In this document: piece by piece, positions 1 to 64,000 of the stretch | Numbering within the stretch: the first letter of the stretch is position 1 | Layout: each line of letters opens with the position of its first letter | From: Phyllobates terribilis | Taxonomy: Eukaryota | Direction of reading: 5' to 3' | Length of the DNA stretch: 64,000 bases | Assembly: GCF_046119375.1 (NCBI RefSeq) | Contig: NW_027362761.1 | Span: 736,994,001 to 737,058,000 of the forward strand | The notes under the pieces: model-generated | Seen by the model: only the letters and a program-made list of their open reading frames with translations | What the model was told of the DNA's origin: nothing | The model's database searches: none | Translations under genes and position numbers: made by a program

Positions 1-2079
1 AAGCAACTATTGTTACCCTCCCAAAACCAGGCAAACCCCCAAATAGACCTGAGAATTTTCGACCTATTTCGCTAGTGAACTGTGATCTTAAATTGTATTC
101 TAAGATCTTAGCTCAAAGAATTAATACGGTCCTCCCCCAGCTGGTAGCGCCAGATCAAATGGGTTTTGTGCCTGGGAGGCAAACCAGAGACTCTACTCGA
201 CAAGTTTTAAACCTGATCCACAGAGCAGAAAAATCTGGGGTCCCCAGTGTGCTAGTTTTGTTAGACGCAGAAAAGGCGTTTGATCGAGTACACTGGGGAT
301 ACCTCCAAGCAGTCTTGACTAAATTCGGGTTAATTAGACACATACAGAAGGATATAATGGCGTTGTACTCCTCCCCGAGTGCGAAGGTATTAGCAGCAGG
401 CTTTAGCTCAGACCAGTTTCATATCTCGAATGGAACCCGCCAGGGGTGCCCGTTGTCGCCTGCAATTTTTGCATTGGTAATGGAACCCTTGGTGCAGGAA
501 ATTCGTACTTGTAAAGATATCTTTGGAATAAAAATAGGGTCTGTGGCCCACCCAGTTGGTCTGTATGCAGATGACGTAATTATCTCTGTAACACACCCCG
601 AAACTTCCCTCCGAGCACTGCTATCCATTCTTTCTCAGTTCTCAGAAGTTTCCCTTTACAAATTGAACTCTGCGAAATCAATGGCCCTTCCAATTGATTG
701 TCCCCCAGAATTAATTTCAAATTTAAAAAAATCTCTGCCATTTACATGGGCTAAAAACTCTATTATCTACCTAGGAATTCACCTAATCTCCCCCTCAAAA
801 AACTTAGTCACTAAAAATATTTCAGAGCTACTAAATTCAATCAAGCCAGAGCTCAAAAGACTGAGCACCTTAGAACTTTCTTGGATGGCCCGTATAAAAA
901 CGTGTAAAATGACCTTTTTACCCAAAATTCTATATCTTCTAAGATGTATACCACTTCCCATAAAAAAAAACTACTAGACGAAATCCAAACTCTACTACTT
1001 CGTTTTATTTGGGGTGGCAAAAAATCTAGATTTCAGAGCTCCTTGCTGTTTTATAAATTGGGAGAGGGAGGTTTGGGACTACCGAATATCCATCTTTACT
1101 ATAAAGCATGCACGATTGATGCTCTTAGAGAATGGTGGGACACTAAGTCCAATCTCTCTTGGGTTCAAATGGAAAAATCGGATACCAAATTTCATTCCAC
1201 TAGACTCATGTTGGAAGAGGAATTTCTGCTCCCGAAGTCTCAATCTTGCTCCCTCCCTACAATGACACATGCTCTTAAAATGTGGAGAGAGCTGATTTTT
1301 AAAAAGATTATACACATTCCGTTGAAATATATCTCGCTTAGGAGCGTTGATTTGGTGATCCCATTCTCTCACTTCCGCCGTTGGGAAGATTACGGCATTT
1401 CTAATATACAATCTATGTTCTCAGCTAGTTCTATCAAAGCGTTTGACGAATTATCCTCCATATATCAACTCCCCGGTAATCTTCACTTTTCCTATGTTCA
1501 ACTGAAGAGTTTTCTATCTTCTTCTCCAACAATTGTGCCACGGCTAGCTCCATCCACAATACAACACTTTATTTTGGGGAAGAAAGGATTCTCCAGGGGT
1601 GTTTCGGTAGCATATTGTAATGCACACGCCCGGGCTGAGCGGCGTGTGCGTGTGATTGTAGTGATTCCACTGGACCGTGCCGGAGAGTGAATGCCTGGAG
1701 GGGCGTAACTAGGTATTCACCCGATCCGACCAGGGTCGCACGACGGCATACGATGCCAGTGCACCAAGGAGGAACCGAGCAGAGGGACCAGGTGCTACTC
1801 CAGGACAGACCCCGGACACGGCTGTTGACCCACACAGGGGAATACAGGAACAGACTGGTAGGCTGGCACACAGACTGGTGGGTATAGGCAGGCACGACTG
1901 GTATGCAGGCAGGCGGGTATGCAGGCAGAGGGGTACAGGCAAGCACAGCTAGAGTGCAGACAGGGAGGCACTAGCAGGTAGGGACACTGGCGGGATAGGA
2001 CCCAGTACACACTGGGACTCAGGAACAGAACCACAGATGTGGCGGACAAACACAGCAGAGTGAGGCCGCCCAGAGAGGT

Positions 2080-2490
2080 GAGTGAGAACAGGGCAGGACA
2101 AGGCCGCCTGGAGCGGTGAGCAAGAGTAGAGCAGGACAAGGCCGCCAGGAGCGGTGAGCAAAGGGTCAGAGCTGAGCGAGACTGCCGGAGCAGTGAGCAA
2201 GAGTAAAGCAGGACGAGACCGCCTGGAGCGGTGAGCAAGAGTGGAGCAAGACTGCCGGAGCAGTGAGCAAAAGGATAAGAGCGGAGCGAGACTGCCGGAG
2301 CAGTGAGCAAAAGGGTCAGAGCGGAGCAAGGCTGCCGGAGCAGCGAGCAAAGGAGTCAGAGCAGGCTAGAACCGCCGGAGCGGTAAGCAAAGGAGTCAGA
2401 GCAGGCTAGAACCGCCGGAGCGGTGAGCAAAGGAGTCAGAGCAGGCTAGATCCGCCGGAGCGGTGAGCAAAGGAGTCAGAGCAGGCAAGG
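2080..2490. repeat. ~40-bp minisatellite in the solo LTR
   Basis: Repeated GAGCGGTGAGCAAAGGAGTCAGAGCAGGCTAGAACCGCCG-like units, about 10 copies. Confidence 0.9.
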
Positions 2491-2749
2491 CTGAGCAGGG
2501 GGGACAGGGCTCTGTTCACACGGAACAGACAGGAAGGGAAAGGCAGAGCCAGATACCCACAGGGTACTTGCAGTGAAGTAGCGAGTGGACCACAAACTCA
2601 CAAACGGGAGTACAGAGACAACAAGCAGGAGTTAGGTACGAGTTCAGACTCTGCAGAGAAAGGAAGGGAACGGACATAGAGGCAAAACAGGTAAAGGATA
2701 GGAGAGAGTTCAGACTGGGACTGAGTGTACGGAGGAGACCGACACTGCA

Positions 2750-2985
2750 GCGGAATACAGGAGCGGGTCTGGGAATACGGCCCCCAGAGAGGCAGGATGA
2801 ACAGGCAAGGAGCGTGTTCAGGCAGGACAGACAAGATACAGGAGCGGGTCTAGGTAATCGGCCCCTAGAAGGCGGGAGGAACAGGCTAGGAGCGTGTTCA
2901 GACAGGACAGACAAGATACAGGAACGGATCTAGGTAATCGGCCCCTAGAAGGCGGAAGGAACAGGCTAGGAGCGTGTTCAGACAG
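2750..2985. repeat. 80-bp tandem repeat (~3 copies) in the solo LTR
   Basis: ACAAGATACA recurs at 2831 and 2911. Confidence 0.85.
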
Positions 2986-3024
2986 GCCTGGAAATACAGC
3001 CTCCAGGATAGGCAGACAAGAGAA

Positions 3025-3330
3025 CACAGACAGGACTCAGTTCAGACACGGGAACTGATACCGCAAGGCAGGAGACATAGACAGGACTCAGTTCAGACAC
3101 GGGAACTGAAACCGCAAGGCAGGAGACATAGACAGGACTCAGTTCAGACACGGGAACTGATACTGCAAGGCAGGAGACATAGACAGGACTCAGCTCAGAC
3201 ACGGGAACTGATACCGCAAGGCAGGAGACATAGACAGGACTCAGCTCAGACACGGGAACTGATACCGCAAGGCAGGAGACATAGACAGGACTCAGTTCAG
3301 ACACGGAAACTGATACCACAAAGCAGGAGA
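3025..3330. repeat. 51-bp tandem repeat (~6 copies) in the solo LTR
   Basis: ACAGGACTCAG at 3030, 3081 and onward; the 17-aa periodicity of ORF 2974-3378 reflects this. Confidence 0.9.
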
Positions 3331-4589
3331 CAAAGAACGGGACCTGGCACCTTCAGAGTGCAAGCACACACTGAATGAAACACTATGCTCAGGCAGGGAT
3401 AGATGGGAGCAGCTGAGCTATATACCAGGTGACATACAGCAATAGGCTGAGGACGCACAAGGGGTGTGACCCACAGCAGGTACAAAAAGCAGGAAGTGAT
3501 CGGGCGCCGCCCTTAAGCAGCAGAAACAGACACAAACAGACAGCATGGAGGGAAGCCAGAGAGACATTCTGGACTGGAGATCAAGTGCGCGCTCTTGCAC
3601 AGTGGGAGATGGACCACCATGCAAGGACGCCGCCAGGTATGTTACACATATAACTTTCTCAATTCTCCCACTAATAATACTAAGCTCCCGTACATGGTTA
3701 AATGGGAATCGGATTTGGGCACTTTGTTTACTCTTGATCAATGGCAATTAGCCTTATCATGGCCCCTTAAAAGTTCATCATGCATAAACCACCTAGAAAT
3801 TGCAAAAAAAATCCAACTCCATTGGTATTTACCACCAAACCGCATAGCTCACCTTTCTCAGGGAACATCTCCCTTATGTTGGAAAAAATGTGGAGGAATG
3901 GGTTCACTTTTGCACTCTTGGTGGTCATGTCCTAATCTAAATAGCTTTTGGAAAGATGTATTTAAGATATTATCATCCTGTGCGGGAAATGACGTCCCAA
4001 TGAATCCAGCATTGGCCCTACTGAACATTGGCATTACCGACCTCCCGTATAAGAACAGATGGCTTTGCTCTTTTGTATTAACTGCGGCCAGACAAGCCCT
4101 CGCTTCCAAGTGAAAATCCCAATCTGCTTCATCAACGGATGACATCTGGTGGAGAATGGACTCATATAACTCTTATGAAATGATTCTGTCATGGGACGCT
4201 TCGAAAAAAGACCAGACCCAACAATGGTGGTGCGCATGGCCGGAAGTTAAAGCATTTTTTCTTGGCCAAAAATCTTAGGTGTAATTTGTTCTCTGTTACC
4301 GGTATACCATATTTTGCTTTTCCATGCAAACTAGTTCTGACGGCATTTATTTTGGAGAATATACCCTTTCCTGGTCTTCCCCCTCCCTTCCCTCCTCCTC
4401 TGCTGAGAGGTTAGCGTAGATTTTGCCGCCTTTCCTCTCTTGTTCCCCAGGTTCATAACTCTAGAAGTTTCTTGGTATTTTCTCTCAAATGCGTTATTAT
4501 ACTCTAAATGTCACATGTGATGTACCTGATACCCCTTTTCCCATGTTATGTTGAAAAACTTCAATAAAAATTTATTGTTAAAAAAAAAA

Positions 4590-4850
4590 GAAAAATAAAT
4601 GATGGTCCAACTAAACGCAAACCGGATGGAATAGCATGCCGCTGCAAGATGCTGTGGTAGCCATGCTGGTTCAGTATGCCTTCAATTTTGAATAAATCCC
4701 CAACAGTGTCACCAGCAAAGCACCCCCACACCATCACACCTCCTCCATGCTTCACGGTGGGAACCAGTTATGTAGAGTCCATCCGTTCACCTTTTCTGCG
4801 TCGCACAAAGTCACGATGGTTGGAACCAAAGATCTCAAATTTGGACTCAT
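4590..4850 (-). mobile_element. Internal Tc1 transposase fragment in inverted orientation
   Basis: Minus-strand KHGGG-VMVWGCFAG...QRHAIPSGLRLVGPSFIF, typical of the Tc1 catalytic region. Confidence 0.85.
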
Positions 4851-6341
4851 CATTAAAGATTTTTCTGTATTTTCATGACTATGAAAATTGTACATTCACA
4901 CTGAAGGCATCAAAACTATGAATTAACACATGTGGAAGTATATACTTAACAAAAAAGTGTGACACAACTGAAAATATGTCTTATATTCTAGGTTCTTCAA
5001 AGTAGCCACCTTTTGCTTTGATGACTGCTTTGCACACTCTTGGCATTCTCTTGATGAGCTTCAAGAGGTAGTCACCGGAAATAGTTTTCACTTCACAGGT
5101 GTGCCCTGTCAGGTTTAATAAGTGGGATTTCTTGCCTTATAAATGGAGTTGGGACCATCAGTTGTGTTGTGCAGAAGTCAGGTGGATACACAGCTGATAG
5201 TCCTACTGAATAGACTGTTAGAATTTGCATTATGGCAAGAAAAAAGCAGCTAAGTAAAGAAAAACGAGTGGCCATCATTACTTTAAGAAATGAAGGTCAG
5301 TCAGTCTGAAAAACTGGGCAAACTTTGAAAGTGTCCCCAAGTGCAGTTGCAAAAACCATTAAGCGCTACAAAGAAACTTGCTCAAATGAGGACCGCCCCA
5401 GGAAAGGAAGACCAAGAGTCACCTCTGCTTCTAAGGATAAGTTTATCCGAGTCACCAGTCTCAGAAATCGCAGGTTAACAGCAGCTCAGATTAGAGACCA
5501 GGTCAATGCCACACAGAGTTCTAACAGCAGACACATCTCTACAACAACTGTTAAGAGGAGACTTTGTGCAGCAGGCCTTCATGGTAAAATAGCTGCTAGG
5601 AAACCACTGCTAAGGACAGGCAACAAGCAGAATAAACTTGTTTGGGCTAAAGAACACAAGGAATGGACATTAGACCAGTGGAAATCTGTGTTTTGGTCTG
5701 ATGAGTCCAAATTTGAGATCTTTGGTTCCAACCACCGTGTCTTTGTGTGACGCAGAAAAGGTGAATGGATGGACTTGAACCATACTGAACCATCATGGCT
5801 ACCACAGCATCTTTCAGCGGCATGCTACTCCATCCGGTTTGCGTTTAGTTGGACCATCATTTATTTTTCAACTGGACAATGACCCCAAACACACCTCCAG
5901 GCTGTGCAAGGGCTATTTGACCAAGAAGGAGAGTGACGGGGTGCTACACCTGGCCTCCACAGTCACCAGACCTGAACCCAATCGAGATGGTTTGGGGTGA
6001 GCTGGACCGCAGAGTGAAGGCAAAAGGGCCAACAAGTGCTAAGCTTCTCTGGGAACTCCTTCAAGATTTTTGGAAGACCATTTCCGGTGACTGCCTCTTG
6101 AAGCTCATCAAGAGAATGCCAAGAGTGTGCAAAGCAGTCATCAAAGCAAAAGGTGGCTACTTTGAAGAACCTAGAATATAAGACATATTTTCAGTTGTTT
6201 CACACTTTTTTGTTAAGTATATAATTCCACATGTGTTAATTCATAGTTTTGATCCCTTCACTGTGAATGTACAATTTTCATAGTCATGAAAATACAGAAA
6301 AATCTATAAATGAGAAGGTGTGTCCAAACTTTTGGTCTGTA

Positions 6342-6344
<3 letters not shown>
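4851..6344 (+). mobile_element. Tc1/mariner DNA transposon with long (~230-bp) inverted repeats and a decayed transposase
   Basis: ATG at 5232 (MARKKQLSKEKR...), [15 protein letters not shown], ends GGYFEEPRI at 6181. 4851-5080 is inverted relative to ~6080-6310. Right end ...GGTCTGTACTG|TA. The outer ~35 bp of the left end and the KHGGG segment are deleted. Confidence 0.9.
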
Positions 6345-6388
<44 letters not shown>

Positions 6389-6390
6389 TA
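6345..6390. repeat. (TA)n microsatellite at the Tc1 TA target
   Basis: TA run directly after the TIR. Confidence 0.95.
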
Positions 6391-6555
6391 TACTTCAACT
6401 GAAGTTGTCTCATCTGACTGAGAGGCTCCTGCCAGTAATAGGAGTTTTTCTCAGATTTGGTATATGCTTTGCTTATCAGTTTTTTGTCAAATCATTAATA
6501 ATACTACATCATCTTTTAAAATAAATAACAATTTTAGTGATAGGTTCTCTTTAAA

Positions 6556-6886
6556 TTAAAAAAATGCAAGTTTAATATTGCCGTAAACATATTGACTAGG
6601 AGACCTAGGAGAATCATATTGCCAGGTAAGTTTTACTGCACCAAGAATGTAATCAAAACGAATAAAAAAGTGCGGAATTGTTTTTTTTATGGCAATTTTA
6701 CTGCAGTTGCAATTTTTTTCCCATTTTTCAGTACATTGTATGTTAAATTGAATGTTATAATTCAAAAGTATGACTTGTCCTGCAAAAAAGACCTCATATG
6801 GCAATGTCAGCGGAAAAATAAAAAAGTTATGGCTCTTGGAAGGCGAATAATAGACCAAAGCATAAAAGCAGAAAATCCCCTGTTCC
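6556..6886 (+). mobile_element. Probable right-end fragment of a non-autonomous piggyBac-like element
   Basis: Shares the AAAATAAAAAAGTT(A/C)TGGCTCT(T/G)GGAAG subterminal block with 23272-23537, which ends GGGG|TTAA. Confidence 0.45.
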
Positions 6887-7310
6887 TTAAAAGGGTTGTC
6901 CACTACCCCTTCTTAAAAACTATATTCCCCTTTGTATAACAAAACAAAAATAATTGATACTCAGCACCTGCATCGGTACCATTCCAGCAATGTCAGCGCT
7001 GGCTCTCTTGAGGCCGGTGTGACATTGTTATGCCATGTGACTACTGCAACCAATCAGCGGCTGCTATTGAACTGCTGTGCTCTGACTTTGGACAAACCTT
7101 GGACATTTGGGAGAGGTGTGAGTAATGCAGACCCCTAGCAGCCACTAATTGGCTGCACTGCTCACATGGCATAACATTGTCATGTGAGCCTAGGGAGACC
7201 TGGCGCAAACATTACTGGAAGGGCTCCGGTATGGGAGGTGTCTGCTTTATTTTATAAGGGGGACACAATATTTAAGAAGAAGTTATCCTATTAGTGGACA
7301 ACCAATTTAA
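6887..7310. mobile_element. TTAA-flanked MITE (T2/Kolobok-like)
   Basis: TTAA-AAGGGTTGTCCACTA ... TAGTGGACAACC-AATTTAA, with a partly palindromic interior. Confidence 0.7.
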
Positions 7311-7519
7311 GTAGATAATGGTCAGGTATGATCCGCAAAAGGGATGACATTAGGACATGATCCGAGTCTCACAGACCAGTAACCTGAATCCATTTTCAAA
7401 ACAGATGTGTGTGTATGGGTCAATGAAACTATTACTCTGTGCTCTTTCCAAGAAAACGGACAGTACTAGGACGTATCACAAGGATTTGTGAATGTAGCCT
7501 AAGTCCTCATTCAGACATA

Positions 7520-8512
7520 CCGTATTTTACAGACTATAAGACGCATCGGAACATAAAATGCACCCCAAATTTTGGGGTGGAATATAGAAAAGAAAATATT
7601 TTTATAAGATGGGGGTCCGTCTTATAATCTTAATAGGTACAGTATCTTACCTGGGGGGCGGTGGAGCGAGGGTTACAGGGTCCTTCAGGAATCCGGTGCT
7701 CCAGCAGCGGGGAGTTGTGGTTCAGCAGGATTGCAGGGCCCTCAGTTCCCTCCCTCAGGAACCTGGCAGTTGCAGCAGAAGAGATGGCTGGGGCCCAGTG
7801 CCTGGCTGGGGCCCTATGCCTGGCCAGGGACCAATGCCTGGCTGGAAGCCGGGGCCTGGCTGGGAACCGGGCTGGGGGCCTGGATGAGGCTCGGTGCATG
7901 GCTGGGGCCTGGGTGGGGATCGGGCCCTGTGCCTGGCTGAGGGCCGGGGCCGGTGTTTGGCTATCGGAGCCTGCCTGAGGGCCAGGACCGGTGGTGGTGG
8001 CGGCGGCAGCAGCAGCAAAGGAGAAGGAGGTGAGATGCTGCGGGTGTCTGGCTGGGGGCTGGCGTGGGTTGGACTGGATGCGGGCAGTGTCTGGCTGCGT
8101 GCCGGGGTCGGTGAGCGGCGCATGTTTCCGGTGTGCGTGGCCATCTTCCTGAAGCTGTGATCTACAGGAAAATGGCCGCTCAAGCTACAAGCCAGCGCAT
8201 GTGCTGGCTCGGGCGGCCATTTTCCTGTGGATCACAGCTTCAGGAAGATGGCCACGCACACCGGAAACCTGCGCCACTCACCGGCCCTGGACCGCAGCCG
8301 GACACCCACAGCATCTCACCTCCTCCTCCTTTGCTGCCGCCGATGCCACTGCCACAACCACCACTGCCGGGTTCTTGAAGGAGGGAGGCCCCGCGATCCT
8401 GCTCCACCACCACCGCAGGTACGCAACGTTTGGACCATAAGATCCGTTTGGACCCCCCATTTTCCTCCCAAATTTTGGGGAAAAAAGTGCGTCTTATGGT
8501 CCGAAATTACGG
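7520..8512. mobile_element. Non-autonomous Tc1/mariner-superfamily (Tc2-like) element with a GC-rich interior
   Basis: ~25-bp TIRs CCGTATTTTACAGACTATAAGACGCA / TGCGTCTTATGGTCCGAAATTACGG, TA on both flanks, and an internal 18-bp repeat at ~7790-7930. Confidence 0.8.
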
Positions 8513-8968
8513 TATGTGATTTTTCACATATGCAAAAATGGTCTGAGTTTTATTAGTGTTTTGTCAGTGTGTCAGTTTTTATCAGTTTCATCAGTGATTT
8601 TCACATATGGAAAGATAAATAAATTACAAAGATTCTCCTATACATTGAAAAGTTCATAACATACAGCACATGGACTGCACACTGATGCCATCTGTATGCT
8701 GTCAGTGATATTCACAGACCATAGACTTGTATGGGTAAAATTTGATCTACACAGAAACCTATGAGGCAAAGCCCCACTGAATAACTCCTCTCTGACAGGT
8801 CAATAAAATATAACTTTTATTATATTAATTTAAAAATTATATTAGAAGGTTTCCATTAAAATAAATTCATAATTGCCTATATATAATTGTAAGAAATCTT
8901 TTGGATAGTAATCTATTTCTCAAACTATGGCATAGCACCCCGGGGTACCATGCATGAATATATACCAT

Positions 8969-9019
8969 TGTCCAATCTCCTGATGATGTAGTTTCTGTTG
9001 TGAAACATGTAGGGGGACA
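8969..9019 (+). ncRNA. Minimal type-I hammerhead ribozyme-like motif with an intact core
   Basis: UGUCC-aau-CUC CUGAUGA [stem II] GAAAC AU GUA GGGGGACA. Stem III is the palindrome ACAUGU, stem I pairs UGUCC/GGACA and CUC/GGG. Stem II is imperfect. Confidence 0.65.
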
Positions 9020-9223
9020 TTTGCGATGTGTTTTAATTTTAATATTCATTATATTTGCTATACTCTTCATGAATAGTACCCCTGGGTGATATCCCATAGT
9101 TTGAGAGATTTAATAAATCTATTGGATAGTAATCTATCTCTCAAACTATGAAATAGCACCCTGGGGTACAATCCATGAATAGAATGGCAAATAGTGAATG
9201 TTAAAATTAAAACACATAGCACA

Positions 9224-9275
9224 TGTCCCCCCAACATGTTTCACTGCTGAAACGGCATAATCAGGGAATGGGACA
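9224..9275 (-). ncRNA. Mirror hammerhead-like motif (G8->U, probably inactive)
   Basis: Minus strand: UGUCCCAUUCC CUGAUUA UGCCGUUUCAGCAGU GAAAC AU GUU GGGGGGACA. Confidence 0.55.
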
Positions 9276-9884
9276 ATTGTGTATATTCTTGGTTGGTACT
9301 GTCCCATAGTTTGAGAGCTAGATTACTATCCAATAAATTAATTACAATTATATACAAGCAATTATGAATTTATTTAATGGGCACCTCCTAACATAATGTT
9401 TAAATTAATCTAATAAAAGTTATATTTTATTCACCTGTTAAGTGATGTGCCATTCAGTTGGGCTTTACCCCATAGGTTTTTGTATATATAAATGTATCCT
9501 TGCGGCCTGTTTTTTCTCCAATACTGTATACAAATAAATAACTAAAATTTGATCTATAACTCAAAAATGGACTTGTCTCCATTATTGTTTTTGCAGACAC
9601 ATTGATCGCATAAACAAGTACATGTGAATAGCACTATAGAATTTAATGGGAAGGTTTTCTAGATATGAAAATCACAGATGGAACACGTAAATGATTCAAT
9701 GACATCTAAATGAACCCCTATTCTGTTATAAAATCAGAAAACATCCTCATAGAATAAAACTCACCAGGATCAAACAAATTATGTATGCATTGACTGAAAT
9801 TATTAAGAGCGGGTCCAGAGGACGTAGCATCATGTCTGAACCCCTAATAATGAAAAACACTGTTTTTATCTTACAGAAAAGAAG

Positions 9885-10729
9885 ATGTGTGCAGCATTTA
9901 TGTTGATGATCTTTCTGTATATGGCTGTTAACACCAAAGGAGCCAGCCATCAGTGTAACAATATAGATGGTACTACACTTATTTGGTCAAATTTCAACAA
10001 TTGTTCAGATGTAATTTTAAAAAATAAAAGCATCAATGAAATTGTAATAAATGATCAAAGCTATTATGGTAGTGTCTCAAAACTGGATCTCTCCCACAAC
10101 AAAATTAAAGTTCTTCCTGGTGGATTTTTATCTAATGCTATTATATTGAAAGAAGTTCATCTACAAAACAATAATTTGGAAGATTTGCCAGAAAAATTTC
10201 TCAAAAACTCATCTAAGCTGCAAGTTCTTAACCTTGAAGGTAATCAACTGTCAACAATTCCTGCAAGTATTTTCCATGACACTCTTTATAACCTGACTGT
10301 AGACTGCCAGTGTAATTTGGTCAAGGACATAAACAATGCTTCAAAATACCCAAAACTTAATGCAATTTGCAAATTGTCTTCAGGGTGGACTAACCCACAG
10401 GATTTCTATGAAGAAAACTGTCGCAAACAATATATGGCCCTGTTCATTGTTTTACCAATATTGGTGATAGCTTTGATTGCTGGAGGAGTGGCTCTGTATA
10501 TGTGGAAGAGGAAGACAAGTTCATCAAGTCTAGAAAGCAAGAGTGCTGCAGACATGTCACCTGTTCATGGGCAACCACGCTACATGTCAACGAATATGGA
10601 AGGTAGTGCAACAATGGTAAATCCAGGCCAGAAACAAGATTATGAAAACGTTTTTGTTGGTTACTTGCCAACTACTGAAACAAAACCTTATGGCTATGGG
10701 AAAAATGAGCTTAAACCAGGCACTCACAG
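9885..10729 (+). CDS. LRRC25: LRRC25-like leucine-rich-repeat type-I membrane protein, first coding exon
   Basis: Signal peptide, three LRRs (LDLSHNKI, VHLQNNNL, LNLEGNQL), Cys-containing cap, TM segment ALFIVLPILVIALIAGGVALYMW, and cytoplasmic DYENVFVG like LRRC25 DYENMFVG. Acceptor TTTTATCTTACAG ends at 9876. Donor AG|GTAAGT at 10729/10730 (phase 2). Confidence 0.85.
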
Positions 10730-11632
10730 GTAAGTTTTGATTTAATCTCTGAGCCTTATGCTATTCCATAATATTACAGACTTCTTTTAACTATTTTTAT
10801 TAAGGTAACTTAATGGGTTGTCCCATCAGGCCATCTTTTTTCCATTCATTCTACTGAGGTACAACGTATTTAGAAATCACAGCAAGGGACCGCCAAAGAG
10901 AAAAGACTCTAAAAAGTGCCTCCCACACTGGAGAACTAAGTACAATCATGTATTGCAATGTATGAATCGCAGACTTTTTAAAAGGACACTATGTAATATG
11001 GTAATTAGGGCACACTCTGTCTCTGGTATCCTTGATGGTGGGTGTGATGAAGTTTCCGTCCACTGATGAGACATTTAATTGGCTTACTCCTGTAACAGTG
11101 CAATCATTAAAGGGTTAGTCCTGTATCACTCACTTCCACATCCAGAGATAAGTGATTTCATGTCTATTGATACCTGCAAGGATGTGTGCACACCTGGATA
11201 TATTGTGCACATGTCCCATTATAATAAACACATCATTAGAATTGGAAAATCAGGCTCATGTCCCGGCAGGTATCAGTAGACATACCTTAATCTGCTACAC
11301 TCACATCTCGATGCAAAGTGAGTGAGGCAGGACTATTCCCAACAAGGCACAGTACTTGTAAAATAAGGGCATACCAGCCACAAAATGCATTGGCTTAACA
11401 ATTTTAACATTACTGAAATGTCCAGTTAGCTAGATAGCTTCATATATGAACTGTATATGCATATAAATATGTATATACTAATCTATCCATCTAAAAAAGA
11501 AAAAGACAAAAGCAGCACCAGCAAAGTAGGGTGCAAAGCCTCCCAGGTACATACCAGTGCTCAAATATAGTAAAAAATTTGGAAGCAGCACACCATATTA
11601 TGCATAAAAAAGGGCTATTTAATAACCCATGA

Positions 11633-11672
11633 GGTGACGTTTCAGATCCAAGTGTGAGCTTTTCTCAAGCAA
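11633..11672 (-). ncRNA. Degenerate hammerhead-like motif (U3-A8 core) in a Penelope pLTR remnant within the LRRC25 intron
   Basis: Minus strand: GC UUGAGAA A AGCUC-ACACUUG-GAUCU GAAAC GUC. Followed by ATTAAA and a donor-like GGTGTGCTGC. Stem I is not conserved. Confidence 0.5.
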
Positions 11673-12069
11673 TATACAGGTGCATGTGCAGAGTATTTAA
11701 GATCTACCATTAGCAAAGTATTTAACAATTACAATAATACGAGCATATCATAATATCAAAACATGATATACAGTGCCTACAAGTAGTATTCAACCCCCTG
11801 CAGATTTAGCTGGTTTGATAAGATGCAAATAAGTTAGAGCCTTCAAACTGCAAACGAGAGTAGGCTTTATGAACAGAAGCATAAATCTTACAAACCAAAA
11901 AGTTATGTTGCTCAGTTGAATTTTATTAAATTTTAAACATAAAAGTGTGGGTCAATTATTATACAACCCCTATGTTTAATATTTTGTGGAATAACCCTTG
12001 TTTGCAATTACAGCTAATAATCGTCTTTTATAAGACCTGATCAGGCCGGCACAGGTCTGTGGAGTTATC

Positions 12070-14565
<2,496 letters not shown>

Positions 14566-16359
14566 TCATCTGGAACGGAGACCATTGCAGTGGAGTATGT
14601 TACTTATGGTATTGACTGAAACCAATGTCCCCATTGCCATGAGATATTCCCGGAGCTCCTTCCTTGTTGTCCTTGGGTTAGCCTTGACTCTTCGGACAAG
14701 CCTGGCCTCGGCACGGGAGGACACATTCAAAGGCTGTCCAGGCCGTGGAAGGCTAACAGTAGTTCCATAAGCCTTCCACTTACGGATGATGCTCCCAACA
14801 GTGGAGACAGGTAGGCCCAACTCCTTGGAAAGGGTTTTGTACCCCTTGCCAGCCTTGTGACCCTCCACGATCTTGTCTCTGATGACCTTGGAATGCTCCT
14901 TTGTCTTTCCCATGTTGACCATGTCTGAGTGCTGTTCACAAGTTTGGGGAGGGTCTTAAATAGTCAGAAAAGGCTGGCAAAAGAGATATTTAATCCACAC
15001 ATGTGAAGCTCATTATTCTTGGTGCCTGAACTACTTCTTAATACTTTAGGGGGACCAAACAGAATTCTTGTGGTTTGAGGGGTTGAATAATAAATGACAC
15101 TCTGAATTAACTTTTAACGTTTTTTAAAAAAATAAATAAATAAATTTGCTGCAGTGCATTTCCCACTTCCAGGCTGATCTACAGTACAAATGTCACAATG
15201 CCAAGTTAATTCCACATGTGTCAACCAGCTAAATCTGCAGGGGGTTGAATACTACTTGTAGGCACTGTACATACAGATTGTGTAAATACGCAGGAGTGAC
15301 AATAGTATAAAGTGCATATTAGTGGTACATACGACAATAGAATCATACAAGGATGAATAATATTTCAATTGATAATCAAAAATAGCTGTAGAAGATTATT
15401 ATATAACATGACTCACCCTATTCATATTAGCGCCGATATCGGCGTTCTATTATGCTGAATGCGCATGTCAGGAAGTAAAAAAACAAGGCAGAAAGAAAAA
15501 ACATCGTATCGCGCATGCGAGCTCACGCTCTGAAGTGTCCAGCGCCATCTTGGTATAGGAAAAGGTTTCTATTGAGGTTTTAAATGCCATCTTAATTAAG
15601 AGAAAAAGGTATCTAAGGCGTTTGCTTCGATTTACGCAATTAACGGCCCAATATGAAATATAAAACATATAAAACCAACCAGTGCTCCAGATATACAGTA
15701 CCTTCCACATGTTATATTAGAGTCCACTGACTCCTTCCTTACAAAAAAGTTACAGCGTCTGGGTGAGGAAGGTTTTTAACTGTTTTATAGACACATGCAC
15801 CTTGAAGTAGACTTTATTTAATCTGAAAACTAGTTTCCAAATGGAAATTGGCTATGGATTCACACCAGTTGGTACAGGAACATGCCCTACTAGCTTGGGC
15901 TGGTAACCTGTTAACCAAAGGAGCAGTGTGAGATATGCATCCTGTGAGGAACGCAATTCTCAACTTCAATTTCCAATTGGATAAGAAATCAATATTTTAG
16001 CCTTCATATATCAGATAATGTTCTCAGAAAGTTTGTTCACTTCGTGCATAATCTGTCCAAAGAAATGCTAAAAGGAGCCTTTTTGCTTATATAGAAAATC
16101 ATAGAAAAAAAGCATAGAATTGAGCAAAATATTTCTTATAAAGAAATAAAAAATGGAAAAAGGACATGCAACCATATAAATCTTTAACTCTTCATTAATG
16201 GGATGAGTCATGTATCTTAGGTAAATCCACAACAATTATGTAATCTGAAAAAGAATTAATACCTAATAGCAATACCACAAAAGGGAGAAAAATCCTATGT
16301 AGGAAATCATTGGAAAACAGCATTACTTATAAAATGACACTCAATTTGAAATCTACATT

Positions 16360-16795
16360 AACCATATGGTTTCAGTGTGTTTAATCTTCTTATCCATTGA
16401 AGCGCTTTAGTTTTAAGTAACTTGACTCTATCACCCCCTCTTCTCAAGGGGGAAACATGGTATATGATTTGAAATTTGCATTTTTTTTCAGAGTGTCCAC
16501 ATTTGGTACTCTGAGGAACAATTATGGATGTGATCAACCTTTTGCAGTGTCCACGTAATCTTTGGTTAGTAGGGGAAATGACATGGGACTTTAAGACAAG
16601 AATAAACCATCGTAAATATACATTATGTAAAAAGAGGTTGGATTTACTAGTGCCTAAACATTTTGTTGAATATGAACACTGAAAAAAATGTAACATTTCG
16701 AATCATTGACCATGTATCCCCCTTGAGAGGAGGGGATGATAGAGTCAAGTTACTTAAAATTAAAGAGCTTCAATGGATAAGAAGATTAATATATA
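16360..16795. mobile_element. Two head-to-head degenerate Penelope-type GIY-YIG C-terminal fragments
   Basis: Minus strand ...HVSPLRRGGDRVKLLKTKALQWIRRLNTLKPYG and plus strand ...HVSPLRGGDDRVKLLKIKELQWIRRL. Confidence 0.7.
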
Positions 16796-17003
16796 TACTA
16801 TATATACTGTACATGAGGATAGAAAATCATTTTGGCCGCAACTTAAGAAAAAACTGCAGGAAGGCGCGACCAATGGATGTTTATTGCAAAGACACTTCAT
16901 TTGATAATAACACTTTCCATGAGATTACTTTTTCAAATATATTCTTGATATGATTAGCATATGTTCGTGATCAACTTTAATACTGTTCTCTTTGTTTCAT
17001 CAG

Positions 17004-17175
17004 CAGCAAACATGCAGCAGAAGGCAAAATACAACTGGAAAGTGACGACAATGAGGCTGACCAGCCTATTTACACAAACACCCAGGGGATTTATTATAAC
17101 TACTCAGAACCTAGATTAATGAAAAGCAAGGGCAAAGAAGAAGAAGAAGATGTGTACATATTACCAGATCAGTAA
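17004..17175 (+). CDS. LRRC25: LRRC25-like last coding exon (not in the ORF track)
   Basis: Polypyrimidine tract plus CAG at 17001-17003. The phase-2 join reads SSKHAAEGKIQLESDDNEADQPIYTNTQGIYYNYSEPRLMKSKGKEEEEDVYILPDQ*, resembling the LRRC25 C-terminus as I recall it (QPVYCN...EEEYVIP). Stop TAA 17173-17175. Total 338 aa. Confidence 0.85.
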
Positions 17176-17188
17176 ATGAAAATCTCTC

Positions 17189-17584
17189 TTAAGGAGTTGT
17201 CCACTACTTTCACTACTTTTAAGATAAGGCATCAATGTATAATCGGTCGGGGTCCCGCATGCTGCACCCCCGCCGATCTGGTGATATCGGTGCCGGCGTC
17301 GCCGGCCGTAAGTCCTTACCTGCGGTTCTTGGCCATCAAGTTGTAGTGGCCGGTGCTTGTTGCTGCATATCTGCCTCCCATTCAGTTGAATAGGAGGCGG
17401 ATGTGCAGTACCCCGCGCTGGCCACTACAACTTGACGGCCAAGCACAGCAGGTAAGGACTTCCGGCCGGGACCGACATCGCCAGATCGGCGGAGGTGCCG
17501 GATCCGGGACCCCGACCAATCATACATTGATGCCCTATTCTACGGATAGGGCATCAATGTGAAAGTAGTGGACAACCTCTTTAA
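17189..17584. mobile_element. TTAA-flanked palindromic MITE (T2/Kolobok-like) just after the LRRC25 stop codon
   Basis: TIRs (A)GGAGTTGTCCACTACTTTCAC / GTGAAAGTAGTGGACAACCTCT with TTAA on both sides; the interior is self-complementary. Confidence 0.85.
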
Positions 17585-17663
17585 GAGCACGTACAATGGG
17601 TCAAGTATTATGTTAAGTCAATTATATACTTGTCTTGTTGTTTTGACATTTGTGACCTGTGCT

Positions 17664-17669
17664 AATAAA
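17664..17669 (+). promoter_or_regulatory. Candidate polyadenylation signal of the LRRC25-like gene
   Basis: First AATAAA downstream of the stop codon; another lies at 18087-18092. Confidence 0.4.
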
Positions 17670-17899
17670 TTACTATTCCTTCTGACATCACTATGAAGCT
17701 ACTATTAATTTTACACAATATGTATGCATTTGTAGCACAAAGTGCAAATTGTAGAACTAACATTCAGCTATTTCTTTGGTATTAAACATCAACTATGTCA
17801 TGCTTGTATAAAGTACAAAAAGGAAGTTTTTCCTGATGGGTTACTGACCGGTTACCATTTACAACTTATGCAACTATTATTTTAACATATTAAATTGCC

Positions 17900-18016
17900 T
17901 TAAAGGGATTTTCCAGGATGAAAAGAAAGGTCTGTGTGACTGCAGACTAATGAATTGTGCAAGTGCCAGTGACAATAGAGTGACTGCAGACTTTTAAATC
18001 TGGAAAACTCCTTTAA
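17900..18016. mobile_element. ~115-bp TTAA-flanked mini-MITE
   Basis: TTAA-AGGGATTTTCCAG ... CTGGAAAACTCCT-TTAA. Confidence 0.7.
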
Positions 18017-18068
18017 AATCATCAGAATGTGGACAATTCCAAAGGCAACACTGAACAGTTAACTTCCC

Positions 18069-18338
18069 ACTTAGTAATAGCAAACAAATAAAAGGAAGTT
18101 CAGCACATCCATCCGTTAGTAATATTTAAAAAATTGATTACTTTGGTCCATTTTAAAACAAATACAGGGGGCATTAAAATTTGATGATTAAGGGAGTTTT
18201 GCCGCCAGAAACGTATCCGATTTTAATGTTCCTGTATTTTTGTTTTTTAATGGACCAACAATAAAGTAACCAAATTTTTAAATATTACTAACAGATGGAC
18301 ATGCTGAACTTCCTTTTATTTGATTGTTAATGATGAGT
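18069..18338. repeat. AT-rich inverted repeat (~110-bp arms, ~40-nt loop)
   Basis: CAAATAAAAGGAAGTTCAGC...GTTAGTAATATTT pairs with AAATATTACTAAC...GCTGAACTTCCTTTTATTTG. Confidence 0.8.
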
Positions 18339-18930
18339 TTGCCAGTTGGATATGGCCCCCACCGTTTAGGACTATATGCAGCGGATTGCATCATTAGCAG
18401 TGTTGGTGAGCTTCTCCCTCTCCTTTTTTCCGTAACTTCCCACTTAATATTTATAGTTAGATATGTAGTAGAGACTGTATATAAGACAAAGTCTGTATAT
18501 ATTGTAAATAAGTCTCCTATGTCTTTTTTATTGTATCTTTACTAAAGCTACCAGTCAGGCAATTTATAGTGTCCAAACCATAGTCAGCAAGCCTGGCTGC
18601 ACAATAGCAGCTAGTTGTATATTTCTCGGAAATGCTCCAGGGTAACATAGTTAATATAGTTTGAAAATCCGACTGGCCATTTTTTCCCAGCACCGCTCTA
18701 GTTGATTAACAGGCCTTTCGCTTTGGTAGAGATCAGTCAATCCTCTGGAGCATCACTGGGAGAAGTCAGCCGGAAGCTGCATGGGACTAGTCTCATCTCT
18801 GGCTACGGTCCAAGGTCGGATCTTCAAACTATATACCTCGCTGTAATCATGCATCCACACTCTAATTCATGCTGCTTGTGTTTTTGAGAATCATGTGACA
18901 GGTTCCCTTTAAATTTATGATGGCATTGAT

Positions 18931-19170
18931 GACAGCATGGTGGCTCGGTTGTTAGCAATGATGCAGTGCTGAGATCCTGGGTTCAAATCCCACCAAGGAC
19001 AACATCTGCAAGGAGTTTGTATTTTCTCCCCATGTTTGAGTAGGTTTCGTCACACATTCAAAATACATACTGATAGGGAAAATAGATTGTGAGCCCCAAG
19101 GGGACAGTGCCAATAATGTCTGTAAAGCACTGTGGAATTAATGGTGCTATATAAGTGAGTAAAAAAAATA
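18931..19170 (+). mobile_element. tRNA-derived SINE (V-SINE-like) with an L2-type tail
   Basis: A-box TGGCTCGGTTG, B-box GGTTCAAATCC, V-domain-like GGAGTTTGTATTTTCTCCCCATGTTTG, tail GTAAAGCACTGTGG...GTGCTATATAA followed by an A-run. Confidence 0.75.
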
Positions 19171-19328
19171 AATCAATTTAGGAGTCCAGTAATTCAATAT
19201 AAAGCTCACCTAATATCTGTATGTGTCTATATGTAAGCAGCTCCAATCCAGAAAAAAGGCAATCAAACAAGATAGGACACTTTTTTTTAGTTATTGCATG
19301 TTATTCCCCCTTTATCATTATATAGTCA

Positions 19329-20515
19329 CTAGCTATTGAACCCATTCTACACCTGGGTGGTGAGCATTTTTATTGGTATATGGTCCCCCATTCTGGTACA
19401 TGCTTCCCCATCCTGGTATATGCTCCCCAATCCTGGTCCCCCATCCTGTTTTATGCTCCCCCATCCTGGTCCCCCATCCTGGTATATGCTCTCCCATCCT
19501 GGTATATGCCCTCCCATCCTGGTCCATACTCCCCCATCCTTGTCCATGCTCCCCCATCCTGGTATTTCCGCTCCCATCCTGGTCCCACATCCTGGTATTT
19601 GCGCCACCATCCGGGTATATGCACTCCCATCCTTATATATGCACCCCCATCCTTGTATATGCTCCCCCATTCTAGTATATGCTCCCCCATCCAGGTATAT
19701 GCTCCACCATCCTCCCCCATTCTGGTATTTGCTCCCCCATCCTGGTATTTGTGCCCCATCCAATAATTTGCTCCCACATCCTGGAAATTTGTGCCCCTAT
19801 CCGGGTCCCCCATCCTTGTATTTGTGCCTCCATCCTGTTATATGCTCCCCCATCCTGGTATTTGCACCCCCATCCTTGTACCCGATACTGGAATATGGTC
19901 CCCCACCCTGCTCCCCCATCCTGACATATGCTCCCCCATCCTGGTCCTCCATCCTGGTATATGCTCCCCCATCCATCCATAAATTAAATAAAAAAAAAAC
20001 ACTCCTACTCACCTTTCCATTGCTCCCCTGCAGCTCGTCGCCTGGGTTATTTTACTAAAATGGTGCCGGAAACAGCGCCTGCATAGCGCGATTTCCGGCG
20101 CCATTTGTGCAGTGTCGTCAACAAAATGGCGCCGGAGTGCGCGCATGTGCATTCCACACTGTCCTGCGCCATTTTGTTGAAGACACACTGCAAATGTGTC
20201 TTCACTAAAATGGAGCCGATATCACGCTATGCGTAGGCGCTGATTCATTACGCCACACTCCTTCCCCGGCCTCTGGCCTGAACAGAGGTGCCGCAGCCAC
20301 ACTCCTCCCGGGCAGGTATGTGCTTATGGCACCGGAGATCACGGTATGCGTTCAGTGCCTACATATTCCGCGATCTCCGACGCCACACTCCTCCACCCTT
20401 TTACCTGTAACGGGTGTATGTTTTCTTCTGTCTAGGGCCAGACTGGCAGGCGCATGTGCAGGCGCAGTCTATAGAGGCTTCAGACAGAAGGACACATCCC
20501 TGGTTATATTATAGA
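19329..20515 (-). mobile_element. Non-autonomous Helitron carrying a 19-bp minisatellite
   Basis: On the minus strand it starts TC (A|TCTATAATATAACC) and ends with hairpin CCCA-GGTGTAGAA-TGGG ... CTAG|T. Inserted between A and T with no TSD. Confidence 0.75.
19345..19975. repeat. 19-bp minisatellite (CCCCATCCTGGTATATGCT)n, roughly 30 degenerate copies
   Basis: Visible 19-nt periodicity; it explains the Pro-rich pseudo-ORFs in all frames. Confidence 0.9.
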
Positions 20516-21939
20516 TATAGCCATATATATAGCCATATAGCCAAGAGATCAAATAAGTTCAGCTTACAATATACTTTTTCATCAGACACTCACTAGGTTT
20601 CTACATTAGCTTCTTCTCATACCCGTGGGATAGGAGCAATCCCGGCCATTGTTTTAGTTGCACATAACAGATATGGTTTATATCAGGGAGATATCTTGAA
20701 AATGGTGCACAACTGGGGAATAGCTGTCACTGGCAGAGTTGCTAAATGTCAAGAAATTCCAGGACAGTCCATAAAAATAAGGCACTTTTTTGCTCTCTCT
20801 GCAAAAAATATTTAAGGCGTTCATGATATTTTTGAAGCTGAAGAAACTTATACAGTTTAATTTTATTGTAATTATCATCATTTTAAAGTTTACAGTGAAT
20901 GCAGCTTATGTCTTCATATCAGAATTATGGGTTGTAGACATGTATCACTGCTAATCACGACTTATTATGGTTTTCAATGTAAAAAATACTGTCTGTCCGT
21001 GATTTTTTTGGTTAGCTGTCCAGAAAAAATAAAAAGTCAAGTTGGCAACTTTGGTCCCTGGCGGTTGAATGCTGGCATCCTCTGTGTGCTCTCTACTTAA
21101 GTTCTGATAAGCCACAAGCTGCCTGTGACCTACAAATATGTATTGAGGCAAGAAGCCAATTAATCTATAACCAGCCATTGTTCTGAACTTGATCCGCATT
21201 TTGGGGATAGTTGAGATGAATGACAACTGGTGGGCCCCCCTTGTCTTGTGGGCAGGTAGCAGTAACACTCCCTCCCGCTGCAATCATTGCTCAACTGCTA
21301 GTGGCCAGGGTGAAGACTGGGATGTACAACCCTCAATTATATGCAAAGTCTTTTTAAGTCAGATTAAAAATATTAAAAATAAAAAAATGTATTTTTTTCA
21401 TAACATATTACTTTTAAGATGTGTGCAGAAGGTGAATGTATGAAATATATGCGGAAGGTAAAATGTATGTAGAAGGTAAAGCAGGAATCTCCTTTGGTTA
21501 TATGATAAAATACCTGACTTTTTAGGTGATAATTTGACTTGATTTTTTGTATGTAACCTAAATTCTGCACTGCAAAACTGATGTTTTGTGTTGTATACAA
21601 TCTAATGTTTTCAATAAAGCAAATAAAATAAGTATGTAAGTATGCATTTATGTATTTGTTAAAGATTAAAATAAAACAGACATAAGATAACCATCCAAAA
21701 TAGTGAGTTGCCCTCTTTCGTCAATCTGTCCAGCTGCATGCTAGAAACCAGATAAACTAAAATACAGTTAGTTATCATGAGGCTCATGGAGCTTCGTGGA
21801 AGTGTGTAGCCTGGTGAGACTATAGGTGTTGCCTTTGTCTCCAAATTTTAATTCCGGTTCGAGAATGGTGCAGTTATGGACATAGACACTGCATGGTTCA
21901 CTTGAAACATCATTAGCAGGCAGGCAAGTATACCAGTTA

Positions 21940-22423
21940 GGCTATGTTCACACATTGCGTTTTTTCAGCGTTTTTTTTCTGCAGAAAAATCTGACCTCGT
22001 GGCAGGAGGCTTGTTCAGGATTTTTCTTGTTTTTTTGCTTGGTTTTTGGTGCGTTTTTGGTGCATTTTTTTCACTGTCCTTTTGACTCTTTATGCATGTA
22101 CATAAAGTTCAGTGAAAAAAAAATCTCATTCTGGTTTGGCACAAAAAACGGTGAAAAACGCTGAAATACCTGACACCTGCATTTTTAGTACATTTTTTCA
22201 CCATCCATTACTTACAATGGGTGAAAAAATGCAGAAAAAACGCTGAAAGAAGTGACATGCTCTATTCTGCAAAAAAAAATGCAAAGCACAAAATACTGAT
22301 CAAAAAAATATCAAGCTGTGTACATGAGATTTCTGGAATCTCACAGACTTTGCTGGTACTGTAAAACACAGCTGAAAATGTGCATGAAAAATACATAAAA
22401 AAACGCAATATGTGAACATAACC
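21940..22423. mobile_element. PIF/Harbinger-like MITE
   Basis: TIRs GGCTATGTTCACA / TGTGAACATAACC with TTA/TAA flanks and a palindromic interior. Confidence 0.75.
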
Positions 22424-23033
22424 TAACAGTGTCTCAATTAGTCTTGGGCGGCAAAGTGATTTTTCCCACAACACAAATCACGTTGCCTAAAATCTCTGCA
22501 TGCCGCTACCATATCGCAGAGTATTAAATGGGTTCACACTCTGACCCACAAGCAGGGACTGGCTGGCAAATTTTAGCCTGGGGGGCAAGCACACAGCAGT
22601 GGCCCATGAGTAGCGGTCCATCCTTAACATGTTTATTTCCATTTCCATCATAAGCTATATTTACACGACTGTATTGTTTGTCTAAGTGCTGCCCGTGGAA
22701 AATACTGACAGCACTTAGACCAGTTCAGATGAGCTTTTGTAGTGGTCAGACATAGTACATATTATGCTCATGTATGACCATTTTTAAAGCGAATATACCT
22801 TTTTGAGGTGCAGTAAAGCAAGGTACGCTGTGCTACGCTCCAGAGTAAAGGAGGTCAAACATAAGCACAGGTCTGCTAGATAGATACCTATGAATTATTA
22901 TTTTGTGTATGTTTTCAAACATACTTGACCAAGCAAATCATCATTGTAAACTTCCACTCCACATTATAGTATATGATGTACCAGTCATTAATTATCCTGC
23001 GTGTACCATCTGATGTCTGATATATGTAAATCT

Positions 23034-23271
23034 CATGCCGGTTGCATGGATTTATATAGTGTGACCAAGTTGTCAAGCACTTTTCCAAGTGATGCTAAAA
23101 TCACTTGAAAACGCGCTTGATAACCCGCATGCAGAAATGCATGCAAAAACGCTTGACAAACGCTTCTACCTGGCAGGAAAAACGCATGTAAAATCTGCAT
23201 GCGTTTTTCCTGCCAGTGAGATGCAGAAAAGATATGCAGCATTTCTGCATTGTGGGTACTTAGACTTAGCA
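23034..23271 (-). mobile_element. Truncated MITE piece homologous to 59480-59720
   Basis: Reverse complement shares TTGTCAAGCACTTTCCAAG, TATATAAATCCATGCAACCGGCATG and other blocks. Confidence 0.7.
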
Positions 23272-23537
23272 TTCAGTGAATGTGGTAAAAAAAAAAAAAA
23301 AAAACAACTGTGGAATTGCATTTTTTTTGCAATCTCACCTCACTTGGAATTGTTTTCCCGTTTTCCAGTATACAATATGGTAAAACCAGTGATGGCGTTT
23401 AAAAGTACAACTCGTCCCACAAAAAATAAGCCCTCACATGGCCATATTGAATGAAAAATAAAAAAGTTCTGGCTCTGGGAAGAAGGCGAGCAAAAAATGA
23501 AAATGCAAAAACGGAAATTGATCTGGTTATGAAGGGG
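23272..23537 (+). mobile_element. Right end of a non-autonomous piggyBac-like element
   Basis: Ends ATGAAGGGG|TTAA (TTAA at 23538-23541). Confidence 0.6.
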
Positions 23538-23684
23538 TTAATATTGGAGGTATAGAACTTTAGATATTACATATTTTGTGTCGGTGCCGGACAGACTGCA
23601 GATTTCTGTTGAATTCTTTTAAAGCCAAGAACTAAATCTTTTTCACCGTGAGGGACTACTGAGGAATATGCCGAGTCCAAGTAA

Positions 23685-24406
23685 AAAAAATCTCCTGGAT
23701 CCGCACATTCCTCAAACAAGAATCTGCAAAAACAATTGTGCATGCCCTTATCATCTCCCGCCTCCACTACTGCAAGCTCCTGCTATGAATCTCCCTTCTA
23801 CCACTCTCACACCCCTCCAATCTATCCTAAACTGTGCTGGCCGACTAATCCATCTGTCATCCTGCTATTCCCTGGCTTCTCCCCTCTCTCAATCCCTGCG
23901 CTGGATCCCCGTTGCCCAGAGACTCCAGTTGGAAAGCCTAACTTTGGCATTCCGAGCTATCCAAATACGGTCTCCTCCATACATCTGTGACTTAGTCTCC
24001 CTGTACTTACCCGCGCGCAATCTCCCATCCTTAAAACATTTCCTTCTCTACTTCCTTCTTATCTCTTCGTGCCACATTCGCATACAAAATTTGTCCCGTG
24101 CATCTCCCCTACTGTGGAATTCTGTACCCCAACACATCAGACTGTCGCCTACTGTGGAAACCTTGAAAAGGAAGCTGAAGACCCACTTCTTATGACACGC
24201 GTACAATCTGCAGTAACCCTCGCTACGCCATACCACTGCACGACCAGCTGTACCCTCTCCTACTGTATCCTCACCTATCCCTTGTAGATTGTTTGTGCGC
24301 CCTCATGGGCAGGGTCCTCTCTCCTCTTGTACCAGTCAGTGACCTCTTTTAACATGTAAAGCGCCATAGAATAAATGGCGCTATAATAATAAATAATAAT
24401 AATTAT
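23685..24406 (+). mobile_element. L2-clade LINE 3' fragment
   Basis: Decayed ...RIRTFL..ESAKTIVHALIISRL.YC...LQSILNCAGRLIH...LRWIPVAQR...LWNSVPQHIR...LKRKLKTHFL. Tail GTAAAGCGCC...GGCGCTATAA followed by (TAA)n. Confidence 0.85.
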
Positions 24407-24627
24407 ACTACTTGTACTCTGGGTCAATGGATGGCACTTTCCTGGAGTCTGCCCCTAATTTGATGTGTTTTGGCAGCTTTTGGGCCTGTTTGAAGGTGTT
24501 GTGTATGCGTTTGGTTTTGCCCCCCATTGAATCCAATGGTGTTCGGCGAATATTCAACAAATCGGCAAATATTGCAAAATCGGTGATTGTAATACGAACC
24601 GAATATTGAAATATTCGCTCATCTCTA
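24407..24627. mobile_element. Terminal fragment of a hAT element
   Basis: Ends ...ATATTCGCTCATCTCTA (TIR TAGAGATGAGCG on the minus strand) with subterminal CGAAT/ATTCG repeats. Confidence 0.65.
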
Positions 24628-24629
24628 AT

Positions 24630-24936
24630 CATAATCACTCTTAAAAAAATTATGTGAGCATTGCATGATGGGCACCCTGGTTATATGATGATGAAGGATG
24701 AGGAGGAGGGCGACATAAAATAGAAGAAATACTGAAGCGTATACCCATGTCTGGGTGTGAAGGGTTGCATGGGAATAGATCCCCCCCCAGAAAAAAACAC
24801 TGGATTTGAGTTTATGTTCCGATGCTATCATCCAGTGGTGTTGAGAAGTCTGGCCCAATCCAGCCCTTGTTCATTTTGATAAGAGTAGAAAAAGAGCATT
24901 TTCAGTTGACAGGCGGATGCTCCTATCAGTTATAAT
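24630..24936 (-). pseudogene. Old hAT transposase C-terminal fragment
   Basis: Minus strand IITDRSIRLSTEN...IKMNKGWIGPDFSTP, matching the end of the hAT dimerization domain. Confidence 0.65.
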
Positions 24937-25229
24937 TAGTGATGAGCGAGCACTAAAATGCTCGGGTGCTCAAAGCTCGGGTCGAGCACATTGGAATACT
25001 CGGGTGCTCGACCCGAGCAACCAGCCCAATGTAAGTCTATGGGAAACTCGAGCATTTTTCTGGCGGTCCCCCCCGGCGGTCTGCAGAAGGTCAAAAATTG
25101 CCCAAATCGATGGGAACAGTGCTCAATTAAACGTCAGGCAGGCCGAATATATAGACAGACAGGCAGGCAGGGTATATAGGAGGGTGCATGAAAAACATAG
25201 CAAGGCACTTGGAACACACTAGTGCCCTC

Positions 25230-25650
25230 CGATTTTCATGCACCCTTCTCTTTAAAAAAGCCGTCCGGCAATTCAGCAGTGGCATACACCGGTACCCGAC
25301 AATTTAGAACAGAAAGAATAGAGCATCACACATAGATTAGATAGATAGAAACATGTCAGTCACATATATAATAAGAATAGTGACAGCGTTGGTTACTGTA
25401 CTTGTCATTTAGTGTTAAAATAAAGGATTTATTAAAAAAAAAATAATAGTATTTTCATGCACCCGTCTCTTTAAAAAAACCGGCCGGCAATTCATCTTCG
25501 GTACCCGACAATTTAGAACAGAAAGAATAGAGCATCACACGTAGATTTGATAGAAACATGTCAGTCACATATATAATAAGTACAGTGACAGTGTTGGTTA
25601 CTGTACTTGTCATTTAGTGTTAAAATAAAGGATTTATTTAAAAAAAAATG
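25230..25650. repeat. ~210-bp direct repeat x2 in the hAT A subterminal region
   Basis: GTACCCGACAATTTAGAACAGAAAGAATAGAGC at ~25292 and 25501. Confidence 0.85.
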
Positions 25651-28600
25651 GTGTGGGGTTCCCCGTAATTTTAGTCTCTAGCGGAGGTTAAGCAGACGGC
25701 TGGGGCAGATGTTTGAAGCCTGGGAAGGGGGTAATACCCACGGAGCTTCCCAGGCTACTAATATCAGCCCCCAGCTGAATACCTAGCCTTTACTAGCTAT
25801 TAAAATGGGGGACCTCCCAAAAAATGACGTGGGGTCCCCCCTATTTTAATAGCTAGCAAAGGCTAGGCAGACAGCTGGGGGCTGATATTAATAGCCCAGG
25901 AAGGGTGCCATGAATATTGGCCCCCTCCCAGGCTAGAAACACTAGCCGTCAGCCGCCCCAGAAATGGCAGATCCATAGGATGTGCCAATTCTGGCACTTA
26001 GCCTCGCTCTTCCCACTGCCCTGTAGCGGTGGCAGTGGGGTAATAGGGTTGGGGTTGATGTCAGCTTATAATGCCAGCTGACATCAAGCCCAGGTTAGTA
26101 ATGGAGAGGCATCTATAAGACACCCCCATTACTAACCCCATAGTCAAAGTTAAAAAAAACACAAACACCCAGAATAAAGTCCTTTAATTGAAATAAAGAC
26201 ACATTCCTTTAATGTTCTAAATTAAACCCTACTTACCGTATCACCCATTCCAGCTGAAGCCAACGATCTCCTGCAATAAAAATAAAATAATAAACCAACC
26301 TCATCCTTACCTTTCCATGATTCCCAGGACAGCTTCAGCTCTGCTACATTGACATGACAGGCTGGAGCGCAGCAGAACGCTGCCATCCAGCTTGCCATGC
26401 CGCAGACATTGAGAAGCTCCTCAGTGAAGCTCCTCAGTGTCTGGCTGTGACGGCATCCAGATGAGCCGAGTTCATGTCCAATGAACTGAGCTCACCTCAT
26501 GCACGTCACTGACAGCGTGGGAGAATTCTCCTGCGCTCACCGCTTGAGCAGGAGACTCCTCCTCTTCTTCTAGGACAACCACCTCCTGCCGCACGCTATT
26601 CAAAGTCTTCTACAGCATGTAGATGACCGGAATAATGATGCTGATGATGGCATTGTCAGCGCTAACTAGTTTAGTAGCCATTTCAAAACTGTGCCGGACA
26701 CGCGCGCGGGACAGCGAGGGGCCGGAGAACACGCGCACCACCAAGATAAGAGAAGAAGACACTACGTTTGGAATAAGGGGAAGAGACAAAGAGCATTTAT
26801 CCAAATCTCAAAATAAATGAGAGATTAGGTAAAATGCGCTCAATCCCAACAGCATAACAGAATAACCTAGTGGGGCATCCATACAATAGAGTTCACCATA
26901 AAATCTCATACATAGGTCCCTTATATTCCCAGGGGATCACTCAAAAGGTATATAAACCAGATACATTAGTACAGTTCAACGTGAGTCAATTTCCCTCCAA
27001 GGGAAAGAAAAGGACAATGAGGAAGTCTTGAAAGATGCTCCATCTTGTCAGCTGTAGAGTGTCTTGAACATCAAATTAAAGGAGGTCCATAAAGAGGGTG
27101 CACAATGACAATTAGTTAGTAGCCCAACATCTAAAAGAGTGAAGAAAAGCACAAAATTAAAAACAAAAGTAAAAACGAGCTAAAAACTGAAGCACGGACT
27201 GAAAGATCAGAGAAAGAGTAACACTGAGGGAGAGCACCACAAGACAAAAAGGCCATATCATAAAAATGAGGAGAAACCCAAATTTTCATTAAGACCACGC
27301 GGTACCAGGGTATCCAGGACGCTAATCCATCCGGCTTCCTTTTGCGCAAGGCAAAGTTTATAGTCACCGCCCCGAGAGCCCAGATGCACCACATCAATGC
27401 CACGCACCATCAGGCTGCGTGGGTCACAACCATGAACTTTTTTAAAATGTCGTGGTAGTGTTCTAAGCTCCCGGGGGTCCGACACAGATTTGGCTGCGCC
27501 AATGTCCCGCACATGCTCCCGCACCCGAATCCTTAGTTCCCTCGTAGTAAGTCCTACGTAGATTTTCTGGCAACTGCACGTGGCATAATAAACCACGTGT
27601 GTTATACTACAGGAGATGTATTTCGAAATTTGGTAGGTGCTGGAGCCATCCGAAGTCGTAAAGGATGAGCAGCGAAGGACATTGGCGCAAGCCAAGCAGT
27701 GGCCACATGGATAGGATCCAACCCTGGGCCGGCGTGACCCAAAAGGGTTAGGTGCTGGTGGGATGTAGTGACTAGACGTAACCAGATCGCCCAAAATTTT
27801 GGCTCATCTGGCAGTCATGAGTGGAAATTGTCCCACCACGTCCCTAAGGGAGGGCTCCGCGCCAAGAACATTCCAATGTCGCGAGATGACCCGCCTCATA
27901 GTTTCCCACTCATGGTTATAGGTGGAAATGAAGCGGGTCCTCTCAGGGAACCCAGAAGGGGGTCTCCGAGAGGGGTAAAGGAGATGACTGCGGGGGGTGC
28001 TGCGGGCTCTACCGTAGCCACGGCCAATGCATCGATTGCTGTAACCTCTCTGTTTGCAACGTTCCGTCAGGTCCGCCGCCTGCTTCTCAAATTTAGCATC
28101 CGTAGAACAGATGCGCTTAATCCTAAGGAACTGTCCGACCGGGACGGCCCTAATTGTTGAAGAAGTATGTCCAGAGGCAGCATGCACCAACGAGTTCACA
28201 GCCGTGGGCTTCCTGTAGATGTCAGTCTGGATGGAGGAGTGTGAGTCCACCTCCAGAGTGACGTCCAGGAAGTCCATACGTGTGAGGCTGTGAATATACG
28301 TGAGTTTAATCCCCCACTCATTGGCATTTAGCTGTCTCATGAAGTCGTCAAGCTCCTCCACAGAACCCCGCCAAAAGAATAAGACATCATCGATATACCT
28401 GAGCCATGTCACAACCTGGCTGGCACAACATCGCCCCCAAAAATTTCCCTCTCCCACGCACCGAGGAAGAGGTTTGCATACGAAGGCGCACAGGCCGCAC
28501 CCATGGCTGTGCCACGTCGCTGCAGGTATACCGTGTCTTTGAAAAGAAAATATTTATGGCAAATGATAAAGCGGAGGAGCTCGAGGATAAATTCACGTGA

Positions 28601-29378
28601 AGGGCCGTCCAGGTCGGAGGTCCCAAGGAAAAGACGAGCAGACGCTAGGCCAAGGTCATGACCAATGCAGGTATACAGACTCTCGACATCGGCCGTGACA
28701 ATGATAGTGCCCGGTTCCAAGGAGACGCCATCAACCCTAGTAAGGACGTCCGTCGTGTCCTTGACAGAGGATGGAAGGGTCTCTACAAGTGGTCTCAAGA
28801 GACTATCAACATATTGAGAGATTGGACCACAGAGACCCCCAAACCTGACACGATCGGACGTCCTGGAGGGCTGGTGGCGTCCTTGTGTACCTTAGGAAGT
28901 AGATAAAAGGTAGCTGCTTTGGGGGAACGTGCAGTCAGAGCCTCCACAGTCCTCTTATCTATAATACCCCTCTCGCAGGCCCGAGCCAGGATTCCCTGTA
29001 GGGTAGCGGAGAAGGAGGTCGTGGGATTGTACGGCAGCCTAGAGTAAGTGTCCTTATCTCTCAGCTGTCGCAATGCCTCCCTCTCATATTTATAGTGGGG
29101 CCACAGGACGATGTTTCCTCCCTGGTCTGTTGGTTTAATAACCATGTCCTTAAGTTTTTTGAGTTAACCAGGGATTGAAGCTTGAAGAGGACAATTTGCA
29201 TATTCCAGGTGCCTTCTGGGAAAAGCGAAGAGTCTCCTTCAGCTAGAAGATCGTTGGGTACAGCCGGGACCAGCTGCTTGGAAAGCATCGCCAAACCGCC
29301 AAAATTTGTTTAATTTGTTTGTCCTAGGGTATCACAAGAAAGAAGACAGACATCAAGTCAGCAGGGACAAGGAGCAGC

Positions 29379-30337
29379 ATGGCAGATGTGACAACCTACA
29401 TGGTGAGCTGCAACATGTGCTACATGTTCACAGATCGACCAGAAGCTGAAACCAACTTCACCTGCCAGAAGTGTAGACTACTGGCTCTTTTAGAAGAAAA
29501 GGTGCGGGGACTGGAAGAAAGAATTGCGACATTAAAACTCATCAAGGAAAATGAAGACTTCCTGGACAGAACAGAAGCGTCACTACTGGTCACGGAAAGT
29601 CAAGGAAGCATCAGAGAACCTCCAGAGGCAGACAAGTGGAGGCAAGTGACCAAAAGAAGCAAGAAGACCATGGAGACACCACCAACCACACAACTGAGAA
29701 ACAGATTCCAAGGACTAGTGGAGGACGAAGATGGCACACCTAAGGATGAGGAACTACCAGCAAGCAAAAAAGGAAAGAGCACCCAGAAACACCCAGAAGC
29801 GACAAGAAAAAGGACAGCCAAGAAGGGAAGAAGAGTGGTGGTGGTGGGAGACTCACTACTGAGAGGAACAGAAGCAGCTATCTGCAGACCGGACATAACC
29901 GCAAGAGAAGTATGCTGCCTCCCAGGGGCAAAGATCAAGGATGTTACCGATAGGATACCGAAGCTCATCAGTTCCAAGGATGTCCACCCATTTCTTCTGA
30001 TACATGTTGGCACCAATGACACGGCAAAGAAGGACCTACCGACAATCTGCAAGGACTTTGAAGCATTGGGGAAGAAAGTAAAAGAACTGGATGCGCAGGT
30101 AGTTTTTTCTTCTATCCTTCCAGTAGACGGGCATGGCGTCAGGAGATGGAACAGGATCCTTGAGGTGAACAACTGGCTGAGACGATAGTGCAGACAACAA
30201 GGATTTGGATTCCTGGACCACGGTGTGAATTACCTCTATGACGGACTCCTTGCCAGAGACGGACTACACCTCAACAAACCCGGGAAACACACATTCGCCA
30301 GGAGACTCGCAACACTCATCAGGAGGGCGTTAAACTA
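29379..30337 (+). pseudogene. CR1 ORF1 (Cys zinc finger, coiled coil, SGNH esterase) with one premature TAG at 30186-30188
   Basis: CNMC...CQKC, GDSLLRG, HVGTND. Reading through the TAG gives CRQQGFGFLDH...RDGLHLN...RRALN*. Confidence 0.9.
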
Positions 30338-30349
30338 GAAGAAGAGGGG

Positions 30350-33281
30350 ATGGGAAGAAAAACGCCGGACACGATCATGCAACCAGAGAACATACTAATG
30401 AAAGATATGAAGTGCGACAAAGAAGGTCCAAGACAAGATACTTGGAAGGGAGGTAAGAAAATTTCTAATACAATCCACAGGGAGAAGATTGGAACAAAAC
30501 AAAATCGTGTAAACTGCGTGCTAGCAAATGCCAGGAGCCTGACAAACAAGATGGATGAACTGGAAGCAGAAATATCTACAGGTAACTATGACATAGTGGG
30601 AATAACCGAGACATGGTTAGATGAAAGCTATGACTGGGCAGTTAACTTACAGGGTTACAGTCTGTTTAGAAGGGATCGAAGAAGTCGGAAAGGGGGTGGA
30701 GTCTGTCTATATGTAAAGACGTGTCTAAAGCCTACAATACGGGAGGATGTATGGGAGGGAAATGAGGAGGTCGAGTCCTTATGGGTGGAGATACATGGGG
30801 CAAAAAACAATAATAAAATTATCATAGGAGTCTGTTATAAACCACCAAATATAGCAGAAACCACGGAAAGTCTATTAATGAGACAAATAGACGAAGTAGC
30901 AAAAAATAATGGGGGACTTCAACTACCCCGATATAGACTGGGAAACCGAAAGCTGTAGATCTCAGAAAGGAAACAGGTTTCTGTCAATTATCAAAGACAA
31001 TTATTTGTCACAACTTGTGCAGGAACCAACTAGAGGGACGGCCCTTTTAGACTTAATATTAACTAACAGGCCAGACAGAATAACTGAGGTGCAGGTCGGG
31101 GGGCACCTGGGAAATAGTGACCACAACATTATACAATTCCACATGTGCTTCAGTAGGGTGCCCAGCAAGGGAGTCACAAAAACACTGAACTTTAGGAGGG
31201 CAAAGTTTGATCAGCTAAGAGATGCCCTTCACCTTATAGACTGGGATAGTATCTTTAGTAATAGGAGCACGGATAGAAAATGGGACATTTTCAAAACAGT
31301 CCTACATAGTCACTGTAGAAGGTACATACCTTATGGGAATAAAAGGGCTAGGAATAGGAGGAAGCCAATGTGGCTAAATAAGGAAGTCAAGAGGGCAATG
31401 AAAAACAAAAAAAGGGCTTTCGGTAAACTTAAACAAGAAGGCAGCGAGGAAGCGCTAATATCTTATAGGGAAAAAAACAAAATCTGTAAGAAACAAATAA
31501 GAATAGCAAAAGAGGAGACAGAGAGACTAATTGCCAAGGAAAGTAAAACGAATCCCAAACTGTTCTTTAACTATATAAACAGTAAAAGGATTAAAACTGA
31601 TGGAGTTGGCCCATTGAAAAATAACCTGGGTAAAATCATAGAGGGCGATGAGGGTAAAGCAAACCTACTCAATAGCTTCTTCTCCACTGTTTTCACAAAA
31701 GAAAACAATTTATCGGAGGAAATGCAGAGTGATAAAGTAAATGCTCCGCTAAATATCACCCACCTAACCCAGGGGGAAGTTCAGAAACGCCTAAATAATA
31801 TCAAAATAGACAAGTCACCAGGCCCAGATGACATACACCCCCGGGTACTAAAAGAATTAAGTAATGTGATAGACAGGCCGCTGTATCTTATATTCAAGCA
31901 CTCTTTATGGACAGGGACTGTCCCACTAGACTGGCGCCAAGCAAATGTGGTACCAATATTCAAAAAGGGGTCTAAAAGTGACCCTGGGAACTATAGACCA
32001 GTCAGCTTAACGTCTGTTGTGGGTAAATTGTTTGAAGGATTTCTTAGAGATGCTATTGTAGAATATCTTAATGATAATAACTGTCTAACTCCATATCAAC
32101 ATGGATTCATGAGGGATCGCTCCTGCCAAACAAACCTGATCGCCTTCTACGAGGAGGTGAGCTCACAGCTGGACTGCGGAGAGTCAGTGGATGTTGTATA
32201 CCTTGACTTCTCCAAAGCGTTTGATACCGTGCCACACAAAAGGTTGGTATATAAAATGAGAATGCTTGGTCTGGGGGATAATGTGTGCAAGTGGGTAAAT
32301 AGCTGGCTGAGTGATAGAAAGCAGAGGGTGGTTATCAATGGAGTAAGCTCAGGGGGTGTCAGGGTTACTAGCGGGGTGCCTCAAGGGTCTGTCTTGGGCC
32401 CTATATTATTTAATATATTTATTAATGATCTAGTGGAAGGGTTGCATAGTAAAATAGCAATATTTGCAGATGATACTAAACTTTGTAAAGTAGTTAATAC
32501 AGATGAGGACAGGGCACAGCTACAGGAGGATTTAGATAAATTGGGGAGTTGGGCCAAAAAATGGCAAATGGGGTTCAATGCCGATAAATGTAAGGTCATG
32601 CACATGGGAAAGAAAAACAGCAGTCACCCATACATATTAAATGGGAAACCGTTGGGGAAATCTGACATGGAGAAGGACCTGGGCGTCTTGGTTAACAGCA
32701 AATTAAATTGGAGTGCCCAGTGTCAGGCAGCAGCTGCGAAGGCAAATAGAGTCATGGCATGCATCAGAAGAGGAATAGGGGCATATGATGAGAACATTGT
32801 TCTTCCTCTGTATAAAGCGCTGGTAAGGCCGCACTTAGAATATTGTGCACAGTTCTGGGCTCCGGTGCTCAGGAAAGACATATTGGAGCTAGAGAGGGTA
32901 CAAAGGAGGGCAACTAAGGTAATAAAGGGAATGGAGGGACTAGAATACCCAGAGAGGTTGTCAAAATTAGGCCTATTTACATTGGAAAAGAGAAGGCTTA
33001 GGGGAGACCTCATAAACATGTATAAATACATCAGGGGGCAGTACAGAGATCTCTCCCATGACCTGTTTATACCAAGGATAGTGACAAAGACGAGGGGGCA
33101 CACTATGCGTCTGGAGGAAAGGAGGTTCCTGCACCAGCATAGAAGGGGATTCTTTACGGTCAGAGCCGTGAGACTCTGGAACTCTCTGGGAGAGGAAGTG
33201 GTGATGTCCAACTCACTTAATGAGTTCAAGAGAGGCCTGGACGCCTTTCTTGAGAACAATAAAATTACATCTTATGCTTAG
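30350..33281 (+). pseudogene. CR1 ORF2 (APE endonuclease + RT) with one frameshift near 30909
   Basis: ANARSL, GITETW, GDFNYP, SDHN, YLDFSKAFD, GVPQGSVLGP, FADDTK; 790 aa open after the frameshift. Confidence 0.93.
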
Positions 33282-34693
33282 TTAATTAATCCAGGGATTT
33301 AATCTTACTGCCAGATTGGTGTCGGGAAGTGAATTTTTCCTCAGTGATGTAAATTGGCCTATACCTCATGGTTTTTTTGTTGCCTTCCCCTGGATCAACG
33401 CTGCGGAATAGCTGCAGTGCACAAGAAATAGGCTGAACTGGATGAACGCTTGTCTTTTTTCGGCCTTATAAACTATGTAAATATGTAACTATGTAACTAT
33501 GAGTTGTTGAATCGCTTGACGTTGGGCGGAGGTTAAATTGTCAATCTTTCTCCGTGTGGAGAGTTTTATAAAATCCTCCGCCACTAAGTTGACAAAAATT
33601 TCCACTGCCGGACAAATAGACAAGGGAGGGAACCTCGTTGATTTGGGGTTCCTAATCTGTGGTAACCCACCTGTGGGAGGAGTCGTTTGTTTCAAAAAGA
33701 GGTCCTCCAGATGTTGTAGGGCCTCCTCCTCCGCCACCACCGGGTCATGATCACCATCCGACCTGAAATGGAGTTTTTTTAGAATCAGTTTCCGAGCAAA
33801 CAGATGGAGGTCCTTAAGGGCCGTGAAATAGTCAAAAGAATTTGTAGGGGAAAATGACAGGCCAATACTAAGGACCTCCATCTGTGTCTCAGTCAAAACA
33901 TGATTGGTTAAGTTCATAACACGGAGCCCCCCCCGGGGATCACCAACCTGGTATGGGGTTGTCCGCTTCCTCCTATTGTTCGGTCTCGTTTGGATACGTT
34001 CAGTTAGTTGAGTAAAGGAGCCACCCTGGGAGTCCACGCTAGTAACTGGTATCTGATTCTCACTAGAGGTTCCAGAGGCATTTGAAGTGGACCTGGACCG
34101 TACATGTGAGTTGTTGCGAGACCTAGGCCTTCGATTTTCAACTGGTGATCGCCACCGATACACTCTATGGGTGAACTTATCCTGTGTATCGCGTTGAAAT
34201 TTTTTTATTTTCATTGTTTGGATTTCTTTAACAAGTTTCTGACAATCCACGTCAACCTCCTCATTAAGTTTCTTAAGGTCATCACTAGATAGATCCTTCC
34301 TAAGTTGTCCTTGTAGGAGATCAATCTCTAATTCTAACTCCCGAAGAGATTTTTCATTCTGCTCTTTGAGGAGACCCAAAAAGCGCAGAGAGCAGGTGTT
34401 AGCCAGAGATTCCCAGTTATTTTTAAATGACTCATCTTCAATTTTAAAAGAAGGAAAGATCAGTATACTCAGGCCTCTGGGGATCAGAGCTTTCTCAATA
34501 TATTTGGTTAGAAAGGCATGGCTCCACCAGGTTCGACATCTCCGTTTAATTAAGACCTTGAAACTGGTAAAGCTCTCCCTCAGTCTCTGATCTGTGTCCA
34601 GCACCACCAAACTCCCATTGCTAGATAAGTCATCTAACTGCGCGAGCCAAGTGGTGTCTCGTGCACGAAAATCCATTATGGGCCAGGCAAGAA

Positions 34694-35269
34694 CTGTAAA
34701 AATACAGAGAAACATATATGTAAGAAGAAAACTGGCCAAATGCATAATATAAGACGAACCATGGTGCTAAGACAATTTGTCAAGCACCAGGTTCGTATTG
34801 CCTACTCATTAGTAACATGCAAAAAAAGGGGAGAACACAAGAGCAACATGGCAAAGAGACAAAATCTTTATTAATAATAAATTACCAAAGTGATAAAAGT
34901 TATACAAAAATGACAAGGCAAGGGGATAAGGAGAGAAGGTGCCAGAGACAAGGCATTTCCTGGAAATCAAACGCTGGGCAGTCCAAACCTTATGGGTACA
35001 TGTAGGTATAGAGACAATGGAGTAAGACATGGATATATAACCAAATAGATCCGAGGGTATGGACAGTCCATCAGTAAAGAGACCACCCCACTATGAGACA
35101 GAAAACAGCTCGGCAAACATAAGAATAAATATCATGTGCAAATTGCAAACAGTAAATGGTAGCCGAGATAAGATTCAAGTCTGAAAATTAGGTATATACA
35201 TATCTTACACCATATTTATATGGGTTGCAGTGTCCAACAAGTACCCAGAGTATGGTTTAAATTACTCAC
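34694..35269 (-). other. Putative spliceosomal intron in the Penelope 5' leader
   Basis: Donor GG|GTGAGTAA at 35269 and acceptor TTTTTACAG ending at 34694, 17 nt before the ATG at 34676. Confidence 0.55.
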
Positions 35270-35345
35270 CCAGCCAAAATAAACACAGGTGAGGGAGAGC
35301 CCGCGGATGCCAGGAAAGCCCCAGAAAGTGCTGCCAGTAAGGAAT

Positions 35346-35386
35346 GCGCCCCGACGCGTGTTTCGCCTATCTTTATCAAGAGGCGC
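35346..35386 (-). ncRNA. Minimal type-I hammerhead ribozyme with the U3-A8 covariant core in the Penelope leader
   Basis: GCGCCUC UUGAUAA A G-AUAGG-C GAAAC ACGC GUC GGGGCGC: 7-bp stem I, 1-bp stem II, short stem III, GUC cleavage triplet. Confidence 0.75.
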
Positions 35387-37028
35387 TGCATAGTGCACCT
35401 AAAAGGACCTGATTATATACGCCCCCATCCAGTCACATGATTCAGTGAGAGAGGGGGACTCATTGGTGTATAGCGGCGCGTGTGCCCGGAACCACGCCCC
35501 CCCGCTGCACGCGTCACAGCCGTCAGGTCCCGACACGCGCCCGGGGGTGCGCCCAGGAAACGCCCCCAGAGGCGTGCCAGGGACGGAGAGACAGCCGGAC
35601 ACGCGCGCGGGACAGCGAGAGGCCGGAGAACACGCGCACCACCAAGATAAGAGAAGAAGACACTACGTTTGGAATTCTAACTAGTTTAGTAGCCATTTCA
35701 AAACTGTGCAGAAGGGTACAGAGGTCCTTAATATGGTCCCATTCCATAAACGTGATATGCCCCACGTCCGTACTGCATTGGATTAGGCTATACGACATGA
35801 CATACTGTGTCAGGGCTCGTGCCATAGTTGCTGCAACATGTGCAGAGTGGAATTCCACTGCGTCGGCAACATTGCATATCAACCTGTTAACTGACATAGA
35901 CAAAGACCTCTGTATTGATGCAAATCGATGACATGAGGCATGCGAACGGCGGAAGTGAGCACACAGCTTCCGTACTTTCTGAAGCAGTTCATCCAGGCCG
36001 GGATAGTGGTGAAGAAATCACTGTACCACCAGGTTGAGGACGTGAGCCATGCAAGGCACGTGTGTGAGTTTGCCTCGGCGTAGGACCGCCAACAGGTTCA
36101 CACCGTTATCGCACACGGCCTTTCCTGGCTCCAGGTTCAGCGGAGACTGCCATTGCTGAAACTGAGCCTGGAGAGCCATCCACAACTCTTCAGCTGTATG
36201 ACTGCGATCTCCAAGGGATATTAAATTGAAGACTGCCTAATTGCGGTGAGCACTGGCTGCGCAGTACGGAGGTGGTGTTGATTCGCTCAGCACTGTTGAA
36301 TGCGTGTCTCGTTAAGGCAGAGGTTGATTGCGCAGGTGGAGGCCCTAGAGGAGGTGGAGGATGCAGAAGCAGTGGAGGAAGTGTGAAATACAGAGGTTTC
36401 TTCTGCAAGCCTTGGGGATTCCAAGATTTGTGGAGCAGCCCCTTCCCAGACTGTCCCCACAGCCACCAGAGTCACCCAGTGCCCAGAAAGCGAGATGTGA
36501 CGCCCTTGGCCATGCTTACTCGTCCAGGTGTCTGTGGTTAAATGCACCTTGGCAGATATAGATTTAGTCAAGGAACGGGTGATGTTGTCTGTGACATGCT
36601 GGTGTAGCGCAGGCACAACTTTCTTAGAGAAGTAATGGCGACTGGGCAACTGGTACTGGGGGACTGTGATGACCATCAACTTTCGGAAACAGTCTGTATC
36701 TACCGTCTGAAAGGCAGCATTTCCGTGGCCAACTGATTTGAGATGGTGGAATTCAATTTCTTAGCTTTGTCATGTGCAGGATGAAACAATCTTTTACGTG
36801 ACCACAACTGCGGGACCGAGGGCTGGCTGCGGTGCTGAGAGAGGGCGGAGTACCAAGCTTATTCCTCCTTCCACCACAACCTCTCTTTTTCCCACTCATG
36901 TTGCTCAGATACTGCAGTAGGAGCACGCTATTAGCAAGACAAAATTACATATTTTCCTCTGCAACAGTTCTGCACACCTGAATTTCAGTGGCACTAAATG
37001 ACAAGGTAAGATATGTCTTCCTGTATAA

Positions 37029-37521
37029 TCACAAGCAAGAATAGAAGGAAAGGCAGCACTCACCCAGTCTTCTTTAAAACGTTCCTTTATTTTTGTGTGC
37101 GGAGCATTTCAGCGTGCAGCTTTGGACTGAGACCCCGAAGGGTATGCGGGGGAGAGGAAAAAAGGGACAACGGCCGTTTCGCTGCCTTCCGGCGCTTCAA
37201 TGGGACCCGTTGACTTTGGACCCGTTGAAGCGCCGGAAGGCAGCGAAACGGCCGTTGTCCCTTTTTTCCTCTCCCCCGCATACCCTTCGGGGTCTCAGTC
37301 CAATGCTGCACGCTGAAATGCTCCGCACACAAAAATAAAGGAACTTTTTAAAGAAGACTGGGTGAGTGCTGCCTTTCCTTCTATTCTTGCTTGTGATTGA
37401 AATATTTCTTGGATGTGCACCACCGTTTAAGTCTTGAAGCACACAGTCTGAATTATGCCCTGGTGATTGATCCTCTGAAAAAAACAGCGTGGTGCCAGAA
37501 TGTTTCTCTTGCATTTGAACT
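37029..37521. mobile_element. Palindromic Penelope pLTR-derived mini-insertion
   Basis: 174-bp arms 37027-37200 and 37225-37398 with about 2 mismatches. 19-bp duplication GATATGTCTTCCTGTATAA at 37010-37028 and 37522-37540. AATAAA at 37334 and GGTGAGT at 37361. Confidence 0.8.
37218..37260 (+). ncRNA. Hammerhead-like motif at the palindrome centre (core mutated)
   Basis: GGAC CCGUUGA AG C-GCC-GGAA-GGC-AG C GAAAC GGCC GUU GUCC. Stem III is the palindrome ACGGCCGU. Core differs from CUGAUGA at two positions. Confidence 0.5.
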
Positions 37522-37552
37522 GATATGTCTTCCTGTATAACATTACTAACCG

Positions 37553-38520
37553 AACAAAGTATTTTTTTTTACTGTGGATGACGCCTATATAACATAGGAG
37601 ATCTTCTCCAAACTATTTCAACCTGAGACGTTCCTGCTGTATAGTGCTAAGAACAGAACAAATATTTTTTTTTACTGGGGATGACGCCTGTATAACATAG
37701 GAGATATACTCCAAACCATTTCAAACTGAGATGCTCCTGCTGTATAGTGTTAGGAACCAAAGTATTTTTTTACTGTGGATGACGCCGGTATAACATAGGA
37801 GATTTTCTCCAAACTATTTCAAACTGAGATGTCCCTGCTGTATAACTTTAGGAACCGAACAAAGTATTTTTTTTACTGGGGGGTGACGCCTGTATAACAT
37901 AGGAGATATTCTCGAAACTATTTCAAACTGAGATGTCCCTGCTGTATAATGTTAGGAACTGAACAAAGTATTTTTTTTAATGTGGATGGTGCCAATATAA
38001 CATAGGAGATATTCTCGAAACTATTTCAAAATCAGATCTAGCCTGCTGTATAACGTTAGCAACAGCACAAAATAGATTTTTTGACTCTGCACAAGCTCTG
38101 AATACAGCTGAATTTCACCGCCACTAAAAGGACTAGGTGGCTTATAGCAGAGTGTAACACGTTTGTGACAGAAAAAAATATTTTTTGGACTCTTGTCTAG
38201 CAACAGAAAAAAATATTTTCCTTTACTTTGAAAACAGCTGATGTTCACCACCACTAACGTAGTAGCTGACGTATAGCAGAGTGTATGACATTTGCCACAG
38301 AAAAAAATCGTTTGTGGACCCTGCCTAGCAAGACAAAAAATCTATTTTTTTACTTTGAAAACAGCTTAGGTTCACTGCCACTAAAATAGTAGGTGGATTT
38401 TAGCAGACTGTATCACGTTTGCCACAAAAAAAAATCTTTGGTGGACTGTGGCTAGCAATAGAAAAAATCTATTTTTTTTTACTTTGAAAACAGCTGAATT
38501 TCACCCACCCAAAAAATGAC
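37553..38520. repeat. Tandem arrays upstream of the hAT A transposase: ~102 bp x5, then ~128 bp x3-4
   Basis: AACAAAGTATTTTT recurs at ~37553, 37657, 37757, 37858 and 37962. ACTTTGAAAACAG recurs at ~38225, 38352 and 38481. Confidence 0.85.
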
Positions 38521-38855
38521 AAACTGGGCTAACACAGCTTGCACTATCACATTAGCAAATGAAAAAAAAGGTTTTTGTGCTCTGCACTCAGAAGTTCTGC
38601 ACTGACAAGCTCTGCAGATAGCTGAATTTCAACCCTTCAAAATCAAAAAGTGGCCTGCCAAGGCTTGCTTGCTTGCTTTATCACATTAGCAAGTGCAAAA
38701 ATAGATTGAAGGTCTGCATGGAGCACAGACAGTACAACCAGTGCAAAACACTGTTCTATGCCATAGGCCCTGCTCTTCCTGTCAGAATCTCTGTAATTGC
38801 ACAAGAAAAAAAAAAAAGGCTGCAAGATCGATTAAAAAGGTACACAGCACAGGAC

Positions 38856-41800
38856 TAGTGATGAGCGAACCTGTTCGCCACTGCTCGGTACTCGCCCGAG
38901 CATCACTGTGCTCGACAAGCTTGGTGCTGCCTGCAGGGCAGCTATTTAAAACTGTCGTTTTCCATCACACGTATCACATATAAGTGCGCTCCAAATTCAG
39001 TCATTTCTGGCCTCAATGTAAATTTTGTTGCAGTGTGTCAGTGAAGTTATTGACACCAGCTTGCTGTGAAAAATAGTAACCTACAGGCCAGTTATTTAAA
39101 ACTGTGGTTTCTCGTCACACGTATCACATATAAGTTCACTCCAAATTCAGCCATTTCCGGCCTCCACTTAAATTTTGTTGCAGTGTGTCAGTGAAGTTAT
39201 TTACATGAGGTCGCTGTGAAAAATAGTAACCTACATGCCAGCTATTTAAAATTGTGGTTTTCCATCACATATATCACATATAAGTTCACTCCAAATTCAG
39301 CCATTTCCGGCCTCCACTTAAATTTTGTTGCAGTGTGTCAGTGAAGTTATTTACATGAGGTCGCTGTGAAAAATAGTAACCTACAGGCCAGCTATTTAAA
39401 ACTGTGGTTTTCCGTCACACGTATCACATATAAGTTCACTCCAAATTCAGCCATTTCTGGCCTCCATTTAAATTTTGTTGCAGTGTGTTCGTGAAGTTAC
39501 TGACACGAGGTCGCTGTGAAAAATAGTAACCTACATGCCAGCTATTTATATACATGCCGTCACACATATCACATATCACTGCGGTTCAAATCCAGCCATT
39601 TGTAGTGAACGTGGAAAATATTATTCTCCATTTAAAATGGGCAAGGCGCGTGGCAAGGGATGGGGAAGTGGATGTGATGGTGCATGCAGAGGACGAGTTC
39701 GAGGCCGTGGGCAAGCTGAAATTGTGCCACAACAAACACCCACATCTTGTCGCTCGACCTTCCTGTCCCAATTAATAGGGGACCGCAGAACACAACTATT
39801 GAACACAGAGCAGTGCCAAAAGGTTATTGGTTGGATATCAGATAATGCTTCCAGTCACTTAGCCACCCCCACCACCACCACCCTGTCTTCCACACGGTCA
39901 AGTCTCAGCAGCGGTGAGTCTGGACTGCATATTCCTCACCCTAATCCTCCTTCCTCCCACCATGCCGAGTGCCCGGAGACAACTGATCCCACATTTGGAC
40001 ACTTCGAAGAGCTGTTCACTTTTACATTTATAGATTCGGGCCTCTCGCCCGGTCCACTTGAAGCGGGGCAAGAGGAGATCGCATGTAGCGATGCCCAAAT
40101 ATTTGAGCAGCCATGGTCACATGAAGGCGACGGTGGGAAAGTGTCACAAGAGGTGGACGATGATGAGACACAATTGCCAGAAAGTCAGGAGGAGGACCAG
40201 GGTGCGGAAGTGGAAGATGAAGTGGTGGACGATGAAGTCACTGACCCAACCTGGCAAGGAGGGAGGCGTAGCACCACAACAGGCAAGAACAAGCAGTGTG
40301 GTGGCCACAGACAGAACGCGGTCAACCATTCCCTGTTTTTAAAGACTCTGCCGATAACCACAAAAAGGCCATTTGCACAACCTGCCAGGCCAACATCAGC
40401 AGGAGTAGCAAAACTAGCAGCCTGACCACCACCAGCATGATCAGGCACATGGCAGCGAAGCACCCGACTAAGTGGGCCGAACCCCAGGGTCCAGCTACAG
40501 TGTCTGCGGGTGACACCACTGCATGTTCCGCTGTTGTGCGTGCACACCAATCCCCTGTTCATGGCGCATAACAAGATGCCTCCCGCCCTGCACCTGTCGT
40601 TGAACACTCTCAACAAGCACCATCAGCAAGCACGTCCTACACCAGTCCTTGGAACGCAAGCGCAAATACGCCCTAACGCCCCACAGGCCACACTACTAAA
40701 TTCACACATTTCGCGAATCCTTGCGCTCGAAATGTTGCCTTTTAGGCTCGTGGAGACGGAAGCTTTCCGCAACCTGATGGCAGCGGCCGTCCCTCGGTGC
40801 TCGGTCCCACCACTACCATTTCTCCCGCGTTCCGTCCCCGCATTACACAAGCACGTGTCCCACAACATTAGCCGTGCCCTCAACAATGCAGTTACTGGCA
40901 AAGTCCACCTAACCACGTACACGTGGACAAGTGCTTGTGGGCAGGGACGGTACATCTCGCTGACGGCACACTGGGTTAACATAGTGGAAGCCGGGACCCA
41001 GTTGGACCTTGGGATGGAACACGTCCTCCTGATGCAGAGGATTGCGGGCCCTGGGTCATTCAGGGTTGTCCCCACATTCTACAGCTCCTGCACCTCCTCC
41101 TCCTCCTCTTCAGCATTAATCTCTGAAATGACCACATTAGTCGCAAGCTGGAAGCACTGCAGCACTGCCTCGGCCAAGCAGCAACAGGCTAAAGCTAATA
41201 TGCTTAGGTTACAAACCACACAACACTGAAGAGCTCACACAAGTACCATGCCTGACCCATGTTCTTAACCTCGTGGTTCAGCAGTTTCTCAAAACCTACA
41301 CAGATCTGCTGGATCTGCTTGTCAAAGTGTGCTGCCTGTGTGCCCATTTTAGAAATTCAGCTACAGCTTCCGCCGCCCTTGCCGTGTTTCAGCAGCATTT
41401 GCAGCTTCCGGCTCATCAACTGGTGTGTGATGTTCCCATGCATTGGAAATCTACATTGAAGATGTTGGGAAGGATTTGAGACCAGAAGAGGGCAGTTGTT
41501 GACTACTTGCATCAACAAGGCCGTCGGTATTCAAGTCAGACTCCACACATAAAACCTCTGGAGTGGACATGGATGTCAGACATCTATACCATCCTCCAAA
41601 ACTTTGAGGACTCCACCAAGATGATGAGCGGTGATGACGCCATAATTAGCATCACCATCCCGCTTTTTTGTCTTCTGAAACGCTCTCTGCTCTCAATTAA
41701 AGAGGATGCATTGCAGGCGGAGCACGATGAGATGGAGCAAGGAACCATACAGGGTGATTCCACACAGCCCAGCCTCATCTCTTCCAATTGTCGTCCTCTT

Positions 41801-42278
41801 GGTGACGACACGGAAGTCTTGCCTCTTTGCAGTCTGGCACACATGGCTGAGCTTATGTTACACTGCCTTTCCCGTGACCCTCACGTTGTCCAAATTTTGG
41901 GTGACAGTCATTACTAGTTGTTGACGCTTGTAGACCCACACTACATGGAGAACTTTATGTCTCTTATTATCTTGCAGGACAGGCCTAAAAAAATGGTGCA
42001 GTACGAGAAGGCCCTTGTTGGGTAATTATTGAAAAAATTCCCATATGAAAAAGCTGGTGGCAGAGGTCACAGTTCGTAGGACAACCAAGGAGTACAGGCG
42101 AGAAAGCCACAAATGCAATCCAGCAGAGGCAGGGGAACACTGTCAAAGTTCTGGGACAGTTTTCTCAGACCCTCCCATCGCACAGGCCCTGAGGTGCATA
42201 GTTCTCTCACAAGGAGTGCAAAGTTTCGGTGGTGAGGGAGTACCTTGCCGACCATACCAACGTGCTCTGTGATTCCTC
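38856..42278 (+). mobile_element. hAT transposon copy B, 3'-truncated, decayed BED-finger transposase
   Basis: TIR TAGTGATGAGCGAA at 38856, ATG 39637 (MGKARGKG...), AICTTCQ...MIRHMAAKH, VHLTTYTWTSACGQG, SFEDSTK-like segments. Many frameshifts. Confidence 0.85.
38941..39570. repeat. 150-bp tandem repeat x4+ upstream of the hAT B ATG
   Basis: G(C/T)TATTTA at 38941, 39091, 39241, 39391 and 39541. Confidence 0.92.
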
Positions 42279-44394
42279 ATGGACGACTGACCATGCCTAC
42301 TCATCAGCTCTGATGTGCGGAGGCTGACTTGAATTCTGACAGGCGCGTTGAAGCTGGTACTCAACAACTGCCTCTGCTGCTCATAAATCCTTCTCAACAT
42401 ATGCAACATTGAGTTCCAACGCGTGGTGACATCGCACACCAGTCGGTGAGCTGGAAGCTGTAAACGCTGCTGAAGCACGGCGAGGGCGGCGGAAGCTGTA
42501 GCTGACTTTCTGAAATGTGCACACATGCAACGTACTTCCACAAGTCGCTCAGGCAGATATGGGTAGGTTTTGAGAAATTGCTGAGATTGAGCACATGGGC
42601 CAGGCATGGTACATGTGCGAGGTTGCCAAGCCTCAGAGCCGCCACCAGGTTCCGGCCATTGTCACACATGACCATGCCTGGCTATAGGTTCAGCGGTAAG
42701 AGCCACAGATCTGCCTGCTCTGTTACAGCTTTCAACAACTCTGCAGCAGTCACCTAAGCATACAGTCCTGCTGATTGTTATTGGCACCCATGAAGTTTAA
42801 GTACCTAATGTGGAATATCGCCTGAAAAAAATGAATCAAGTGAAACAGTTTTTTTGTATAGAGCACTCGTGTTAAATACAAAAGAGCAAATGATAAACAA
42901 TAATTTAAAACAAAAAACAATAGGAGGGAAAAATAGAAAAACATAAAGCTTGCTGTTTCACTAGTATTGGCACCCTTTACATTAATTTAGGTTGGAAACA
43001 CATTTTGATTCACCTGTGGAAAATCACAAAACAGATTGTGATTGTGATTAATTGTCGGTGCCCATGTGACATGAATTAGCCAATGAATGATGACTTGAGT
43101 GTTTTAAAAAGCCACATGTTAGGCCCTGTTCCTTTGTCATAATGGCAAAGACAAAGGAGCTGTCTGAGGACATCAAAACTCCTATTATTAGCAAACACAA
43201 GACTTCCAGAGGCTATAAGGCCATCTCCAAAGACCTTGGTATCCCAGTTTCAAAAGTGCGCAATGTTATTAAGAAGTTTGCAAAGCATGGAACCATCAAA
43301 ACCTCCTTGGACTTGGGGGAAAGAGGAAAATTGACAATAGTGGAAAAAACACCACGTCAAACATCCAAAGACCTGAAGGCAAACCTGGAACAATCTGGGG
43401 TCATGGTTTCAACAAGTACCGTATACTGCATACTAAACCAAGCAGAGCCTTATGAGTAGTGTTGAGCGATACCTTCCGATATTGGGAAATATCGGATCGG
43501 ATTGGATCGGACCGATACCCAAAAAGTATCGGATATCGCCGATTCCGATACCGGAAACCAATGCAAGTCAATGGGACAGAAATATCGGAATGAAAATAAA
43601 CCCTTTCTTTCCTTGTAGGTTAATTCTACATGAAGGAAAACAACTAAGAATAATGTAGAATGTATTGGGGGAGGTGGGGGAGACAATAAAGGCATAGAGG
43701 TTTAGCCCAATCAAATGGAATAGCAGGAATTAATATTTTTTTTAAGACGTTCTGAGTTACGGAAATATTGACTATGTTAAGTATTTTTATATTTTGTCAG
43801 ATATTTATGTTTCACTACTTCCATGCTCTTCATCTTCTTTTTTAGTTCTCCAACACTTTCTCCTTCATCATCCTCAGCATCAGCATCTTTTTCATCCACT
43901 TCTTCTTCACCTTCTTCATCTTCTTCTTCACCTTCTTTGTATTATTCTTTTTTTTTACATTCTTCATATTCTTCTTATTCAACCATTATTCTTCATATTC
44001 TACTTCTTCATCTTCTTCATATTCTTCTTCTTCATCATATTCTTATTTGTGACAGGCAGTCCTGTAGTTGTTATCTATAAAAGTTTGAACATTACACCTT
44101 TCGTTCTGCCCGTCACAAAAGATTTACAACAGGATTTGTCCGCGTTCAGTTTGGCCTGCAGCAGCAGGTCTTTTCCAGGGGCACCACGAGGAGGAACGGA
44201 CTCACCCCCTTGCACTGCTTAGTCATCTTCTGCTTATAATTTAGATATTATCTTTTGCTCTGATTTTTTGTCTTATGCTTAATGTTCTTTCATCTTTTTG
44301 TTCTGCAGCTTCTTGTACTTCTGCTTCTTGGTTTTCTGTCTCTTGTTCTTCTGTATCTTGGTGGTTGTCTTCTCTTCTTTGTCCTCTTGGTCAA

Positions 44395-44700
44395 CTTCTT
44401 CAGGGTCATCTTCTTAGTCTTGTTCGGGGTGGTCTTCAGGGTCATCGTCTTCAGGGTCCTCGTCTTCAGGGTCGTCGTCCTCATCTTCGGGGTCCTCGTC
44501 TTCTTCGGGTTGGTCTTCAGGGTCCTCGTCTTCAGGGTCCTTGTCTTCGGGGTCCTTGTCTTCTTCGGGGTGGTCTTCAGGGTCCTCGTCTTCTTCGGGG
44601 TGGTCTTCAGGGTCCTCATCTTCAGGGTCGTTGTCTTCGGGGTCCTCGTCTTCTTCGGGTTGGTCTTCAGGGTCCTCGTCTTCAGGGTCCTCGTCAGGGA
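44395..44700. repeat. (CTTCAGGGTCCTCGT)-type 15/24-bp repeat; reads as an Asp/Glu/Pro repeat on the minus strand
   Basis: Direct inspection; ORF 44414-44731 reads DPEDEDPED.... Confidence 0.9.
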
Positions 44701-44739
44701 GATCCAGAGTGATTACCAAGAACCATTTCAAAAAGCTTG

Positions 44740-46780
44740 AACTTGGAAATGTAGCAGAAGGTACAAGAAGGCTGAGGAACTACCGAGGAACAGCTGACGG
44801 TACTGGAACCCGGATGGGTAGCAGAAGGTACAAGAGCCAATGGAACTACCGAGGACCAGCTGACGGTACTGGAACTCGGTTACTAAGCAGGAGGTACCTG
44901 TGCCAGAAAGCACTACCAAGGACCAGCAGATGTTGGTAGAACTTGGATACCGAGAAGGAGGCACCTAATCCAAAGGCACTGCCGAGAACCAGCTGACGGT
45001 ACTGGAACTCGGTTACTAAGCAGGAGGTACCTGTGCCAGAAAGCACTACCAAGGACCAGCAGACGTTGGTGGAACTTGGATACCGAGAAGGAGGCACCTA
45101 AGCCAAAGGCACTGCCGAGAACCAGCTGACGGTACTGGAACCCGGATGGGTAGCAGAAGGTACCCATGTAAAAAAAAGTTGCAAGGCCGCGATCCGGCCG
45201 CAGTTACCAAAACCCACAGTCCTACAGGGGATGCTTGTCCTATTGGCACTATGGAACCAGCCTTCATTGCCAGATCCCGCAGCCCACATAGGAGTCACCT
45301 AAACTGCAGGCACCATAGAGTCGGCTAACCCGACCGCAACATGACAGGACAACGCATTGGAGGCAAAGTGACGTTGACACTACCCGGAAACAGCTGGCGT
45401 GCTGGAACCAGGCTGGGCAGGAGGGAGTACCCGTGCCAAAGACACTGCCGAGAACCTGCTGACGGTACTGGAACCAGGATGGGTAGTAGAAGGTACAAGA
45501 GCAAATGGAACTACCGAGGACCAGCTGACGGTACTGGAACCCGGATGGGTAGCAGAAGGTACAAGAGCCAATGGAACTACCGAGGACCAGCTGACGGTAC
45601 TGGAACTCGGTTACTAAGCAGGAGGTACCTGTGCCAGAAAGCACTACCAAGGACCAGCAGATGTTGGTAGAACTTGGATTCCGAGAAGGAGGCACCTAAT
45701 CCAAAGGCACTGCCGAGAACCAGCTGACGGTACTGGAACCCGGATGGGTAGCAGAAGGTACAAGAGCCAATGGAAGTACCGAGGACCAGCTGATGGTACT
45801 GGAACTCGGTTACTAAGCAGGAGGTACCTGTGCCAGAAAGCACTACCAAGGACCAGCAGACGTTGGTGGAACTTGGATACCGAGAAGGAGGCACCTAATC
45901 CAAAGGCACTGCCGAGAACCAGCTGACGGTACTGGAACCCGGATGGGTAGCAGAAGGTACCCAAGTAAAAAAAAGTTTCAAGGCCGCGAGCCGGCCGCAG
46001 TTACCAAAACCCACAGTCCTACAGGGGGTGCTTGTCCTATTGGCACTATGGAACCAGCCTTCATTGCCAGATCCCGCAGCCCACATAGGAGTCACCTAAA
46101 CTGCAGGCACCATAGAGTCGGCTAACCCGACTGCAACACGACAGGACAATGCATTGGAGGCAAAGTGACTTTGACTCTACCCGGAAACAGCTGGCGTGCT
46201 GGAACCAGGCTGGGCAGGAGGGTGTACCCGTGCCAAAGACACTGCCGAGAACCAGCTGACGATACTGGAACCTGGATGGGTAGTAGAAGGTACAAGAGCA
46301 AATGGAACTACCGAGGACCAGCTGACGGTACTGGAACCCGGATGGGTAGCAGAAGGTACAAGAGCCAATGGAACTACCGAAGACCAGCTGACGGTACTGG
46401 AACTCGGTTACTAAGCAGGAGGTACCTGTGCCAGAAAGCACTACCAAGGACCAGCAGACGTTGGTGGAACATGGATACCGAGAAGGAGGCACCTAATCCA
46501 AAGGCACTGCCGAGAACCAGCTGACGGTACTGGAACCCGGATGGGTAGCAGAAGGTACCCAAGTAAAAAAAAGTTTCAAGGCCGCGAGCCGGCCGCAGTT
46601 ACCGAAACCCACAGTCCTACAGGGGGTGCTTGTCTTATTGGCACTATAGAACCAGCTTTCATTGCCAGATCCCGCAGCCCACATAGGAGTCACCTAAACT
46701 GCAGGCACCATAGAGTCGGCTAACCCGACCGCAACACGACAGGACAACGCATTGGAGGCAAAGTGACGTTGACACTACCC
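44740..46780. repeat. Higher-order repeat (~600-800-bp units made of shorter subunits)
   Basis: Marker GGCACCATAGAGTCGGCTAACCCGA at ~45308, 46106 and 46703. Core CAGCTGACGGTACTGGAAC recurs throughout. Confidence 0.9.
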
Positions 46781-46799
46781 GGAAACAGCTGGCGTGCTG

Positions 46800-49700
46800 G
46801 AACCAGGCTGGGCAGGAGGGAGTAACAATGCCAAAGACACTGCTGGGAAACAGCTGGCGATGCTGGAACCCAGGGTAAATACTAAAAACAGAGTGGAGCC
46901 AGAGGCGTAATTGGAGCAACTTTAAAATCTGTAGTAGTGTGAATGTGGACAGAGCAGGAGAATTTGTCGGACACACAGCAGGGGAACAGCTGACGTTACT
47001 GAACCCCAATAACACTGGAGCAAGCGTTGACTGTGCAGACGGCACTTCTGAGCAGCAACTAGCGGTATTGGAGCCCAGGGTAAATAATAAAAACAGAGGA
47101 GCCAGAGGTGTAATTGGAGCAAGTTTTAAATCAGTAGTACAGTGGATGTGGACAAAGCAGGAGAATTTGCCGGTCACACAGCAGGGGAACAGCTGACGTT
47201 ACTGAACCCCAATAACACTGGAGCAAGCGTTGACTGTGCAGACGGCACTTCTGAGCAGCAACTAGGGGTATTGGAGCCCATGGTAAATACTAAAAACAGA
47301 GGAGCCAGAGGTGTAATTGGAGCAAGTTTTAAATCAGTAGTACAGTGGATGTGTACAAAGCAGGAGAAATTGCCGTCCGCACAGCAGGGGAACAGCTGAC
47401 GTTACTGAACCCCAATAACACGGCAGCAAGTGTTGACTGTGCAGACGGCACTTCCGAGCGCCAACTGGCGGTGTTGGAGCTCAGGGATAATACTGAAAAC
47501 AGAGGAGCCAGAGGTGTAATTGGAGCAACTTTAAAATCTGTAGTAGTGAGAATGTGGACAGAGCAGGAGAAATTGCCGTCCGCACAGCAGGGAAACAGCT
47601 GACGTTACTGAACCCCAATAACACGGCAGCAAGTGTTGACTGTGCAGACGGCACTTCCGAGCGCCAACTGGCGGTGTTGGAGCTCAGGGATAATACTGAA
47701 AACAGAGGAGCCAGAGGTGTAATTGGAGCAACTTTAAAATCTGTAGTAGTGAGAATGTGGACAGAGCAGGAGAAATTGCCGTCCGCACAGCAGGGGAACA
47801 GCTGACGTTACTGAACCCCAATAACACGGCAGCAAGTGTTGACTGTGCAGATGGCACTTCCGAGCGCCAACTGGCGGTGTTGGAGCTCAGGGATAATACT
47901 GAAAACAGAGGAGCCAGAGGTGTAATTGGAGCAACTTTAAAATCTGTAGTAGTGAGAATGTGGACAGAGCAGGAGAAATTGCCGTCCGCACAGCAGGGGA
48001 ACAGCTGACGTTACTGAACTCCAATAACACGGCAGCAAGTGTTGACTGTGCAGACAGCACTTCCGAGCGCCAACTGGCGGTGTTGGAGCTCAGGGATAAT
48101 ACTGAAAACAGAGGAGCCAGAGGTGTAATTGGAGCAACTTTAAAATCTGTAGTAGTGAGAATGTGGACAGAGCAGGAGAAATTGCCGTCCGCACAGCAGG
48201 GGAACAGCTGACGTTACTGAACCCCAATAACACGGCAGCAAGTGTTGACTGTGCAGATGGCACTTCCGAGCGCCAACTGGCGTGTTGGAGCTCAGGGATA
48301 ATACTGAAAACAGAGGAGCCAGAGGTGTAATTGGAGCAACTTTAAAATCTGTAGTAGTGAGAATGTGGACAGAGCAGGAGAAATTGCTGTCCGCACAGCA
48401 GGGGAACAGCTGACGTTACTGAACCCCAATAACACGGCAGCAAGTGTTAACTGTGCAGACGGCACTTCCGAGCGCCAACTGGCGGTGTTGGAGCTCAGGG
48501 ATAATACTGAAAACAGAGGAGCCAGAGGTGTAATTGGAGCAACTTTAAAATCTGTAGTAGTGAGAATGTGGACAGAGCAGGAGAAATTGCCATCCGCACA
48601 GCAGGGGAACAGCTGACGTTACTGAACCCCAATAACACGGCAGCAAGTGTTGACTGTGCAGACGGCACTTCCTAGCGCCAACTGGCGGTGTTGGAGCTGA
48701 GGGATAATACTGAAAACAGAGGAGCCAGAGGTGTAATTGGAGCAACTTTAAAATCTGTAGTAGGGAGAATGTGGACAGAGCAGGAGAAATTGCTGTCCGC
48801 ACAGCAGGGGAACAGCTGACGTTACTGAACCCCAATAACACGGCAGCAAGTGTTGACTGTGCAGATGGCACTTCCGAGCGCCAACTGGCGGTGTTGGAGC
48901 TCAGGGATAATACTGAAAACAGAGGAGCCAGAGGTGTAATTGGAGCAACTTTAAAATCTGTAGTAGTGAGAATGTGGACAGAGCAGGAGAAATTGCCGTC
49001 CGCACAGCAGGGGAACAGCTGACGTTACTGAACTCCAATAACACGGCAGCAAGTGTTGACTGTGCAGACGGCACTTCCGAGCGCCAACTGGCGGTGTTGG
49101 AGCTCAGGGATAATACTGAAAACAGAGGAGCCAGAGGTGTAATTGGAGCAACTTTAAAATCTGTAGTAGTGAGAATGTGGACAGAGCAGGAGAAATTGTC
49201 GTCCGCACAGCAGGGGAACAGCTGACGTTACTGAACCTCAATAACACGGCAGCAAGTGTTGACTGTGCAGATGGCACTTCCGAGCGCCAACTGGCGGTGT
49301 TGGAGCTCAGGGATAATACTGAAAACAGAGGAGCCAGAGGTGTAATTGGAGCAACTTTAAAATCTGTAGTAGTGAGAATGTGGACAGAGCAGGAGAAATT
49401 GCTGTCCGCACAGCAGGGGAACAGCTGACGTTACTGAACCCCAATAACACGGCAGCAAGTGTTGACTGTGCAGACGGCACTTCCGAGCGCCAACTGGCGG
49501 TGTTGGAGCTCAGGGATAATACTGAAAACAGAGGAGCCAGAGGTGTAATTGGAGCAACTTTAAAATCTGTAGTAGTGAGAATGTGGACAGAGCAGGAGAA
49601 ATTGCCGTCCGCACAGCAGGGGAACAGCTGACGTTACTGAACCCCAATAACACGGCAGCAAGTGTTGACTGTGCAGACGGCACTTTCGAGTGCCAACTGG

Positions 49701-49925
49701 CGGTGTTGGAGCTCAGGGATAATACTGAAAACAGAGGAGCCAGAGGTGTAATTGGAGCAACTTTAAAATCTGTAGTAGTGAGAATGTGGACAGAGCAGGA
49801 GAAATTGCCGTCCGCACAGCAGGGGAACAGCTGACGTTACTGAACCCCAATAACACGGCAGCAAGTGTTGACTGTGCATACGGCACTTCCGAGCGCCAAC
49901 TGGCGGTGTTGGAGCTCAGGGATTA
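46800..49925. repeat. 203-bp satellite, about 15 copies
   Basis: Pseudo-ORF starts at 46939, 47142, 47345 and at 47554, 47757, 47960 ... 49786 show a 203-bp period. Inner copies are near-identical. Confidence 0.97.
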
Positions 49926-50034
49926 CAGTTCAGGTGGTAGAAACATGAACACAACAGGAGACCTGGATACTGTTGCCAACCAATTATTTATTCTGGAAGA
50001 GGACTGGCAAATTCATGAGAGATCCAGGCCTTGT

Positions 50035-53000
50035 TCATTTTGAGAAAAGTAAGTTGTTGGAGGATAGTCGCATGCGACGGTCTGTTAATACACTACCTGC
50101 GGCACTAAAGACGCGTTCCGATAATACACTAGCAGCCGGGCAAGCTAGCACCTCCAGTGCATATTGACTAAGCTCTGGCCATGTATCCAGCTTACAGACC
50201 CAAAACTTGAATGGAGAAGAGCCGTCTGGGAGTACACTAAGAGGGCAAGACATGTAGTCTGTCACCATCTGACGGAAACGTTGCCTCCTGCTGACTGGAG
50301 CCGTCTGTGATGGTGTAGACATTTGTGGCGGCAGGGACACAAAACTTTGCCACATTTCTGCCATACTGGTCTTGCCTTGTGCTGAGGCGCTGCTTCTGCT
50401 CCCTCTTTGTGCAGAGCTTCCTCCACTGCCTCGACGCACTGAGCTGCTTTGTAAAGCTCTAGCAGCACTGCTCTCGGTTGGAATGGAGAACATCATGGAA
50501 TGCACCAGTGCGTCTTGGTACTCCCGCATTTTACGCTCCCGGTTCAACGGTGTTATGAGGCTTTGTAAGTTGTCCCGGTAGCGAGGATCTAGGAGGGTGG
50601 ACACCCAATAATCAGCCGTGTTGAGAATGTGGACGATGCGGCGGTCGTTTCTCAGGCACTGCAGCATGAAATCAACCATGTGCTGCAGACTGCCAACTGG
50701 CCAAGAAACGCTGTCCCCTGCTTGAGGCGTGATCTCTGCCTGCTCTGCATCACCCCACCCTCGCTCTAGATACTGACTACTAGAGCATTGTGTACCTCCC
50801 TCCTCTGGACAGATGTCTTCCTCATCCATTGACTCCTCCTCATCCTCCTCACAAAGTGTCCCCTGCCTAGGCCTTTGTGAGGAACCACGTTGCGCAGACT
50901 GTAGAGAAGCAGATGGCATTTGTGACTCCTCATCCTCCACCTCTTACAAAACCTCGTCCCTTAGTGCTTGCAGTGTTTTTTCAAGCAGTCAGATAAGGGG
51001 GATAGTCATGCTGACTAGTGCATAATCTGCACTCGCCATCCGCGTGGAATAATCGAAGGCACGCAAAACGTGGCAAATGTCCTTCATAGAGGCCCACTCA
51101 GTGGTGGTGAAGTGTGAACGGCGCGCACTGCGACTTGTTTGCGCCTGCTGCAGCTGGTACTCCATTACTGCTGCCTGCTGGTCACACAACCTCTCCAACA
51201 TATGTAACGTTGAATTCCACCTGGTGGGTAGGTCACATATGATGCGATGTTCCGGAAGACGTAATCGGCGCTGCAGAGCTGCAATGCGTGATCTTGCGTT
51301 GCTGGAACGCCGCAAGTGAGCGCACTCTATGCGGACCTTGTGAAGCAGTGCATCAAGATCCGGATAGTCCCTCAAAAAACTCTGCATGACCAAGTTGAGC
51401 ACATGTGCCAGACATGGGATGTGAGTGAGGTTGCCTAGGCCCAGAGCTGCCACCAGATTTCGGCCATTGTCACACACTACCATGCCTGGCTGGAGATTCG
51501 CTGGCACAAACCACACGTCGCTCTGCTGCTTGATGGCATTCCAGAGCTCCTGCGCTGCGTGGCTTCGGTTCCCCAAATAAATAAATTTCAATACGGCTTG
51601 TTGACGTTTGGCCACGGCTGTGCTCATATCGGTCGTAACAGGTAACCGTTCACGGGTCGATGTGGAGGTAGACCGTGACGGCTCCTGCAGCGCTGATTCA
51701 GAGGAACTGGAGTATGAAGAGGAGTCAATGTGTACAGACTGGATTCCTGCAATCCTTGGAGTTGGCAGAACACGTACAGCGCCACTCTCAAGATCTGTAC
51801 CCGGCTCCACAACATTTACCCAATGGGCAGTGAGGGAAAGGTATTGTCCCTGTCCATGCTTACTGGTCCACGCATCGGTGGTCAGGTGGACCTTGCTACT
51901 GACGGCGTTTTGTAGCGCTTGTTTAATTTTTCCCTCCACATGATGTTGCAGGGCAGGGACGGCTTGCCTGCTGAAATAAAAGCGGCTGGGCACGTTGTAT
52001 TGTGGGACTGCCAATGCCATAAAGTTCCGGAAGGTGTCAGTCTCCACCAGCCTGAATGATAGCATTTCAAGGGCCAGTAGTTTAGCAATGCCAGCATTCA
52101 GAGCCTGTGCTCGGGGGTGGTTTGCCGAGTATGGGCGCCTTTTCTCCCATGCCTGTGCTAACGATGGCTGTAGACTGACCTGGGAGTGTGAGGATGACTG
52201 GGAAAGTGGTGCTGTGGGTGGAATTACACTGTGTCTCTGTACAACAGTGCCAGAGATTCTTCCATGGCGATCCTGTGAGGAAGCCGAACCAGCTGTGTGT
52301 GAGCTGGAGGAATAGGCTACAACACGAGCTGAAGAGGTGGTAGGTGGCGCTGTAGGTTGGCCTAGGTCTTCAGTGTGTTTTTGTAACTCCACCACGTGCT
52401 TGGTCCGCACATGTTTCCACATATTTGTGGTATTGAGGTTGCTGACACTTTTCCCTCTTTTCACCTTCTGATTACACATCTTGCATTTGACAAAGCAAAT
52501 GTCATCTGCAACTGTGTCAAAAAAGGACCAGGCACTGCAAGTCTTGGGAGCGCCCGCTTTGGATTTTGGAAGAGCCATGCTCCTACTGGGTGCCGAAGTG
52601 GAGGCTACAGGCAACCAAGTCTGCCCCCTCCCTCTCCCTCCTTTTTGGGCTGTTCGGGGAATCTCTTCCTCAGAGCTGCTCCCACCACCTTCCTGTCCCT
52701 CACGCCATGATGGGTCAAGGACCTCATCATCTACACCACCCTCTTCAAACAACTGCTTCTCCTGGGTAGTCTCGACAGCACAGTACGCACCAGAAAGTGG
52801 CACCTGAGTCTCATCATCAGATGCGTACTGAGGTGTGCTGCTGGCCATAGTCACTGGCCCACCCGCCTCTTCAGATTCAGAGAGACAAAACGATTGCGCA
52901 TCACTGCATACTACCTCTTCTTCAAATTCTCGAATTCTGCTTGGCTGGCCCCCTCTTTCCAAGCCAAGAGATTCAGAGAACAGAAGTAGAGATGGCTCCT

Positions 53001-53367
53001 GTCCAGGGCTCTCTGACTGCCTGGGCAATTTGGCAGGTAGTGAAGAGACAGATGGGTGCTCTTCAGTGCTCAGGACCTGAGAGGATCTGGAACTAATTGA
53101 AGTCGATGCGTTAGCTGCCATCCATCCGACAACGGCTTCAATTTGGTCCTCCCGCAGCAGTGGGGTACGGCTAGCTCCTACAAAGCTGCGCATAAAGGAC
53201 TGTTCCCTGGTAAAACTGGGGGATGCTGAGTCACTGGTGCCCGCAGCAGGCACAGAATCCCCACGTCCTCTCCCTGCAGGCACAGAATCCTCACGTCCTC
53301 TCCCTGCAGAAACTCCACGCCCACGCCCACGCCCACGACCACATGCCTTACTCCCTGCCTTCTTCAT
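50035..53367 (-). pseudogene. hAT (Ac-family, ZBED-like) transposase, ~1110 codons, two in-frame stops and a small terminal frameshift
   Basis: GRGRGR N-terminus, BED finger (W..F...CKMC...MWKHVRTKH), TTDAW, CDNG, CLAH, TRWNS, and dimerization domain WPELSQYALEVLACPAASVLSERVFS. TGA at 50989-50991 and TAA at 50944-50946 are in the same frame. Confidence 0.93.
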
Positions 53368-53727
53368 CTTGGTAGACTGATAAAGATAGGCTGAAAAGTA
53401 CTAAGGGCTTAGTGTGCTTATTCCTGAACAGCTGCTAACAGGTATAAGAAACACTAATTTTATAAAGTGTGGACTAGACTTTAATATGAGCTAATGTGGC
53501 CTACACAACTGTAAAGTGGAGTGTTTGGTGAACTTTATTTAGGTTTTTTTTGTCACAAAAAGACACTGGATGTGCCTAAAGATGTAATACCGATAGTATC
53601 ACAAACTTTTTGTAGCTATTACAATGTAGGAAGGTAACCTACAATGCAATAGATGAGGCTACAAAAATAGGCTAATACTAATCTGGCTGGGGCTGCAGGG
53701 CCCAATGCTGCAGAAAGGCTCCTCTAA

Positions 53728-54245
53728 CTACTCCTATATAGTGTGTTTGGAACCAATTTAGCTGAATACGGATGGAACCACCACACTAATAGGAGAAATC
53801 AGGAAAAATTATGAATTGGCAAAAAAGGACAATGTATGAGGCAGTGACACACACTGAGTGCACTACAACAAGACGTGGCTGAAGTACACACTACAGGGTG
53901 AGCTGCACTCACACACACAGACCTTGCAGACAGCGGTGAACAGTACAGATGCAGAGCACTGTGCACTAGCGCTGCAAGACAAAAAAAAATTCTCTATCTA
54001 CTCCAATATAGTGTGTTTGGAACCAATTTAGCTGAATACGGATGGAACCACCACACTAATAGGAGATATCAGGAAAAATTAAGAATTGGCAAAAAAGGAC
54101 AATGTATGAGGCAGTGACACACACTGAGTGCACTACAACCAGACGTGGCTGAAGCACACACTACAGCGTGAGCTGCACTCACACACACAGACCTTGCAGA
54201 CAGCGGTGAACAGCACAGAGAACTGTGCACTAGCGCTGCAAGGCA
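53728..54245. repeat. 270-bp direct repeat x2 upstream of the hAT D ATG
   Basis: CTACTCC(T/A)ATATAGTGTGTTTGGAACC at ~53728 and ~53998. Confidence 0.9.
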
Positions 54246-54758
54246 CAGCGATTTATAAAGTAGCTTGGGTAAAGCAGAATAGACCAAATAGGTAGCTAAA
54301 ACTGTCCCTCAGAACAACAGCGTTCTATCCCTAACTGAATTCACAGCAGAGTGAGCTCAAAATGGCGGCGGCGGCTTTTATAGTGCATCATGACATCATT
54401 TCAGCAGCCAATCACAGCCATGCCATTAGTTAAGATGCCTACATGCCTAACAGGATGTGCCCACACTTCTTAGGATCCTCATTGGCTGAATAAAATGAAA
54501 CTGGCTCATTGCATTATGGGAACTTCCGATTCCGGTATACGATATTGCAAAAGTATCGGAATTAAGTATCGGAATTCCGATACCGCGAATATCGGCCGAT
54601 ACCCGATATTTCAGTATCGGAATGCTCAACTCTACTTATGAGCGAAGGCCAAGGAAGAAACCATTGCTGAAGAAAAGACATAAAAAGGAACGACCTTCTT
54701 TGCCAAAGAGTACCTTGACAAACACTAATCATTCTGGGAAAATGTTCTGTGGACAGAT

Positions 54759-56170
54759 AATTATAAGTTTTAGGAATTTTGGATCTTTTTGATGGAAGGT
54801 GAGAAAATGTTTGGACACACTATGTTGTTGGAACCCATTGCGTATACTATGATGATGCTTATTTAGTCTAGCATGCATCATGTGAATAGTGCGACCCACA
54901 TATTGTAGGCTGCATGTGCATTGTAGAAGATAGACAAGATAAGTGGACTGACAGTCCACCCTACAATTGATGGTGAAGCTCTCCCCAGTAGTTTGTGATC
55001 TAAAAGAGGTAGCTCCACTAACAATTGTGCTACAGCACAGACATTTTGGGGTGTTGCAAGTATAACAACCCAAATTAAAATTCATGGGTTTCTCTTTTGT
55101 ACTTTTTGATTCCAAAGAAATGTTGCTACGTGACACCATACTCCACAAATTGCGGTTCCTTCTATAAAATATTTGGCTTGTTGGGCAAATGGTTTGAAAG
55201 ATTGGATCAGCCTGTAAAATGAACCAATACCTACCTAACAACCTTTGAATACAGTGCCGTAACTATAAACTTCGGGGCCCCTGGGCAAAACTTCATAGAG
55301 GGGCCCCTCAACATTTCAATCACTAGAGGTTGTGCAGAACGTCGTGAAGCCTGCTACGCATTGTTGTATACAACACACAGGCTTCACCACGTTCCGCAAG
55401 ACCTTTAATAGATTTTGTTGTTTATGATGCAAGTTTTAGAAGTTAAATATTCAGTGAATATGTTTGGAAAATTAATAAGGTGAATAATTCCAAATATTGC
55501 ACAATTTTCAAATAACTGTATATGTTTATTAAATAGCAGGGCTTCTCACAGTTTGTCACAGAGATATTTGTGTCTGCTGAGACTGTCTCCTCTCAATGAT
55601 GCTGAGAGTTTGTTACAGTCAGTGTGCACTGCGCCTGCCTTGCCAACTCTCTGTGATCTCCAAACTAACATATTGTTACAAATCTTGTGCTATGAGACTC
55701 TCCAGGCCAGTGCAGGTTTCCATTCATTGACAGCTGGCAGAGCTCCTGGAAATTATTGAAATGATAGTCTCTCCTGTCCTCCGGGTGACATTGTCTGACA
55801 GGAATATAGGAGCTGGGTATTTTATGAGAAATTAAAGTATAAAAATACAATTTTTTACCATCAGTTTGGGGCCCCTTGGGTGGTTGGGCCCGGGGCAGTG
55901 CCCCGGCTGCCCCGGTTGTAGTTACGGCCCTGTTTGAATACTTGCTCGAGATTGGTTGTAAGTAGTTACCATACTCCATTCCCTAGATGTCGCTTCATTG
56001 GTCTTTTTAGCTGAAAGGATTTTTGCAATACAAGAATCTTGTGTGAGAGGTTGAGTTCTCTTATAGGCATCTATTAATAACTTCTTGGAATATTCTTTCT
56101 GTATGAACCTCTGCCTAAAAATTCCTGATTCTTTCACAAAATCCTGATCGTCTGTAGCAGGAGTGCACGG
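54759..56170 (-). mobile_element. Penelope-like (Neptune-type) fragment: RT end, Cys linker, GIY-YIG
   Basis: FRQRFIQKEYS..., CYTCNTPKCLCC, LVYLLQCTCSLQYVGRT..RLNKH. Confidence 0.8.
55252..55932. mobile_element. hAT-type MITE, 681 bp
   Basis: TIRs CAGTGCCGTAACTA / TAGTTACGGCCCTG and a perfect 8-bp TSD TTTGAATA. Confidence 0.9.
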
Positions 56171-58798
56171 AGATACCCGTTACTGAGGTTGCGAAGGTGT
56201 GCACAACCATTTCAGGTGTGAGGCTAATCCTCCCACCTTTATTAGAATATCCCAACTAAACCACTAGGTGCTTTTCATGCTGCACTCTTCCATGTTCATT
56301 GTCTTACATTGAAAATCTTTGGGGTGAGCTGAAATCTGCCATTGGGAAAAAGAACCCTGTAAACATTCAAGAGCTTGAACAAGCTGCAAAGGAAGAGTGG
56401 GAGAAAATTCCAGCTAAGAAGTGCAAGAAGCTTATAGATGGGTGCAAAAAATGTTTGAATGCTGTCAGCAATTCCAGAGGGTGTGCAACCAAATATTAAT
56501 TAGGGGTGGCTTTATTGCTGCACATGCTATTTATTCTGTTTTTTTCTTTGCAATTGCAACATGGAAGTTTAAAAACAATGTTTTATTGTTGTATTACTTT
56601 GGACCACTAATTGAAAATCCTGAGGATATAACTTTGGTACATTTCCATTTATTTCTGAAGATATTGTACAGTCTACGAAAAAAATGCAGGAGTACCAATA
56701 ATGGTGAGCAGCACTGTATTAGCTTCAGCACAGCCTGTTGCCCCTTGGCCTAGGCAGTGCTGCAGTACCTCCAGCTTGTGACTTATGTGGTCATTTTGGA
56801 GAAGCATGCTGAAGACAAGGAGGAGCAGGTGCAGGAGCTGTAGAATGTGGGGGCAACTCTGATTGACCCAGGGCCCGCAATCCTCTGCGTCAGGAGGACA
56901 AATTCCGTCTTAAGGTCCGACTGGGTCCCAGCTTCCACAATATTAACCCAGTGTGCTGTCTGTAAGATGTACTGTCCCTGGCCACAAGCACTTGTCCACG
57001 TGTCCATGGTTAGGTGGACCTTCCTAGTAACTGCGTTGGTGAGGGCACATGTAATGTTCTGGGACATGTGCTTGTGTAAGGTGGGGACGGCACACCTGGA
57101 GAAATAGTGGTGGCTAGGGGCCGAGTGCCAAGGGACAGCCGCCATGAGGTTGTGGAAAGTTTCCGTCTCCACGAGCCAAAAATGCAACAGTTCATGGGCA
57201 AGCAGTCAAGAAATGTGGCAGTTTAGTATTCTGGTCTGTGGGTGGTTAGCTGTGTATTTGTGCTTGCGTTCGAAGAACTTGGGTAGGGACAACTGAATGT
57301 GGACGTGGTTACTGATGGTGGTTGTTGCAAGTGTGCAATGCCACATGCAGGATGGGAGACATTTTTGCCTGCACCATGGACAGGGGATTGGTGTGCACGC
57401 ACAAGGAGCGGAACAGGCAGTAGTGTCACCTGTAGACACTGTTTCTGGTCTCGGCGTTCGGCCCAACTAGTCGGGTGCTTTGCTGTCATGTGACTGAGCA
57501 TGCTGGTGGTGGTCAGGGTGGTAGTTTTGCTGCCCATGCTGATGCTGGCATGGCAGAACAGTTGCCTGCCTTGTGTCTGTGGCCACCCCACTGCTTGTTG
57601 TTCCTGCCTGTTGTGGTGCTACACCTCCCTCCCCCTCTGTGCTGCTGTCCTCACTATGCATGTCACCTTGCCAGGTTGGGTCAGTGACTTCATCGTCCAC
57701 CACCTCGTGTTCCACGTACGCACCATGGGCCTCCTCCTGATTGTGTCTCATCATCATCATCCACCTCTTGAGACAGTAATTGCACTTTTCCACCGTTGCT
57801 TTCATGTGACCGTGGCTGCTCAAATATTTGGGCATCGCTACATGCGATCTCCTCTTGCCCCGCTTGAAGCGGACCGAGCGAGAGGCCAGAATCTATAAAT
57901 GGAAATGTGAACAGCTCTCCGGAGTGTCCAAATGTGGGATCACTTGTCTCCGGGCACTCAGCATGGTGGGAGGAAGGAGGAAAAGGGTGAGGAATATGTG
58001 GTCCAGCCTCACGGCTACTGAACCTGGACCATGTGGAAGACAGGGTGGTGGTGGTTGCAAACTGACTGGAGACATTATCTATTTGTCTGCTATCCAACCA
58101 ACAACCTTTTCAAACTAGACTTTCTTCAAGTGGTATTCCGCGGCCCCCTAGAAAGTTGGACAGGAAGCTAGGCTGACATGATGTGGGTGCTTGTTGTGCT
58201 CCTTCAGCAAGCACAGTTTCATCTTGCCCATTACCTCGGCACCATCACCATCACGTCCACTTCCCCGTCCCTTGCCATGCGCCTTGTCCATTTTAAATGG
58301 AGTTTAATATTTGTCACTTTTCCAAAAATGTCTGAATTATTACCACAGTAATATATGATCACGTCTGATGACCACGGTTTTAGGGAGTGGCCTAATAATT
58401 ATGCTATTGTCCAGCCACCAAGTGTGAATAGGTTTGAACACACAACTGGCAGACTTTAAATGGAGTAGAATATTTGTCACATTCCCAAAAATGTCAGGAT
58501 TATTACCGCAGTAATATAGGATCACATCTGATGACCACGGTTTTAGACAGTGACCTGAGATGCAGAGATGCTTATAGGGGTCTTCCCCATGTTGTTCCCA
58601 TGTCATTTGAGCACTGTTTCCATCGATTTGACCAATTTTTAGGCCCCCTCCAGACCTTCAGGGGGAAGCCGCCGGAAAAATGCTTGAGTTTCCCATTGAC
58701 TTACATTGGGCTCATTACTGGGGTCGAGCACCCGAGCATTACAATTTGCTCGATCCGAGCAACGAGCACTCAAGCATTTTAGCACTCGCTCATCACTA

Positions 58799-59075
58799 GT
58801 GCTTAGCTCACTCAAGGAGATGCCTCCATTCCTCCAGAGCTAACTTTATGGCAAGAAGTTCACAATTGCTGATGTCATAATTGAGCTTTGGATTAGAGAA
58901 TTTCAGAGAAAAAAATGCACAAGGTCTCAAATGCGTTAGAGTTGCGGAATCCTGGGAGAGCACTGCTCCCACCCTTCCCTCAGAAGCATCCACTTCCACC
59001 AAAAAAGGCTTATTGACATCAGGCTGGACCAAAACTTGAGCAGAGGTAAAGGCCTTCTTAAATGTATTAAATACC
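58799..59075 (-). pseudogene. Gypsy RNase H fragment
   Basis: PFLVEVDASEGRVGAVLSQ...[27 protein letters not shown]. Confidence 0.88.
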
Positions 59076-59479
59076 TTAACCCCTTTGTGACGTGGGCCGT
59101 AATAATACATACCTGTGCCCTGGGCCTTAATGACCAGGTACGTATTATTATGCCCCACGGTTAATGCGGCACCGCGACTCCGGTTGCGGTGATCGCATTA
59201 AATTTACGGCGCCATCTTACCTTCGGGTAGATGCTGTCATCATCCTGGGGTGTGTCGCCGCCCCCCCACAACCACAATCGCTGTGATTGGCTATTCAATT
59301 CTGTATAGCCAATCACAGCATTTCTCAGTGTTTCAGGCAATCAGATTGCCTGAAACACTGATGTCCAGCCTAGGATTAGTGCTCTAAGAGCAACAATCCT
59401 AGGATGGTGCCTGGCAACGCCAGGCCTGGCCCCAGCCCGCTCTGATTGGTGCGATCGATGATGACAGAAGCCTCTGTGA

Positions 59480-60376
59480 GGCTTAGAGCCCATGATGCAG
59501 AAATGCTCTGGATTTTTCCTGAGCGTTTCTGCATCTCCCTGGCAGAAAAAACACATGCGGATTTTACATGCGATTTTCCTGCCAGGGACAAGCGTAAGTG
59601 AAGCGTTTTTGCATGCATTTACGCATGCGGGTTGTCAAGCACTTTCCAAGCGATTTTAGAATCACTTGGAAAGTGCTTGACAACTGTGTCACACTATATA
59701 AATCCATGCAACCGGCATGGATTTATGTAGTGTGACCGTAAAAGAATGGTAAAAAATAAAAAAATTTATATTATACTTACCTTCTGATGGCTCCCGGTGT
59801 CCTTATCCAATGCGTCCGCTGTCCCCGGTGTCTAGCGGTGGTCTAAAAGGACCTTCCATGACGTCCTTTAGTCATGTGACGGGTCACGCGACCGCCGACG
59901 TCAGCGGTCGCGTGACCCATTACAAGACTAAATGACGTAATGGCAGGTCCTTTTAGAACATCGCGAGCTGCCGGCGAGCCAGGACGGATCGCTATGAAGA
60001 CCGGGGGCCATCGGAATGTGAGTATAATGTATATTTTTGATTTTATTCTTTTTTTTACAGGCACTATGGTACCCGGGTCTGGAGGAGAGTCTCCTATTCT
60101 ACAAACTTTGGTACCATCCGCACATTGAACCGCATGATATTGGCATGTGCACATGTAGTGATGCGGATATTATGAGATTCAATGTGAAAACGCTGCGATT
60201 CCGCAAAATAAAAGGAAGTGCTGCGGATTTTTCCGCAATGATAATCCACAGCGGAAGCACATGCGGATTATCATTGGGGAACATGGCAGACCTTCTACCA
60301 AGCGTTTTTTAAGCGTTTCTGCAGCGGAATTGCTGCTGCGGAAACGCTTAAAAAAATGCATAGTGGGCACACAGCC
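59480..60376. mobile_element. Harbinger-like MITE inside the piggyBac
   Basis: Degenerate TIRs GGCT...GCCCA and GTGGGCACACAGCC with TGA/TTA flanks; homologous to 23034-23271. Confidence 0.5.
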
Positions 60377-61267
60377 TTACACCACAATCCCTGCTCCTGA
60401 TCCTTCCTGCTGCTGCTGCCTGCTCCTGCAAGAAAAAGAGAGAAGACTTCGGTAAGTAGATCTCTGACCTCTCCTCATCCACTCCAATGCCCCCCCTCTT
60501 TTTACCACCCCCCCACCCCTCTTTTCTGACACCGAACGCTGATCAGTACTTGATCGCTGATCAGTACTTGATCGCTCTATTTTTGGCAGGTTTTTCTTCC
60601 GTGTTTCCTGCAGCAACCGAGCACTGATCAGTGACTACATCACTGATCAACGTCCGTGCTCACTGTTTTCCAGGACTTTTTTTTGTCCCTGTCCATTCCC
60701 CCCCCCCCACTTTGCACCACCTCTGTGCATCCAGTAGCCGCCGAGCGTTGATTGGTGTCAATGTTCTACACTTTTTTTTCCACTGCCTTTTTTTTTATAC
60801 AGGGCGATCACAGTGTCAGATCGTGTGCCGTGCTGGGCCTTGTGGTGTACAGAAGCCTGTGACACCACAATCGCCACTCCTGCTGCAACAGAAGACATCA
60901 AGCAGAAGACAACTGTAAGTAGATTTTTTGATCCTTCCTTATCCACCCCAATCCCTCTCTCCCCCCTTCCTACCTCCCCACCCATCTGTTCTGCCACCCA
61001 GTGCTGATCAGTACTTGATCGCTCAACTTTGGCAGTTTTTTTTTTTGTGCTTCATGCAGTGGCCGAGTGCTGATCAGTGACTGCAGATCACTGATCTGCA
61101 CTCGTGCTCACTGTTTTACACTCCTCCCCACCTTTGCACCACTTCTGTTTGCACATCCAGCAGCCGCCGAGCATTGATCGGTGACGCAGTTCTTTCAGAA
61201 AAAAAAAAGTTCACACCAAGCACACTGACACACACACTGAATAAGGTGCCAACACACACAACACATA

Positions 61268-61327
61268 CAGTACAGACCAAAAGTTTGGACACACCTTCTC
61301 ATTTAAAGATTTTTTTGGTCTGTACTG
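61268..61327. mobile_element. 60-bp Tc1 remnant consisting only of the two termini
   Basis: TA|CAGTACAGACCAAAAGTTTGGACACACCTTCTCATTTAAAGAT-TTTTTT-GGTCTGTACTG|TA; same TIR as the element ending at 6344. Confidence 0.9.
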
Positions 61328-62340
61328 TACATAAAAAAAAAATGTCCCGCTCGTTACAAACCCAGTATTTAGTGGAGGAGGCATATACTTTATTTGCCTC
61401 TGACACTGACAGTGAGGGAGAGGATCCCACCTTTCTTTATTTTTCAGACTCGTCGTCGTCATCGTCCTCCTCCTCTTCCTCCTCAGGTGCTGCTGAACTG
61501 CCACGCAGACGCCCCAGGACAGATGATGAACCAGCACTCGCCCATTATTGACCCTATATGGACCTCGCCCCCTGAAAATTATGAGCTACTGATTCCTGAT
61601 TTTGTAGCAGAATCAGGAATCAAGTTCGACACCACCGGCCTTACAGAAATAGACTTTTTCAAAGTATTTTTCTCTGAGGATTTTGAAAAACTCATTGTGG
61701 GCCAAACTAATTTGTACACTCAACAATATTTGGCAGAAAACCTCTCTTCATCATTTTCTAACTAGTTTTCTATAGACGCAGTAGAAATGATGAAGTTTTG
61801 GGGCCTGATCCTTCACATGGGGACCCTGGAGAAGCCAGAAGCTTGGCAAAACTGGAGTGTTGACGTTTTGTATAACACTCCAGTGTTCAGATTTGTCATG
61901 ACCCGAACATGTTTTGAGGCCATCCACAAGTTCTTGCATTACAACGATAATGCACGGTGTCCTGCACGAGATGACCCCAACTTTGATGGTCTTTTCAACA
62001 ACTAGTTTGCTGAAGTGTATGTGCCCCAAAGGGACATCTGCGTGGATGAGTCCCTAATTATTTTTAAGGGGAGGCTTGGATTCTGGCATTACCTGCCCAG
62101 TAACAGGGCCAGGTACGGAATTAAGCTGGGTACACTCACAAGTTTAGAGTTTATGAAGGGAAGGACTCCCAGATTGAACCCCCTGAATGCCCCCCTGTCC
62201 TGGGAGTGAGTGGGAAAATTGTGTGGGATTTGGTGCACCCACTGCTGGATAAAGGTTATCACCTCTACGTGGATAACTTTTATACCAGCATCCCACTGTT
62301 CACATCACTCTCTGTGCAAGGTACTGCAACCTGCAATTAA

Positions 62341-64000
62341 CCACTTCGCACCAGAGCCTGTTTTTGCCTTCGTGACCGGGCCAATTTTTTCAATTCTGAC
62401 CACTGTCACTTTATGAAGTAATTACTCTGGAATGCTTCAACGTATTCCCCTGATTCTGAGACTGTTTTTTCATGACATATTGTACTTCATGATAGTGGTA
62501 AAATTTCTTCGATATAACTTGCGTTTATTTGTGAAAAAATTGGAAATTTGGCGAAAATTTTGAAAATTTTGCAATTTTCAAACTTTGAATTTTCATGCCC
62601 TTAAATCAGCGAGATATGTCACACAAAATAGTTAATAAATAACATTTCCCACATGTCTACTTTACATCAGCACAATTTTGGAACCAAAATTTTTTTGTTG
62701 TTAGGGAGCTATAAGGGTTAAAATTTGACCAGCGATTTCTCATTTTTCCAACAAAATTTACAAAAACATTTTTTTAGGGACCACATCATATTTGAAGTCA
62801 CTTTGAGGGGTCTTTATGACAGAAAATACCCAAAAGTGACACCATTCTAAAAACTGCACCCCTCAAGGTGCTCAAAACCACATTCAAGAACTTTATTAAT
62901 CCTTCAGGTGCTTCACAGGAATTTTTGGAATGTGGAAGAAAAAAATTAACATTGAACTTTTTTCACAAAAATGTTACTTTAGACCCAATTTTTTTTATTT
63001 TCACAGGGGTAACAGGAAAAAATGGACCCCAAATTTTTTTGTGCAATTTCTCTTGAGCGTGCTGATACCCCATATGTGAGGGAAAACCACTGCTTGGGCG
63101 CACTGCAGGGTTCGGAAGGGAAGGAGCGCCTTTAGACTTTTTGAATGTAAAATTTGTCTGAATAATTAGCAGACGCCATGTTCCGTTTGGAGAGCTCCTG
63201 ATGTGCCTAAACAGTGGAAACCCCCCACAAGTGACACCATTTTGGAAACCAGACCCCTTAGGGAACCTATCTAGATGTGTGGTGAGCACCTTGAACCCCC
63301 AGGTGCTTCACAGAAGTTTAGAATATTGAGCTATAAAAATAAAATTTTCACATTTTTCCCACAAAAACGTTTTTCATCCCTTAATTTTGCATTATCATAA
63401 GGGTAATAGAAAAAATTGCACCATGAAGTTTGTTGTGCAATGTCTCCTGAACACGCTGATACTCCATATGTGGAGGCAAACCACTGTTTGGGTGCACGGT
63501 AGGGTTTGAAAGGGAAGGAGCGCCATTTGACTTTTTGAATGTAAAATTTGTTTGAATAATTAGCGGACACCATGTTGCATTTGGGGAGCCCCTGATGTGC
63601 CTAAACAGTGGAAACCCCCACAAGTGCCACCATTTTGGAAACTAGACCCGTTAGGGAACTTATCTAGATGTGTGGTGAGCACCTTGAACCCCAAGGTGCT
63701 TCACAGAAGTTTATAATATTGAGCTGTAAAAATAAAATTTTCACATTTTTCCTACAAAACCGTTTTTCATCCCTTAATTTTGCATTATCATAAGGGTAAT
63801 AGGAAAAATTGCACCATGAAGTTTGTTGTGCAATGTCTCCTGAACACGCTGATACCCCATATGTGGAGGCAAACCACTGTTTGGGCGCACGGCAGCGTGT
63901 GAAAGGGAAGGTGAGCCATTTGACTTTTTGAATGTAAAATTTGTTTGAATAATTAGCGGATGCCATGTTGCATTTGGGGAGCCCCTGATGTGCCTAAACA
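62341..64000 (+). mobile_element. Non-autonomous TTAA (piggyBac-like) element running off the window, with a ~393-bp tandem repeat
   Basis: TTAA|CCACTTCGCACC at 62337-62341. GATAC(C/T)CCATATGTG recurs at ~63063, 63458 and 63851. Confidence 0.75.

What the first reader, a model, noticed from the sequence alone, without database searches (positions are those of the whole stretch)
8736..9556. TSD-flanked 735-bp nested palindrome with two mirror hammerhead ribozymes, ~330 bp before the LRRC25 ATG
The ORF-less insert is arm/arm' plus a short tail, between 14-bp duplications. Each arm has a hammerhead-like motif inside its own ~50-bp inverted repeat. The + copy keeps CUGAUGA, GAAAC, palindromic stem III ACAUGU and a GUA site. 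Minimal type-I hammerheads with palindromic stem III are established in Penelope-like elements and retrozymes and are thought to act as dimers. A non-autonomous hairpin family with the ribozyme in a stem loop may be undescribed. The + copy is sense to LRRC25 and probably intronic, because a splice acceptor precedes the ATG exon, so pre-mRNA self-cleavage is conceivable.
Basis: partly seen in the sequence, partly recalled or inferred. Interest (0 to 1): 0.8.

Follow-up and report, generated by a model that had tools for sequence, protein, structure and literature searches.

The report
Old palindromic retro-insert with decayed hammerhead motif
Upstream of the first coding exon of the golden poison frog's LRRC25 gene sits an old, fixed, non-coding palindromic retroelement insertion of the Penelope-like kind whose arms carry a worn-out hammerhead-ribozyme-like motif that is very unlikely to cut RNA today, so it is an ordinary piece of frog junk DNA rather than a new ribozyme system.

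Summary
The structure is real. There is an exact 14-bp target duplication (8736-8749 and 9543-9556), a 743-bp imperfect palindrome with a second inverted repeat inside each arm, and a one-sided 50-bp tail. The host is Phyllobates terribilis, and the ATG at 9885 is the annotated LRRC25 start.

The + strand motif (8976-9015) fits the published "minimal hammerhead" descriptor of Penelope-like elements (PLEs). It is the only such hit in the 64 kb, against 0.02 expected by chance.

It is a poor ribozyme:
- Helix II has one Watson-Crick pair in five.
- G10.1-C11.1 is G·U in both arms.
- The hammerhead fold costs +5.5 kcal/mol, against -10.6 for a competing hairpin kept in both arms.
- The mirror copy has the core change G8 to U.
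- The motif is no better conserved between the arms than its surroundings.
- One transcript holds only one sense copy, so no dimer can form within one transcript, and that copy is buried in a roughly 370-bp hairpin.

TSD, inverted body and one-sided tail are the published PLE insertion signature. Unverified notes of this scan report many such palindromes in this genome. Here, however, the motifs point towards the axis, not away from it.

RNA contigs start at the acceptor (9875) and omit most of the element. That fits an intronic position but shows no cleavage. Family copies and orthologous loci could not be retrieved.

Verdict: an ordinary member of a known kind, of low interest.

The parts
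8736..8749 (.). left copy of the 14-bp target-site duplication TAAAATTTGATCTA
   Evidence: exact direct repeat, (D6)
8750..9109 (+). left arm of the palindrome. Segments: a 8750-8889, b 8890-8960, c 8961-9055, b' 9056-9109.
8915..9109 (.). nested inverted repeat of the left arm (8915-8958 / 9066-9109, 86%) with a 107-nt loop that holds the + motif
   Evidence: I7. The fold of the 5' half shows this hairpin.
8976..9015 (+). hammerhead-like motif, + copy. Helix I 8976-8979 / 9012-9015; CUGAUGA 8980-8986; unpaired U 8987; helix II 8988-9001; GAAA 9002-9005; palindrome ACAUGU 9005-9010; predicted cleavage after A9011.
9110..9135 (.). 26-nt spacer at the palindrome axis. It is the start of segment b of the right arm and has no mirror in the left arm.
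   Evidence: (I4)
9136..9492 (-). right arm of the palindrome, the reverse complement of the left arm
9229..9268 (-). mirror hammerhead-like motif with a broken core. It reads CUGAUUA at 9264-9258, where + strand A9259 is U8. GAAAC is 9242-9238 and the GUU site ends at 9233.
9493..9542 (+). one-sided non-palindromic 50-bp tail. It contains AATAAA at 9533-9538 and ends in an (AAAT)-like run.
   Evidence: The tail as a PLE insertion feature is described in PMC8557442.
9543..9556 (.). right copy of the target-site duplication
   Evidence: D6
9875..10733 (+). LRRC25 first coding exon. The acceptor AG is at 9875-9876, the ATG at 9885, and the ORF runs to the stop at 10733. The annotated protein splices on to a last exon near 10728.
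   Evidence: (RNA contigs 9875-10695)

Best explanation
This is an old, fixed, non-coding retroelement insertion made by target-primed reverse transcription, most likely by Penelope-like element (PLE) machinery.

Its parts are a 14-bp target duplication, two inverted copies of about 360 bp of the same sequence, and a 50-bp tail at one end only. Each arm carries a relic of the PLE/retrozyme-type minimal type-I hammerhead. The relic was already weak when the two arms formed and is now inactive.

The insert lies about 320 bp upstream of the acceptor of the first coding exon of Phyllobates terribilis LRRC25. That is probably inside the 5'-UTR intron. If it is transcribed, it would fold into a long imperfect hairpin and be removed with the intron.

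Shown here: the structure, the TSD, the match to the motif descriptor, the poor hammerhead energetics, fixation in three individuals, use of the acceptor, and the absence of most of the element from RNA contigs.

Inferred: the PLE agency, the hammerhead ancestry of the motif, and the intronic position.
For: - Exact 14-bp TSD, palindrome and tail.
- 14 bp is longer than the target duplications I know for DNA transposon superfamilies (own knowledge). It fits retro-insertion.
- PLE insertions are described as 5'-truncated, often with an adjacent inverted truncated copy that forms inverted repeats, and with a tail at one end only (PMC8557442).
- An insert with the same layout lies 28 kb away in this window. 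It has a 19-bp TSD, 181-nt arms at 98% and a 123-bp one-sided tail.
- The motif at 8976-9015 is the only hit of a minimal-hammerhead descriptor in 128 kb of both strands. Shuffles give 0.02 hits per window, and 0 of 200 at the observed helix lengths.
- The motif also shows features that the 2014 authors did not put into their descriptor and that recurred among their hits: an unpaired base between A9 and 10.1, and a palindromic helix III (PMC4209133).
- Frogs carry thousands of such motifs; about 9,000 were found in Xenopus tropicalis.
- Inactivity: the hammerhead fold costs +5.5 kcal/mol against an MFE of -10.6. A competing GUUUC/GAAAC hairpin is present in both arms. The mirror copy has U8. 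In the whole insert, 34 of 40 motif bases pair with the other arm.
- RNA contigs start at 9875, and RNA depth is 0 over 8943-9139.
Against: - The two motifs point towards the palindrome axis. A palindrome made during target-primed reverse transcription should have its sense strands pointing away from the axis. Other PLE palindromes noted in this genome are described that way (unverified notes).
- Therefore either the palindrome was already present in the RNA template, or the motif is antisense to the template.
- There is no sequence similarity to the PLE in this window.
- Helix II is far from the 6-8 bp reported for PLE minimal hammerheads. G10.1-C11.1 is G·U in both arms, so the common ancestor of the two arms was already a weak hammerhead.
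- The motif is no better conserved between the arms (about 78%) than the rest (84% by substitutions).
- The left-arm segment that holds the + motif is close to single copy at 80% likeness in two DNA runs.
Confidence: 0.5

Rival explanations
1. The hammerhead match is chance. The element is a palindromic non-autonomous repeat mobilised by a LINE or PLE reverse transcriptase, and it has no ribozyme ancestry. GAAAC is simply one half of a small GTTTC...GAAAC hairpin, and ACATGT is a short palindrome in palindrome-rich DNA.
For: - Helix II has only 1 Watson-Crick pair in 5, and the hammerhead fold is unfavourable.
- The GUUUC/GAAAC hairpin is kept in both arms.
- The motif is not specially conserved between the arms.
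- The orientation is opposite to what a PLE-made palindrome predicts.
- No Rfam hit.
- At 0.02 chance hits per window, a scan of hundreds of windows of this genome expects several chance hits under the relaxed descriptor.
Against: - At the observed helix lengths, none of 200 shuffled windows gave a hit.
- The motif sits inside exactly the kind of insertion (TSD, inverted repeat, tail) that carries hammerheads in PLE-rich genomes.
- It has the unpaired base after A9 and a palindromic helix III, which were not required of the core boxes.
Confidence: 0.33
2. One reading: a family of hairpin-shaped non-autonomous elements carries a working, dimer-dependent hammerhead in a stem loop, and the sense copy can cleave LRRC25 pre-mRNA.
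For: - The + copy has intact core boxes and a GUA site.
- During transcription the left arm's own hairpin can form first and leave the motif in a 107-nt loop.
- The element is sense to LRRC25 and upstream of a used acceptor.
Against: - Only one sense copy exists per transcript, so a dimer would need two pre-mRNAs.
- A monomeric helix III would be 2 bp with a 2-nt loop, which cannot form.
- Helix II is nearly all wobble pairs. Even inside the loop, the predicted fold pairs both core boxes away.
- PLE minimal hammerheads cleave poorly in vitro even when well formed (PMC4209133).
- No RNA ends or reads were seen over the motif. Contigs cannot show RNA ends, so this point is weak.
Confidence: 0.05
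3. It is a DNA transposon of the MITE or foldback kind with long terminal inverted repeats, and the 14-bp repeat and the tail are incidental.
For: - Long inverted arms and no coding capacity.
- The insert may sit inside another hairpin repeat (flank inverted repeat 8578-8613 / 9656-9691, I9).
Against: - A 14-bp exact duplication lies precisely at the insert's ends. Chance expectation in 1.4 kb is well below 0.05 (my estimate).
- 14 bp is longer than the duplications of known DNA transposon superfamilies (own knowledge).
- A 50-bp unpaired tail lies inside the duplication on one side only.
Confidence: 0.07

Closest known systems
Minimal type-I hammerhead motifs of metazoan Penelope-like elements (Cervera & de la Pena 2014, PMC4209133)
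   Same: - CUGAUGA and GAAA boxes.
- An unpaired base between A9 and 10.1.
- A short helix I (4 bp).
- Helix III reduced to a palindrome (ACAUGU) that could only pair between two copies.
- A GUA site.
- Occurrence as a pair on opposite strands about 250 bp apart. The paper reports such pairs 100-700 bp apart.
- A host group (frogs) rich in these motifs.
   Different: - Helix II is 5 pairs with only 1-2 Watson-Crick pairs, instead of 6-8 bp.
- G10.1-C11.1 is G·U.
- The mirror copy has U8.
- No link to a PLE reverse-transcriptase-bearing element could be shown.
- No family or covariation data.
Complex inverted insertions of Penelope-like elements (Craig et al. 2021, PMC8557442)
   Same: - A target duplication.
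- Two inverted copies of one sequence meeting at an axis with unequal truncation (26-nt spacer).
- An extension ('tail') at one end only.
- No coding sequence left.
- The insert at 37010-37540 in the same window has the same layout.
   Different: - If the motif marks the sense strand, the copies are joined tail-to-tail. The described form is head-to-head.
- The arms are only 79-84% alike, so the insert is old or the palindrome was already in the template.
- Each arm has a further internal inverted repeat.
- The tail is 50 bp, against the 30-40 bp described.
Animal non-LTR retrozymes (Cervera & de la Pena 2020, PMC7229834; Li et al. 2026 preprint, 10.64898/2026.07.22.740005)
   Same: - Small non-coding, non-autonomous elements with type-I hammerheads that need dimers.
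- Related to PLE pLTRs.
- Present in amphibians.
   Different: - Retrozymes are head-to-tail tandem repeats with all ribozymes in one orientation. They yield circular RNAs.
- This element is an inverted, not direct, arrangement, and there is no evidence of circles.

Membership tests
Hammerhead ribozyme, PLE-type minimal motif | Core boxes C3-U4-G5-A6-N7-G8-A9 and G12-A13-A14 | tested here: inconclusive
   The + copy is intact (8980-8986, 9002-9004). The mirror copy has U8 with C3 unchanged, so it fails.
Hammerhead ribozyme, PLE-type minimal motif | A15.1-U16.1 pair, a non-G base at position 17, and palindromic 15.2-16.2/loop 3 | tested here: met
   ACAUGU followed by A in the + copy and by U in the mirror copy.
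Hammerhead ribozyme, PLE-type minimal motif | Unpaired nucleotide between A9 and 10.1 | tested here: met
   U8987. The mirror copy has the same.
Hammerhead ribozyme, PLE-type minimal motif | Conserved G10.1-C11.1 pair and a long, stable helix II (6-8 bp) | tested here: not met
   10.1-11.1 is G·U in both arms. Helix II has 5 pairs. The + copy has 1 Watson-Crick pair. The mirror copy has 2 Watson-Crick pairs and a mismatch. The hammerhead fold scores +5.5 and -2.8 kcal/mol, against MFEs of -10.6 and -13.5.
Hammerhead ribozyme, PLE-type minimal motif | Helix I of 4-5 bp directly adjoining the core and the cleavage site | tested here: met
   UCUC/GGGG, 4 pairs of which 2 are G·U.
Hammerhead ribozyme, PLE-type minimal motif | Consensus family in the genome with covariation in the helices | not testable with these tools
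   - No other copy lies in the window.
- The genome itself cannot be searched here.
- Laying DNA contigs at 80% likeness gave patchy extra depth and near single-copy depth over the + motif.
Hammerhead ribozyme, PLE-type minimal motif | Self-cleavage at the predicted site | not testable with these tools
   This needs an in vitro transcription assay or RNA-end mapping.
Rfam hammerhead families | Match to a hammerhead covariance model | tested here: not met
   No hammerhead hit at E <= 10 over 8000-10500, and none at gathering score in the window. The models also miss the PLE-type motifs near 35346 and 37240, so the test is insensitive for this class.
Penelope-like element insertion | Target duplication, adjacent inverted truncated copies, and a tail at one end only | tested here: met
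   14-bp TSD, arms 8750-9109 and 9136-9492, tail 9493-9542. Description of the signature in PMC8557442.
Penelope-like element insertion | Sense strands (and hammerheads) pointing away from the axis, 3' ends outward | tested here: not met
   The + motif is in the left arm and the - motif in the right arm, so they point towards the axis.
Penelope-like element insertion | Sequence similarity to the pLTR or 3' end of an element that encodes RT and GIY-YIG endonuclease | tested here: inconclusive
   No similarity to the PLE at 26662-35709 or to the palindrome at 37010-37540. Other PLE families of the genome could not be searched.
Non-LTR retrozyme | Head-to-tail tandem units, each with a hammerhead in the same orientation | tested here: not met
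   The two units are inverted. The only direct repeats (spacing 210-221) are the stems of the nested hairpins.
DNA transposon (MITE / foldback) | Short fixed-length TSD directly abutting both terminal inverted repeats | tested here: not met
   The TSD is 14 bp, and a 50-bp unpaired tail separates the right arm from it.

The most novel reading that the evidence does not exclude
The insert is a retro-copy of a rod-shaped RNA that carries a hammerhead in both polarities, laid out like viroids and delta-like circles. In that layout the plus ribozyme lies opposite the complement of the minus ribozyme in the rod.

On this reading the palindrome was in the RNA template, not made at integration. The element would then belong to an undescribed family of hairpin or ambisense-hammerhead non-autonomous retroelements in frogs.

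What would fit this reading:
- the motifs point towards the axis;
- the duplication is intact while the arms have diverged;
- the tail could be a terminal loop.
Probability: 0.04. Interest if true: 0.75.

Novelty: new member of a known kind. Interest (0 to 1): 0.22.

Why it matters
It matters little for biology at large. It adds one more example of how Penelope-like retroelements litter frog genomes with palindromic, hammerhead-bearing fragments, here next to an immune gene (LRRC25) in a giant dendrobatid genome.

Two points are useful for the scan:
- Rfam hammerhead models do not see this class of minimal motif, so a negative Rfam result should not be used to dismiss them.
- A match to the sequence boxes is not a ribozyme. 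Helix II, the fold energy and the orientation relative to the insertion must be checked.

Only if the inward-pointing, template-encoded hairpin reading proved to be a family trait would this become an interesting new kind of ribozyme-bearing element.

Tried and rejected
- Rfam scan of 8000-10500 at E <= 10, and of the whole window at gathering score. No hammerhead was found. A control scan of 34800-37700 also misses the PLE-type motifs there, so the negative result is uninformative.
- BLAST of the element against the window. It matches only itself. There is no similarity to the PLE at 26662-35709 or to the palindrome at 37010-37540.
- BLAST of the joined flanks against the window, to find an empty-site paralog. 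None was found.
- Orthologous LRRC25 loci of other dendrobatids through the look-up of encoding contigs. Three isoforms were not on record. For Ranitomeya variabilis and Anomaloglossus the gene is on record, but no DNA is served because the files are too large.
- Two metagenome pattern scans, one with the motif and one with the conserved block of segment b. Both gave 0 hits.
- The search of earlier findings by sequence.
- The supplement of PMC4209133 and Lunse et al. 2017 are not held, so no published frog motif sequences could be compared.
- Laying contigs of two DNA and two RNA-like runs at 80% likeness. This showed fixation and use of the acceptor. It gave only patchy depth, with no table rows for the element, so it yielded neither a copy number nor a variation profile of the motif.
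- Reading the four copies of segment b for a hierarchy of ages. All are about equally diverged, so no order of events could be inferred.

Full report
**What is there**

The sequence shows an exact 14-nt direct repeat, TAAAATTTGATCTA, at 8736-8749 and 9543-9556. It encloses 793 bp.

Of these, 8750-9492 form an imperfect palindrome. BLAST of the stretch against the window finds its own reverse complement at 79% over 767 columns. A global alignment of the arms gives 300 matches, 57 mismatches (26 transitions, 31 transversions) and 29 gap columns.

The axis lies in a 26-nt spacer (9110-9135). The last 50 bp (9493-9542) have no mirror and form a one-sided tail that contains AATAAA.

Each arm holds a further inverted repeat: 8915-8958/9066-9109 and 9111-9160/9295-9344. 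The layout is therefore a-b-c-b' | b-c'-b'-a'-tail. The four b copies are about equally diverged from one another.

As a single strand, the insert folds into one long hairpin of -370.6 kcal/mol, with z = -24. No other copy lies in the window.

**Host and gene**

The ORF at 9885-10733 is 100% identical over 281 residues, from the first Met, to NCBI's LRRC25 isoform X2 of Phyllobates terribilis. It carries LRR domains.

I laid contigs of two DNA runs from other samples and two RNA-like runs on 5200-11100.
- DNA contigs reproduce 8666-9245 and 9219-9642 (one individual) and 8803-8992 and 9055-9245 (another) without a single difference. The insert is real and fixed in the individuals sampled.
- RNA-like contigs cover 9875-10695 and then continue for 14 and 140 letters that do not lie on the adjoining DNA. 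The AG at 9875-9876 is therefore a used acceptor, and a 5' exon exists elsewhere.
- RNA depth is 0 over 8943-9139 and close to 0 over 8746-8942 and 9337-9533.

This fits an intronic or upstream position. Exon 1 was not located, so 'intronic' remains an inference. Contigs cannot show RNA ends, so nothing can be said about cleavage.

**The hammerhead motif**

The + copy reads UCUC-CUGAUGA-U-GUAGUUUCUGUUGU-GAAAC-AUGU-A-GGGG (8976-9015).

I wrote a descriptor after the published minimal hammerhead of Penelope-like elements. It required:
- the core boxes, including the U3-A8 variant;
- an optional unpaired base after A9;
- helix II of at least 3 pairs;
- a self-complementary helix III ending in U followed by a non-G base;
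- helix I of at least 3 pairs.

This motif is the only hit on either strand of the 64 kb. Dinucleotide shuffles give 0.02 hits per window. At the observed helix lengths, 0 of 200 shuffles gave a hit. The match is therefore more than a trivial coincidence.

It also has two features that Cervera and de la Pena list as emerging from real motifs without being demanded: an unpaired base between A9 and 10.1, and a palindromic helix III (PMC4209133).

The absence of any Rfam hammerhead hit does not count against it. The same models also fail on the other PLE-type motifs in this window.

**Why it is not a working ribozyme, and why 'two ribozymes' is wrong**

- The mirror copy (9229-9268, - strand) reads CUGAUUA. 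G8 is replaced by U while C3 is kept, so the C3-G8 pair is lost. The known tolerated alternative is the U3-A8 covariation.
- In the + copy, helix II is G·U, U·G, A-U, G·U, U·G. In the mirror copy it is G·U, C-G, C/A, G-C, U·G. The 10.1-11.1 pair, which the authors describe as highly conserved G-C, is G·U in both arms. Even the common ancestor of the two arms therefore had a weak helix II, far from the 6-8 bp reported.
- The hammerhead secondary structure scores +5.5 kcal/mol for the + copy, against an MFE of -10.6. For the mirror copy it scores -2.8, against -13.5. The MFE folds use a GUUUC/GAAAC hairpin, present in both arms, that buries the GAAA box.
- The motif is no better conserved between the arms (9 differences in 40) than the arms overall.
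- Helix III as a monomer would be 2 bp closing a 2-nt loop, which cannot form. A dimer needs two sense copies, and a transcript of either strand has one sense and one antisense copy.
- In the full insert, 34 of the 40 motif bases pair with the other arm. Even in the nascent 5' half, where the left arm's own hairpin leaves the motif in a 107-nt loop, both core boxes are paired away.

**What made it**

A 14-bp duplication is too long for the DNA transposon superfamilies I know (own knowledge), and the unpaired tail inside the duplication does not fit them either.

The combination of a target duplication, two inverted copies of one sequence meeting at an axis with unequal truncation, and an extension at one end only is how PLE insertions are described (PMC8557442). 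[quoted passage not shown]

The window holds a second insert of the same layout at 37010-37540. It has a 19-bp duplication, 181-nt arms at 98%, a 10-nt spacer and a 123-bp tail on one side. Unverified first-reader notes of this scan list many palindromes with hammerhead motifs elsewhere in this genome. The scan has therefore met this kind of object before, on other DNA of the same genome.

Cervera and de la Pena also reported paired minimal hammerheads on opposite strands 100-700 bp apart. The 'undescribed hairpin family' claim is therefore not supported as it stands.

**What does not fit**

In a palindrome made during target-primed reverse transcription, the 3' ends face outward. The sense strands, and their hammerheads, should then point away from the axis, which is how the other notes describe theirs ('back-to-back'). 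Here the motifs point towards the axis.

Either the palindrome was already in the RNA template, for example a read-through transcript of a complex inverted PLE array copied as S + reverse-complement(S) + tail, or the motif is antisense to the template and therefore meaningless.

Other observations:
- The duplication is perfect while the arms differ by 16% in substitutions. That mildly favours a template-encoded palindrome. I estimate the chance of 28 unchanged bases at 8% decay per copy at about 0.1.
- The excess of transversions between the arms is also odd for decay in place.
- At 80% likeness, depth over the element is patchy. Against a single-copy depth of about 12 in run X2, the bins read 189 (8746-8942), 17 (8943-9139, which holds the + motif), 683 (9140-9336, which holds the mirror motif, and also 46 in both RNA-like runs) and 68 (9337-9533).

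Related sequences therefore exist, but I could not see them. The asymmetry between the arms is unexplained.

**Weighing**

| Reading | Probability |
|---|---|
| Old PLE-type retro-insertion carrying a decayed relic of a real minimal hammerhead | about 0.5 |
| The same kind of insertion with a chance motif | about 0.33 |
| DNA transposon | about 0.07 |
| Active ribozyme acting on LRRC25 pre-mRNA | about 0.05 |
| Retro-copy of a rod-shaped ambisense-hammerhead RNA | about 0.04 |

Under all the likelier readings, the object is an ordinary member of a known class with no demonstrated effect on LRRC25.

**Limits**

No family alignment, no orthologous locus and no raw RNA reads could be obtained. 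Ancestry of the motif, the age of the insert and the position of exon 1 therefore rest on inference.

Noticed in passing
window 37010-37540: An insert with a 19-bp exact target duplication (GATATGTCTTCCTGTATAA), a palindrome with 181-nt arms at 98% and a 10-nt spacer, and a 123-bp tail on the right side only. It has the same layout as the finding but is much younger. It has no sequence similarity to the finding or to the PLE at 26662-35709.
   Followed up: partly
window 9140-9336: Both RNA-like runs show depth of about 46 in this bin, although the mirror-image bin 8943-9139 has 0. The DNA runs show about 50 times single-copy depth here. DNA contigs of two individuals break at 9219-9245. The cause is either expressed paralogs that resemble the right arm, or part of a transcript from this locus.
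   Followed up: no
The eight bases between UUGAUAA and GAAAC (AGAUAGGC) cannot form a helix II. Rfam does not see it either.
   Followed up: partly
window 8116-8274 (- strand): A GC-rich hairpin of about 160 nt gives a sub-threshold Rfam match to a plant miRNA family (MIR1144, 43 bits against a 90-bit gathering score). It lies in a repeated GC-rich block (7600-8450) with thousands-fold depth in the DNA runs. It is probably another palindromic repeat, not a miRNA.
   Followed up: no
window 8578-8613 and 9656-9691; 8533-8567 and 9562-9596: The DNA flanking the insert has its own inverted repeat (78%) and direct repeat (71%), and both flanks are repeated in the genome (depth 660-7,900). The insert may have landed inside another hairpin-type repeat.
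   Followed up: no
window 5200-6380, 12640-13617, 13933-14559: Tc1/mariner transposase remnants (5933-6181, 13933-14559) and a Ty3/gypsy-type integrase ORF (12640-13617). The block at 5200-6380 reaches summed word depths in the millions in the DNA runs, so it is an extremely abundant family in this genome.
   Followed up: no

Follow-up and report, generated by a model that had tools for sequence, protein, structure and literature searches.

The 64,000-nucleotide stretch of the Phyllobates terribilis genome analysed here (the window) carries a near full-length Penelope-like element (PLE), a LINE inserted in it and two shorter insertions made of inverted copies. A preliminary description listed five hammerhead-like motifs from at least four unrelated sequence families in this interval, sharing GAAAC and a short stem III. 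The strings quoted there (GAAAC with ACAUGU, ACGU, ACACGCGU and ACGGCCGU) were recovered at all five sites. The features of the interval are as follows:

8750 to 9542, no strand assigned: palindromic insertion of 793 bp, carrying sites 1 and 2
8969 to 9019, plus strand: site 1, a formally complete Penelope-type mini-hammerhead with the whole published pattern
9275 to 9224, minus strand: site 2, the mirror copy of site 1 on the opposite palindrome arm
11668 to 11633, minus strand: site 3, the strings UUGAGAA and GAAACGUC only
26695 to 35675, minus strand: near full-length Penelope-like element with RT and GIY-YIG homology
34745 to 33489, minus strand: N-terminal ORF of the Penelope-like element
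29163 to 27882, minus strand: RT homology of the Penelope-like element
27554 to 27261, minus strand: GIY-YIG of the Penelope-like element
29164 to 33500 (approximate limits), plus strand: APE/RT LINE, inserted in the Penelope ORF
35386 to 35346, minus strand: site 4, a hammerhead-like motif in the Penelope leader, in sense orientation
37029 to 37521, no strand assigned: inverted-copy insertion of 493 bp, two copies facing outwards plus 123 nt on the right
37218 to 37260, plus strand: site 5, a three-helix scaffold with two core substitutions

In the minimal hammerheads of PLEs, one unpaired base is found between A9 and position 10.1, and helix II is closed by the pair G10.1-C11.1 (PMC4209133). 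Helix II has at least 4 bp, typically 6-8, helix I has 4-5 bp or more, and the second box consists of GAAA, a palindromic 15.2-16.2/loop 3, and then U16.1 and H17 (PMC4209133). GAAA with a palindromic helix III, U16.1 and H17 is present at all five sites; the palindrome is perfect at sites 1, 2, 3 and 5 and imperfect at site 4. The first core box (C3 U4 G5 A6 N7 G8 A9 or its U3-A8 swap) is found at sites 1 and 4 and, formally, at site 3; site 2 departs from it by G8U and site 5 by U4C and A6U. The unpaired base between A9 and 10.1 can be read in the four motifs in PLE context (sites 1, 2, 4 and 5), and the G10.1-C11.1 closing pair is present at sites 4 and 5.

The element at 26695-35675 is a genuine Penelope-like element, with RT and GIY-YIG homology, terminal redundancy and a long target duplication. 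The terminal direct repeat covers 82 nt (26693-26774 and 35594-35675; 81/82 identical) and the target duplication 33 nt (26662-26694 and 35677-35709; 33/33 identical), and the element looks young. In tblastn comparisons, frog PLE proteins bearing RVT_1 cover 34733-33501, 29163-27882 and 27554-27261 at 47-80% identity; for GIY-YIG, Pfam gives a weak match that misses the cut-off (E 0.003). The Penelope proteins of this genome most closely resemble those from poison frogs.

Site 4 is located approximately 30 nt downstream of a TATATAA box and approximately 80 nt upstream of a GGTGAGT string. It consists of the core UUGAUAA (U3-A8), an unpaired A, GAAA, the imperfect palindrome ACACGCGU and C17, with a helix I of 7 bp. 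Only 7 nt occupy the place of helix II, which is a single G-C pair, and for this reason the site falls outside the published descriptor. It is matched only when a helix II of 1 bp is permitted; in a post hoc test with 180 core descriptors (helix II of 1 bp permitted, helix I of at least 7 bp), 3 of the 180, including the true one, perform equally.

It has to be considered whether several of the motifs are putative working non-canonical ribozymes, with a functional U3-A8/minimal-helix-II form at site 4 that cuts with the help of a protein or a partner copy, and with site 1 dimers that cut in trans. This appears unlikely. The U3-A8 combination is a known pairing-preserving swap (PMC4209133), and PLE hammerheads are weak on their own, one of them needing the protein of its element (PMC11167929); a helix II of one pair, however, is beyond every published descriptor, and at no locus are two sense copies found together. 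The near-identical repeats and duplications of the Penelope element also speak for this explanation, since a young element suggests that the site 4 motif probably had its present form when the element moved, but PLEs are able to transpose without hammerhead cleavage (PMC8557442, PMC11167929), so that a young copy is no proof of a working ribozyme. Among the matches listed for contigs of two other species, leader and palindrome are matched only in the bins that bear the motifs; as a whole this result speaks for PLE remnants, and its leader part is also in line with a working motif. Separately, the contig matches are dominated by an adjoining, very high-copy repeat. That the young Penelope moved while carrying, in its U3-A8 core and single-G-C-pair helix II, a natural functional 'minizyme-like' variant is very improbable; such a form would depend on the protein of the element or on a second copy to pair with. 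Hammerheads lose most of their activity when helix II has fewer than 2 bp or when U4, A6 or G8 is changed.

Sites 1 and 2 are located on the homologous arms of the 793-bp palindrome, which are 77-90% complementary, and the insertion lies between the two identical copies of a 14-nt target duplication (8736-8749 and 9543-9556). Both sites point towards the centre of the palindrome, in which they differ from the usual inverted-copy layout of PLEs. Site 1 has the core CUGAUGA, one unpaired U, GAAA, the palindrome ACAUGU and A17. Its helix II has 5 bp, four of which are G-U, with G10.1-U11.1 in place of the G-C closing pair, and its helix I is formed either by 4 contiguous bp or by 3+5 bp around a 3-nt bulge. 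Site 2 has the core CUGAUUA, in which 5/6 core letters are kept and G8U is a disabling change at a position required for catalysis; its helix II has 4 bp and one mismatch, and its helix I has 4 bp.

The preliminary description proposed that the frequency of such motifs should be compared with that in shuffled sequence, and in the window the outcome depends on how much of the motif is demanded. The common feature, which is present at all five sites, is not enriched: GAAAC followed by AC..GU and H occurs 32 times in the window and 35.9 +/- 5.8 times in shuffles. Its perfectly palindromic subset occurs 10 times in the window vs 4.4 in shuffles, an excess that is partly due to mirrored or tandem copies being counted twice. 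The core-only patterns are also at chance, with 3 matches to CUGANGA..GAAA (3.9 expected) and 9 to UUGANAA..GAAA (6.0 expected). The full Penelope mini-hammerhead descriptor lies above chance, with 8980-9011(+) at site 1 as its sole match in the window and 0.00-0.03 expected per shuffled window; it takes an unpaired base after A9 (from PMC4209133), and with a version disallowing this base site 1 is at chance level. Site 1 is also the only match among 540 permuted-core descriptors with helices I and II of at least 4 bp, and its composite score of 24 is the highest (0.02 expected).

Covariance models of known hammerheads gave no candidates. No match to the Rfam hammerhead models (Hammerhead_1/3/II/HH9/HH10) was found at gathering score in the whole window, and none at E<=10 in the whole window or in two 3-kb sub-windows; the only Rfam matches are hairpin-like miRNA look-alikes on the palindromes. 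The Rfam models contain the same catalytic core strings as site 1, but no site reaches E<=10. When single and paired copies were folded thermodynamically, the hammerhead fold was favoured at none of the sites; no weight is given to these folds here.

The negative Rfam results, together with the chance-level counts of the simpler patterns, are what would be seen if no site were hammerhead-derived and all of them were chance strings in hairpin-rich transposon debris, the palindromes being fold-back or MITE-like and unrelated to Penelope. In line with this, three-helix scaffolds are approximately twice as frequent in the real window (32) as in shuffles (17.3), and the palindromes have no similarity to the PLE of this interval. 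Such an origin of the whole set is nevertheless quite unlikely. Site 1 combines 6/6 core letters, among the 32 real scaffolds, with all helices, for which 0.00-0.04 cases are expected per window under two null models, and its mirror copy retains most of the core. In addition, site 4 has sense orientation in a proven PLE and occupies its leader, the expected place for such motifs (PMC4209133), and the lengths of the two target duplications (14 and 19 bp) suit retroelements, not typical DNA transposons.

The second palindrome, with arms at 37027-37207 and 37218-37398 that are 98% complementary, has a 19-nt duplication on its two sides, with identical copies at 37010-37028 and 37522-37540. Site 5, on one of its arms, has the core CCGUUGA, with U4C and A6U relative to the consensus, a helix I of 4 bp (GGAC/GUCC), an unpaired A, GAAA, the perfect palindrome ACGGCCGU and U17. 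Its helix II has 5 bp, a GGAA loop, one bulged A and a G-C closure; among the matches listed, most organism C copies are without this bulged A. The 4/6 core letters are at chance level, as such a match is expected in approximately 2 of the 32 scaffolds of the real window. The mirror copy of site 5 at 37165-37207(-) lacks helix I, and its core is poorer. Site 5 may or may not descend from a hammerhead; its context, namely the 19-bp duplication and the inverted copies, is what favours descent.

At site 3, helix II is weak, a helix check at the site found no helix I, and the surroundings show neither a repeat nor a duplication; on these grounds it was rejected as a hammerhead and judged a chance string. 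Other sites with GAAAC and a palindrome, at 15837, 18208, 25348/25553, 50275 and 52417, were also rejected because no core box is present upstream.

With regard to origin, no similarity was found when the three insertion families were compared with each other and with the ends of the PLE in this interval (BLAST, Smith-Waterman), so that PLE homology could not be shown for either palindrome. The flanks of the motifs are likewise without similarity to one another, which bears out that the families are unrelated. Their number has to be lowered from at least four to two supported families, because only one motif is formally complete, one site is chance and one is indistinguishable from chance. Published features of PLE insertions include palindromes, inverted copies truncated at the 5' end, and long duplications or tails (PMC8557442). 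The insertions with sites 1/2 and site 5 consist of inverted copies and have duplications that measure 14 bp and 19 bp, respectively, and from these signatures a PLE origin of both is plausible. The proposed Penelope link is thus firm for site 4, plausible only for sites 1/2 and 5, and without basis for site 3.

Taken together, the five proposed sites comprise one formally complete hammerhead, two defective relatives, one ambiguous site and one chance string. The interval is best read as remnants of PLE retrotransposition in a frog genome and not as five working ribozymes, to which we assign a probability of approximately 0.65. Under this reading of remnants, three insertions would have taken place: a 793-bp palindrome with one formally intact mini-hammerhead and a G8U mirror copy; a young PLE, nearly complete in length and subsequently interrupted by the LINE, with a leader motif almost without helix II; and the 493-bp inverted-copy insertion, with a three-helix layout and two core substitutions. 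Judging from their layout, sites 4 and 5 may descend from functional hammerheads. In active PLEs, tandem transcripts carry such motifs in their pseudo-LTR or leader, and two same-strand copies that have paired via their short, palindromic helix III cut after position 17, with the PLE's own protein probably assisting. Dimer cleavage needs such a same-strand pair, which no locus of this interval has, and the palindromes would fold as long hairpins; for these reasons self-cleavage is not expected at these loci, and we infer that they lack activity.

The set of sites is an ordinary case of a phenomenon described since 2014. The type I minimal hammerheads of PLEs (Cervera & de la Pena 2014, PMC4209133) share with some or all of the sites the CUGANGA or U3-A8 core, the unpaired base, GAAA, the palindromic helix III and the short helix I. 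Also in common are placement in the leader or pLTR of a PLE (site 4), dispersed single copies, opposite-strand pairs and many unrelated consensus families per amphibian genome (PMC4209133). The sites differ from these in that only site 1 fits the descriptor, with a G-U-rich helix II, and in that they are known from sequence alone. In Xenopus tropicalis, about 9,000 mini-hammerheads of many consensus families have been reported, including opposite-strand pairs and the U3-A8 swap, and opposite-strand hammerhead pairs of PLEs lie 100-700 bp apart (PMC4209133). Also described are 57 families of Xenopus retrozymes that are related to Penelope pLTRs (bioRxiv 10.64898/2026.07.22.740005). The suggestion of an overlooked system therefore does not hold, as it has already been published for Xenopus (PMC4209133; bioRxiv 10.64898/2026.07.22.740005).

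The two short insertions also resemble animal non-LTR retrozymes (Cervera & de la Pena 2020, PMC7229834; Li, Clavereau & Pollet 2026, bioRxiv 10.64898/2026.07.22.740005), which are short repeats (150-400 nt) that do not code for protein and bear type I hammerheads, come from PLE pLTRs and are abundant in amphibians. Retrozymes, however, are head-to-tail tandem repeats that can yield circular RNAs, whereas the two insertions here are inverted and thus give no unit-length RNA between two sense ribozymes.

Beyond annotation, these observations carry little weight. They show that string-level spotting of GAAAC with a short palindrome over-calls hammerheads, and indicate that this frog genome, like that of Xenopus, bears Penelope-derived hammerhead motifs from unrelated families. 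If true, a functional one-pair helix II in Penelope would widen the known limits of the hammerhead fold.

The window is animal DNA without N and rich in transposons, and all five strings quoted in the preliminary description are confirmed in it. GAAAC is followed by ACAUGU at 9002(+) and 9242(-) (sites 1 and 2), by ACGU at 11643(-) (site 3), by ACACGCGU at 35364(-) (site 4) and by ACGGCCGU at 37245(+) (site 5), the last with a mirror at 37180(-). The feature said to be common to these hammerhead-like motifs, GAAAC with a short stem III, is not enriched. The two strands together hold 126 copies of GAAAC, and with AC..GU and H 32 occurrences were observed vs 35.9 +/- 5.8 in dinucleotide shuffles of the window. 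The perfectly palindromic subset numbers 10 vs 4.4 in shuffles, with three pairs among the 10 being mirrored or tandem copies. Patterns limited to the core, CUGANGA-N7-25-GAAA (3 observed vs 3.9 expected) and UUGANAA-N7-25-GAAA (9 vs 6.0), are at chance level in the window. With Rfam release 15, no hammerhead was found in the whole window at the gathering score or at E<=10, nor in sub-windows 8700-11800 and 35000-37600 at E<=10 with laxer filters. The following features surround the motifs.

75-977 (+), LINE reverse transcriptase (RT) fragment
8750-9542, palindromic insertion whose two arms hold sites 1 and 2, with an identical 14-nt duplication at its flanks
12640-13617 (-), Ty3/gypsy chromodomain-integrase fragment
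13933-14559 (-), Tc1/mariner DDE_3 fragment
26695-35675 (-), Penelope-like element (PLE) with site 4 in its leader
29164-33500 (+), LINE with ORF1 (weak esterase/OSK-like matches), APE endonuclease and RT
around 37218-37260 (+), inverted-copy palindrome with site 5, arms of 181 nt, 98% complementary, within an identical 19-nt duplication
50035-53367 (-), hAT transposase with BED finger and dimerisation domain

In addition, long GC-rich hairpins at 8094-8299 and 23163-23223, sub-threshold look-alikes of plant or animal miRNAs in Rfam, are probably the ends of inverted-repeat transposons.

Penelope mini-hammerheads are characterized by a single unpaired base between A9 and 10.1, a long helix II, a short helix I and palindromic positions 15.2-16.2, and the U3-A8 swap is a known variant (PMC4209133). 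A descriptor without the unpaired base after A9 had 8980-9011 as its sole match, only once helix II was no longer demanded, and was equally frequently matched in shuffles. Following PMC4209133, the final descriptor permitted this base. Site 1 is then a complete match at 8980-9011(+), with helix I of 4 bp, helix II of 5 bp, ACAUGU and A17, for which 0.00-0.03 are expected per shuffled window. When the real sequence was kept and the core letters were permuted, only one of 540 core descriptors, the true one, matched with helices I and II of at least 4 bp. Of the five pairs in helix II, four are G-U and the fifth is A-U; they include G10.1-U11.1, whereas the G10.1-C11.1 pair is a hallmark of Penelope mini-hammerheads (PMC4209133). 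Judged by sequence, site 1 is formally intact; the core of site 2 has G8U. Both motifs face the centre of the 793-bp palindrome, whose arms diverge by 10-23%, yet the 14-nt duplication is intact. Inside each arm a 44-58-nt inverted repeat flanks the motif (8890-9344), so that RNA from one arm alone would form a long stem with the motif in its loop. A leucine-rich-repeat gene ORF lies at 9885-10733(+).

Site 4 lies on the sense strand of what, from its sequence features, is a real Penelope-like element. Frog PLE proteins with RVT_1 align to the minus strand at 34733-33501, 29163-27882 and 27554-27261. The Penelope proteins encoded here come closest to poison-frog proteins, with Phyllobates terribilis first at 80%, followed by Dendrobates and Ranitomeya. 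The element also has a weak GIY-YIG match, an 82-nt terminal repeat (81/82 identical) and a 33-nt target duplication (33/33; 26662-26694 and 35677-35709). The APE/RT LINE interrupts its ORF and was inserted after Penelope had landed. The motif begins about 30 nt past a TATATAA box, and a GGTGAGT string follows about 80 nt after it. CCAAT and TATATAA boxes stand immediately upstream of the motif in the leader (35413-35266(-)); together with the GGTGAGT string they resemble the internal promoter and the intron in the 5'-UTR that have been published for Penelope (PMC8557442). Site 4 has a 7-bp helix I, UUGAUAA, the unpaired A and C17, while its helix II region is only seven bases with one G-C pair. 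When helix II was no longer required and helix I had to reach at least 7 bp, three of 180 permuted-core descriptors matched, the true one included, in a test set up after the motif had been seen. The element is apparently young, and its motif, which has almost no helix II, is the one remaining oddity. Penelope was inserted into a very high-copy repeat (35609-37022), with a summed contig depth of 5e4-4e5 in the same-species run, which is found at 80% likeness or more in two other species.

Site 5 occupies the right arm of its palindrome, at that arm's inner end. Helix I is GGAC/GUCC; helix II has 5 bp closed by G-C, with a GGAA loop and a single bulged A; and the motif includes a perfect 8-nt palindrome. 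The core, CCGUUGA, holds four of the six consensus letters. The real window contains 32 scaffolds with three helices and GAAA, about 2 of which are expected to reach this by chance, so the motif taken by itself is not significant. CTGGGTGAGT stands about 110 nt downstream of the arm's GAAAC, and immediately past the palindrome, at 37529-38461, come two short satellites with repeat units of about 104 and 127 nt. Contigs from four public runs were aligned to 34700-37700, with the repeat 35609-37022 dominating the tables. They hint that, among the matches listed, the motif-holding bins are the only ones matched in two other species for the Penelope leader and the site 5 palindrome, and that the bulged A of helix II is absent from most copies in one of them.

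Site 3 has UUGAGAA and GAAACGUC. We take it as a chance string, because no helix I was found and no repeat, duplication or inverted repeat lies around it. The count of five motifs was thus overstated, given this and the result for site 5. The proposal of unrelated families is borne out, since sequence comparison found nothing common to the three insertion families or shared with the Penelope ends.

Active PLEs have tandem transcripts that carry the motif in their pseudo-LTR or leader; two copies on the same strand pair via the palindrome of helix III, and cleavage takes place after position 17 (PMC4209133). In an Anolis element, cleavage required the element's protein and was not needed for insertion in vitro (PMC11167929). 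No locus here has two same-strand copies, and transcripts across the palindromes would form long hairpins. Of the four motifs in a PLE context, three have defects at positions that established mutational work shows to be important for hammerheads. For these reasons, the interval most likely holds the footprints of three Penelope-type insertions and one chance string.

For an amphibian genome, mini-hammerheads that number in the thousands and belong to many consensus families have been described, as have opposite-strand pairs 100-700 bp apart (PMC4209133). Inverted 5'-truncated Penelope copies (PMC8557442) and retrozymes derived from pLTRs (bioRxiv 10.64898/2026.07.22.740005) have also been published. 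The motifs belong to an already published kind of element.

What the first reader, a model, noticed from the sequence alone, without database searches (positions are those of the whole stretch)
35346..35386. Minimal hammerhead with the compensatory U3-A8 core in the Penelope leader
The core reads UUGAUAA instead of CUGAUGA. C3 and G8 form a tertiary Watson-Crick pair, and the U3-A8 swap is known to retain activity, so this looks like covariation rather than decay. The 7-bp stem I and GUC site are intact, and stem II is a single G-C pair. It lies ~75 nt upstream of a splice donor, where cleavage would define the 5' end of the element RNA.
Basis: partly seen in the sequence, partly recalled or inferred. 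Interest (0 to 1): 0.75.

Follow-up and report, generated by a model that had tools for sequence, protein, structure and literature searches.

The report
Frog Penelope hammerhead with U3-A8 core
This is a dead copy of a poison-frog Penelope-like jumping gene whose small hammerhead ribozyme motif carries a paired U3-A8 swap that the whole element lineage conserves, a variant already described for these elements in 2014.

Summary
The 41-nt motif is exactly where and as described: minus strand 35386..35346, 7-bp stem I, UUGAUAA core, single G-C helix II and a GUC site. A single copy is only weakly above chance (0.04 per shuffled window). The support comes from homology. The same motif sits at the same place in both pseudo-LTRs of intact relatives in Phyllobates, Dendrobates, Ranitomeya, Anomaloglossus and Hyla. 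U3 and A8 never vary there, N7 varies freely, and stems I and II and the helix III palindrome covary.

It is not new. Cervera and De la Peña (2014) reported U3-A8 Penelope min-hammerheads, and this scan has 19 notes that mention a U3-A8 hammerhead core in this genome.

The window copy itself is dead. It has a LINE insertion and frameshifts, no second hammerhead, and a private G-to-A change that breaks the dimerisation palindrome.

The motif starts at the predicted transcription start, about 33 nt after a conserved TATA box. Cleavage would therefore clip off a capped leader of about 35 nt rather than define the 5' end.

The single-pair helix II shared by the three Phyllobates subfamilies, one of them with intact copies, is the one mildly new feature. 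No cleavage or RNA-end evidence could be obtained.

The parts
35346..35386 (-). Type I minimal hammerhead motif. Stem I 5' strand 35386-35380; core UUGAUAA 35379-35373 (U3 = 35379, A8 = 35374); unpaired A 35372; G10.1 35371; loop 35370-35366; C11.1 35365; GAAA 35364-35361; loop III CACGCG 35360-35355; U16.1 35354; C17 35353; stem I 3' strand 35352-35346.
   Evidence: 59.1 bits against model R1, which was built partly from this sequence; homologous motif in relatives.
35359..35359 (-). Minority A in this copy where the family majority has G. It breaks the self-complementary ACGCGCGU that would form helix III in a dimer.
   Evidence: 35 of the X1 contigs and 47 of the X2 contigs read the other letter, carrying about 90% of the depth; the double-hammerhead fold is -21.9 against an MFE of -34.7 kcal/mol here, and -32.7 against -35.7 in L001.
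35413..35419 (-). TATATAA box, first T 33 nt upstream of the motif; predicts a transcription start near A35387.
   Evidence: a TATA-like box lies about 30-42 nt upstream of the motif in most relatives (not evident in the fish locus L013). The start site is inferred, not measured.
35432..35440 (-). TCATGTGAC E-box-like motif, conserved upstream of the TATA box in several relatives.
35462..35466 (-). CCAAT box.
35269..35387 (-). Predicted non-coding first exon, from the predicted start to the donor CTGG|GTGAGT.
   Evidence: donor conserved in relatives. No spliced RNA was seen.
34694..35268 (-). Predicted 575-nt 5'-UTR intron with GT..AG ends. It contains AATAAA at 34872-34867, and the pseudo-LTR ends about 50 nt after that signal.
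   Evidence: the L001 repeat 1900-2868 equals 6453-7421 at 99.8%.
33502..34676 (-). N-terminal part of the PLE ORF. ATG at 34676-34674; homology to the intact relative stops at 33502.
   Evidence: (80% identity to the P. terribilis protein P0001).
29166..33501 (+). Nested LINE insertion (EEP endonuclease plus RT ORFs) that splits the PLE ORF.
26976..29165 (-). 3' part of the PLE coding region, with frameshifts. No 3' pseudo-LTR hammerhead was found.

Best explanation
The motif is the pseudo-LTR hammerhead of an endonuclease-positive Penelope-like element (PLE) of Phyllobates terribilis. In this PLE lineage of hyloid frogs, the C3-G8 tertiary pair of the hammerhead core has been replaced by U3-A8 and kept under selection.

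Inferred mechanism: like other PLE min-hammerheads, it has no helix III of its own. It would act only when two copies pair through the self-complementary A-CGCGCG-U segment and swap their stem I strands. The two copies are the 5' and 3' pseudo-LTR copies on one transcript, or copies on two transcripts. This double hammerhead would cut after GUC.

The motif begins at the predicted start of the pseudo-LTR promoter. Cutting at both copies would therefore release a unit-length, uncapped RNA with 5'-OH and cyclic-phosphate ends. This is the processing or circularisation role proposed for PLE hammerheads, possibly assisted by the element's protein.

In the Phyllobates subfamilies helix II has shrunk to the single G10.1-C11.1 pair. 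The copy in the window is an inactive relic: its palindrome is broken at 35359, it has no partner hammerhead, and its ORF is split by a LINE and frameshifted.

Shown: the sequence, homology, conservation, covariation and element anatomy. Inferred: the transcription start, splicing, dimer formation in vivo, and any cleavage.
For: Identity of the element:
- N-terminal ORF hits frog PLE proteins.
- The intact relative L001 has a 1067-codon stop-free frame (1064 aa from its first start codon) with an RT signal and a GIY-YIG-type C-terminus.
- Relatives carry RVT_1, HTH_animal and GIY-YIG domains.
- L001 pseudo-LTRs are 969 bp and 99.8% identical.

Conservation:
- The Phyllobates relatives are 76% identical in the pseudo-LTR, but the motif is conserved, including UUGAUAA.
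- In other genera the pseudo-LTR no longer aligns, yet the motif persists in both pseudo-LTRs.
- Only N7, the known free core position, varies (U, A, G, C).
- 9 of 9 distinct rows with letters at those columns read U-A at positions 3 and 8.
- 3 of 7 stem I pairs and 1 of 2 helix II pairs show double-sided changes, and pairing collapses when the partners are slid.
- The helix III palindrome covaries: ACGCGCGU, ACACGUGU, ACGCGU, ACGU.

Phylogeny: all U3-A8 hyloid elements form one clade. A fish relative has CUGAUGA, and a Xenopus element has U3-A8.

Population: contigs show the family majority differs from the window at 35359 and 35345, but not at 35379 or 35374.

Folding: the predicted lowest-energy dimers of the Dendrobates, Ranitomeya and Engystomops motifs are exactly the double hammerhead.

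Literature:
- U3-A8 PLE min-hammerheads, dimer model, low in vitro activity (PMC4209133).
- Engineered hammerheads with a single G-C helix II cleave efficiently (PMC544870).
- C3/G8 single mutants kill an Anolis PLE hammerhead, the double mutant partly rescues it, and that ribozyme is protein-assisted (PMC11167929).
Against: - No cleavage assay and no RNA ends. All available runs are contigs, the two low-depth 'RNA?' contigs cross both the cleavage site and the donor uncut and unspliced, and no intron joint was seen.
- For the Phyllobates type, the lowest-energy dimer is not the double hammerhead. It is an alternative hairpin between the stem I 5' strand and the purine-rich helix II remnant.
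- A one-pair helix II departs from the 6-8 bp helix II reported for PLE min-hammerheads (PMC4209133).
- Model R1 and alignment A4 were built from U3-A8 sequences, so the 9-of-9 count is biased toward that state.
- One search lists only the best-supported differences (342 rows hidden), so minority C3 or G8 copies cannot be excluded.
- In Anolis the hammerhead was dispensable for insertion in vitro, and no RNA ends mapped to it (PMC11167929).
Confidence: 0.72

Rival explanations
1. The block is hammerhead-derived but no longer cleaves in the Phyllobates subfamilies. After helix II was lost, it is retained as an RNA dimerisation element, a protein-binding element or a conformational switch at the 5' end of the transcript.
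For: Helix II is one pair in all three Phyllobates subfamilies. The predicted lowest-energy dimer uses an alternative hairpin. Copies with intact ORFs and 99.8% identical pseudo-LTRs carry this form, so it did not stop recent transposition. PLE insertion in vitro does not need hammerhead cleavage (PMC11167929).
Against: Every catalytic core position (U4, G5, A6, A9, G12-A14, A15.1-U16.1, C17) and the 3-8 pair remain intact in the window and L001 subfamilies, whose pseudo-LTRs are only 76% identical to each other. Engineered hammerheads with a single G-C helix II are highly active (PMC544870). The L001 double-hammerhead fold is within 3 kcal/mol of the MFE.
Confidence: 0.17
2. The conserved block is constrained at DNA level as core-promoter sequence (initiator and downstream elements) of the pseudo-LTR. 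The hammerhead resemblance is incidental or vestigial.
For: The motif starts at the predicted +1, about 30-42 nt after a TATA-like box in most lineages examined. As a pattern in one window it is only weakly above chance.
Against: Compensatory changes in stems I and II and in the helix III palindrome preserve RNA pairing while the sequence changes. The invariant positions are exactly the hammerhead core, and the variable one is N7. The same motif class is established in PLE pseudo-LTRs across eukaryotes (PMC4209133).
Confidence: 0.06
3. It is a chance look-alike, or the random decay of a canonical CUGAUGA hammerhead in this one copy.
For: The relaxed pattern occurs 0.56 times per shuffled window. 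Rfam gives no hit.
Against: The same U3-A8 core (UUGANAA, only N7 varying) sits at the homologous position in 7 related element lineages and in both pseudo-LTRs of intact copies. No well-supported alternative letter appears at 35379 or 35374 in species contigs. The Rfam negative fails its positive control.
Confidence: 0.03

Closest known systems
PLE min-hammerheads with the U3-A8 core (Schistosoma mansoni Cercyon; Cervera and De la Peña 2014, PMC4209133)
   Same: Type I motif in the pseudo-LTR of a Penelope-like element. U3-A8 in place of C3-G8. An unpaired nucleotide between A9 and G10.1. Conserved G10.1-C11.1. No helix III of its own, with a palindromic 15-16 segment that implies action as a dimer.
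   Different: The host is a vertebrate (hyloid frogs) and the PLE lineage is different. Stem I is longer (7 bp against 4-5). Helix II is a single pair here against 7-8 bp there. The frog relatives from other genera have 2-5 bp.
Xenopus and other vertebrate PLE min-hammerhead families (about 9,000 in X. tropicalis; PMC4209133)
   Same: Amphibian PLE pseudo-LTR hammerheads in many consensus families. The X. laevis element fetched here also has U3-A8 (UUGACAA) with the same TATA, hammerhead, short exon and GT layout.
   Different: The Xenopus element is distant in the ORF tree on a long branch. It has a 5-bp helix II and a 4-nt palindrome.
Poseidon PAc hammerhead of Anolis carolinensis (PMC11167929)
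   Same: A vertebrate PLE hammerhead whose activity depends on the 3-8 pair: single mutants are dead and the double mutant partly rescues. It is the model for protein-assisted cleavage.
   Different: PAc has C3-G8 and overlaps the start codon. Here the motif is in a non-coding first exon at the predicted transcription start, about 84 nt from its cleavage site to the intron donor.
Engineered miniribozymes with helix II reduced to G10.1-C11.1 (Hendry et al. 2004, PMC544870)
   Same: A single G-C pair closed by a short flexible linker replaces helix-loop II.
   Different: Those are synthetic trans-cleaving constructs with a C3-G8 core and long arms. The frog motif is natural, cis or dimeric, has U3-A8 and an extra unpaired A, and is untested.

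Membership tests
Hammerhead ribozyme (type I) | Conserved core: N3 U4 G5 A6 N7 N8 A9 ... G12 A13 A14, with positions 3 and 8 able to form a Watson-Crick pair | tested here: met
   UUGAUAA ... GAAA. U3-A8 is a Watson-Crick substitute for C3-G8. The same core is seen in relatives, with only N7 varying.
Hammerhead ribozyme (type I) | A15.1-U16.1 pair and a cleavable H17 (not G) followed by stem I | tested here: met
   A35361, U35354, C35353, then GGGGCGC paired with GCGCCUC over 7 bp.
Hammerhead ribozyme (type I) | Three helices around the core (I, II, III) | tested here: inconclusive
   Stem I is 7 bp. Helix II is one G-C pair. Helix III exists only as an intermolecular palindrome, and that palindrome is broken in this copy. 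Relatives form full double hammerheads in silico.
Hammerhead ribozyme (type I) | Match to the curated Rfam hammerhead models | tested here: not met
   No hit at E up to 10. The control shows the models also miss a canonical PLE min-hammerhead and score the Dendrobates relative 12.6 bits against a gathering score of 34, so this test has little weight.
Hammerhead ribozyme (type I) | Site-specific self-cleavage | not testable with these tools
   Only contigs were available, with no raw reads and no ends.
PLE minimal hammerhead (Cervera and De la Peña 2014) | Located in the pseudo-LTR of a Penelope-like element | tested here: met
   The motif lies in the repeat that flanks the RT/GIY-YIG ORF in L001, L005, L006, L009, L010 and L011. 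The window leader is homologous to it.
PLE minimal hammerhead (Cervera and De la Peña 2014) | Unpaired nucleotide between A9 and G10.1, and a conserved G10.1-C11.1 | tested here: met
   A35372, G35371, C35365. G-C is invariant in 9 of 9 rows.
PLE minimal hammerhead (Cervera and De la Peña 2014) | Palindromic 15.x-16.x segment for dimeric helix III | tested here: not met
   The window copy reads ACACGCGU, which is not self-complementary. The family majority and L001 read ACGCGCGU, which is. So the feature is met by the family and failed by this copy.
PLE minimal hammerhead (Cervera and De la Peña 2014) | Long helix II (about 6-8 bp) | tested here: not met
   One pair in the three Phyllobates subfamilies; 2-5 bp in the other frog relatives.
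Penelope-like element (EN+) | Single ORF with RT and a C-terminal GIY-YIG endonuclease, flanked by direct pseudo-LTRs | tested here: met
   Met for the intact relative L001. The window copy keeps the N-terminus and a frameshifted 3' part split by a LINE.
Penelope-like element (EN+) | Spliceosomal intron retained in the element | tested here: inconclusive
   GT/AG signals are conserved between the window and L001, and donors follow the motif in all relatives. No spliced RNA joint was seen.

The most novel reading that the evidence does not exclude
The Phyllobates subfamily carries a natural miniribozyme: a hammerhead with a U3-A8 core and helix II reduced to one G-C pair that still cleaves as a dimer, perhaps with help from the element's protein. 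It is placed exactly at the pseudo-LTR transcription start. Paired cleavage at the 5' and 3' copies would then remove the cap and release a unit-length RNA ready for circularisation. The polyadenylation signal of the 5' pseudo-LTR would be bypassed because it lies inside the 5'-UTR intron.
Probability: 0.2. Interest if true: 0.55.

Novelty: new member of a known kind. Interest (0 to 1): 0.3.

Why it matters
- It gives a clean natural-history confirmation that the hammerhead 3-8 tertiary pair can be swapped to U-A and then held by selection. This holds across a whole retroelement lineage of at least five frog genera, and also in a distantly placed Xenopus element.
- It identifies intact frog elements (L001-L003) that would be good material to test two open points about PLE hammerheads. 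One is whether they cleave in vivo at all. The other is how small helix II can get in nature.
- The layout of TATA box, hammerhead at +1, short exon and an intron holding the poly(A) signal suggests how these elements avoid premature polyadenylation in the 5' repeat.
- For the window itself there is no consequence: this copy is ordinary dead repeat DNA.

Tried and rejected
- Rfam at gathering and at E up to 10 found nothing. I rejected this as evidence after the controls.
I replaced it with my own regular-expression scan.
- Pfam on the window ORF pieces gave no family. Identity came from homologues instead.
- MAFFT misaligned the distant hammerheads. I built the model from the five alignable ones only.
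- Model hits at 16432-16454 and 16716-16738 are the arms of an unrelated small palindromic element with no GAAA or GUC, so I rejected them.
- The 37010-37540 palindrome has a hammerhead-like arm that I could not fit to the core by eye. I left it to its own finding.
- RNA evidence: all runs are contigs, with no joints and no ends.
- P0022 could not be located.
- No motif was found in the Ascaphus locus L012. The Rana motif (UCGAGGA) and the Engystomops motif (CAGAGGA) have unusual cores that I could not interpret further.
- The Lünse et al. 2017 paper is not held.
Only stop-free frames translated unchanged were used for the tree.

Full report
**Observation**

The minus strand of the window from 35386 down to 35346 reads GCGCCUC UUGAUAA A G-AUAGG-C GAAA CACGCG UC GGGGCGC. 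This has the layout of a type I hammerhead:
- a 7-bp stem I, including one U-G pair;
- a 5' core with U at position 3 (35379) and A at position 8 (35374);
- one unpaired A, then a single G10.1-C11.1 pair closing five nucleotides;
- GAAA, a six-nucleotide segment in place of helix III, and U16.1;
- C17, with the would-be cut between 35353 and 35352.

The description is accurate.

It is the only such motif in the window. Taken alone the pattern is weak evidence. A relaxed descriptor gives 0.56 matches per dinucleotide-shuffled window with a stem I of 5 bp or more, and 0.04 with 7 bp.

Rfam reports nothing even at E up to 10, but this says little. The same search misses a canonical CUGAUGA Penelope hammerhead from a fish relative. 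It gives the Dendrobates relative only 12.6 bits against Hammerhead_1, whose gathering score is 34.

**Context**

The genome is the golden poison frog, Phyllobates terribilis. On the minus strand, downstream of the motif, lie:
- a GT..AG interval of 575 nt (35268-34694);
- an ORF starting at 34676 that is 80% identical to a P. terribilis protein, with relatives across poison frogs and Hyla.

An intact relative (locus L001, one of three near-identical copies L001-L003) has:
- a 1067-codon stop-free frame, 1064 aa from its first start codon;
- a weak RVT_1 signal;
- a C-terminus with the CX2C...VVYYATC...YVG...R..EH layout, which aligns to the GIY-YIG region of a Ranitomeya protein.

Its homologues carry the RVT_1, HTH_animal and GIY-YIG domains. 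It is flanked by 969-bp repeats that are 99.8% identical. That is the anatomy of an endonuclease-positive Penelope-like element (PLE).

The window copy maps to L001 in three blocks: 35660-35305, 34987-33502 and 29165-26976. A LINE (EEP endonuclease plus RT, plus strand) is inserted between the last two. The 3' coding part is frameshifted. No second hammerhead exists in the window. This copy is dead.

**Is U3-A8 covariation or decay?**

In L001-L003 the pseudo-LTR is only 76% identical to the window, yet the motif is conserved with UUGAUAA in both pseudo-LTRs. The differences are confined to the helix II loop and one loop III base.

In other genera the pseudo-LTR no longer aligns at all, but the motif is still there, at the same place and in both repeats:

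| Locus | Species | Motif |
|---|---|---|
| L005 | Dendrobates tinctorius | CCCUC UUGAGAA A GCGGC-loop-GCCGC GAAA CGCGCG UC GGGGG |
| L006-L008 | Ranitomeya imitator | UUGAAAA core |
| L009 | Anomaloglossus baeobatrachus | UUGAUAA core |
| L010 | Hyla sarda | GUCCC UUGAGAA A GUC-GGGU-GAC GAAA CGCACG UU GGGAC |

Across these lineages only N7 changes (U, A, G). That is the one core position known to be free. Positions 3 and 8 read U-A in all 9 distinct rows that have letters there. Three of seven stem I pairs and one of two helix II pairs show changes on both sides. Pairing falls from 86% to about 50% when the partners are slid. One caveat applies: the search model was trained on U3-A8 sequences.

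An ORF tree puts all these elements in one clade (support 80/89). The three Phyllobates subfamilies form a 100/100 subclade. Outside that clade:
- an Engystomops element has C...G with an odd A4 (CAGAGGA);
- a Rana element has UCGAGGA;
- a fish element (Engraulis) has canonical CUGAUGA;
- a Xenopus laevis element, on a long branch next to the fish one, again has U3-A8 (UUGACAA).

Contigs of two DNA samples of the species were laid at 80% likeness. The family majority differs from the window at 35359 and 35345. No well-supported difference was listed at 35379 or 35374, though only the best-supported rows were shown.

That condition is not met, so the covariation reading stands.

**Dimer model**

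The 15.1-16.1 segment of the family is A-CGCGCG-U, an 8-nt self-complementary sequence. Other lineages keep self-complementarity with different letters: ACACGUGU in Engystomops, ACGCGU in the fish, ACGU in Xenopus and ACAUGU in Rana. This is the signature of the double hammerhead proposed for PLE min-hammerheads (PMC4209133, PMC6765202).

RNAcofold returns exactly that structure as the minimum-energy dimer for the Dendrobates, Ranitomeya and Engystomops motifs: two swapped stem I helices, two helix II hairpins and one shared 8-bp helix III.

For L001 the double hammerhead costs -32.7 kcal/mol against an MFE of -35.7. The MFE uses an alternative hairpin between the stem I 5' strand and the purine-rich helix II remnant. 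For the window copy the values are -21.9 against -34.7, because the A at 35359 puts two A-C mismatches in helix III. About 90% of the contig depth has G there. So the window copy is a damaged representative.

**Position in the transcript**

A TATATAA box (35419-35413) lies 33 nt before the motif, preceded by TCATGTGAC and CCAAT. A TATA-like box about 30-42 nt upstream and a GT donor about 30-110 nt downstream recur in the frog relatives and in Xenopus. The fish locus shows neither clearly.

The pseudo-LTR ends about 50 nt after an AATAAA (34872-34867) that lies inside the predicted intron. Splicing would therefore remove the 5' copy of the poly(A) signal. The 3' copy, which has no acceptor downstream, would be used. 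A full-length RNA would then carry one hammerhead at its very 5' end and one about 500 nt from its 3' end, a natural pair for the dimer.

All of this paragraph is inference from sequence. I found no spliced joints, no ends and only two low-depth putative RNA contigs. Those contigs cross the site uncut and unspliced.

**Comparison with what is known**

Cervera and De la Peña (2014, PMC4209133) described min-hammerheads in the pseudo-LTRs of all PLEs. Their description included:
- the unpaired base before G10.1, the conserved G10.1-C11.1 and the palindromic helix III segment;
- low activity, seen only as dimers;
- explicitly, a U3-A8 covariant core in Schistosoma Cercyon elements, with about 1,300 hits;
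- about 9,000 min-hammerheads in Xenopus tropicalis.

In an Anolis PLE, C3 and G8 single mutants abolish cleavage and the double mutant partly rescues it. That ribozyme needs the element's protein and is dispensable for insertion in vitro, and no RNA ends map to it (PMC11167929).

The central claim of the finding is therefore a new instance of a published variant. The scan itself holds 19 notes that mention a U3-A8 hammerhead core in this genome (unchecked).

The one feature that departs from the published description is helix II. It is a single G-C pair in all three Phyllobates subfamilies, including the one with intact copies, against 6-8 bp in the literature and 2-5 bp in the other frog relatives. 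Engineered miniribozymes with exactly this reduction cleave efficiently (PMC544870). So it does not rule out activity, but nothing here shows activity.

**Verdict**

It is a genuine, selected U3-A8 PLE hammerhead lineage, but it is already known as a kind. The proposed 5'-end role is doubtful as stated, and this copy is a relic.
- I file it as a new member of a known kind, with modest interest.

Noticed in passing
window 35688-35731: A stretch of about 44 nt just upstream of the pseudo-LTR has summed contig word depth near 3x10^5 in both DNA samples, against 10^2-10^3 for the PLE. It is part of an extremely abundant repeat. Loose ends next to it read CTGATGATGGCATCGTCAGCG, a small inverted repeat.
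   Followed up: no
L001:1-1990 (also L002, L003): About 40 tandem copies of a 49-bp unit lie directly upstream of the hammerhead-bearing part of the 5' pseudo-LTR in the intact Phyllobates elements. The window copy has no tandem array there.
   Followed up: partly
window 34867-34872, L001:2810-2815: A conserved AATAAAGATTTTGT lies inside the predicted 5'-UTR intron, about 50 nt before the pseudo-LTR end. This suggests that splicing removes the 5' copy of the element's poly(A) signal.
   Followed up: partly
L011:4551-4596 and 9143-9188 (Engystomops pustulosus): Both pseudo-LTRs of an intact PLE carry a motif with core CAGAGGA (A in place of U4), a 5-bp helix II and a perfect ACACGUGU palindrome. 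Its predicted dimer is a double hammerhead despite the non-canonical U4 position.
   Followed up: partly
L015:8514-8562 (Rana temporaria): A hammerhead-like motif with core UCGAGGA (the CU dinucleotide apparently swapped), a 4-bp helix II and an ACAUGU palindrome. Only one copy was seen.
   Followed up: no
L003:8385-8431 minus strand: A canonical C3-G8 min-hammerhead (CUGAUGA, 4-bp helix II, ACGCGU palindrome) from another PLE family lies next to a U3-A8 element. Both core types therefore coexist in the P. terribilis genome.
   Followed up: no
window 16432-16454 and 16716-16738: Inverted arms of a small palindromic element contain CCCCCUUGAGAAGAGGGGG. This mimics stem I plus the 5' core but has no GAAA or GUC, so it is not a hammerhead.
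   Followed up: yes
L010:3343-3407 (Hyla sarda 5' pseudo-LTR): The 5' copy of this element's hammerhead has G5 changed to C and an insertion in helix II, while the 3' copy is intact. The two pseudo-LTR copies can decay independently.
   Followed up: no
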